Shown in pieces: positions 1 through 42,327 of a DNA stretch of 42,327 nucleotides; the stretch's first letter is position 1; each line of letters opens with the position of its first letter. The position numbers were made by a program, and so were the translations under genes. Origin of the DNA: Octopus sinensis (lineage: Eukaryota). The notes below the pieces were generated by a model, which was not told the DNA's origin, made no database searches, and worked only from the letters and a program-made list of their open reading frames with translations. The DNA is taken from positions 1 through 42,327 of the forward strand of contig NW_021835243.1 of assembly GCF_006345805.1 (NCBI RefSeq), written 5' to 3'.

Positions 1-557
1 TCGATTTTTTTCCAATGTGTGATGAATACTGAAGTTGATGTTAATGAATTTTCTTTGAAGTTAATCAATGATTAAAAAATTAAGATTTGTTTAAAGTATT
101 TAAATCAAATTATTTTAATATAACAATCAACGACAAATTACGTATTTACATGAATATCTTTGACTTTTTAAAATTACCACGACTATTCATGAGTGAAATT
201 TAGATATATTTTAATGTTTTTATTTAAGATTCGTTTTTTCCATAAAAGCTGTAAAAAAATTTTAAACGTGAGTGGAATAAAAAGAAAATTTAAAAATTCC
301 CATTCTTTTCAAAAAAATCAATACGAATGGAATATTAATTTAAATAAAAATTAAAACAAATTGGTTTCTATTTTTATTGACTAGAGATCAGCATTATATC
401 CTGATTATTTTAAGTCTGACTAAAATTTATTTTCATTTTATGTTCGAAATGAGATTAAGTATTTATTTTAATCCTTGTTTAATTATTGATTGTGTCTCCT
501 AGACTTACGTAACCAGATTAATCTAAAGGATTTGCTTTTCGTTAAAATGCTTGGTTA

Positions 558-1857
558 AGAGGACTTGATTTTTCTTGGATCTCCTATTTTTGAAAGTGGT
601 ATCAAAGCTGTTATGAAGGCTAAAATTTCGGAATTTTCCCTTCTCTCTGAAAAATTACGTTGTGTGGATAGCCACATTGGGCTCTTCTTAATGAGGAACT
701 GTCTATCTATTCCGAAGTTAACATACCTTTTGAGGACGGCCCAATGCTATCAGGAAACAGATCTTCTCGAAGACTATTCCGAGCATATGAGAGCTTGCAC
801 TGAGGACATCCTCAACGTTAGCTTCGATACGCAGTCGTGGAGACAGGCGACTCTCCCAATTTCCCTGGGAGGGATCGGCTTGATCACCCCGGCAGATTCA
901 GCGCACGGCGCATATTTTTCCTCAGTACTCTCGTCCAGAGATATGATCGACACTGTTCTTTCTCAAATAAGCGAACAGAGGAAATCATTTGCTGTGGATG
1001 ATTGCGTCGCTGTATGGGAAAAGCTGGGATTGCCATTGCCATCTGATGTGACCTGCCAATCGGAGTGGACGTCGAAAGTTCACGCCAATACTTTTTCATG
1101 CCTAAAGGAAACCATGGACCAGAGAAGGTTGGCTTGTTTACAAGCGGGCAGCCAGCCCCTAAGCGGCGCGTGGCTAAACTGTTACCCTTGTAATACAACT
1201 GGCTGCCTTCTTAATGATGAAGCCGTAAGAATTGGAGTTTGTCTGCGCCTCGGTCTACGCGTTTATGAAAAACACCAATGCCGGTGCGGCGTGTGGACTG
1301 ACGAGTTTGGATATCACTCCCTCTCCTGTCGAAACGGAATTGGACGTTCCTCACGGCATTCCGAACTGAACCAGATCATCTGTCGATCTCTTCGAACTGC
1401 TGGATTCCACACACAATTGGAACCTGCAGGGATTTTCGTAGAGGACGGCAGAAGACCCGATGGGATGACCACATTTCCATTCCAGAGGGGAAAGTGTCTG
1501 GTTTGGGACGTCACGTGTGTGAACTCCTTTTCTAAACAGAACATCAAATTATGCATCGAGAATCCTGGAGCCCCGTCTGAACGGGCTGAGAAAAGAAAAG
1601 CTGAGAAATACGCTGGAATTGGGAACGGGAGAGTGTTTGTCCCCCTGGCTGTTGAGACCTCAGGAATACAGGGGCCTTCTACTCGGACCCTACTCCAGCG
1701 TATTGCCTCAATAATCGAAAGGGTTACCGGCGACCCGTGTGAGCACCGGTATTTAATCAAAAGAATATCTATAGCCATAGTCAGAGGCAATACTCTGGCT
1801 ATCTGCCAATGACTATTTTTCTTTTAATTTGAAATAAATTAATTTAAAAAAAAAAAA
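558..1857 (+). mobile_element. 5'-truncated CRE-clade non-LTR retrotransposon (RT C-terminus plus RLE endonuclease; ORF 565-1812)
   Basis: ORF has the CCHC knuckle (CRCG..HSLSC), RHSELN, DGRRPDG, LVWDVTCV, AE.RK..KY and PLAVETSG RLE motifs. Poly(A) at 1846-1857. Target duplication AAAATGCTTGGTTA at 544-557 and 1854-1867. Confidence 0.9.
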
Positions 1858-1979
1858 TGCTTGGTTATCTAACGATTTTAAGCTCCCTGGTTTTTCTCGT
1901 GACTTCACAAGGTGGAACTTGGCTCACTATTCATCTATAGAATGCAACAAAACCAAAAGAATCGCGTTGGATTCCGGCA

Positions 1980-2470
1980 AAGTGCGAATTTTGTTCATAA
2001 AATATCCGTGTGGCATTAAACTCGTTAAAAGTTTTTTGATCACAAAAAATTTCACGGCACAAATAATTAATGATTGCGAAAATAAGTTGGAATGTGGAGA
2101 AAGGAAAGTATTAATTGATGGACTCGCAATAAAAATGAACTCTTTGAGCAACTCTTGTTTTAGAAATGTTTTTCTTTACAAAAATAGTTTGTGAAATCGT
2201 GGGAGAAGTCATTTCGATCACCAATTTGAACATCAACCAATTTGAACATTGTTCTGTCGTTACTGGAAGCATTTTCATAATGCCACACGAATCTTTAATT
2301 GCAAGTCCTACAATTAGAGATATTCAAATTAAAAACTTGAAATATCTAAGTTCTGTCCAGGCATGATGAATCAAAAAATCTTAATTTTCTTAAAAATTTG
2401 GAGTATACTGGGATTTGGCGACAGTCTACTGCGATCAATTCAATTACTTGAAGAAAGAATTTGGACTTAA
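1980..2470 (+). pseudogene. Relic of an EGFR/insulin-receptor-family ectodomain (end of Cys-rich region plus receptor L domain)
   Basis: Frame-broken translation C-FRN-V-CEIVGEVISITNLNINQFEHCSVVTGSIFIMP...LKYLSSVQ...NLNFLKNLEY resembles the EGFR L2 pattern ([38 protein letters not shown]..FENLE). Judged by eye only. Confidence 0.4.
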
Positions 2471-2897
2471 TAACAATGATTTGAAATTAAAATGAAGCCT
2501 CATTTAATGGCGATTACATTGGGTTACTTTTCTCATTTAACTGATTAAATAATCTCTTTTGTTCTCGTTAATTTTGTTTTATTTCATTTAGAAAAGTTTT
2601 ATGTTTTATTTTAAAATTAGTTTAAAAAGACCATTGAAAGGACCTCCATACTTCAGAAAATAAGAGTTGATGACCGTAGTCGAGTTAAAAATTCCTCTGC
2701 ATACAAAGTCAATCAATTAACTTTGCCGTTTAGATAGAAGGCTAATAAAAAATGGAATTCTACAATAAATACATTTTTATGCAAACTTTCACTTATGTTA
2801 TGCTTCCCATAAAGCTATAGAATGGCTATTTTTTAGGTTTATAAATCGTTAGTTATTTTAACTAAAAAATCCATGTTAAAGTAATTAATTAATTAGC

Positions 2898-3435
2898 TTA
2901 ATCTTCTCTTTTGGGCCCATAATCCAGTGACCGTATGGGTGTGTTCTCGTCGAAGCACACTCCACATTCTGAGGCTGCCCTTGGTTGACATTCCGTTTCA
3001 GCTTTCTCCTCACTAGGTATCGATATACCATGCCTCTCTTCAGCCTGCATGCTCTCCAATGTCTTCCTCAAAACCACTGTCTGAATATATGTTCTCACTC
3101 TTTCTTCCAGCTTGAGGACATCAAGATGACCCTTGAAAAATCTTGAGACAATTCCATCCCAGGTCATTACAACAGGGATTACTTTCACTTTTGCGTGATG
3201 AATTGCTTCAAGTTCATTTGCCAATAAGTCATATTTGTGGAACTTCTCAACTTCGACCTGCTTTAGGCAATTTTGCGAAGTAACCCCAACTTCGATAAGG
3301 GTGATTGTATTCCTTACTTTGTCATGGACAAATATATCAGGTTTGTTATTCGCCACAGCTGTATCCGTACTAATCGTAGTATCCACACGAATCTCCACAA
3401 ATTCATTGCTAACAACAGATTGAACTGACGACAGA
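2898..3435 (-). mobile_element. 3' fragment of R4/Dong-like RLE non-LTR retrotransposon
   Basis: EIRVD..NKPDIFVHDK..LIEVG..EKFHKY: PD-(D/E)xK RLE motif; same family as 15446-17674. Confidence 0.85.
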
Positions 3436-3541
3436 TTGTTACACGGTCCAAAAAATGACCGCGGTACTAAAGATTGCTCCGAAGTTTAAAAATTAAAGCT
3501 ATTATCATATTTGACTTTGACAGAATGTGCAATCACAGATT

Positions 3542-3951
3542 GCACGACTTTGAATAGAGTGTGCAATTAACAGATTTTGAAAAACCACTTTGATAGTTGA
3601 AACCACATTAGCACAATCATTAACACAATTTACCACCAATTGACGCACGACCTTGAATAGAGTGTGCAATTAACAGATTTTGAAAAACACTTTGATAGTT
3701 GAAACCACATTAGCACAATCATTAACACAATTTACCACCAATTGACGCACGACTTTGAATAGAGTGTGCAATTAACAGATTTTGAAAAACCACTTTGATA
3801 GTTGAAACCACATTACCACAATCATTAACACAATTTACCACCAATTGACGCACGACCTTGAATAGAGTGTGCAATTAACAGATTTTGAAAAACACTTTGA
3901 TAGTTGAAACCACATTAGCACAATCATTAACACAATTTACCACCAATTGAC
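3542..3951. repeat. Tandem repeat, 4 units of 103/102/103/102 bp
   Basis: Units start at 3542, 3645, 3747 and 3850 (GCACGAC[T/C]TTGAATAGAGTGTGCAATTAACAG...CCAATTGAC). Confidence 0.95.
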
Positions 3952-3995
3952 AGCGCCATCAGGAGAATTTGCGTAAAAATATTAACTATTTAGTT

Positions 3996-4220
3996 AAGTT
4001 TTTCGTAAAGCTAGAATTTATTTTCGGTATCCCTCTTTTCCTAAACTTTTTTATTATTCAAAAATAATTTTTTCAATAGATAACCGAATGAGGGAAGACG
4101 ACCTTAAGAAAAGAAGTTTTTCGTAAAGATAGAATTTATTTTCTGTATGCCTCTTTTTTCCAAATATTTTTTATTATTCAAAAATAATTTTTTAAATAGA
4201 TAACCAAAGGAGGAAAAACG
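3996..4220. repeat. Diverged direct repeat, period about 118 bp, 2 copies
   Basis: AAGTTTTTCGTAAAG[C/A]TAGAATTTATTTTC...TTATTATTCAAAAATAATTTTTT..ATAGATAACC starting at 3996 and 4114. Confidence 0.85.
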
Positions 4221-4284
4221 AAACTGAAGAAAAAACGGTCAGCTTAATAAGGTAATTAATTAAATCTTTTTTGTGTGTCGCTTT

Positions 4285-4359
4285 TTTGCCTGCCGCATCT
4301 CTGGCTGCCGCATTTCCGCCTACCGCATTTCTGCCTGCCGCATTTCCGCCTACCGCATT
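4285..4359. repeat. 15-bp minisatellite x5 (T[CT][CT]G[CG]CT[AG]CCGCAT[TC])
   Basis: Direct reading. It produces the repetitive starts of ORFs 4271-4750 and 4192-4419. Confidence 0.95.
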
Positions 4360-4363
4360 TCTT

Positions 4364-4862
4364 TTATTACGAAATCTTGCGCCACCTAAATTATGCAACG
4401 GAACGAGGTTAGTTATCAAAAATTTGATGGCTAACGTAATAGAGGCGACGATATTAACAGGTAAGTATAGAGGTGAGGATGTTTATATTCCACGAATTCC
4501 AATAATTTCTGATGAATTACCATTTAGATTTAAAAGGCTGAAATTTCCTTTGAGGATGAGTTTTGCAATGACGATAAACAAGGCCCAGGGACAGTCATTA
4601 AAGGTAGTTGGGTTATTTTTAGAGAGTGAGTGCTTTTCACATGGACAGCTGTATGTGGGATGCTCGAGGGTAGGCAGAAGAGAAAATTTATTCATATATG
4701 CCAAGGAAGGACGGACGACAAACATCGTTTATCAACAGGCGATAGAATAGGGTTACATTAAACCAGGTAGTTTTATACATCTACATAAACTTATAGTTGT
4801 TTGATGAAACAGGCCCTCCGCAGGAGCTAGGTCGCGGTGAGCGAAGCGAGCTGCCGAGCTAG
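4364..4862 (+). mobile_element. Helitron 3' end: PIF1-like helicase C-terminus and terminal hairpin/CTAG
   Basis: LLRNL.PPKLCNGTRL, FAMTINKAQGQSL and FSHGQLYVGCSRV are PIF1 motifs. GCGAAGC mini-hairpin at 4841-4847. CTAG at 4859-4862 is followed by T. Confidence 0.88.
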
Positions 4863-4919
4863 TATAAAATAATTTTAACCACGCTTCATCGAACATGCGC
4901 AAGTGTACTAGACTGACGT

Positions 4920-5326
4920 TCAATGAAAAAAGACGCATAATAGCTTACATCGATGACAACAAGCATATGACAATGGAACATATAGCCTCTGTTTTCTCTT
5001 CCATTAAAAAAAATTTCCCGAAGATCAATCAATGATCTGAGGCTTGAAAAACAAAAAATACTTGATAGTGATCCTCTTTTTTCAAGCAAAAAACGACTAT
5101 TCAATCTAACATATTCAACTATTGATACAGAAGTTATGAAATGGATGGAACATATCGAACTTCGTGGCTGATTTATGGACGATAATTCTATTCTTTTGAA
5201 AGCAAAAAAAGTCGCCGATCTACATGGAATTACTGATTTCAAGGCTAGCAATGTCTGGCTCTCTAAATTCAAGAAACGGAACAATATTAAGTTAAGAACT
5301 TTTCACGGAGTCTTATATGACTAACG
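4920..5326 (+). mobile_element. pogo/Tigger transposase N-terminus (CENP-B-type HTH), interrupted by a Merlin insertion
   Basis: ...IDTEVMKWME..ILLKAKKVA..FKASNVWLSKFKKRNNIK.RTFHG; continues at 8481. Confidence 0.8.
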
Positions 5327-8300
5327 GGTACTGTTCTATTTCATGAATCATGAAAATAGGCACTAATTTAATTAATGAAAATTTTTTTGAATATTAGAGG
5401 AAAAATTAAATAAATGTACTATGCCGATTTTGTAAATATTATTATAAATTTTTTTAAAAAATATTTGAATTTTTTAATCGTTTGTGTGGATGGACGGTCA
5501 CGTTGAGATGAGAAAATACGCAAAATTGAAGGACTACGAACTCCCTCGCTCTGAGATGGAGTCCGTAGCCTTCCTTCAGGAGGTTGGAATCATTCCAACC
5601 GAAAAGAAATGTGCCGAAAGACATCCGATGACCCTAAAGCGAGATGGTACAACTTGGGTGTGTGATAAAAGCGAGTGTCGAATTTCAAGTTCTGTCCGAA
5701 ACGGTATAAGAGAGTACTTAATTTTTAGGTACGTGGCTCGAAGGCACGACAGTGTCATTACAATCTTGTATTCGGTTTATTTATATGTGGAGCTTCGACA
5801 GACACAGCATTTTATGGTGTCGGCGTCAACTGGAATGGAGTCGCCAAACGATATGTAATTGGTCTCACTCGCTGCGGGAGGTATGTGCTGCATATTTAGC
5901 AAATCGTCCGAAAAACACTGATTGGTATTATATGTCACAGGCCACAACTGTTACTCCGCCAGATATGTTACACTAAAAATTCATATAAATAGAAATAAAA
6001 CTTTTAAAATTAAAAATTAATACAAAGCATAACCTAATTGTTCGCAAAAATATGCTTTTCTGAATAGAAAAAATTTGGACTGAAACATGAATTTTTTCCC
6101 AAAACCAACATACCGTTAAAAATATGAGTTTTAAATTATTTAGCAATCTATTTAATTTTGGCTTATCCATATCTTTTTTTTATTAAATAATTATTCTTTT
6201 TTTTTAATAAAAAAAATTTTAAAAGCCTCTTATTAGTTTAAAACGTTTTCTATCAAGGAATCACAAAAAAGAAGGATCATTCCCAATTTTAATTAAGCGT
6301 GAAACATGTATTTTCTCATACATGTCACCTGTCTCACTTTGTATTGTTACTACAAAATCGTCTTTTGCCACAATTGTGTATTTCACCATCTCTAATCCAT
6401 CATAAAGTGGATATTGTCGTTTGTTAGCGTCATTATCTTGCCTAAATTACATGTTTATACATCCCAAATACCTTAAGATTACTATCTCTCCTACACTAAA
6501 AGTAGCCTCGTCATACTTCCATTTTCTTCTCTGAGCCATTTTATCAGCTGCCAACAGAATATTTACATACGCTTCATTCCTTTCCTCTTCCAAATATTCT
6601 ATGTCATCATTTTGCAATAACAATGATTCTAGTTCCTCCTCTGATGTTTCAATAGGATATTTTATGCCCATAAATAGATTAAATGGGACTTTTTTTGTGG
6701 TGGAATGGACAGTATTGTTATAATCAAAAACAATGTCTTTGATTATATCGCAATAGCGTCCAAAACATTCATCAGAGTAACTTTTAGATGAAATCCATCT
6801 TTTGATACTCTGATTTAGTCTAAAGAATAATGTTATCTTACAACCTTTCCACCTGTCCCTGTACCCAAGGAGCCCTTGGTCGTCCACGGACATGTTTAAT
6901 TTTGTACTTTTCACATAAACGGGCGACATGGTCATTGCAAAATTCTTTACCATTGTCTGTATGCAAGATCAATGGTGGCCCAATATAATAAAAGATGTTC
7001 TGAAATAACGAAGCAATTTCATGAGCTCTTTTGGTAAAAGATAACTCAACTATCGCGAATTTCGAAAAAGAATCGACAATTACAAGAATCTAATCTTTAT
7101 ATAGCCAAAAGTACCCAGTTATAAGAATCATTAATATCTGAATATCTCCTTAGGTCCACTAAATCGGCGATATACCGATCGCGACTCCGCCTTGCAATGA
7201 TCGGCGTAACTGGGGGTTTAGTAGCCAATGATTTTTTTGACTAAAAAATTAATAAAAAAAACTTAAAACCTGGCAAGGAATACATCGTTTTATGACACGA
7301 TTGATCTCTGCACGTGATATTCCGTGGTATAAGCGCGCCAATTTTGAAAACAACCGGTCTCGACCAAAATGATTCAAATTATGTTCAGCCAATTGAAATA
7401 AACATTTATTATGCAAACTTCAATATATTTATCTTTAAGTTCAGCTTCATCGCTGCAGAAAAATCTTAATTTAAGTCCATCTTTAGTGATATATGGAGCT
7501 CCATCCAAAAAATCAAATTTATTTGCTAATTTCAGTAGTCTTGATCTTTGCATCCGCGAAAGCGTCCTGCTGACGAATACGAGCTCAGGATTGCTCTTAA
7601 GTTCCTTAAGTAATTCTAAGTCTTCCTTTGTTACTTGCACTAAACGCTTTTAACGTGTATTTGTAATTTAAAAAAACATCAATATTTTTTAAAAATTTAT
7701 AAGTTTTCTTTGATTTCATAGAAATATACCAAAGGATTCATGTTTTAAGTTTTTTCCAACTTGACAATTTGATGTTGGTGTAACACATCTGGCGGAGTAA
7801 CAGTTGTGGCCGGTGACATTATTTACATTATTAGATTGCATAGGTGGAATTGGAAATGTCGGTAATTGTAATTACTTTATTTTTGTTAATAGGTTATTCA
7901 ACCCCAGATCTAAATGCTCTTGCTTATGTGCACCTTACAGTCAATCACAAGTTTATTGTAATTCATTTATAAATTTGCAGACGAAATTTTGTAAACCCGA
8001 GGACGGGTGCACATACCCAGTGTGTTGAGAGGTTCGTGTAGCAAAAATTATATACAAAAATATAGAATGTGGGGGAACGCAAAATGGCGCAATAAGAGAC
8101 AAAGAGGAACCGCACGCCACTATATGGGTGAATACTTTGCAGGTATTAAATATTCAGATTTAATTTGTAGAATTTTTATGGAGAAGACAAGTGAGCCATT
8201 TGGACAACGCATTCGACGAATTGTTAGACGCAATTGTGCAATTTTACCAACCGAACGTTTCGCTCCGTAGATCTAACTAACCTTTTTCCTAATAATATCT

Positions 8301-8480
8301 TATTTTGACTTTAGAATTTAAAATTTACACCACTAAGTCATTAAGAATTCAAATATTTTTTAAAAAAATTTATAATAATATTTACAAAATCGGCATAGTA
8401 CATTTATTTAATTTTTCCTCTAATATTCAAAAAAATTTTCATTAATTAAATTAGTGCCTATTTTCGTGATTCATGAAATC
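5327..8480 (+). mobile_element. Merlin (IS1016/IS1595-like) DNA transposon, intron-containing and internally deleted
   Basis: About 140-bp TIRs (5338-5478 vs 8340-8479; the right end lacks about 10 terminal nt). 8-bp TSD GACTAACG at 5319-5326 and 8481-8488. Spliced translation gives a zinc ribbon, SVRNGTWLEG, W...LREVC, IGG and TVNHKRNFVNPRTGAHTQCVERMWGNAKWRNKRQRGT..YFAEFLWRR (stop 8278-8280). Confidence 0.9.
5933..7818 (-). mobile_element. Ginger2/TDD-type integrase DNA transposon with 5 micro-introns (CDS about 7640 to 6261)
   Basis: TIR of about 40 bp, TGTCAC[A/C]GGCCACAACTGTTACTCCGCCAGAT[A/G]TGTTACAC, with TG..CA ends. Spliced protein has HHCC (HNLNH..CIPC), IADLVD, TDNG-35-QVER and a C-terminal VGEIVILR..HVSRL segment. 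No RT or LTR. Confidence 0.88.
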
Positions 8481-8620
8481 GACTAACGTAAACTTTGAAG
8501 AAGAAATAAATTCTTTTATTTCAGTAATTTTCACAAAATTGCAAGAATATGAACCTGCAAATATTTATAACGCCGACGAAACAGGAATATTCTACAAAAA
8601 TATTCCATTGCATTCCAAGT
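8481..8620 (+). mobile_element. Continuation of the pogo/Tigger transposase (start of DDE_1 domain)
   Basis: TNVNFEEEINSF...YEPANIYNADETGIFYK follows the second copy of the TSD GACTAACG. Confidence 0.8.
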
Positions 8621-8919
8621 GGATTACTTGTGAAAATCAAACTTAAAAAACAGATATAACGATTGATAATTACGATAAAATTATCACGACGCTTAAAATT
8701 CTGGATCTGTAAGTTCCTGATCGGAGTCTTAACATCGGTGCAAATGCGTTGAAGAACTAATTTGGCTACCTTGGCACGAAGAGGTTTATGTGCAATGCCG
8801 AGATGGTGCTAGACCTCTTCTTCCGTGAAGCCAAGCGAAAACAACCCCCAAGTCCTCCGATACCACGTACGCCCAAGGGCAAGACAGCTTAATCTTAGTT
8901 GGTTAGTTTTCTGGCCTTT

Positions 8920-9309
8920 ATTTTTCTGGTCCAAGTTCCTGATCGGAGTCGAGACACGCTGATTCCAATCATCCAAACTCATGTACAGACCGGATCGATT
9001 ATCTGTACGGATTATTGGCCAGCCTACAATAGAATCGAATTGTTAGGATATTCCGATCATTTAAAAGTCAACCACAGCCGCAATTTTGTTGACCAGAACA
9101 ATCTCTCCACACATACGCAGGGAATCGAGTCAGTGTGGTCTCACGCCAAGAAAAAGCTAAAAAGGATGAATGGAACATCCCGTGTTCTTTTTAATTCTTA
9201 TCTGGCGGAATTTGAATGGCGGTGGAGAAATGATACGTATCCCTGTGGAGGCGGGAATGCATTTATTAAAATGTTAATAACTATTAATTCTCAGTACCCT
9301 TTGTCTTAA
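8920..9309 (+). mobile_element. Second Merlin/ISXO2-family transposase, C-terminal half (no introns)
   Basis: VPDRSRDTLIPIIQTHVQTGSIICTDYW..Y..HLKVNHSRNFVD..HTQGIESVWS..YLAEFEWR. Confidence 0.88.
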
Positions 9310-9589
9310 TAATTCGAGTTTTTCACTGTTTTCATGTTTTACTAAGTTGCGTAAAAAATGTAGTTTTAAAAAATTTAACTTCAATGGAGAAAAATATATT
9401 AATGAAAAGAATTGCTTTAGTTCCCTCACGGGCGAACACATTAGCGGAGGTGACTTGTAGTTGACGTGACGGAGGCACATTAAATTTAGAAAATGAAGAG
9501 GGGGAAATTATTAAAAAAGTACTACAAATTTTTGAAAAGTGACTCACGTCCGCCGTGGCTCACGTCTGGACTGTGACAATATATAAGAT

Positions 9590-9780
9590 TCAAATATCAC
9601 AAAAGTATAAATAAGTAAAAAAGGAGATAAAAAAACAAAATCGAAAAATATCACAAAAAATATAAATAGATATAAGTAAAAAAATAAATTAAAGGAACAA
9701 ACTCGAAAAATATCACAATAAGTATAAATAAGTAAAAAAAAAGGAGATTGAAGGAATAAAATCGAAAAATATGACAAAAA
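9590..9780. repeat. Degenerate A-rich tandem repeat of about 60 bp (about 3 copies)
   Basis: Recurring AAATCGAAAAATATCACAA..GTATAAATAAGTAAAAAA. Confidence 0.7.
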
Positions 9781-10119
9781 TGATGAACTTTCAGATAATT
9801 AAATCATTAAAAGAAAATACATCTTGTATTATTCCTTCTGAATCCAATTAAGATAAAAAATAATGCGTAGCAAATAATTAAGAGAGCACCACAAAGTAAA
9901 TCGACAGCGTGCTCACACGTGGCTTAATCTATTAGATATTAGGTTTACCATTTTAAAATTAAGATAATTAATAATAATTAATGAAAAAAACTTTATTTTT
10001 ATTACAAAACAGTTTTGAATGTCAGTAATTCTCACCTTTAGAGAGAGCAAGGATTCAATAATAACCAGATTATTGAAAAAGATGATTTTAAATCAATTAA
10101 TCTTGGCTATACCAATTGG

Positions 10120-10237
10120 AAACTACTTGCTCGACTTGACTGCTAAATTGGCAGCGAAGAGTGTATGCCCCCGCCTCAGCTCAGAATTTGCTCCTTACCA
10201 ACTCGGGGTGGGGATCTCCAACGGTTGCGAGTCCGAC
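10120..10237 (+). mobile_element. Small internal CRE RT fragment
   Basis: LTAKLAAKSVCPRLSSEFAPYQLGVGISNGCE aligns with LSAKLLCRAIVPCLSSKFLPVQLGVGVPNGCE in the 31.4-kb copy. Confidence 0.8.
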
Positions 10238-10559
10238 ATCGTTAATTTATTTTTTGTATATCAATCCTCCCTGGTGACATAACTACCGAATTAGCAGTTA
10301 TTTTGTTTTTTGCGGTGCAAGTGATTTTAATCTTCATTGCTATTTTGAATTTGGTTGGAGCGATTTATGATTTTATGCTTGAAAAGTGGAATATTTATAT
10401 CATTTAATCTAAAAAAATATTGTTGTCACCACGCATCGGAAAATAAGTGCAAAGTAACATATATTAGCAATAAAGTTTAACTCTGAAAAGAACACGCAAT
10501 TATTAGTTATTCAATTTCCGTTTTTGTAATTTGTAGTATTTTTTTACATCAAACTCATT

Positions 10560-10765
10560 CTCTTAGGGCCCACGTATAATGCACCGATGGGCAGATTCAT
10601 GTCAACACAGAGTCTAGATTCAGGAACTACCTCTTTAACAGGCATCAATAACACGTGCCTTGTCTTGGCTTGCATGCTTTCTAAGGTCTTCCGCAACACC
10701 AGTGTCTCGATGTATGCCTTCACCCTGTCCTAAATTGCATGTCAATAGAGAGCTCTTTGCCTTGC
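10560..10765 (-). mobile_element. R4/Dong-like 3' fragment
   Basis: Minus strand DRVKAYIETLVLRKTLESMQAKTRH matches ERVRTYIQTVVLRKTLESMQAEERH of the 2.9-kb copy. Confidence 0.75.
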
Positions 10766-11256
10766 AGCTTCCAGCCCGGTTTCATCACATGAGGTCTACC
10801 CAAACACATTTTTGGACAATCTCCAGCCGCGTTTATCATCAACCCCTCATATGAGGACCAGTAATAATTCCCGCAGTACTGGAAGCAACATGTCTTGTCA
10901 ATGTGAAATGACTGATCCCATATTGTGGTGTAGGTATCTTCCTCAAGGTGAGACAGTGAGATCTTGCTAGGCTGAATACATTGATCTCTATATAGTTCAA
11001 CATATATGGACTTATTGTCACTAAGATAACATGCCGTTGTGTTACAAACACCACCGTCAAAGACAGTGCCTGTTGGCAGGTATGTCATAGGGTCAATGAT
11101 ATAATGGGTGACGGAGACAGATAGGATATCATTAATTGAGATTTTAGACCATTTCTTCTCATCTATCATCGGAAGGAGAATGTTTCTTAACTCAACGGTA
11201 GAAAGGAAAGAGAGAAATATTGCAGAAGCAATTAAAGTGTTAACACTTAATCTCAT
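10720..11256 (-). CDS. Orphan putative secreted Cys-rich protein; C-terminus captured by a retroelement fragment
   Basis: 178-aa open frame, hydrophobic N-terminal signal-like segment, 8 Cys including CCFQYC and DCPKMC. The last about 13 codons overlap the R4/Dong fragment. No family recognised. Confidence 0.5.
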   Translation of the reverse strand: MRLSVNTLIASAIFLSFLSTVELRNILLPMIDEKKWSKISINDILSVSVTHYIIDPMTYLPTGTVFDGGVCNTTACYLSDNKSIYVELYRDQCIQPSKISLSHLEEDTYTTIWDQSFHIDKTCCFQYCGNYYWSSYEGLMINAAGDCPKMCLGRPHVMKPGWKLQGKELSIDMQFRTG

Positions 11257-11949
11257 TTTATATGTTTTTCTTGAAACTGCAGTACAAAGACTCAGTACAG
11301 TTGTTGTGAGAATCCAGTTGCATGGTCAAGGAAAAGAATGAAAAAATGGTCAAGAATAATCAAAATCTTTCATCAATCAAAGCTTGTTCCAAAGTTCAAA
11401 GACGAACAGCGGTAAAGCCACAGCCCTTTTGCGAACCCATCAAAGCTGAATATCCCACAGAACCTTTCGAATGCTTGAATAAACTTTAAAAGAAAAGCAT
11501 CCTAGCGTTTAAAGTAAAGAAGGAGAAAGCGCACTTGGAGTCTTTATATTACAGGATATTATTTTCAGATCTTAATTGGAGGATAAGATGCTTCCCGCTT
11601 TGAACAAGAATAACTAAACTAGCAGGTAAATCAAATAATCCTAGGTATGGAGTCATTCCTTATAACATTATCGGTATATCAAGTGGACAGGTACATACAA
11701 GAAAGAAGCTTGTTATGAGTCTCCACAAATTGCAACGTTTACACATGTTGGGAGGGTAGGGAGTTAGGAATTTCTTGATTCGAAAATTTGAGCTAGTGAT
11801 TGCTAAGTTTCTGAGTTAGATAAAAAGGCTTGTGAAGTCAGGATGACGAGCGGGATCAGCTTGGTGTGTTTTGCTTCCGAATTTGGAAATTACTTAAAGA
11901 GACTCTTGTTTGGCTCCTAATCTTAATACACTGAACGTGCTCAGAGCCT

Positions 11950-12339
11950 ATCCGGTTTATGGAAAAACGGTTCTCATTCGGTATTGGCGTATATTTACCG
12001 ACGATACTTTTAACCGTCCATTTCCAACGCCTGCGGATAAGGGCACCGCAGCTATCGTGGTCCAACAGGAGGCGAATCGAGGATGTCCAACAAAGGGTCC
12101 ACAGATTAACCGAACGTTGGTCGCACGATAACAAACGCTCGGATCTGGGTCCTCTGGAGGACCTGATGTAGCAGAATTTCAGATTGTTTGCGAATGCTGC
12201 GACAAATGCGGCCAGCCCCCCGGTGGGATCTTGTGTGGGCTCGTGGAAAGATCACCGAGCAAGGATACGTTGAGTGCATCTGGATCACGTGATATTTGTT
12301 CGGTTTTTACCGTGGTCTTGGTGTTTTAATAATAATAAT
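11950..12339 (+). mobile_element. LINE 3' fragment with (TAA)n tail
   Basis: PQLSWSNRRRIEDVQQRVHRLT resembles the post-RT region of LINEs. 3' motif shared with 40893-40927. TAA repeats at 12327-12339. Confidence 0.55.
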
Positions 12340-12360
12340 TTAAACTTATAATTTTTGAAA

Positions 12361-12420
12361 GGCTCCTTGTGATCGTCTGATTAAATCGTTCAACAATTCC
12401 CTGACTCTTGGGATTGTTCT
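12361..12420 (-). mobile_element. Integrase fragment (Gypsy/Ginger-like)
   Basis: NPKSQGIVERFNQTITR, the catalytic-E motif. Confidence 0.5.
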
Positions 12421-12517
12421 TCCATGTACTTCTTGAACACAAAACTCTGCATAGATGATTAAAGACCTCAAACTCAGTGTCAGTGGACATTATTTAAATG
12501 AACTGTTCGAACATTTA

Positions 12518-14121
12518 CAGTGGGTCAAATTAGTCTTGGGACACTTGTATATTTTTAATAAAATTTTCTTTTCTTAAACATACCTGTTTTTATCTCATTT
12601 TTTCCAAAGGCTAAAAAATTAAGCAAAGTTTTTTACATAATAAAACATTTAAAAATAATCCAAGGAAAATTTTATTTGAAAAAATTTTGACATTTTAAAC
12701 AAACAGTCACAAAATCAAATGCTAATTAGTCTTGGGACAAATTACTTAATACTTTGTAAAGTATCCGTTATTCTCCAAAACTGCATTTAAGCGATTTTTA
12801 TAATTGTTAACAAGCTTTTTACAAGTTTCAACAGGAATTTTATTCCATTCTTCAAAACAAAATGATTTTAATTCCGCAATATTTTTTGGATTATGCGCCC
12901 ATACTTTGGCTTTTAATTCCTTCCAAAGGTTTTCAATCGGATTAAGATCTGGGGACTGACTTGGCCATTCAAGGGTATCAATCAAATGTTCTTCTAGCCA
13001 TTTTTGAGTTTTTTTTGCGCTGTGCTTTGGATCATTGTCTTGTTGAAATGTCCAATTTTCTGCAATACCACATTTCTCAATTGACGAAAATAGATTTTTT
13101 TCCAAAATATCACAGTATTTAGAAGCATTCAATATTCCGTCAATTACATGAAGTTCTCCAACGCCCCAAGAAGAAAAACACCCCCATAGCATAATACTGC
13201 CACCTCCATGTTTAACTGTTGGTATGGTATTTTTTGGACGATATTCATCCTTCGATTTACGCCACACGTAGCTTGTATAATTGTGTCCAAAAATTTCTAT
13301 CTTTGTTTCATCCGACCAAATAATATTATTTAGAAAGTCGTCGTCTTTAAGTAAAATTTTTTTGGCATATTTTAGCCGTGCATGGACGTGTTTCTTAGTA
13401 AGCAGCGGAACTTTACGTGGACGACATTTATGGAACCCTTCTTTTCTTAGGGCATTTGTAACAGTCTGTGAGCATACTGGTGTTCCTATCTCACCCAAGT
13501 AAGTAGAGAGTTGTTTACGAGATAATCTCGGATTATCAAGCACTTTTCGTCTAATTATGGAAATTGATCGAGATGATATTTTTTTGGTTGTCCTGATCTT
13601 GGCTTATTTTTGGTAGTTTTAAATAATTTTCATTTATTGATAATGTTCCATACTGTACTCTTCGGAATATGAACACTTTCGGAAATTTTTCGGATTGAGT
13701 TTCCTGCATTATATTCAAGAAGTATAAGTTTTTTTATTTCTTCTGAATGTTCCTTTCGCTTAAGCATGTACAAAATATTAATCGCAAATAATGCTAATAA
13801 TCATTTAAATATAGGAATTAATCCGGAATTAGTATAATTTCGTTGATCGATATGTAGATCAATTCAATTATTTTATCAAAAAGTAAATAAATAACTAACT
13901 GTCCCAAGACTAATTGGAACATGATATTCTATCTGTTGGAAATAAATGTGAAATTTTTCTATAAATAAAACGAATTTTGTAATTTTTTTATGATCTAGGA
14001 TGTAAAGAAAACTAGGAGCACTATTATACTATTGGAAAAAATTAAATAAAAACAGCTATGTTAACGAAAATAAAATTTTATTAAAAATAAACAAGTGTCC
14101 CAAGACTAATTTGACCCACTG
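12518..14121 (-). mobile_element. Tc1-family DD34E transposon with IR/DR-type long TIRs
   Basis: TA TSDs (12516-17, 14122-23). 30-bp perfect outer TIR CAGTGGGTCAAATTAGTCTTGGGACACTTG. WSDETK / QQDNDPKH / 34 residues / NPIENLW. The N-terminus from ATG 13767 has a stop and frameshifts. Confidence 0.95.
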
Positions 14122-14252
14122 TATTCAAATTTGCAAACTAAGCAACGATTTAAATTATTAATGCTATTCAATAAATTCATCTTTATAACAAAAAAAAATT
14201 ATGTTAAAAAAAATTTATATAATAATAAATTTTGTGATATTACATTAATTTT

Positions 14253-17200
14253 ATGTTAAACACATTTTTTATTTTTAAATTTCAAATCGTTCTAATCATA
14301 ATTCACCAAGTACATCCCCTGACACAAATAAAATGCCCATTGCCAAATTCAGATGAAAGCAGGGAGCATAAAGTCTGCTGGGGCGAGTCCGTAGTTTGTC
14401 TTGCTGTGTTTGATTCGATGAAAAGACCCGTATATTTGCTCTAATCAAACATAGAAACATGAAGAATGCGCTGACAATGTCAATTGTGCCACGTTTTTCA
14501 CAGATAAAATACACGTGATCAACAAATGTGGCAGTTTCAAAACAAGTGAGGAGACCATCATGTGTTGCTGTAGCGAAGACTGTCCTGTGCAATGGCCTCT
14601 CAATACCACCAAAATTATAAATAACACAGAAATCATCAAACGTGAGAACAACTCAATGAAACTTTTTGTAATCATTTTTGCAATTTTAAGTATCTTTACA
14701 ATTATTGGTGTCTATTTAAATCACAAATGGGATGAGCCACGTAGAAACACTCAAGACTATAAGAATATATTACGAAAATCAAGAAAACTGTATTTAATTA
14801 AACCAAAACAATTAACTAATCTGAAAGTATTATGTCGCGACCCACGCTGGCGACCATCCCACGCTGGCGACCATCAGTTTGACAGGTTATGACCTTCAGT
14901 TTGACAGGTGATTAGTTATTTAATTTAAACCGGAAAAAATTCATTTTAAGAAATGGTTTAGCGTCATTTTAGAAAAAAAATTATGGTTTCTCTCAAAATA
15001 TGTTAGCATGAAAAAAGCGACTCAATTTATCATTATTAATGATCGGTATATTTGCGACTCCTAACTCATAGTCTTTATAATCATAATAATATTATGTATA
15101 TTTACGCTACAGTTCCTATTAAATGAAAATGGAATTTTACATGGGAAATTTGGCAATCATGACGTGGCTATTAAAAGATACGCGAACAGCGATTTATTTC
15201 ACAATGAGCTGACAATATTTGGGTATCTTTCCATTTCAAAGGACCACCGGCAACACTGCGTAGGCTGTGTTGGTTTTACAGAATCTCCTCAATTACTATT
15301 GACAGAGTATCACAGCCAAGCATCACTGTCCTGGCACATACATAATGTAGCAACTGGATTTTATTCGTAGAAAAATTCAAATCCTGGAAACCTACTTGGT
15401 TGATAGCATGTGCCGCAACTTTGGTTGATAGCATGTGCCGCAACCTAAAAAAGAACGATTGTGAGACCCGAAAGATTTACGGCCTATAACATGCATGTCG
15501 ACACTTATAAGTTAGTTACCAAGTGTGTTAATGGAAAACTGTCTGAGTTCATGGATGTATTTGGCTTAATTTCCGAAAATCAACTTGGTACGAGGAGACA
15601 GTGTCAGGGTGCTAAAGAACAGGCCCTTATTAACCAATGCCTAAATAAAGAGTATGGAATGGGGCTATACTTGCATGGATTGATGTCAAGAAGGCTTTCG
15701 ATTCTGTTGACCACGACTTTCTATTTCATGTGTTGGAGTGCTCTGGGATACCTTTATGGATTGTTAACTTTGTGAAAAGGACTGTACGAATGTGGACTGT
15801 AAAGCTCCATGTTGACGGAAGGAGAATTGGTTCTGTAAAGTTGAGCCGAGGGATTTTACAAGGAGACTCGTTATCTCCGCAACTGTTGTTATGGTGATGG
15901 ACCCACTAAGCAGGATTCTTAATGCCATGTTTCCAAGGTTCAGATTAATCAACAGGACCAAAATAGTTGACCTATTCTACTAATCATTTGTTCTTCATTG
16001 ACGACCTAAAGATTCGCTCTAAAGAAGATGTAGTAATAAAATGATGGAAGCTGTTGATGGATTCTTTAAATGTTGGCTTGGAGATGAATTCAGAAAAGTC
16101 TGCATCAAATGTTCAAATCTTTATCTTGTTGTGAGACTTTGGAAGGAGTCAAAGGATATCGCTATTGGGTGTACTTGAAGATGCAGGAAGTAATGTTCTT
16201 AAGAGTAAAGTAATGGATTCTATCCTTGGAAATGTAAAGGAAGGATAACCATGCTTTCAAAGACGAAATTAAATGCGGTAAATTTATTCCACGCTATATA
16301 AATGAACATGCCATTTCTCTATATAATTATTACATTGGGCATTAATATTGAACCTCATGAATTTGATTGTATTGACCGTCAAATACGACAACTTCTTACG
16401 ACTCTCAGACTCCATCTCAAACCTGCAAATAAAGAGAGGTTATATTTAAATCGGAAATCTCTTGGGAGAGGACTTGCTTCAGTCTCTTTCAGAAGTGAAC
16501 TGATACTTTTCCAGTTCATGAAAAGTTTAGAAAGACAGTCGACAGTATGCTTACGGAGATCGGGAATCCTGCGTGTGATACAAATAAATAAATGGCATAT
16601 GGCCACAATTGCAGGATTTCTCGCCTCCAAGTATGCAATCTCGACATGGAGAATTTGGGTGTTGAATTTATCAAAGATGCTCAAAGAAATATTTGCTTAA
16701 GAACATCAATTGTAAAATGCTACATTCGGTTCTATTCAAAGCATGGACGAACAAAATGTTGATCTACACATCCTCAGAGTGGTTATCTAAAGGAAATAAT
16801 GGTCCACGGAGTGAAGCATTGTATACTGTCTCTTGCAGGATAGGAATTTGTTTTCACATCCATGGGATCTTTATGCAGTCACTGCAAAAAATGCAAGAAA
16901 ACAGTTGATCATTTGGCTACGCAGTGTGGGAAGATGTTAAACAGTGATTATCTGCGGAGACACAATGAAGTTGTGAAGTGCATTCACCTTCATTTGTGTC
17001 GAACCTACGGTATTAAGAGAGGAAGCAAATTAAAGACTCATTCTGTTCAGTCCATATTATCGACGCAGAATGTTGAAATCAGAGTCGATATGTCAATCAT
17101 GACGGAAACTAAAGTTCAATCCAACAAACCAGATATCTTCGTGTATGACAAAACCAAACAAGAGATAACCTTAATGAAGTTGGCATCACGTCACAAGATC

Positions 17201-18412
17201 GCCTCAAACAAGTCGAAATCGAGAAATTTCGTAAATATGATCTGCTCGCAAACGAACTTTCGATACTTTATGGCAAAGGTAAAGATTATCCCGGTTGTCT
17301 TGACCTGGGACGGTGTGGTTCGAGATATTTCAAAAACTATATGGACAAATTATCGATCGAAAAAGCCCAAGAACTTATATTCAATTGTCGTTTTAAAAAG
17401 GACTCTAGAAAGCATGGTAGTTGAACACAGACATGGAGTGAGAGTATCTACCGAAGAATACGCCTCTGCTGTTACCAGCTTGCAGAAGTGGCATGCTGCC
17501 GTGACACGCCGGTGATGAAGATGTGAGACAAATAGAAAATCTATCTGACTGGGAGATGGAGAGTGAGAAGGAACTGGTTGCAAGGTCTTCTCCTAAAGGA
17601 GAAAGATTCCAATAAGCGGACTGAGAATCTAAATTAAATAGTCTAGCTTAAGTTAAATTGTTTCGATAACAAAAATTATGTATATTTACGCTACAGTCCT
17701 ATTAAATGAAAATGGAATTTTACATGGGAAATTTGGCAATCATGACGTGGCTATTAAAAGATACGCGAACAGCGATTTATTTCACAATGAGCTGACAATA
17801 TTTGGGTATCTTCCATTTCAAAGGACCACCGGCAACACTGCGTAGGCTGTGTTGGTTTTACAGAATCTCCTCAATTACTATTGACAGAGTATCACAGCCA
17901 AGCATCACTGTCCTGGCACATACATAATGTAGCAAACTGGATTTTATTCGTAGAAAAATTCAAATCCTGGAAACCTACTTTGGTTGATAGCATGTGCCGC
18001 AACTTCTGTGGCTTATATTCATTCGCGTTCGATAGTTCACAGAGACATAAAACCTGACAACTTTCTGGTATCAGATGACTGCAAGAATGTCGTTCTCTGT
18101 GACTTTGAATTTGCCCATTGCTTCAAACTACCTCAGGAGAGTCGTCTTTGTCATTCAAAAGTGGGATCCCCTGCATACATGGCGCCCGAGTTGTGGGAAG
18201 GGAATATAAACTATCGACTGGATAGCTACATACTCGTCGATATCTACGCTTTTGGGTGTATGATCAAGGAGGCGTTGGAGGCAAATACCAGTTGGAATTA
18301 CAGACAGATTATTGAACAGTGCCGGGATGATTGTCTCATTCATGATGTTCATTTCAGGCTCTCCTCTGCTGATATCATTGCTAAAATATTTATTGGTTTA
18401 TGTGGAGAATAA
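14253..18412 (+). CDS. TGF-beta/activin type II-like receptor Ser/Thr kinase (TKL), micro-intron-containing, split by insertions
   Basis: After removing the 25-nt intron 14430-14454: signal peptide, 10-Cys ectodomain ending CCCSEDC, TM (LFVIIFAILSIFTIIGVYL), no GS box. Kinase motifs VAIK, HRDIKPDN, and KVGSPAYMAPELWEGNINYRLDSYILVDIYAFG resembling the ACVR2 segment [32 protein letters not shown]. Confidence 0.78.
14836..15089. mobile_element. 254-bp unclassified insertion within a receptor intron
   Basis: 8-bp direct repeat TATTATGT at 14828-14835 and 15090-15097. Internal short duplications (CCCACGCTGGCGACCATC x2, TCAGTTTGACAGGT x2). No TIR seen. Confidence 0.55.
15091..18005. repeat. 331-bp direct repeat (15091-15421 and 17675-18005) flanking the retroelement
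   Basis: By manual alignment the copies differ only by four single-base indels in homopolymer runs. Confidence 0.95.
15446..17674 (+). mobile_element. 5'-truncated R4/Dong-like RLE non-LTR retrotransposon
   Basis: ENQLG..GAKEQALIN, AWIDVKKAFDSV, RGILQGDSLSP and FFIDDLK (RT); C..C....DH...C and RRHNEVV (CCHC); NKPDIFVYDK (RLE); short A tail at 17671-17675. Confidence 0.9.
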
Positions 18413-18679
18413 TATATCACCGTTTTACTCTATAATGTAGAGACCTTGTTCTTCATTAAGGATATTTTGGACTTCAAAAAAGCAAGCAGGCATAATTCAT
18501 TCGTCAACAAAAAATGATTTAAAATCAATTATTCCTTTTTTGAAGATAGAATATAATAGTTTTTATTTGTTCAAGAAAAACCACTAAAATATTTTTATAA
18601 TTTTAGAATATTTTATTATTTTTTAAATGATTAATTAACCTCTTTTAATATAATAATTTAGTTTATTTTCCATACTCCC

Positions 18680-19600
18680 CTTCAACGAACTCTCTCTGGA
18701 GTTGCCGACTGCCGACCTCCTGGAATTCTGGACTGACGCTAAACTACCCCTCCCGTCCGACATGTCTGTGCAACGGGAATGGGATGAAATCTGGGCCGCC
18801 GACTCGTTTTCAAAGATGAAACCAGAGCTAGACCAACACCGGCTAGCGTGCCTACTCTCGGCCGCATATCCTCAAGCGGTGCATGGCTCGGCGCCTACCC
18901 ATCTACATCAACAGGAACCTTTTTGGATGACGACTGCCTGAGGATCGGGATCTCCCTTCGGCTTGGCCTCAACATATGCAGCATCCACCGATGCCGATGT
19001 GGAGCCAAAGTCGACGCAAAAGGGCTTCACCATCTTTCGTGTCGCAGGAGTGCCGGTCGATGTCCTCGCCACGCCTCGTTAAATGACGTCGTGTTTAGAG
19101 CCCTCAAGGCTGCAGGCTTTCCGTCACAACTTGAGCCTGTCGGATTGGACCGTGGTGACGGCAAACGCCCAGACGGAATGACAATCTTTCCTTTTCGGGA
19201 GGCCAAGTGCCTTGTCTGGGATGGTACGTGCATCGACTCTTTCTCTCCATCGGCAATCATGTCATCTGCCACTTCCCCCGGGTCCGCTGCGGAAAAGGCT
19301 GAGACGGCCAAAATTAAAAAAATAACAAGAACTTGGACGCCGTTTTATATTCGTACCAATCGCTTTGGAGACTTCGGGCGTCGCAGGGCCTCTAACCTCG
19401 GCCTTCATCAGCGACATCGGGAGGAAATTGGCCCACAGGACGAAAGAGCCACGCGAGGTTTCGTGGCTATTGCAGCGGATATCCATCGCCATTCTCCGTG
19501 GCAACACGCATGCGGTACTTTCCGCAGGAGGGTGCGTGCTTTAGCCCCCCCAGAATTCCCCCTCTGTACATTCCTAACTTAATTTGTTTTCTTTTTTTGA
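18680..19600 (+). mobile_element. 5'-truncated CRE-clade element (RLE half)
   Basis: SGAWL..CRCG..HHLSCRRSAGRCPRH..GKRPDGMT..LVWDGTC; frameshifted 3' part. Confidence 0.88.
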
Positions 19601-19769
19601 AAAAAAGATATCTTGTAAAACAACTGCGAGAGAAGCTATTATTAACAATTCACCCAAAACATGGGTAGCATTATTTTTAGCAACGATTCGGCAATTTTGT
19701 AGGATGCAAGTAACCCATCTATGAAATAGGTTAAAAGTAATACTTTTTCCTGCAAGAACATGATGAGTG

Positions 19770-20040
19770 ATTAACTTTTGAATGGTAGTAGGTTCATCAA
19801 TCTTGTTTTTATATTTTGAAAATATTCGTGCGAAGATTCGACTATATTTGGATGTTTAGTCCTCATATGGTGTACTAATCTTGACAATTTCATTGAACTA
19901 TTTTTGCAGATTATGAAAAAAGGTTTAGATTTGTCTCCACTAAAATAAAAATAATACCATGATCTATTTTCTTTCCATACACCATTCGAGTATTTTTTAT
20001 GTACCAAAATTGGTGCACCACGGTTGAGAATCACCGGTCT
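19770..20040 (-). mobile_element. hAT (ZBED5/Buster-like) 5' end with BED-finger fragment
   Basis: KP..IC..SMKLSRLVHHMRTKHP; terminal CCGGTGATTCTCAACC resembles Charlie/Buster TIRs. Confidence 0.6.
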
Positions 20041-20044
20041 GAAT

Positions 20045-20702
20045 CAATTATGGCAGTCACTCTCTGTAAAAATTCAAATCTGTAGTTGTGCTTTAGACTT
20101 TTTATGATCCCCATATTACATGGCTGAATGGGAATAAAGTCATTCATTTTCATAGTTTTACCAAAGCTAGTAGTTTTATGGGTTAATATGTGACCATTCA
20201 TTGGCACATTTCTCCCTGGTTTGAGCAAACCAGACGGACAAAGCAGTCTCTACATTTTTTTCTTTGCCATGGCGTCGTCTTTTGCAACTAAAATTGGTGC
20301 AATTTGATTCAGCCAATAACATAATTTCTTCTCTGTTCTTCAAAATCCCTGAAACTTGAGACTGAAAACATTGGAATCCTCCTTGAATAAACAAATTGAT
20401 TATTTCCAATTTTTGAGAAAGTGTAAGATCACCACGTAACATAAATGAGATGCGCAATGATAATTCAATTTTAAAATTACAAATTATTGTTATGCAATTA
20501 AGCAAAAATTTTTATAAGAAAAAATAGTAAATGTTCCCAATGAGAGTATGCAATAAACCGATTTATGCAATTAACCGATATATTTTGAATGTAAAGTATA
20601 TAAATTATGGTTTTAAACATAAATTTATGCAATTAACCGATATATTTTGCATGTAAAGTATAATTTTACACATAAATTTATGCAATTAACCAATTTCTAC
20701 TG
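20045..20702 (-). mobile_element. Internally deleted pogo/Tigger element
   Basis: TA|CAGTAGAA terminus (20702-20704), repeated subterminal TATGCAATTAACC, HTH-psq/CENP-B segment, and IQPCNMGIIKSLKHNYR of DDE_1. Confidence 0.8.
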
Positions 20703-22079
20703 TAATTTAATTGAAAAATCGGTTTTTAATTATAAAATATAAATAAGAAAAGTCATTTTTATGCGAAAAAATTACTTGACTGTTTCAGTGGAGGATGGCG
20801 ATACAATTCTTTCCCAAAGCCACGATGATTTACGTGGCTCACTTATACTATTAGTAGTTCATTTCTAAAATCAATGAGGAAGGCCGTGTTGAGATCCCAC
20901 GCCTGAAGTTTCGATTAGGACTTGAAATCTATATAGTATAGTTTAAATCAATCTTATATACAAAAATTATAATATTTCAAACTGAAAGACCCCTGGCCTT
21001 TAAGAATGACACAACCAGATCATCAGGTAACTCGTTTGCTATCAGCAGGTGCAGCCACTGGGGAATCATAATTGCTGATATAACTTATAATTCAAACGCG
21101 TGACGCTAAAACCAAACATATTCCCCTTTGGAAGGGAAAGGTCGTCATTCTGTGTGCTCTTCTCCCGTCTACTGCGGATTCCAGTTAAGTGTGGAATCCA
21201 GAATTACGGAGAGACCGGTGGATGATCTGATTTAGTTTTGGATGTCGTAAAAGCTTTTAATTCCGTGATGACATGTAAGGGAGTCATTGCTGTACCACCC
21301 ATCGGCTGTTTATTGTAATCAGAAAGAACATTCTCAATCATTTCTTAGAGGACCGACAAGAAGTACGCCCCAAGTCAACTAGGGTGGTCAGACAGATGCT
21401 TCCAAAGAGTGAGTTGTCTCTATGTCTGCATTAAAATAGATATTTAGAATAATATTATCTAAATCTATCATATGTCTTTAAGACTTAGCTCTTTGGAACA
21501 GAAATTGTCGGTTTTATTGGAATTGAAAACAAGGAAAGCTCTTTATTGACACCTCTTAATAAGCTTTATATTCAAATATCATCTAATTTATACTTAAAAC
21601 CAGAAATTGTGGCCACATGTGTGTTTTTTAACATCCGAAAATACCTGCTTTTCTGATCAGACAAAAAAGCGAAATAGAATGCATTCCCCTAAATTAAAAT
21701 TAGGCATCAAGAGAAAAAAATAGCATAAAAATGAATGAAAAAATAAAAATGCTCATTTTTAATATTATTTTCGTATTAACAAATTTTGTTTTATAAATAC
21801 CGAAATCTCCTTAATTGATACTCAGATTTCAAAGAGAATATTAAAATTGATAGCCTTCCTTAACAAAAATATTAAATAAATATTTTCAAAAAGAGGAATA
21901 ATCATTTTTGTTTTAGAAAAGACTCGAGTATCAATGCGTCAATACTTCTTAGGTAAATCGGACAGGAGACGAATTTGCTAACCAGCAAGCAAGACATTCC
22001 TTATGAAATGTGTGGAAGTAAGGGAGATGTCTTATAATGTCGTCGTTTTGGTAATCGCACAGACAAATGACACTACTGA

Positions 22080-22340
22080 ATGGACATAAATGAAGAACTG
22101 AGGACTGAAGTGATGGAACTAAGCGTCACGGCCTGTGAGAATTTCTTGACAAATAATGAAGCAAGCATATATTATTAATGATGTTGATTTGTCAAAGAAA
22201 CATTGGACAAAAAATTCGGGACAGGATAGCACGTGGTCATCTGGGAAAGTTTCGGGTTCGATTTAATGCGAGAAGCCTCAACGTTGCTTTACATGTGCTT
22301 TGCGGGCTTTCTGGGAATACTCTCCTGGAAGTGTTCTTAA
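22080..22340 (+). pseudogene. DNAL4: Dynein axonemal light chain 4-like relic
   Basis: DINEELRTEVMELSVTACENFLTNNE..KETLDKKFGTG*HVVIWESFGF..LLYMCFAG..WKCS* matches the DNAL4 pattern. TAG replaces the conserved Trp codon. Confidence 0.8.
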
Positions 22341-23399
22341 TCTTACCTGATTGCTAAAATTAATAATACAAGGTTACTCTCATTCTGGAATTTCCTATTT
22401 CATTTTTTGAAAGAATAATTGAAGTCTCGAAATGAACATTTTTCCTTGAATAAGAAAAGTGCTCAACTCAACAAATATTCTGCCATCTTTATCAAAGATC
22501 GCTGCAGATTATAATTAAGAGTGAAATCCAACAGTTCGGAAACACCCGCGGATGATCTCGTTTAGTTGTGGAAGATATTATTAGAGAAAATTTATTTTTA
22601 TCGTCACGAATTGACAAGGAAAGTACTAAATAAATGAATGGTATGTAGAAATTTCAGGGCTTTACTTCACCCGTTTTTTGTTTTGGATCTATTCAAAAAA
22701 TTTATTTTGTGTTAAATTTAGTCGATTTATATTTCTAAACCCTTGCCGATTTGAGTCTAATTTTTGTTTTGAAGACAAAATACATTGAAAAATAAATTTT
22801 CAGCAAACCACGATTAAAGAAGCATTCCTATTAAACCTATTTTGTTTATAAACCATTCCAAATAATGTAATTTCAACGCCCAAACAGAATGACTTGTTAC
22901 TTTTCCGTGAAGGGAAATCTTTTGTTTGAAATGTGTCATGCTTAGACTCTTTATCAAAATGCCTTTGCTTTCGTCAGCGACTGGGAGATATGTCAGTTGA
23001 AAAGGAATAGAAGTACGTCCCTCTCTTGAACAATGTGGAAATCATCCAACTTGGGTTTGAGAAAAGAGCTGTCACTGGTGAGAAAGCAGAGGTATTTTTG
23101 AAGGAGGTCGAAAACATTACTTCCAAACGCACATTTGAGAGGAGAATGACCGTACGACTGTTCCAGATAATCTCAATCACGAGCCCGAAAAGAAACAAAT
23201 TGGCTATTCGCCATTCTAAACTGGTAAAATATATTTGATCGAAATTAAATTATTAGCGATGGGTGTTGATTTATTATACTTTACATTTCTGTAGTAAGAA
23301 TAAGGCAATAAAATTTTTTTATAAAATGAATGTGAGAATTGCATTTTTTGAATCTAGTTTACTTACTTTAGGCCTAAGAGTCAATCCACTCCAAAAGCA

Positions 23400-23740
23400 G
23401 TCGGCCTTTTTGGAACGACGGCAGGCGTCCCGACAGGATAAAGACCTTTCCTTTTTTGGAAGGCAGGTCCCTATGACTTTTTTTGGCGACGATGCTACCC
23501 AAGACTTGGAGCAACTTGTCCTCCGCCAGTACTCAGATCGAAGAGGACAAAATACCTGTGTATTCTAACCCTTGTCTTCGAAACCTCAGGAATCGTCGAC
23601 AAAACCGCGACACAACTCCTCACTGACATTGATAGGAGAATCTCCTTGAAAACAAACGACGGAAGGGAGAGAAGCTGACTCTTTTAGCGAATCTTGGTTG
23701 CTGAGCTCCACAGAAACTGTCATTCAATACACAAGTCGGT
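23400..23740 (+). mobile_element. Highly degraded CRE 3' fragment
   Basis: DGRRPDR.KTFP, LVFETSG and ..RILVA remnants. Confidence 0.6.
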
Positions 23741-25039
23741 GTCGTTGAGCGAACCTTCAAGCCTTCGACTTCTCTTTTAGCTACTTATCCTAGCCTGCAT
23801 CTAACTTTGTTTTTTATATAAATTTGCGCACTTGGCACTTGGTTTTAATTATCTTATGCAGCGACCTGGATGGGAAACACACAGTCGGCGGATAGAGAGG
23901 AAAAATTTTGCTTTCGCAATTGACTTTTTAACAATTCTGAACAATCTATCGAGGAACACAAGGACTCCACTCAACGTGACTGATAAGACTATATCACCTG
24001 ATGTAACCCTATGCTCTTAATCCCTTCATTGACTATGAACTGGTCAGTCCTCTATGAAACGAGAAGCAACCACAAAATCAGATGCAAATAGCTAAGAGAA
24101 TAGTCGAGAAGCTCCGCGGTGAAAATGAAAAAGGGAAGCTTTCACCAAGAAAATTCCTGTTCCATACAATTATAATGCGGCAAACTGGTCATGGTTCCAG
24201 GAGATCTTGAATTCTAAATTAAAGAATTGCAATCTGAACAACTTTAGCTTTCTCAACAAAGTCATCGGCTTCTTTACGAAGACTATTTTGGAAGCAAGAG
24301 CAATGGCTATATCCAATCGCCAACCTCATGCTGCCGACCTGACCAAGGAAATAAATCCAACCATTGAACAAGGAATTGAAGACTAGTGAATACAGATACA
24401 TTTGTTTGAAATGAAATCGGATCCTTACAGCCGTGAACCGAAATCGTTCAACAGCAGAAGTATGGAAAGCAATTCGGCACGTGGCCAACGTAACAACAAA
24501 GCATATTCCTTTCAATATCATTATGGGAATCAAGAGCATTAATGCACCAATTGATGTAAAAATGGAAGCTCTTTAACCAGTTATTAGAGAAGATGCTGAG
24601 GGAGAAATTCAATTTTTGGAGGATTGCAACTATTCTCTTAGCTACTTGCATCTAATATTGTTTCTGATTTAAAAAAATTGTTGGAAATAAAGTAACTGAT
24701 AATGAAAATACTACGAACAATTTGTTATCAAAATACGATAAAATAACGAAAGCAGCAGAAAAAATGAAAAACAAGCAAAAATGGAAATTCGACCAAAATG
24801 ACATTGAGGTTGTGTATAACGTGTTATTATACGGATTAAGGTCAGGGATAAACTTGTATTTAATAATTCTTTATTTTTGAAACTATTATTGATTAGAAAC
24901 CTATGCCAGAGGCAAATAGCTGGGTAATCTAATATCTGATATTAATCTAATTGGTCCTGGGTTTAATTCCCAGGGGCTGCCTGTGCCAAAAGCTCCGATT
25001 AGGTTTGAAAACTGACACCGTCATGACATCTAATCACAC

Positions 25040-26317
25040 AGATTCCAAAAATACGTTGCTGTGATGATTGGATGGTTAAATTTCCCTAAAACAACATACC
25101 TGACATTGTTTAAGTCGAAAGAATCTCCTCTTAAGAAGAACATGATTACTAAGATATGGCCGATAAGCCTAATATGCTCCGTCTCTAAAATTATGGAACG
25201 GATTGTCTTCACAAGACTTTCGAACTTCGTAGAGGAATCAGGTGCACTTGCAGTAGAGCAGTGGGGATTCCGACGAAAAAGATCCTGTGGTGATTGTTTC
25301 GGAGAACTCGAGAAAGTCATCTCGCTTAGTCTTGCTAATAATACAGCGACTATTGCTATCTGCCTCGATGTCTCAAAAGCTTTTGACAGCGTATGGCACC
25401 TGGGCCTCTTGGAAAGTGTCGCCAAGAGCAAACCCGGGTCTAAAACGGTCAATTGGCTGAAGAGCTATTTATCAATGAGAAGGTCATACATACGATGCGG
25501 AAACCGTTTGTCGGAATCTGTCGATCTCAAAAGAGGGGTACCTCAAGGCTCGGTCTTGAGCCCCCTGCTTTTTAATATTTACGTTGCTGATATTCCAAAA
25601 CCGAAAGATCCTACCAGTCGTCTCATGATCTACGCGGACGACATATTAATAACGGATCCTTCGTGGAGAAAAGACATCTCGTGGAGGAAGTTAAAAGGAT
25701 ACGTGACAAGAGTGGAAGAATGGTGCATATCAAAAGGACTGACGCTTGCAAAAGAAAAGTGCACCGCCACTTGGATTGCAAAACAGGGAGCAAAACGAAA
25801 ACCGCCGAGAAACCTCTATGGGTTTACAGTAACGGAGAACCTGAAATACCTTGGGGTTGAAGTTGGATCCAAGGGTTCTTACTTCAGATACATCGACTCG
25901 AGGAGAAGGAAATGCGCTCAAATTCTCAGGAGCATAATTCACTTCCACCTTTCCCCGGAAACGTTTTTATATGTTTATAAAACGTGCGTCGAACCATTGC
26001 TTACCTACGGGTTCGAGGGATGGTATCCTACTGCTGAAAGGGATGGCATTATCGCTAAGCTCGAAAAGACGAGGCGATATGCCATCAAATTGGCAAATGG
26101 ACTCCAGTTGGACCAACCCATCCCTCAAGTGATGGAAGACGCGACGGAAACGGTTGGAAGTGTTCTTGAGAGAGCCTTTTCTTCTCGAATTAAATATTAA
26201 AAAAAAAAAAAAAAAAAGAGGGAAACAACGAAGAAGAGGCATACGTTGTCTCATTAACTTTCTCCCTCTTTTTTCGGCTTTTCCGTTAATAAAAATTCAT
26301 TCATTCATTCATTCATT
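25040..26317 (+). mobile_element. 5'-truncated L2/CR1-group-like LINE; intact RT ORF 25061-26200
   Basis: PISLI.SVSKIMER, QWGFR, LDVSKAFDSV, GVPQGSVLSPLLF, YADD and KYLGV motifs; 3' stem-loop and (ATTC)5 tail at 26295-26317. Confidence 0.9.
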
Positions 26318-26469
26318 ACTAAGATATGCGACGATGGACTTGAATAATTTGATTCAAAAAGAAAATTTCCTTTTGTTTCAGATTTATTAATATTTCTTTT
26401 ATATTGTTTATCCTTAAATTTTATATTCAAAATAGCGCGCTGTTTTTACATTTTTGTTTGATACCTAAG

Positions 26470-26690
26470 ATGTCTTCTGGCTCAAATAAGAAAGGTCGTC
26501 ATTATCAAAACGAATATTTAAAATATGGGTTTATTCAAAGTACTGAAGATACAAAACGGCCTTATTATCTTATTTGTCAATATTCTTTCTCAAATGAGGC
26601 GATGAAGCCATCACGATTATAGGATCATTTAAAACGCAAGCACCTGGATAAAATGTCAAGGCCGATTGAATAATTTCAAACTTTAAAATA
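26470..26690 (+). mobile_element. hAT ZBED5/SCAND3-like N-terminal BED-finger fragment
   Basis: RHYQNEYLKYGF..IC..FSNEAMKPSRL..HL..KH. Confidence 0.75.
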
Positions 26691-26769
26691 AGCAAACGAT
26701 CAAATCGCTACAGTCGGACCTCGGTTTGAAATATAAAATATGAATTATAATGCTTCCACTTGTCTGACT

Positions 26770-28190
26770 TTTTGCTCACTTAGTTATCCAAAGCGACTGT
26801 GAATTAACAGGACTGTTTCTTGCCTCCAAATATGCAGTTGTCGGCCGGGAAAATCTGACCATTGAGTTACTGAAGGACGCACAAAGGAAACTCTTGCTTA
26901 ACCGAATCAACTGTAAATCACTACACTCGGTGATGTTCAAATGTATGGAGGAATCAGATGTCGACAGATCTACTTCTTCGCAATGGCTATCGAAAGGGAA
27001 CAATGGTCCACAAAGCGAAGCATTGTACTGTCTTTTGCAAGATAGGAATTTGTTCTTTGCATACACGGGATCACTCTGCGTCCATTGCAAAAAGCAGGCA
27101 GACTGTTGACCATCTGGCCACGCAGTGTGGTAGGATGCTAAACAGTGACACAACGAAGAGTATTCATCTTCACTTGTGTCGAATGTATGGAATTAAACGA
27201 AGCAGGAAATTGAAAGGACATTCGGGTGTGTCAACAATGTCGACCCAAAATGTCGAAATCAGAGTTGACACGTCAATTATGACTGAAACGAAAGTCCAAT
27301 TCAATAAACCTGATATTTTCGTTTATGACAAAAGGAAAAGAGAAATCCATAATCCTCGTGCGCGTTGTTGTAGTTGCTCTTGTTGCTATTTCTTATATTG
27401 CTGTTCATTCTTATATTGTATATTGTTCTTTCTGATATCCTTGTATTCTATCTTATATTCTTGTACTCATTGTTATATTCTTGAATTCTTGTATTCTCAT
27501 CTATCTATGATCCCATCTCGTATTCAATCGTTTCAAACATTCGAATGCTTAATCTGCTCAACAAATAACACTCGCAAGAAGGCGAGAAAGTGCTTTGACT
27601 GTCAGAGAGATGTGCACCTATCTTGTGCCGGCTTAACAAAGTTATCATCTGCAGCCCTCGCAATCTGGAAATGTCCAACGTGTCTCAGTGCTTGTCCCCT
27701 AAAACCAGTACCCCTTCAAAATCCCCCACTTCCGTCTCGTCCGGTTGTTTGTGACATCCCCTTCGAAGATTTGTTATCCTCTGTTGCCGGTCTGCGCCGC
27801 GCACGGAAGATATGCATAAAAATTTCGAAAGCAGCTCGGATTGCCGTCGCCGACTCGCTCACGAAGACCACTGTAAACGCCCTCGATTCTGACCAGCCTG
27901 CCGATTGCTGATATTATTTTGCTTTGTTCCATGGCAATTGGCACACCCTTCAGGGAACCTAATTCGAAGCAGCGCGGTTCACTGACTTCGCAATTAAAGG
28001 AAAATTTCATCGAAGTGGGAGTTACCTCGCAAGACCGTTTAAATCAAGTTGAAGTTGAGAAATTTCACAAATACGACCTGCTTGCAAACGAACTGTTGGT
28101 TCTCGATGAAGCAAAAGTGAAGATTATTCCAATTGTCTTGACACGGGATGGAGTTATCTCAAAGTTCTTTAAAAGTCATATGGACAAGTT
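26770..28190 (+). mobile_element. R4/Dong-like fragment, interrupted at about 27347-28004 by a CRE 5' segment
   Basis: SSQWLSKGNNGPQSEA, DHLATQC and NKPDIFVYDKRKREI | FIEVGVTSQD..EKFHKYDLLANEL. Confidence 0.85.
27347..28004 (+). mobile_element. 5' region of a probable CRE-like element with an N-terminal PHD finger
   Basis: Repetitive 5' UTR; ATG 27507; C4HC3 finger CLIC/CFDC/HLSC/CPTC (27546-27683); KISKAARIAVA segment recalled from pre-RT regions of CRE-like ORFs. Confidence 0.6.
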
Positions 28191-31100
28191 ATCCAATCAA
28201 CTTGCGGAGCTGGCATGTCGTGAGGACACTCAGTTGAATAAAATCATTGACGCAGAAATAGAAAATGAAAGGAAGTTTATGGAAAACTCTTCTTCCAAGC
28301 GAAAGAGAAATCACTGAAGATCTGGATTTTTAATTGGATAATTTAAAATAGAATTGACATATTGATGAAAAGTTGAAGTTGAAATAAAATTAATCGGAAA
28401 TTAAAAATTAAGATTTTTCACTGTAAAATTTAGAGCAATTGAATCAAATTTTGATAAAAATAAAACAAAAGAAAATAAAGTCGATAAATTATAAAATATC
28501 AATAAAAATCAATGTATATAATAGAAAGGAAAAGATATCAGTTAAAAAGATGCATTCAATTGAAATTAAATTATAAAAAAATGGACACATTAACTTGTAA
28601 AATAACTTTTATCAAGATATTCTACATGTACCAAATATTTAATCTTCAATTAAATGCAAAATATTATTTAAAAAAATGTTGAATAACAAATAATAATCAA
28701 CCGAATTCTTTTTTTTCGTAATTAAAAAGTAACCACATCAACTGTCGAAAATAGAACACGCTGATGAAAATAATGATTCAATATTTATACTTTTTAATTA
28801 TTTAAAAAATAATATTTATAGAAAATATATAGTTAAAGTTTAATCATTGATTATGTAACTTAATCAGAAAACTTTTAAAATAAAAACTAAAAAATCTAGG
28901 TTCGAATTAACTTGGTCTATCAGCCTTGATCACTGCTTACTGACCTATTCTGGCGATTGGCTTTGTGCTGTCCCTTTGACATACGCCGGATCTTTCGTTG
29001 ATGACAAATCCGACAGATCACGATTTGCCTCCTTCTGTGTCTTTAAGTAAGCAGGCCTTCTTTTCCTCGATGCGAGAAAGCTATCGACTATAAGAAACTT
29101 GATCCTCTCTTTTGCAAACTGATTGTGGGTAGATTACTTTGTTATTCCCCACGACATTATCAGAGGAGCCTTGATTCAATGGCGTTTGTTCTATTCTGGG
29201 TCTCAATCACGGAACTGGAACACTCTTTTCCATTTTGGAAAAGTCAATGTAAGGCCTGCGATATCACCCGGAGATTTTTTGTGACTTATTAATAAAATTA
29301 ATTTACCTCATAATAACATCGAAATCATGTATCCTGTGGGATAAATGGAGAATTTTTTTGCTTCAGACAGTTTATTCAGTCGTTTGAATAAAATCTATGG
29401 CTATGGAAATAAAACTGATAATTATTATCTATAAATAATGATTTTTATAACTTTTCGGAGTAATAAATCTGTTTCAATTTTTGGACAAAACCTCAGCTTT
29501 TGGAACACTTAGTGCTCGAAATCCGAGTGTATTAATCCAGGTCTGAGGCGTTTTATAAATGACCTTTAACCTAACCAAGTGACATTATTTAAAAGCCTAA
29601 GTAATGATTTCAGCAAATTGCTGTTTGATCAGATTAATTAGAGAAGTACAAGAAGAAAGACCAACCGTACTGATCCTGAGTTCGTTCACGCTTGTTTGAA
29701 TTGACTTGATCAGTACAAGCAATCAACAACATTTGTGGGGCAATAATTCAGTTTGTTGGTTAGGTCCTCACACACACCCACTCGTAGTGGCCAAGTGACT
29801 GGGTCACGTACTTTGGACAGCAAACACTTTTCTACTGAACGCATCTGTTGGCAGTAGTCGCTCATTTCTTGTCGTAATTTCGGTTCTCGATTGCCATTAT
29901 CCGGGGAAACAGTTTGGCAATCCGCCAGGCTACATAGATATCATAAACATAATACTAACTAAATTATCTGATTGTAACCTCAAATTGTAATTTCCTCAAT
30001 TGTGCACAAAACTTGTGACAATTATAACGTCATACTTTATTGTGTTGTGTAATCAAATGGAAAATATCACCTGTAGGGATATCCCCGCTGTGAGTTAGTT
30101 GGAATTAGTCGTCCTTTAATGAGGTCAGCAGTGCCTCCAAGACCAACCACAGTTTTCGGTAATCATTGGCCTGAATAGAGCACGAATGTTGGCCTAATTC
30201 ATCGACATAACAGAAATACTCCATGAGATGGAGACTGTCTGTCCACTTGGGAATCTCAGCGTGGTTTAAAGGAGTGTATCCTCGATGCGGTGATCTTTAT
30301 TTGATTATTTGGAATATTTTTTATGAAGCCACCCAAATCAAGTATTTTGGCTGATTTGAAAGTGACTTTGAGATATCCTTCGAACATGTCGGGGATGTCA
30401 AAACGCATCATGTGCAGAGGCAAATGAAATCTTTTTAAAATGTGCATTTGACCAGCAAATAGATGCACAATTAATACTTTGGTCAACTTTGAAAAAGAAA
30501 AACAAGTCGACTGCCAGTGTGGACTGCAGGTCTGTCCAATCTCCACTAAACTCGACCACAAAAGTGTAATTTTTGGCTATTTTAATCTCATTAAATCTCT
30601 CAATTTTGGAGGTGCAGATATAAACAGCAGTCTTTGAGGCTCTAGGACGGCCAGACACGTCTGGTCATCGTTCCTGTCCAAAATAAACATAAAACAAATG
30701 ACTGAGTGAAAGTCCCGCTCAACAATTGCAAAATCAACCGCTTTATAAAGAGTTCGAGATTTGCTTCGGCCCTATCGCTATCATGTTTGGAGAGTATAAT
30801 CTAAGCACGCCTTGGATACTCCCGACAGCGAGGATGTCTCATGTGGTTAAGAAAGAGTACCGTTTGTGGAGGATTTGAAGTTGAGCAATGCCATCGTGTC
30901 CTTTGTGAACTGTTCGTCGGACGCTACTTTCGAACGCCAAAAAAATTTGATTGAAAGAGCCACATTTATTGAAATAGCCCTGTAGAAACTGAATTTTAAT
31001 TTTGTCTATGTTCTCTTTGTTTTTATATAGATTTAAGTTTTTAACAAACGTCCATCTTGATTGAATTCTTATGTTTCTGATTTAGTGAATATTGCATCAC

Positions 31101-31274
31101 TGATTTACAAATTAAGCTAATTAGATTATCCTAAGAAAAGCTCTCTTATTAACTGCTGGTGATCTGTAGTCAGCGATAGATCAAAGACCGCTCGGAAAGT
31201 ATACTGACAGCGTCAGCCAAATTTTTGTGTTCGTGATAGACATCGAAAGAATAGTCACCAAATATCACACGGCC

Positions 31275-33385
31275 AGTCAATTGCTACAGCTCTTTAAATT
31301 GATTAAGCATATTTTTGCCGCTTCATCTCCGGTTCCCTCCCCGATTTTGCTCGTTATATTTTCTTTTCCGCCAACCTTACTGCCCTCGGGAAAAAGGACA
31401 ACGGCGTGAGGCCCATCGCCGTGGGCAATATTTTCCGGAGGCTCTCCGCTAAACTTCTGTGTCGAGCCATTGTTCCCTGCTTGTCCTCGAAGTTTCTGCC
31501 TGTCCAACTCGGGGTCGGCGTTCCTAACGGCTGCGAAGCTGCTGTCCACTCAATTCGTGACTTAACTGAATCATTGAGGAGTTTATTATGGTCAAATTGG
31601 ACGTTTCCAACGCATTCAATTCCATCAGGCGGGACCACCTTCTGGAGTGCTGTCGTGAATTAGTCCCTTTCGCCTATCCCCTTGTGCATCTCTCTTATGC
31701 TTGCTCAAGTATCCTTATGTTCAACGATATACCTATTTATTCGGCCACCGGGGTCCAGCAGGGAGATCCCCTGGGTCCTGTCCTTTTTGCCTTGGGCGTT
31801 AACAGTATCGCTCACTTTGTTCGATCCCCAGTTAACATATGGTATCTGGATGACGCAACCATTTCCGGTCCCCCCGATGCTGTTTTTGACGACCTTCGTG
31901 TTATCCTCCCTTCCCTCTCGGACATCGGCCTATCTATAAACGCCGATAAATCCAAAATCGTGAACATTGCCTTAAATCCGAGTGACTTCACTGCTTCAAT
32001 TTCCACGTGCCGAGGCATTCTCTCAGACGTCCGGATTACGGACAAATCAAATCTTACGATCCTCGGTGCCCCCATGGGGCCTTCTGCCCTCGAATGCTCA
32101 CTCGCTGGAAAAATTTCACACTTATCCAAAATGATCGACAAGCTTAAAGTCATCGAGCCTCATGTGGCTTTTTTCCTCCTCCGAAACCACTTTTCCGTCC
32201 CTAAGATCCTTTACACCCTAAGATGTGCACCCTGCTTTCAAAGAGGCGACCTTCTTTCCGACCTTGACAATATCCTCAGCCTCGGTACGAGCTCTCTTTG
32301 CAATCTGGCTTTCGACGATCCAGGCTGGACTCAGGCATCCCTGCCTGTGCGCTGGGGCGGCCTTGGCTTGAGATCCTATTCCGATCTTGCCCTCCCGCAT
32401 TCCTATCCGCTCATCACGCTTCTCGTACTCTCTCAGACATCGTTCTTAGAAACCTCCCCGAACGGAAATTGTCCGAAGTTTACTCTGCAGCCCGTGGTCG
32501 GTGGGAGGCTCGGTTTGGTTCGAAGCTGCCCAACTCTCAATCTGTACAGCGTCAATGGGACGAAATCTCTTGTCAGGCAATCTTCGAAGGCCTGCTTCCT
32601 GTCTCCAATCAACACCGTGTCGCTTGCCTCCGTGCAGGTCGCTGTGAAGGCAGCGGTGTCTGGTTAAAGGCTCTCCCTCTCCCTTCCATCGGGAACCTGT
32701 TGGACAAGGAATGCCTAAGAATTGCAATCTCCCTCCGTGTCGGGCTGAAAATCTGCCAGACGCACAAATGCCGTTGTGGGGGAACTGTTGACGAGTACGG
32801 TTTGCATCCCCTCGCTTGCCGGCGGAGTGCAGGTTGTGCCCCCCGTCACAGTGAACTCAACTCAGTCATACAGAGAGCCCTCGCTTCAGCAGGCATCCCG
32901 TCAATCCTTGAACCTGTTGGATTGGATAGAGGGGATGGCAAACGCCCTGACGGCATGTCCACCTTCCCCTACGAGCAGGGGAAATCCCTTATTTGGGATT
33001 CTACCTGCTCGGACACGTTCTCGCTGGGAAATCTCGCTCTGTCCGCCGCCAATCCTGGGCACGCTTCCAGCCAGGCCGAGGAGCGAAAGATTCTCAAGTA
33101 CGGCCACCTCTCCAACTCGCTGCTCTTTACTCCAATTGCCGTGGAGTCCTCCGGGATCTTCGGTCCCAAGACACTCCGCTTCCTTCGCTCGCTCGGTCGA
33201 CGGATTTCAAGGACTAGTCACGATCCAAGAGAGTATTCTTGGCTCCTGGAACGTCTGTCGATTGCTGTGATCCGAGGGAACGGCTTCGCCATTCGCGAGG
33301 CTGGTCGGGTGTCTCGTGAGGCCTTTAATTAACTTAGCTATCTTTAATTTCTTTCTTGCTTTCAGAACATAAAAAAAAATAAAAA
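31275..33385 (+). mobile_element. Largest CRE-clade copy (RT plus RLE, frameshifted)
   Basis: RPIAVG, KLDVSNAFNS, GVQQGDPLGP, WYLDD, LP.R.GGLG, CCHC, RPDG and PIAVESSG; A-rich tail at about 33371-33385. Confidence 0.92.
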
Positions 33386-33439
33386 ATTTTGGACAAATAA
33401 TCCCATTTGTATTGATTGGTTACGACATGTGAATAATGC

Positions 33440-33650
33440 CATTAACGGGTCAGGAATCGCTGCAGTTGATCGGATGACTTATTTGGGTGTGCTGTTCAAC
33501 CCGTCCGGTAAGTTTGATGATCACATTGCACGTACGAAAATGCATGCAATGCAGCGACTAGGCACGTTGCGTGCTTTCCGCCTGCGAAGAAGTGCCTGGC
33601 TACGCGTGTTTAACGCCATGGTGTTACCCGTGTTGACCTATGGCAGGGAT
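33440..33650 (+). mobile_element. LINE RT C-terminal fragment
   Basis: TYLGVLF..FDDHI..FNAMVLPVLTYG. Confidence 0.7.
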
Positions 33651-34059
33651 GGCAAAACACTGGCACTTTATTATTATTATTATTAGAACCAAGATCACCG
33701 TCCAAAACATAAAACTAATTAATCAGGTGATCCCGGCTTCTCTGAGGAGGGTCCTCAACTTTGCCCGGTGCTCCTCCTTTGTCCCGGCACAATTTCTGTG
33801 AGGGCGCGGTGGTGGTGTTTTAGGCCCTGTAGCCCCGAGGTTTCTTTTCTGGCACATTTTGAATTTCTTTTTTAAATTATTAAAATATGATAGGATATTA
33901 ATTCTTTTATTTAATTTTAACACTTTGTTTTATTTAAATAGTATTATAATAATTTTTAATAAGGTTAACCCTCCTACAGTTTATTACGCTACACGTTACA
34001 TTATTAAATGTCAGTTCTTAAGCATACTGTTATTAAAAAATCAAAGCAAGCTAAATCAA

Positions 34060-34280
34060 ATGGCAGAACATTTCAAAATTCATGGATTAAAGAATATGGA
34101 TTGCTGAACACAGGTTAATATTTTATTTTTAGGAGACAAAGCTTTATGTGTGTTGTGCTCCGGCCAAATTGCTTGCCGAATATCTTCTATAAAACGCCAT
34201 TTTAGAACTATTCACAAATCATTATCTGAGAAAACTAAGGATGAACAAAGAGAAACAATTGCATTTCAGTTAAAAAAACT
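34060..34280 (+). mobile_element. hAT (SPIN/GTF2IRD2-like) N-terminal fragment with a 19-nt intron
   Basis: Removing 34114-34132 gives FQNSWIKEYGLLNTGDKALCVLC..CRISSIKRHFRTIH. Confidence 0.7.
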
Positions 34281-34303
34281 CTTAACAATCAGAATAACTC
34301 AGA

Positions 34304-34419
34304 ACAGAAATAAATCCATCAACGATCAGGAAATTAGGAGTACGCTAAGCGTGTTTAGACAAACAAGAATGCCTATAGCGTACTCCTAATTTCCGGATCG
34401 TTGATGGATTTATTTCTGT
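34304..34419. repeat. Near-perfect inverted repeat: 44-bp arms (43/44) and a 28-nt spacer
   Basis: 34304-34347 vs 34376-34419. Confidence 0.95.
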
Positions 34420-35017
34420 AGTCGAATATTTATCATCTCGAGAGGAACGGAAGACTAGGGAAGGTTTATTTGGCAAATTTTCCGACAATTGCCTCATTTT
34501 AATATTATCGAATATTTAATGATTGCCTTGTGCCTGATGAGAATTTGTTAGTTTCTTTATGTCATCTTCACTATTTAAATCTCAAATCTCTTTTATTCAC
34601 AATTTGTAATTTATTTCTTTTTTGGTCAAAATATTGGAGACTGCACTAAATACCCTTTCAACTATATGTTCATGCAGCAGGAAATGGAACGCTGATGGAA
34701 TTTCGAGCACTATTATTACAAAATCTGTTAGAATATTCTATGACAAATCTAACTCGTGAGAAAATACGGAATTTTTACAGAAATGCAGAAAAAATCATTG
34801 CAAATTGTTCGATTGGGATTCCACAATACTGTAAAACTTTTTGGCCGAGAACATTTTTGGCCCTTGAAAATATCTTGATCATTATCCGACATTTAATTTT
34901 ATATATTCGATTTTTATCGGTATTTATCCTATTAGATTAGTTTTTTATTTATAAATGTTATCATGGCAAACCTTAATTTCTAGCGTGATATTTAGCATGA
35001 ATGATTATTTTGTTGCA

Positions 35018-35420
35018 ATGGCTTCTTACAAGGGTTTTGTAAAAGATTGCGTTGAATATCAAATTTTAAAAAATGCTTTACATGATAAATCTCCCGAAAA
35101 TCTTCCAAGGCACCGAAAATATAGACTTATAAAGAAAATGGAGAATTTCACCATTATCAATGACAGGTACTGTAAATTTGTAATAAATTTACAGACTTTA
35201 TCTTAAATCTAGTGATCCCAAGTTAGTCATATCCCTCGATGATGAAACCGAAATGGAGCTTGTGGCGAAATCATTACATGAGTTTTCACACGGAGGAGTA
35301 ATAAAATTGAATATGAATGTCGACAAAGATATTTCAGTCAAGAATGACATTATCAGAAAATTTATTCGAAATTGTGAAGTTTGCAAATTTTCGCGACTTT
35401 TAAAAGTTGACCAGACTAAA
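35018..35420 (+). mobile_element. Second Ginger2-like integrase N-terminus with a 28-nt intron
   Basis: Removing 35167-35194 gives ..IINDRLYLK..LHEFSHGG..RNCEVC (HHCC). Confidence 0.65.
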
Positions 35421-36329
35421 AAATAGTTACCAAAATTTTACTCTTTACCAGAATTTATAAAGAGCCTGGAAGTCAGCTCAAAGTCGCCGCAGTGCGTATC
35501 GAGTGGCAGTTTCCGCGGAGCACCGCGACCGAGATTCGCTGGAAGAGCCAGCTGTCTCCCTCCGGTCGTTTCCATCAATTAAATTAATTGAAGTTAATCT
35601 TAATTCAATCGGCGGCCAGACATTTATAATGACCACGCACCAGTCCACCTTGTACATATGTACTTGCAGATGTTTTCCGCAACAGCCTGTGGCAATACTC
35701 ACACCGATCACGGTCAAATTTAAGTTCCCGAAAATAATTCTTTACGAATGCTGTATTCCAATCTTTCTCATCAAAATTCGACATTATCACAAAGAAGAAG
35801 CTAGTAAATATTTTATTTACTCTTTTAAATTTTTAATAGAATATAATAAAAATTAATATAATAAATAAATTATTGTAAATTCTAATACAGTTCTAATTTT
35901 GTTAATTTCTATTAAACATGTTAATTTCGTATGTCCTACAATTGTTGGATTTTTAGCATACATCTGGCCGCTCTACAACGACAAATCTGTCTCTTAAGTT
36001 ATGAGTATAGAATGAAAACACATCCTTCTTTTGATATACCAAAGGTCTTGGATTTTTTTTTCAAAATAGAAGCTTTGACAGTGATTTTTGCTTATTTGTT
36101 GTCTGTGTTCCCGTCCTAGATCACTTAATTTAGTTCAAATAGAAGATCTAAGGAAATAGTCCTACTTTATATACGTTAGAATTTTATCAAAAAATAAATT
36201 CGTTGGGACCATTAAATTTGTCTTGGAATGTGCTGGATTACATTTATCTATCACTTTAACTGGAATTTCAATAAATCAACCCAACAATAATTTATATATT
36301 TTACATTCAGACCGATATATATTAATGAG

Positions 36330-36535
36330 TGAATTATTAACATCGGGAAGGCCTCGGAAAACGTCCAGCACTCCTCCTGCACGATAAAGGATGCAGACCG
36401 AAAGGGTCAACAGTGCAGCCACAACGACACGTGTGCGGGACACATTGCCTGAGTCCGAGTGTGTGGCTCGAGGAGACGGACGAGACAAAAGCAGGGAACG
36501 ATAAGTCGGAACATAAGCGGATGCTGAGCCCCGCA
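36330..36535 (-). mobile_element. CRE RLE zinc-knuckle fragment
   Basis: Minus strand HTCRCGCTVDPFGLHPLSCRRSAGRFPR. Confidence 0.8.
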
Positions 36536-36929
36536 AAAGATAACGGGAGGGTTTACATTTTATTTACCTAAATGTGATATATTATGGAATTCTTGTTGTG
36601 CGTGCATGTTCGTTTCGACTGAGCTCTGTGAAACGTTACCTGAGGGCCTACCTACGAATCAATTGAAAAGAAAAGCCAGTGAGAACGTAGATGAAGTGGC
36701 CCAATGCCAAAGAATTTGCCTTATCTCACAACCCTTCTCCCCAAGTAGGCCACGAAGGCCTGCTTACCTTGCAAGCAGTAATCGATCAAGTCACAAGTTC
36801 CGACAAGATTCAGTGGGCCACAGAAGTGGTTCATTCTGTCAGACAAAGATTTGGAAGGATTTCTCGCGGTGGATGGCCTCATATAACAAGGGCGTTCAAT
36901 TGCATTTTGAGGAGGATTATGATTGTTAA

Positions 36930-38840
36930 ACCCATCCGCAATGTGTCAGTCTTGAGAGATGGGTGGAAGTGGAATCCAAAGAACGAAAGCCGTGTTGAGA
37001 TTCAGCAAATAGGAGGAAAGGTTTTATGATGCTCAGTACTACCCGTTCTGTTATTTTTAAACCACTGAAATCAAAGAGATAGGTCGAAAAGGTCAGATGT
37101 ATCTCGATTTGGTTTTGGAATAGGGATGATGGTAGATTTTTTCCAAAGCATAGGAACCAAACCATGGTTGATCGAGTATTCGATTAAATTGGTCAGGGCC
37201 AGAAAGTCATTTGGACCCAGATTTTTTAGATGGTGGATGACAAGACCATCCGGACCTCTGGCGTAAGAATTTCGCGAGTTAACAACAAGCTGCTTGGTAA
37301 GTGATTCTGGGATGTTAATAAAGTGTGTAGAATTGACATTGGAATTATATGAGATTTTCTTATGAAACAGAGATGTTTGGGGTAGGAATAGTTTAGGCTC
37401 TAAGTTGAACTGATGTAGGAAGGTGACTAATTTTTGCATAATGACGAATTAAGATGTTAGCTTGATCCCGAAAGGATAGGAAAGATTTTTTGGACGAGAT
37501 GCCGGTGGCATGTGAGAGAGGGCATGTTTGCCTTGTGTGAATTTTCTTGAGAGATCTCCAGAAAACACGGGATCCAGTATGTGGGGATATAGATGTGAAA
37601 AAATCATTTCATTTTTCAGTTTTATGTTTTTGATTAGTTCGTCGATTTGTTTATTAATTTCTGCTAGATATTCCGCAGTTCCATTTATAGATGTCGTCGA
37701 TTTGAGCCTCCTTCGTTTTTTGAATAGTTCAATGATCGGGGGAGGATAATGGAGGCCGTGATTTTTGATGAACCGCAGGGAATAATCTTTTGTGCGCAGA
37801 AAGAAGTATATTAGTAAAGAAAGCAACAGCAGAATCAAATGATCGAAAGGAGGAGCAAGAAAAGTTACTGAATATACGCTCAGTGTCATTCCTGAAGGAA
37901 TCCTATTTCCCACGTTTGTAGTTAATGTAGGTCTTCATAATTCTCTTCTTTACAAAGTGATGATTTATTTTAATTAGAATAGGATTGTGATCCGTTAGTA
38001 GGTCTTATGTTTGGGGAACATAAGGTAATGCCAGATGTGTTTGAATCTCCAGGACGCATTTCACAGCGGGTGTGCAGAAGATGATTGTTTAAAGTGATCA
38101 ATTCTTTTGCATCAGTTATGATTTGTTGGCCTCGTTTATCGGTTTTGTTTGTGGATAGCCAAAGAGAATAATGGGCGTTGAAGTCGCCACAAAGAATACA
38201 GTTTCAAGTGAAAAAAGAGGCAGTAAGTTCGGAGTATAATTAGGATCACATGACGAAATCGGGGGGATATATAAGTCGTCGAGAATAGTGGAATATCCCT
38301 TTTCACAGGTGGGAAAGACCTCTAGTCGTGCTACAACGCCGAAGGTAATTCTACCCCCGGCGCGAGCGGTCTTCTTCGTCTGCGGATCCATCTCCGAAGA
38401 CGAATTGCGAGTACCTAAATTGTTAGAAATTGGACGGCAAGCGACACGTTTAGGTTTCCCAACGTTACGCCAGCCGTCCTCATGGGCTACCTGAGTACTT
38501 TTTTTCGCGATCGTTTAGCAGAACTTTTTTTCTGCTTTAAGATTGTCATTTTTGCGCATCACAGAAAAAACGAGCATGCTTGCACGCTACAATTCAACTC
38601 TCAGTAAGTTTGGTCTCACTATTCTCCACGCTATATCAATAGAGTTCGTGTGAAGAAAGTAGCGTAGGTCATTGCATTTCTTAGAGATCCCGTTAATGTT
38701 TAGTTGAAGGATGGTTAGTGTTCTAATAGATTCAGGTTTTGCTCCACATCTCCACACCGAATCAACAACAGAGTCAGGGAACGTAAGCTTGACGCTCGTA
38801 GCCACTGCCAACCAAACCGTTGACATGTTGGTTGGCAAGG
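36930..38840 (-). mobile_element. Degraded APE-RT LINE (Jockey/I-like)
   Basis: ILQLNINGI..LRYFL..IDIA (APE start); ARGPDGL..WKKSTIIPIPKP and SQHGFR (RT N-terminus). Confidence 0.8.
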
Positions 38841-38986
38841 AAAAGGTTGGTTCTGTTTGTTACTGAAGGAGAATCAGCATCCAATCGTCTCCACGAGAAG
38901 GTGAACCACATGACGATCAAGGAAACACTAGAAAAAATCAAAGAAATCAAGGACCCCAAAAATTTAAAAAGCCAACTTTTTTAAAT

Positions 38987-40430
38987 CTAACAGATATTTG
39001 TATTAAAATGATCATTAAAAAAATATTTAGGTTCCTTGAGATTTTTTTTGCCTTTTAGTCTTATTAATTCTTCGAAACGCGGTTTTTTGTTTGCTAGTGC
39101 AATTCTGAGATTGTTTTCAGGGCTAAGAGAGTTTCTGTTCTTATTTTTTATACATAATAGAGATGAAAATCCAGATTCACATAGCCAAGTTGTTGCAAAT
39201 GGAATCAGAACTTCCAGTGCTTTCTTTCCAAGTTTCGGGAACCTGCTTGCAAACCGCTCCAAAAAACTTCTAAAGTATTTGAGCCGTACAACATTTTCAG
39301 TGATGTAGATGCTTGCAATTTAATCAAATCGTCTTTAACTTCGTTTCTATCATCCATCTTTTCCATTTTGAAAACAAATGGATTAACGATCCGTGTATCA
39401 GAATCTTCGATATTTCCGAGTAGAAAACATTCATCAAATGAATTTTTTGAACATTCAAGATTGTTGTTGATTTGTTTAATAGTTTTATCAAAAGTCAAGT
39501 CGGAATCAATAGCAACTTTATCCAACGTTGGAAAATTGGCAAAATTAATGTCTTAAATACGGCGAGTCCATAACAAAAGTTAATTCCTGAAGGTATTTAG
39601 ATTGTCAGAAGCATTAATAATGCTTATCCCTTTCCCTTCAATTGAAAGATTCAACTCGTTAAGGTGATTGAAATTGTCAGCCAAATATGCCACCAAAATA
39701 ACAAAATCAGGAGATTTGATAGAATCAAGTAGTTCAGAGTTTTTTCAAATAGAAATTGCTTGATTTCAACTCTGAGAATATAAAATCTTGTTAAAACACG
39801 ACCTCTTGAATGCCATCTAAAGTCAGTATGATACAAAAGAACAGTGGTGTCAGCATCATAATCAATACATAATGCTTTGAACAATCTATGATTCAAAGCT
39901 CTTCCTCGAATAAAATTCACAATTTTGACGCATGAATTTGAAACGGTATTTAACAGAACGAATATCCATAGCCATAGTCAAAGGCAATACTCTGGCTATC
40001 TACCAATGACCAGTTTTCTTTAGTCTTTAACAAAAAAATATTTGTCAACTTAATAGGCAAGAACTTTGATACGAGTGTATGTCGATGAAAAATACAGTGA
40101 GTAACTTTTACATCTGGAACATGTTTTCTTAAAAGGGCTGCAAAGCCCGACCTGTTCCCCAGCATAACTGGAGCACCGTCCGTGCAAACTGATCCGATAA
40201 ATTCCAATGGAATATCATTTTCATTAAAAAAAGTCTCAGGTATATGGAAAACATTTTTTACAGAGGCTTCTTTTTCGAATTAACAAGAGTCTCGGCACTT
40301 CTTCGATTTTGCAACTTCATATGCTACTTGGAATGATTCCAAATAGTAGCGGTTTGTCAATGGAGGTAAATTCATGCTTCGGAAGCGTTCCTTTAATATT
40401 GTATCTGACCCTTTTAACCTTTAAACATTC
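38987..40430 (-). mobile_element. hAT Buster/ZBED5-like transposase, frameshifted
   Basis: VCTDGAP, THCIFHRH, NFIRGRALNHRLFK, LLYHT..RW.SRG and FATTWLCESGFS (dimerisation domain). Confidence 0.9.
39940..40038 (+). mobile_element. Extremely 5'-truncated CRE 3' end inserted into the hAT gene
   Basis: 39960-40010 matches 1763-1813 at 48/51 nt; followed by an A tract. Confidence 0.85.
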
Positions 40431-40619
40431 GAAATCATTTCCTGAACGTTTTATTCCCCCGTGCTAACCAAAAAAATGCTTGTTCAGCTAAAATGGTTTC
40501 AAATTAGAGTTAGAAAAGATTGCATCACAAATGATGCACTGGGGTCGATCGATTCCATCAATGATTATTTTCGTAAACCATAGTTAAAATAGTCAAGATC
40601 CCAATTAGTGAGACAAGAT

Positions 40620-40952
40620 CCCAGTCATTCTATTAAAAAATTCTGGTGACGAAAAAGTTACCTTTCTATCAGCTATCTTCAACCATTCGATCTACAAAAA
40701 TGTGTTACCGTTATTATGGAAACACTAATAAGGCCGATAATGAAACCTGAAAGACCTAGAGACAACCCTGCATCTTTTAGACCGGTTTCCCTATTATGGT
40801 CCATGTCGAAAAATCCTGGAAAAGATGGTTCTTGGAAATATAAGCTAACATGGATCGGCTGAACGTCTTACTACCTGATAGGTGCCTGACAAAGTGCATC
40901 GGGATCACGTGACTATTTGTCCGGTTTCTTTGTGTTTAAATAAATAAATAAA
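40620..40952 (+). mobile_element. Internally deleted LINE: RT N-terminus joined to 3' end with (TAAA)n tail
   Basis: LSAIFNHS..LW...RPIMKP..FRPVSLL..SK.LEK, then the 3' motif at 40893-40927 and tail at 40937-40952. Confidence 0.65.
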
Positions 40953-41178
40953 CACAGAGAATTCAGCACTCATGGATAACAGTCTGATAGCCAGAGGAAG
41001 AATTCCAAGAACAGTAGGGACCAGGATTACCTAGCCTAGTTAGCTTAACTTTCTCTCTTCGTGGTCTTATGATTAAATAATAAAATGAAATAAAATTGAT
41101 GATGATGAATGAATTTCCATTCTCACGATATCATAATAACTATATTTGCAAACTTGCCGTCATTATTACCAATTACGA

Positions 41179-41895
41179 ATGTTTGATGAGGAGATGATTC
41201 AGAGTCATACAACTGCTATGGCCATCAGATATGCAGGAGGTGTTGTTGTGGCTGCAGACAGCCGAGTAACTCTGCCGGGCCCTTTAAAGAAATGTATACT
41301 AGTTTTTTACTCAATTTAGGCTTTGACACAGAAAAAAAATATTTCAGTTATCAATAAATTCAGTATTGACATACAGTGGATCAGTAAAAGTCGCGAAAAA
41401 TCTTGTAGAACACATTAAAAATGTGTACACGTAATTATTTATATTTTCAACATTTAGAGATGCTTCAAGAGTGGATCACCTGACGATAGAACTGCGAATT
41501 CACAAGTTTTTACAACATATAAAAATGGAATGCGAATATACTGTAAACTTAAGTTTTCTAAATGTTTAGCGAGTCATTTTTGTATGTTTTGACGGGACAA
41601 TGGATTTTATTTCAATAATCGACCATGAAAAAATGTCATACAAAAATATCTACGATTGGTTCAAGATCTCGCCCGGCATTTAATCATGCAAAAAAAAGTT
41701 TCCATATACAATTATTTTAGTTACCCGGGCGAACATTCCACAAAAGAAGATATAATTAAATTAGCAAATGGACCAATAAAACGCGCTGAAAAATCTGACA
41801 AAAAACGGGAGGACCAATATTTAGTTAATGTTATCTATAAGATATTAGTCGTCTCTCTTTCCATGAACGGCATCATTTTTGAAAGTTATCGATGA
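41179..41895 (+). CDS. Divergent proteasome beta-type subunit (most like beta1) with 4 micro-introns and 3 homopolymer frameshifts
   Basis: TTAMAIRYAGGVVVAADSRVT, KIFQL..LTYSGS and TKEDIIKLA..IKRA..D. Introns at 41294-41319, 41431-41457, 41543-41569 and 41698-41720. Confidence 0.75.
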
Positions 41896-42021
41896 TCCAA
41901 GTTTAGTTTAATGCAAAAAATTATTTTAGGTGTTTAAATAAGCGTCGGCTATTTACTGATTGATATAAATTAAATGAATCACATTAAGAAGATATATTCG
42001 TGGCTGCTGGACTAGAGAAAA

Positions 42022-42258
42022 ATGTGGAAAAGTCAGGTGGGTTTTGTGCGGACTCCTTATGGAGACAGAGACTGTTTCGGTATTGGGAGGGGCATCCGAC
42101 AAGGCTGTATTCTATCCCCGGTACTGTTTAATATTTACACGGAGAAAGTCATGGAGGAGTTAAATTGCGAAAATGATATCGGAATCAAGATTGGTAGCCT
42201 CAACATAAATAATCTCTGTTATGCAGACGATACTACTCTGAAACAGAGGATGGCTTGA
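42022..42258 (+). mobile_element. RTE/BovB-like RT fragment
   Basis: GIRQGCILSPVLFNIY..GIKIG..INNLCYADDTTL. Confidence 0.85.
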
Positions 42259-42327
42259 GGCAATTAATTACGAGAGTCTTTATTGCCATACCTTATGCAG
42301 TGTTTGGGGACGGTTTTGCGGTAATTG

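Follow-up and report, generated by a model that had tools for sequence, protein, structure and literature searches.

The transposase genes of three superfamilies of DNA transposons, Merlin, Ginger2 and hAT, are interrupted by segments that are very probably genuine U2-type introns of a dicyemid genome co-assembled with Octopus sinensis. The window analysed here, 42,327 nt in length, is the contig VCDQ01007817.1 (42 kb), part of the O. sinensis assembly. We observed colinear coding sequence interrupted by A+T-rich segments with GT..AG ends, of the length required by homology and of the size of the introns in the neighboring cellular gene. All 12 segments listed in a first-pass annotation of this DNA were found at their coordinates and strands, 11 of them with GT..AG ends and one, 7390–7418 on the minus strand, with the TG acceptor already noted there; their lengths were 19–34 nt (median 28.5). 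The description of these interruptions as spliceosomal-intron-like thus appears sound for all three superfamilies, the segments being bounded by splice-site sequences and apparently non-coding.

Table 1. Coordinates of the transposable elements, of the segments read as introns and of the reference features in the window. A slash marks a junction; ranks and bit differences refer to the candidate excisions scored at each junction.
Feature	Coordinates	Strand	Characteristics
Merlin-1 element, non-autonomous	5327–8480	+	TIRs, DDE_Tnp_IS1595
Merlin-1 coding exons	5490–5703, 5729–5932, 7823–7861, 7893–7950, 7981–8031, 8066–8142, 8171–8277	+	stop 8278–8280
Merlin-1 intron 1	5704–5728	+	25 nt, GT..AG, phase 1; rank 1/248; gap-free at VRN/GTW
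Merlin-1 putative intron 2	7862–7892	+	31 nt, GT..AG, 84% A+T; at internal-deletion junction
Merlin-1 intron 3	7951–7980	+	30 nt, GT..AG, phase 2; in-frame stop inside
Merlin-1 intron 4	8032–8065	+	34 nt, GT..AG, phase 2; rank 1/237; VER/MWG colinear
Merlin-1 intron 5	8143–8170	+	28 nt, GT..AG, phase 1; <=0.7 bits from best; YFA/EFLWR colinear
Ginger2 element, nested in Merlin-1	5933–7818	-	1,886 bp; TIRs
Ginger2 transposase coding region	6264–7649	-	416 aa, single ORF once five segments are removed
Ginger2 intron 1	7390–7418	-	29 nt, GT..TG, phase 0; 3 aa before first zinc-finger His
Ginger2 intron 2	7241–7269	-	29 nt, GT..AG, phase 0; sole GT..AG of 163, 0.1 bit from best
Ginger2 intron 3	7090–7114	-	25 nt, GT..AG, phase 0; rank 1, sole GT..AG of 179
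Ginger2 intron 4	6820–6844	-	25 nt, GT..AG, phase 2; rank 1/218; within invariant GQVER/LNQ motif
Ginger2 intron 5	6442–6471	-	30 nt, GT..AG, phase 2; <=1.5 bits from best
Merlin-2 C-terminal ORF	8899–9306	+	intronless comparison copy
Tc1 element	12518–14121	-	intronless comparison copy; 92-nt TIRs, TA TSD
Kinase duplicate-copy intron	15347–15370		24 nt
Kinase intron, reference for host	17929–17953	+	25 nt, GT..AG
hAT transposase N-terminal fragment	34008–34386	+	zinc-finger region only
hAT intron	34114–34132	+	19 nt, GT..AG, phase 1; rank 1/198
Second Ginger-type N-terminal fragment	34955–35423	+	H2C2 region
Second-Ginger putative intron	35167–35194	+	28 nt, GT..AG, phase 2

Removal of the five segments from the Ginger2 gene resulted in an ORF whose alignment with 14 homologues had no gap at any of the five junctions, each of them flanked on both sides by invariant residues. 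The spliced ORF matched rve, the DDE core, with 52 bits and Integrase_H2C2, the zinc finger, with 30 bits, and the residues H80, H84, C113 and C116 as well as those of the D/D/E region were invariant in the homologue alignment. At intron 1 exactly 29 nt must be removed, yet the list of candidate excisions held no GT..AG pair there, and no ATG aligned with the N-terminal start of the homologues was found in the element. The TIRs (5933–5976 and 7775–7818) are about 45 nt long, the published range for Ginger2/TDD being approximately 45–300 bp, and their ends, TGTCA...TGACA, fit the TGTNR termini described for Ginger2 together with a 4-bp TSD (PMC2836005). The flanks, TATA and TTAT, were not identical, the expected pattern being a 4-bp duplication at an AT-rich RTATAY site. 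The best named matches were KRAB-A domain-containing protein 2-like (E 1e-66 to 1e-71), Gypsy/Tf2 polyproteins being matched at E 1e-6 to 1e-8, and the element is assigned by similarity to Ginger2/KRBA2 and not to Ginger1 or Gypsy integrases. Ginger1, an integrase-like cut-and-paste transposon with a TPase ORF split by 1–4 GT-AG introns, likewise carries introns, and one of them was published as GT-TG, like Ginger2 intron 1 here (Bao, Kapitonov and Jurka 2010, PMC2836005). The element described here is unlike Ginger1 in being Ginger2-type and KRBA2-like, with TGTCA termini and an AT-rich target; whereas no introns are given for Ginger2 in that work, this copy has five, each of 25–30 nt.

Ginger2 and its candidate TSD (5933–7822) interrupt the coding region of Merlin-1 after the exon at 5729–5932, and excision of Ginger2 plus 4 bp leaves the Merlin ORF in frame. 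The spliced Merlin-1 product has 250 aa and is without approximately 95 aa between KIGGxxxIVE and GYxxxEL; with the catalytic core gone and Ginger2 inserted into it, Merlin-1 is a non-autonomous derivative. Its DDE_Tnp_IS1595 match was restricted to the C-terminal part (27.7 bits, the cutoff being 27), and an HMM built from 11 Merlin homologues matched it with 230 bits. The product was gap-free across introns 1, 3, 4 and 5 when compared with the 11 homologues and with Merlin-2, the intronless copy elsewhere in the window. Intron 3 is the sole GT..AG among 266 candidates, scores no more than 2 bits below the best, and its removal makes VNHK/RNFV colinear with the homologues and Merlin-2. Putative intron 2, which ranked 106 of 310, may combine parts of two earlier introns. 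The TIRs of Merlin-1 (5335–5474 and 8343–8482) are 140 nt long and 98% complementary, and an 8-bp direct repeat, GACTAACG, at 5319–5326 and 8481–8488 is a candidate TSD, Merlin elements having TSDs of 8–9 bp; between its left copy and the TIR arm as detected there are 8 nt. The element resembles animal Merlin (IS1016-IS1595-like) transposons in its DDE_Tnp_IS1595 domain, N-terminal zinc-finger region and long TIRs, and its C-terminal core is 52–56% identical to arthropod-type Merlins. The Merlins that could be retrieved, Merlin-2 and a spider copy among them, have genes of a single exon, in contrast to the four verified and one putative micro-introns of the core-less Merlin-1. That the second Merlin has no introns, as had been claimed, was confirmed by an intronless full-length copy in a sister contig (L003, about 3270–4215).

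The N-terminus of the hAT transposase was gap-free against 16 homologues across the 19-nt junction, at YGLLNT/GDKALCVLC; this length is at the extreme low end of the dicyemid distribution. Full-length hAT homologues have DUF4371 and Dimer_Tnp_hAT, of which the fragment, limited to the zinc-finger part (phmmer E 1.6e-17; zf-C2H2_12 at 23 bits, below the cutoff), has neither. In a second hAT copy (40231–38990, minus strand), a 95-nt stretch without homology offers no GT..AG solution, which counts against the intron reading. The putative intron of the second Ginger lies in a length-variable linker and ranked 42; it is the sole GT..AG among 254 candidates, and its excision joins two homology blocks into an HMM match of 32.5 bits, compared with 21.8 + 3.0. 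The Tc1 element was intronless, as stated earlier, and is polymorphic, since the sister contig is without it and has a perfect empty site there.

Every intron-bearing copy here is defective: Merlin-1 is split and has lost its core, Ginger2 has a TG acceptor and no aligned start, and of hAT and the second Ginger only N-terminal fragments are present. The existence of a functional intron-containing transposase cannot be proved from such copies. Since they are dead relics, the introns record the structure of master copies and do not work as a regulatory device here. The first-pass annotation had suggested a splicing-level switch. Regulated intron retention would then limit transposase output, a situation that would resemble P element intron 3 in Drosophila. 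The truncation that it expected was found, any one retained segment of the 12 leading to a frameshift or to a stop 1–51 codons downstream, and several of the retained forms would leave only the N-terminal DNA-binding part, which alone is the classic transposition repressor form in P-element biology. However, nearly all short introns truncate the product when retained, which makes the truncation unspecific as evidence, conserved regulatory motifs are absent, the locus has no intact copy, and nothing in the sequence points to regulated retention, so we consider the switch unlikely. P element intron 3 and the introns here are alike in belonging to the transposase gene of a DNA transposon and in truncating the protein if retained, but tissue-specific retention has been demonstrated for the former and is pure conjecture for the latter.

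The sole cellular gene of the contig encodes a receptor Ser/Thr kinase with a 25-nt intron. With this intron removed, the kinase gave one contiguous Pkinase match of 83 bits, compared with 41 bits for the read-through RefSeq model. Our searches found no cephalopod orthologue of the kinase, and no homologue of more than 33% identity apart from a single O. sinensis model, which lies on a different small contig. Because its only cellular gene combines a 25-nt intron with this lack of a cephalopod orthologue, the contig is most likely contamination from a dicyemid (Dicyema), a parasite of the octopus kidney, its most probable source species being Dicyema japonicum or one closely related to it. D. 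japonicum has been sequenced from the host O. sinensis (PMC6736024), and among animals introns shorter than 30 nt are restricted to dicyemids and myxobolid myxozoans (PMC13644364). The spliced form of the host kinase was not found in the protein database, which probably means that the database does not cover the dicyemid transcriptome; near-identical spliced transposases were also missing among the matches of the protein-database search. The contig is nevertheless filed in the O. sinensis assembly, and the sister contig (204 kb) is 98–99% identical to it, as expected of the two haplotypes of one animal. Host–parasite pairs are a known route of transposable element transfer, and the contig could be true octopus DNA in which the transposons, and perhaps the kinase, were acquired horizontally from a dicyemid, the micro-introns being unspliceable fossils. 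We regard this as quite unlikely. Both contigs are small; on both lies the cellular-type kinase, which has the same micro-intron in each and lacks a cephalopod orthologue, and the several adjoining transposon families with recent insertion polymorphisms resemble a native community of elements and not a single transferred one.

Segments of 19–34 nt with GT..AG ends occur approximately 40 times per kb per strand across the window, and for this reason the GT..AG pattern carries no meaning by itself; it is homology that supplies the evidence. We listed all in-frame excisions within ±15 nt of each junction and scored each of them against homologue profiles. The claimed excision ranked first or within 2 bits of the best at nine GT..AG junctions (Ginger2 introns 2–5, Merlin introns 1 and 3–5, and the hAT intron), GT..AG pairs making up 1–5 of the 160–310 candidates per junction (approximately 0.4–2%). 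The joint chance, as a product of rough per-junction values, is about 1e-13. The earlier claim that removal restores conserved motifs held in homologue alignments and excision tests for ten of the 12 segments, which became colinear with homologous proteins, and did not extend to 7862–7892 and 35167–35194, whose borders are not fixed by homology. These results bear on whether the segments are ordinary small insertions in decaying pseudogene copies, with GT..AG ends by coincidence, as the frequency of such segments, the defects in every copy and the one TG end might suggest. Such an origin is highly improbable, given that at nine junctions the excision length demanded by homology coincides with GT..AG, that the segments form a uniform size class with a 20-point A+T excess (80% compared with 60% in flanking exons), and that the other lesions, found in Tc1 (one in-frame TGA and one frameshift) and in the kinase copies, are 1-nt indels or single stops and not insertions of 25–30 nt.

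It is barely credible that the segments are removed from DNA, like the internal eliminated sequences of ciliates, and not spliced out of RNA. Extrachromosomal circular DNA whose formation is under developmental control has been reported from dicyemids, and Zverkov et al. (PMC6543705) discuss its abundance in Dicyema, so some DNA excision exists in the group, but the circles are hundreds of bp long, the segment boundaries are GT..AG and neither TA..TA nor a repeat-flanked excision signature, and the segments are the same in size and ends as the dicyemid introns established from cDNA (PMC13644364, PMC6543705).

Dicyemid introns have a median length of 27 nt, two thirds of them being shorter than 30 nt, and splice signals that have shrunk to GTa and AG (PMC6543705, PMC13644364). 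The agreement in size between the segments and host introns was upheld by this median and by the kinase introns of 25 and 24 nt. Reports of ultra-short dicyemid introns (Ogino 2010; PMC6736024; PMC6543705; PMC13644364) describe the same length class, the same GT(a)...AG ends and a similarly high density within genes. They concern cellular genes, whereas the introns here are in transposable element genes; those reports either masked the repeats, 49% of the genome, or gave them in summary only, and the structure of transposable element genes is not described in the literature searched.

No introns were found at these positions in the retrievable relatives, which include a Ginger2 gene from the octopus assembly (1,194 nt for 397 aa), a complete TIR-bounded Ginger2 relative with an uninterrupted ORF of 413 aa and a spider Merlin gene (879 nt for 292 aa), all intronless. 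Within the same genome the two Ginger lineages differ in the presence or position of introns, as do the two Merlin lineages. Since the relatives are intronless and the lineages differ, it is plausible that the introns were gained within transposon lineages, in a lineage-specific manner, rather than inherited. Most entries in protein databases derive from uninterrupted ORFs, so that intron-containing relatives would be under-represented, and this weakens the argument for gain. Of the earlier proposal of long residence with intron shrinkage or gain, it is gain that the comparison favors, subject to that bias.

If the segments are spliced as dicyemid introns are, their presence in transposons may be understood as follows. 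DNA transposons move as DNA, and introns in their genes are therefore kept; transposon mRNAs need the host spliceosome, and such introns therefore obey the rules of the host, which in dicyemids are a bare GT..AG and a length of approximately 20–35 nt. Micro-introns in transposable element genes thus follow from two known facts.

Segments of 19–34 nt that begin with GT and end with AG have a density of about 40 per kb per strand in the window. The GT..AG pattern by itself is therefore worthless as evidence, and every junction was tested against homologues. All 12 segments proposed as micro-introns by the first-pass annotation were found where it had placed them, 11 with GT..AG borders and one with GT..TG. 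For each junction we enumerated every excision whose two ends fell within ±15 nt and which kept the frame and left no stop (160–310 candidates per junction), and scored each with an HMM made solely from the homologues. The outcome is given in the table, together with the other features of the window. The joint chance for the group of nine junctions was approximately 1e-13, a value obtained by multiplying rough per-junction values. The segments had an A+T content of 80% compared with 60% in the flanking exons, and retention of any single segment led to a stop 1–51 codons further on. Such truncation was the one ground on which a splicing-level switch had been suggested; since it holds for nearly any short intron, that suggestion is not supported.

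Tested segments, elements, kinase gene and window-only insertions (i1–i5, numbered introns of each transposase gene; L003, sister region on contig VCDQ01012173.1)
Feature	Position (nt)	Observation
Ginger2 i2–i5, Merlin i1, i3, i4, i5, hAT i1 (9 junctions)		Proposed excision best or at most 2 bits off best; GT..AG in just 1–5 candidates per junction
Ginger2 i1	7390–7418	Exactly 29 nt to be removed, without any GT..AG pair; acceptor TG
Merlin segment	7862–7892	Rank 106, borders unconstrained; at site of ~95 missing aa of catalytic core
Second-Ginger segment	35167–35194	Rank 42, length-variable linker; sole GT..AG among 254 candidates
Merlin-1 (intron-bearing Merlin)	~5327–8480	140-nt TIRs, candidate 8-bp TSD, catalytic core internally deleted
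Ginger2 element	5933–7818	Complete, 1,886 bp; 45-nt TIRs, termini TGTCA...TGACA
Second hAT copy	38990–40231	Minus strand; DDE region and Dimer_Tnp_hAT; stops, frameshifts
Receptor Ser/Thr kinase gene	14455–18409	Sole cellular-type gene
Kinase intron	17929–17953	25 nt, GT..AG
Kinase intron, duplicated segment	15347–15370	24 nt
Insertion absent from L003	9943–11792	Unclassified
Tc1 insertion absent from L003	12518–14121	Perfect TA empty site in L003
Insertion absent from L003	14834–15086	~250 bp, unclassified
LINE insertion absent from L003	15421–17675	

With the five minus-strand Ginger2 segments removed, a region full of stops became one 416-aa ORF with rve and Integrase_H2C2 domains. In alignment with 14 homologues, this ORF was gap-free over all five junctions, which are flanked directly by invariant residues (for example, H80/H84 right after junction 1 and GQVER|LNQ across junction 4). 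No start codon is aligned to the N-termini of the homologues; an upstream exon supplying one, a ATGAATCCTTTG mini-exon followed by an intron of ~83 nt, would be in frame, yet it has no homology support and is not claimed. A GT-TG intron is on record for a Ginger1 element (PMC2836005), but a mutated acceptor in a dead copy is a simpler reading of the TG acceptor of i1 than a genuine GT-TG intron. The Ginger2 element is nested in the coding sequence of Merlin-1, and its excision together with 4 bp restored the Merlin frame, in agreement with the 4-bp TSD of Ginger2 (PMC2836005). An additional intron at the insertion site was considered and rejected, as no GT..AG combination was in frame there; because plain removal of the element and 4 bp keeps the frame, the insertion site is taken to be Merlin-1 coding sequence. 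Decay of a Ginger-like fragment at 24493–24829 was too advanced for an intron to be placed.

The spliced Merlin product was gap-free over junctions 1, 3, 4 and 5 when compared with 11 homologues, and also when compared with the intronless ORF of the second Merlin (Merlin-2) 600 bp downstream. The segment with unconstrained borders at the deleted core may have been formed from parts of two earlier introns. Just beyond the right TIR of Merlin-1 (8500–8640, plus strand), the peptide ...EYEPANIYNADETGIFYKNIP..., read by eye, resembles the DDE_1 motif of pogo/Tigger transposases. In hAT, the N-terminus was gap-free over the 19-nt junction (YGLLNT|GDKALCVLC) against 16 homologues, and in the second Ginger the excision merged two blocks of homology into a single alignment (32.5 vs 21.8 + 3.0 bits). 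Both are N-terminal fragments; full-length hAT homologues carry DUF4371 and hAT dimerisation domains. Between the homology blocks of the minus-strand hAT copy, a 95-nt stretch (40034–39940) has no counterpart in the homologues, and no single or double GT..AG solution to it was found. This copy was treated as decayed and left out of the count.

The window is the entire 42,327-bp contig VCDQ01007817.1 of NCBI assembly GCA_006345805.1, the proteins of which carry the NCBI name Octopus sinensis. Its G+C content is 37%, and it consists nearly entirely of transposable elements: several LINE reverse-transcriptase/endonuclease fragments, a Tc1, two Merlins, Ginger-type elements, hAT fragments and a Pif1-like helicase fragment. 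When all ORFs of 70 aa or more in the whole window were scanned with Pfam, the only matches were TE domains (RVT_1, Exo_endo_phos_2, DDE_3, hAT, Pif1-like) and the kinase; no other cellular gene was present to serve as an intron reference. Scans for Rfam families and for tRNAs gave no matches in the window. An ORF at 4256–4747 (plus strand) with weak matches to the Pif1 2B-domain and a helicase C-terminal domain is probably a Helitron helicase fragment. A G+C-rich island at 31500–33400 (50% vs 37% overall) coincided with the overlapping LINE RT ORFs 31570–32664 and 32268–33329, which are long and uninterrupted. Retroelements cannot keep introns, and long uninterrupted ORFs are expected of them.

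Once its intron was taken out, the kinase matched Pkinase over a single contiguous stretch with 83 bits, against 41 bits for the RefSeq model of the sister copy, which reads through the intron. The protein concerned, named 'activin receptor type-2A-like [Octopus sinensis]' (L003 6001–7011), is a single-exon model in which the 25-nt intron is read through into the wrong frame at the cost of the HRD catalytic-loop motif, and that frame stays open because an A-run differs by 1 nt (AAAA vs AAA). In the window, a stretch of ~335 bp of the kinase gene that contains the micro-intron is duplicated on either side of the LINE insertion (15087–15421 and 17675–18010), the copies being a few 1-nt indels apart, with a 24-nt as against a 25-nt intron and a frameshift in the second copy. 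The repeat may have arisen as a target duplication of unusual length or as an artefact of assembly.

Animal introns shorter than 30 nt are known only in dicyemids and myxobolid myxozoans (PMC13644364). Dicyemid introns have a median length of 27 nt (PMC6543705) and splice signals cut down to GTa...AG (PMC13644364, PMC6543705). The renal sacs of O. sinensis are inhabited by Dicyema japonicum, whose genome has a G+C content of 36.7% and a repeat content of 49% (PMC6736024). Among 5.8 billion proteins, the kinase had just one relative above 33% identity, the activin receptor type-2A-like protein encoded on a different small contig of this assembly, and the search returned no orthologue in any other cephalopod or mollusc. 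We infer that the contig most likely represents dicyemid DNA that was assembled together with the DNA of the host. Contamination of the O. sinensis reference assembly by Dicyema, with at least one further contig affected (VCDQ01012173.1, 204 kb, of which L003 is region 4602–17612), is probable; a literature search found no earlier report of dicyemid contamination in this assembly. On a 1.29-Mb contig of the same assembly (VCDQ01000492.1:426607–433800), which may be of octopus or of parasite origin, an intronless Ginger2-like gene (P0009, 42% identical) lies beside a Merlin-like fragment.

All retrieved relatives were uninterrupted at the intron positions. The Ginger2-like gene P0009 has 1,194 nt for 397 aa, a spider Merlin gene has 879 nt for 292 aa, and a TIR-bounded Ginger2 from a Logan assembly (TGTCAC...GTGACA), whose TSD, like that of the nested Ginger2 (flanks TATA and TTAT), is not clean, has an uninterrupted 413-aa ORF; microsporidian and metagenomic homologues were likewise uninterrupted. 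Protein collections are skewed to uninterrupted ORFs. No near-identical match that would represent a spliced transcript or another genomic copy of these families was found in them, the best identities being 44–45% for Ginger2 and 52–56% for Merlin in a 90%-clustered collection, and 54% for hAT, for which only 50%-identity cluster representatives were searched. Bao et al. give intron numbers for Ginger1 and none for Ginger2 (PMC2836005). The N-terminal introns lie at different positions in the two Ginger lineages, and Merlin-1 has four or five introns vs none in Merlin-2. The absence of introns from the second Merlin and Tc1 was borne out: Merlin-2 is full-length and intronless in L003, and the recently mobile Tc1 is colinear. 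Of the long residence with shrinkage or gain proposed in the first-pass annotation, the pattern favours acquisition in particular TE lineages, as the relatives are intronless. The single-exon relatives, the differing Ginger positions, the two Merlins and the intronless Tc1 would all fit introns that arose de novo within the transposons after the families had entered the dicyemid lineage. Because the collections favour uninterrupted ORFs, we hold such an origin to be less likely than not.

None of the intron-bearing copies here is functional; all are relics, and so the introns reflect the gene structure of master copies and are no working device here. Several otherwise intact ORFs were hit by single-base indels (Tc1 13600–13760, kinase 17800–17815, Merlin-2 at ~3900 of L003), at least two of them in homopolymer runs. 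These indels may stem from errors in the long-read consensus of a contaminant with low coverage and not from real mutations, in which case some 'dead' copies may in reality be intact. Region 3835–13011 of L003 is 98–99% identical to window 8920–24094, and the differences are insertion polymorphisms or recent paralogues. The four window-only insertions therefore indicate recent TE movement in this genome.

Introns in the genes of DNA transposons are well known (Ginger1, P, Ac), and dicyemid micro-introns are already known. Because a DNA transposon that lives in a dicyemid has to rely on the spliceosome of its host, introns of host size are predicted in its gene; a literature search found no published description of introns in dicyemid TEs. 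The most useful by-products are practical, namely apparent parasite contigs in the octopus assembly and standard annotation that reads through 25-nt introns. Probable parasite contigs whose proteins are named 'Octopus sinensis' in a reference host assembly matter for the comparative use of those proteins. Gene and TE annotation pipelines miss introns of 19–34 nt, as in the RefSeq read-through of the neighbouring kinase intron, and transposases in such genomes thus seem more broken than they are. With these findings, the miniaturisation of introns in dicyemids reaches beyond cellular genes to mobile elements, whose copies, being numerous and datable, offer a route to the rate of intron shrinkage or origin. 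Should de novo gain prove correct, the DNA transposons of dicyemids would form a natural archive of introns gained recently at the smallest size that a metazoan spliceosome can process, set in a genome otherwise described as conservative in intron positions.

Follow-up and report, generated by a model that had tools for sequence, protein, structure and literature searches.

A probable young retrotransposon-insertion allele of a type II receptor-like gene with tiny introns in a contig filed as Octopus sinensis

Introduction

The locus studied here raises the question of whether a splice donor that faces two copies of its acceptor forms an evolved switch between two receptor isoforms or belongs to a gene that has been interrupted by mobile elements. 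It lies in contig VCDQ01007817.1 of the Octopus sinensis assembly, which was analyzed over its full length of 42,327 nucleotides (the window). A preliminary description had placed a donor GT at 14827-28 and acceptor AGs at 15111-12 and 17695-96, all of which we verified on the letters. It had proposed that a transposable element turned an ancestral 24-nt intron into a two-isoform switch: splicing to the distal acceptor, with removal of about 2.87 kb (14827-17696, indeed 2,870 nt), would restore the full receptor, and splicing to the proximal one would give a BAMBI-like, kinase-truncated form running into the retroelement.

Results

The receptor gene is read on the plus strand and contains GT..AG introns of 25, 24 and 25 nt, the removal of which restores the open reading frame (ORF). 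Exon 1 (14253..14429, ORF frame 3) comprises the start codon, the signal peptide and the first part of a Cys-rich ectodomain, and it joins exon 2 in frame once the 25 nt of intron 1 (14430..14454, GTATATTTGCTCTAATCAAACATAG) are removed. As frame 3 ends at 14444, before frame 1 becomes open at 14455, these two exons cannot be joined by any single indel. Intron 1 is also kept, with one substitution, in a sister contig from the same assembly (L001, VCDQ01012173.1). Exon 2 (14455..14826), as defined from its translation, encodes the remainder of the ectodomain with a CCCSEDC box, the transmembrane helix and the juxtamembrane segment, and is followed by the first 9 nt of intron 2 (14827..14835), which begin with the donor GT and of which 14828-14835 form the left target-site duplication (TSD) copy of a first insert. 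Exon 3 and intron 3 are found twice. The first copy of exon 3 (15113..15346), behind the acceptor at 15111-12, has 234 nt, encodes the kinase N-lobe and is intact as assembled, and the intron 3 that follows it (15347..15370) lacks one A of the 25-nt form and measures 24 nt as assembled. The second copy of exon 3 (17697..17928), behind the acceptor at 17695-96, has 232 nt as assembled and is followed by intron 3 in its 25-nt form (17929..17953, GTAGCAAACTGGATTTTATTCGTAG), the removal of which brings NLLWLIACAATSVAYIHSRSIVHRDIKPDN in frame with exon 3 and also yields a collinear alignment to ActRIIA and MKK5. Exon 4 (17954..18412) encodes the catalytic loop (HRDIKPDN), DFE, APE and the C-lobe and ends with the stop codon TAA at 18410-12. 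Under the three-intron model, the combination of exon 3 of copy 1 with exon 4 of copy 2 yields an ORF of 413 aa that is intact as assembled.

Intron 2 appears less well supported than introns 1 and 3. It has GT..AG ends, the right size and a 3-nt length polymorphism, and the offset to ActRIIA is constant only when it is spliced; HMMER alignments with intron 2 spliced in or out showed no decisive difference. A first gene model with two introns, in which the exon was "repaired" by combining the TT of copy 1 with the AAA of copy 2, was dropped because the sister contig shows that TTT and AAA are both ancestral; no frame repair is needed, since the 25-nt GT..AG intron 3 explains the frame. The reading as an octopus gene with the intron as coding sequence, as in the RefSeq model that translates the "intron" (P0001), was rejected because an HSDL2 homologue on another contig has 26-nt introns. 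The kinase named in the preliminary description is closest to type II activin receptors, and the 25-nt third intron inside the duplicated block had been missed.

The predicted protein consists of a signal peptide, a 10-Cys ectodomain, one transmembrane helix and a Ser/Thr kinase (Pfam Pkinase, E 1.2e-21), which suggests a divergent type II activin/TGF-beta-receptor-like protein encoded by a small four-exon gene. The top PDB matches were ActRIIB and ActRIIA (E about 1e-13), barely ahead of other kinases. The ectodomain, in which the 10 Cys and the CCCSEDC box were found by inspection, had no match to Pfam Activin_recp at E<=1. The transmembrane helix (LFVIIFAILSIFTIIGVYL) is followed by about 40 aa without an SGSGSG motif, i.e., by inspection, no GS region. 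The catalytic residues are kept (VAIK, HRDIKPDN, the D of DFE, APE), and the segment after APE contains the family-typical stretch YMAPE(V/L)(L/W)EG.IN....D....D.YA.G. The signal peptide, the small 10-Cys ectodomain with a CC..C box, the single helix, the missing GS region, the Ser/Thr kinase with its best PDB matches and the post-APE stretch are thus features that the protein has in common with ActRIIA and ActRIIB, whereas its strong divergence, the missing Activin_recp match, the degenerate glycine loop, the DFE found instead of DFG and the absence of the ActRII-specific insert before HRD distinguish it from both. Searched against 1.8 billion representatives, the protein turned out to be an orphan, and no transcript-derived relative was found in the collections of 5.8 and 1.8 billion proteins that were searched.

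Because the genes on the contig have GT..AG introns of 24-27 nt, the window, filed as Octopus sinensis, most likely derives, by elimination, from a dicyemid-like (kidney) parasite that was co-assembled with its host. This assignment is based on the size of the introns, the metazoan gene content, the host, and the content of GC and repeats. Dicyemids have ultra-short spliceosomal introns (Ogino 2010; Lu 2019, PMC6736024; Zverkov 2019, PMC6543705; Hadjez 2026, PMC13644364). The features published for dicyemids, namely a median intron of 27 bp, a GC content of 36.7%, 49% repeats, many LINEs and O. sinensis as host, are in agreement with it. The GC content of the window is 37.1%, compared to the published 36.7%. 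The HSDL2 homologue (a conserved dehydrogenase) has two introns of 26 nt and is collinear with human HSDL2, and its spliced form aligns to 3kvo_A without gaps over both junctions. The earlier premise of a tiny-intron genome is therefore borne out by the 24-27-nt introns of the receptor gene and by those of HSDL2. The likeness to dicyemids lies in genome features, namely 24-27-nt GT..AG introns in a metazoan genome that is rich in AT and in repeats and was obtained together with O. sinensis; the contigs themselves are deposited and annotated as Octopus sinensis.

The sister contig represents the empty site. It carries the same receptor gene without the 254-bp insert, the LINE or the duplication, its flanks are 98-99% identical to those of the window, and at 10262-10300 it reads ...CTGAAAGTATTATTATGTATATTTACGCTACAGTTCCTATT... 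across the uninterrupted intron 2 region. The absence of all three additions proves that the short segment is ancestral; the length of 24 nt previously given for it applies to the window by reconstruction, whereas the segment has 27 nt in the sister contig. Seven insertion/deletion blocks separate the two contigs across the ~20 kb in common, and 44 one-nt indels were counted per 12.4 kb, 38 of them within homopolymers. A cross-species reading, with the window from the octopus and L001 from a sister species, was discarded, as both contigs come from one assembly. Given this common origin, the interrupted and uninterrupted copies most likely reflect a polymorphic or heterozygous insertion.

The additions in the window consist of two insertions and a duplicated block (block X). 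Copy 1 of block X (15091..15420, plus strand) starts 22 nt before the end of intron 2, spans exon 3 and intron 3 and extends ~50 nt into exon 4, and copy 2 (17675..18005, plus strand) is continuous with the rest of the receptor gene. An alignment of the two copies shows four 1-nt indels and 0 substitutions, which is far beyond chance. One donor does therefore face two acceptor copies, as had been noticed, but the duplication is bigger than an acceptor and includes the whole of exon 3 and of the 25-nt intron 3. Between the copies lies a 5'-truncated non-LTR retrotransposon (LINE; about 15445..17674, plus strand) in gene-sense orientation with a short A-rich tail and an RVT_1 match (4e-10). A longer relative in loci L005/L006 is 96.8% identical and contains open ORFs of 537 aa (RT) and 245 aa; compared to it, the window copy shows 26 small deletions and 5 insertions in 2.2 kb. 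In the 245-aa ORF, C-x2-C-x8-H-x4-C and KPDIF...IEV...K were recognized by eye, and no Pfam model matched such a region. This C-terminal CCHC / PD..E-type region suggests an R2/NeSL/HERO-like layout, as judged by motif inspection only and read from copies without a recovered full-length N-terminus. One relative of the LINE carries the name R2-like from its source.

The LINE shows the hallmarks of TPRT, i.e., insertion on the same strand, 5' truncation relative to the 96.8% copy and an A-rich tail that abuts copy 2. Its 5' junction displays 1-2 nt of microhomology and a 25-nt tandem duplication (x2; 15396..15444, plus strand; TRF, 100% match) of the end of block X. The ~330-bp block X is the TSD of the 5'-truncated LINE, with copy 1 upstream and copy 2 downstream. 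It is far longer than the usual LINE TSD of 5-30 bp, and LINE TSDs above 100 bp occur. A literature search for documented cases of very long LINE TSDs gave no usable figure, and no usable second long TSD from the same LINE family was found in L005, where the copy is nested in other TEs. The insertions are TE-derived, as had been described earlier, and recent.

Upstream of copy 1, intron 2 is interrupted by insert 1 (14836..15089, plus strand), a 254-bp sequence that is A/T-rich at its 3' end (..ATAATCATAATAA), contains internal tandem repeats of 17 nt and 22 nt (TRF) and is flanked by an 8-bp TSD, TATTATGT, at 14828-35 and 15090-97. No further copy was detected in the window or in loci L001-L006, no Rfam family matched, and no terminal inverted repeats were seen by eye. 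Insert 1 is probably a SINE-like element or a 5'-truncated retroposon and is left unclassified. A Tc1/mariner element on the minus strand (12518..14121; HTH_Tnp_Tc3_2 and DDE_3 matches) ends 131 bp upstream of the receptor ATG. It has terminal inverted repeats of 92 nt (12516-12607 and 14032-14123) and corresponds to an alignment gap relative to the sister contig, which lacks it and reveals a TA duplication at the site. A search with the Tc1 transposase gave one O. sinensis match, at 86%, and otherwise matches from fish, and was uninformative about the host genome.

Each of the four differences between the copies of block X is a 1-nt deletion in one copy relative to the other copy and to the sister contig. 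In exon 3 copy 2, such deletions are found at 17697 and 17811 compared to copy 1 and L001, whereas those of copy 1 of the block lie at 15352 and 15395, and the exon 3 copies are identical after restoring the two T's missing from copy 2. Since the deletion rate in block X (~1.2%) equals that of the LINE itself, the four differences are probably consensus (deletion) errors of the long-read assembly in repeated sequence. In the sister contig as assembled, three 1-nt deletions (at 9837, 9935 and 10648) fall in exons when the spliced model is applied.

These differences bear on the predicted splice products. As assembled, splicing to the distal acceptor leads to a stop after two codons (SY*) and not to a restored receptor, and the proximal product, which had been proposed to run into the retroelement, ends before it at TAG 15368-70, or at TGA 15401-03 when intron 3 is spliced. 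The addition of intron 3 to the gene model altered this proximal product and also revealed a third route, from donor 15347 to acceptor 17953, which gives the full ORF without any sequence correction. Retention of the enlarged intron 2 would result in a 204-aa product, and splicing of intron 2 together with the local intron 3 in one of 271 aa as assembled, or about 300 aa if the T absent from copy 1 (compared to copy 2 and L001) is restored. The 413-aa protein requires a splice of 2.6-2.9 kb (15347->17953 or 14827->17696), ~100x the usual intron there. No sign of an evolved or regulated two-isoform switch was seen: an uninterrupted allele exists in the assembly, and the two proposed isoforms have early stops as assembled.

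Discussion

Our analysis indicates that the window probably carries a young, polymorphic TE-insertion allele of a four-exon type II receptor-like gene in a tiny-intron organism, with copy differences that are likely consensus errors. Two target-primed retrotranspositions would have struck the 24-nt intron 2 at points no more than 1 nt apart, a coincidence that speaks against this reading unless the endonuclease prefers the site. In the order that we favor, a 254-bp element with an 8-bp TSD was inserted before the 5'-truncated LINE, for which the first nick would have been made in intron 2 and the second-strand nick about 330 bp downstream in exon 4; fill-in would then have produced a second copy of everything from the end of intron 2 to the start of exon 4, with exon 3 and intron 3 in between. 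Short-range splicing of the insertion allele would yield truncated products, and the insertion haplotype is probably a loss of function. Since the assembly also contains an uninterrupted copy, an ordinary insertion allele is most likely, rather than an evolved isoform switch.

A functional two-isoform locus, in which distal splicing gives the full receptor and proximal splicing a stable, dominant-negative, kinase-truncated one, is permitted by the architecture: exon 3 copy 1 and exon 4 are open through 15347->17953, the proximal routes lead to ectodomain-transmembrane proteins without the catalytic loop, and the general literature describes dominant-negative effects of kinase-deleted type II receptors. 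We nevertheless regard it as most unlikely, given the uninterrupted allele in the same assembly, a TSD without substitutions that marks the insertion as too young to have been shaped by selection, the need for introns that exceed the modal length in such genomes 11- to 110-fold, stops in the truncated transcripts that lie far upstream of further junctions, and no transcript-derived protein in the two collections. An assembly artefact, in which X-LINE-X is a chimeric join via a shared LINE of different haplotypes or individuals (from the parasite pool of a host), would require that one and the same LINE subfamily inserted twice independently, 330 bp apart, in one gene on two haplotypes. Both junctions are TPRT-like, with the abutting tail on one side and the microhomology and 25-nt repeat on the other, and the gene otherwise continues without a break on both sides of the LINE. 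An artefact is therefore very unlikely, even for a short contig (42 kb) of a co-assembled minority genome whose repeats have a high indel error rate and whose haplotigs differ by seven blocks in ~20 kb.

The three exon deletions in the sister contig mean that the receptor gene could be decaying on both haplotypes, as a pseudogene with real 1-nt indels and TEs accumulating in dead sequence. Exon indels are not depleted compared to the flanks (3 per 1.0 kb, with 3.6 expected), the ratio of non-synonymous to synonymous differences is 4:4, three TE insertions lie in or near the gene on one haplotype, and an orphan protein with a degenerate glycine loop and DFE replacing DFG is in agreement with decay. 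However, the window exons that lie outside the repeated block are all intact as assembled, the kinase retains its catalytic residues, dN/dS is about 0.3 (from tiny counts), and the indels are deletion-biased and located in homopolymers, like long-read errors. We consider such decay unlikely.

A bolder proposal is that the insertion allele gives rise to transcripts that undergo local splicing as well as splicing over 2.6-2.9 kb, so that one LINE insertion supplies a full receptor and a kinase-dead, membrane-anchored competitor. This is a long shot; if true, an exon-bearing 330-bp TSD would have created a two-product locus at once in an animal with ~26-nt introns. In vertebrate experiments, type II receptors from which the kinase is deleted have dominant-negative effects, and the predicted truncated products resemble these and BAMBI in keeping the ectodomain and transmembrane helix without catalytic activity. 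BAMBI is still a poor analogy, being a dedicated, conserved gene whose product has a type I-like ectodomain and lacks a kinase, whereas the truncation in the window would be a by-product of a young insertion, is not conserved (it is not found in L001), and would keep the N-lobe, in part or as a whole, together with junk residues.

The receptor locus itself is an ordinary gene-disrupting retrotransposon polymorphism. The more useful by-product is the set of apparently mislabelled parasite contigs: O. sinensis reference contigs and RefSeq "octopus" proteins appear to be from a tiny-intron parasite, and the gene models of such contigs would be wrong because the annotation pipeline reads through introns, which affects comparative studies of cephalopod genes and TE families. 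The locus also offers a natural test of a spliceosome tuned to ~26 nt that faces an intron of 286 nt or 2.9 kb, and a ~330-bp LINE TSD that copies a complete exon and both splice sites would be a clean, dated route to tandem exon duplication.

With human L1 insertions in disease genes, the LINE in the window has in common the 5' truncation, a sense-strand A-rich tail at the first nick, a target directly duplicated on its flanks, 5'-junction microhomology and presence or absence between alleles. In contrast to these, its TSD has ~330 bp instead of about 5-30 bp and includes a complete exon with both splice sites, a C-terminal CCHC/PD..E-type region is found where L1 has an N-terminal APE nuclease, and the target is a 24-nt intron.

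Receptor gene and its introns

The protein encoded at the locus is laid out as a signal peptide, a 10-Cys ectodomain, a single transmembrane helix and a Ser/Thr kinase, and the closest solved structures are those of ActRIIB and ActRIIA. The kinase retains the VAIK, HRDIKPDN and APE motifs, while DFE replaces DFG and the glycine loop is degenerate; no Pfam match was obtained for the ectodomain. In a protein search, the sole close relative of the conceptual product was P0001, a RefSeq protein named "activin receptor type-2A-like [Octopus sinensis]". The receptor is otherwise an orphan: when 1.84 billion representatives were scanned exhaustively with HMMER, the protein itself was the only match below 1e-13, and no transcript-derived relative turned up in the protein collections searched.

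The gene lies on the forward strand. Exon 1 (14253-14429) and exon 2 (14455-14826) flank a 25-nt GT..AG intron 1 (14430-14454), whose loss is the only way to join them, since one frame is shut at 14444 and the other is open from 14455. Intron 2 is the 24-nt segment already recognized in the preliminary description, and it measures 27 nt in L001, the sister contig carrying P0001. As this segment is in frame and free of stops, the frame is no proof of its removal; its boundaries, its size and the 3-nt allelic length difference all fit an intron. Moreover, between IKPKQL, taken here as the counterpart of the ActRIIA LKPLQL motif, and VAIK, the offset to ActRIIA stays constant only if intron 2 is spliced.

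A third intron (17929-17953, 25 nt, GTAGCAAACTGGATTTTATTCGTAG) had been overlooked. It precedes exon 4 (17954-18412), and its counterpart at 15347-15370 follows the first copy of exon 3 (15113-15346). Polarization by L001 of the four differences between the two copies of this region gives TTT at 'CCTACTTTGG' and AAA at 'GTAGCAAAC' as ancestral, and in this state HRDIKPDN is out of frame if intron 3 is retained. Joining exon 3 of copy 1 to exon 4 without intron 3 yields an unbroken 413-aa open reading frame from the unaltered assembly. Both results support intron 3, upon whose removal the SLSWHIHNKNSNPGNLLWLIACAATSVAYIHS region also aligns collinearly with ActRIIA and MKK5. P0001 (L001 10001-11011) is a mis-model that begins at an internal Met and reads introns 2 and 3 as coding sequence. 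All that keeps its frame open is an A run at L001 10648 that is one base shorter, which cancels the +1 shift caused by the retained intron 3 and leaves 26 out-of-frame residues in place of ...IHSRSIVHRDIK.

Two insertions in one intron

The donor GT at 14827-28 and the acceptors AG at 15111-12 and 17695-96 were found exactly where the preliminary description had placed them, the two acceptors being the ends of two occurrences of ATTATGTATATTTACGCTACAG. Downstream of each, ~330 bp are duplicated (block X; 15091-15420 and 17675-18005), the two copies differing by four single-base indels and by no substitution. The block comprises the terminal 22 nt of intron 2, the complete exon 3 and intron 3, and ~50 nt of exon 4. 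Between the donor and copy 1 sits a 254-bp insert (14836-15089) bordered by an 8-bp duplication, TATTATGT, for which no classification was obtained.

The ~2.23 kb separating the X copies encode a reverse-transcriptase domain (RVT_1) of a LINE. The element has the orientation of the gene. Its A-rich tail directly adjoins the left end of copy 2, and it is 5'-truncated compared with a longer, 96.8%-identical copy at L005 and L006. Where the LINE 5' end meets the right end of copy 1, there are 1-2 nt of microhomology along with a perfect 25-nt tandem repeat. Together, these features are the signature of target-primed reverse transcription, with a first nick within intron 2 and a second-strand nick ~330 bp downstream. 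Block X is therefore a target-site duplication of unusual length. The 254-bp insert, with its ordinary 8-bp target-site duplication, ends within 1 nt of the LINE site, and two events at one site suggest that an endonuclease may prefer that sequence. Events of this kind are known, and the new example is unusual in its very long, exon-carrying duplication and in a 24-nt intron struck twice.

The longer LINE copy lies in a 12.7-kb segment found twice on VCDQ01013470.1, 32 kb apart (L005 135379-148074 and L006 167474-180169). Only 8 mismatches were counted across 3 kb, and the repeat has arisen either through recent segmental duplication or in the assembly.

Empty site and probable sequence errors

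L001 (contig VCDQ01012173.1) aligns collinearly with the window at 98-99% identity but has neither the 254-bp insert nor the LINE nor the duplication, reading through uninterrupted as CTGAAAGTATTATTATGTATATTTACGCTACAGTTCC. The window spans all of contig VCDQ01007817.1. Since both contigs belong to GCA_006345805.1, they are alleles or haplotigs of one organism and not two species. Over 12.4 kb aligned there are 92 substitutions, a divergence of only ~0.7%, and 44 one-base indels, 38 of them in homopolymers. Seven insertion/deletion blocks separate the haplotigs (window 8900-29400, L001 7800-20100). Six occur in the window alone (9944-11791, 12518-14121, 14836-15089, 15421-17674, 25060-26545 and 27347-28003) and one only in L001 (13075-13419), reflecting either very recent transposon activity or insertions building up on one haplotype. 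The block at 12518-14121 is a Tc1/mariner element on the reverse strand, with 92-nt inverted terminal repeats, a TA duplication and a partly frameshifted transposase frame, which stops 131 bp upstream of the receptor ATG. Within the block at 9944-11791 (1.85 kb) there is a 178-aa frame (10720-11256, reverse strand) with a signal-peptide-like start, rich in Cys and with no Pfam match.

Each of the four X-copy differences is a 1-nt deletion when the affected copy is set against the other copy and L001: one base is missing from copy 2 at 17697 and at 17811, and from copy 1 at 15352 and at 15395. Over 2.2 kb, the LINE (15445-17664) departs from a relative with open frames (L005 4570-6815) by 26 small deletions but only 5 insertions, and its deletion rate of ~1.2% equals that between the X copies. 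The LINE is too young for decay, and the bias is apparently that of long-read consensus errors which short-read polishing leaves unfixed in repeats; frameshifts in other transposon frames of the window should be read in this light. L001 has three indels in its exons, likewise homopolymer deletions and at the background rate for these contigs. Given this error profile and background, the frameshifts at 17697 and 17811, on whose absence the preliminary description had made its proposal depend, are probably not real.

Organism of origin

Among cephalopods and other molluscs, annotated relatives of the LINE family are confined to "Octopus sinensis" entries, whose contigs measure 26-509 kb. Outside these entries, the closest named relatives of the LINE protein are in assemblies of microsporidia (Hamiltosporidium, Vairimorpha, Dictyocoela, Nucleospora) and Babesia, a pattern that could stem from horizontal transfer between parasites or from contaminated assemblies.

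One contig bearing the LINE family, L003, carries a homologue of the conserved dehydrogenase HSDL2 (6718-7627, forward strand). Its open frame is restored by the loss of two 26-nt GT..AG segments (7128-7153 and 7387-7412), and the spliced product aligns to human HSDL2 (3kvo_A) gap-free over both junctions (E 3.5e-46). The gene adjoins a very divergent, intronless 390-aa Kv channel (BTB_2 and Ion_trans; L003 3923-5095). The window, L001 and L003-L006, all filed and annotated under Octopus sinensis, have in common introns of 24-27 nt, proteins that are orphans or strongly divergent, and a LINE family absent from other cephalopod annotations.

Dicyemids and myxobolid myxozoans are the only animals with reported introns shorter than 30 nt (PMC13644364). 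Dicyema japonicum inhabits the renal sac of O. sinensis, and its 67.5-Mb genome has 36.7% GC, 49% repeats and many LINE ORF2 copies (PMC6736024); the GC content of the window is 37.1%. In a second Dicyema genome the median intron is 27 bp (PMC6543705). By elimination, the orphan receptor, LINE distribution, tiny introns, host, GC and repeats lead us to infer that these contigs are dicyemid-like parasite DNA co-assembled with the octopus. On this reading, the premise of a tiny-intron genome was correct. These "octopus" contigs and RefSeq proteins resemble parasite sequences with mis-modelled genes, a finding that is probably of greater practical use than the locus itself.

Predicted transcripts

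The preliminary description read one donor and two acceptors as a possible switch between a full receptor and a kinase-truncated decoy. Its observation was confirmed and refined, and the architecture would indeed permit full and truncated products; the interpretation is supported only in part, however, as the allele is very young and has an intact counterpart in the same assembly. Nothing points to regulation or function of the insertion allele.

Retention of the enlarged intron 2 would lead to a TGA stop at 14890 and a 204-aa protein of ectodomain, transmembrane helix and short tail. The same stop would follow use of a cryptic in-frame 51-nt GT..AG segment (14827-14877), which ends at the first AG past the intron-2 donor, inside the 254-bp insert. 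If both the local intron 3 and intron 2, here 286 nt long, are spliced, the product would be 271 aa as assembled, or ~300 aa ending ~40 nt into the LINE if the copy-1 T present in copy 2 and L001 is restored. A 2,607-nt splice from donor 15347 to acceptor 17953 is predicted to produce the complete 413-aa protein with zero sequence corrections, whereas the 2,870-nt splice proposed earlier (14827 to 17696) would do so only if both copy-2 deletions are errors. As two thirds of dicyemid introns are below 30 nt (PMC6543705), short-range splicing, and hence a truncated product, is the likeliest outcome for the insertion allele.
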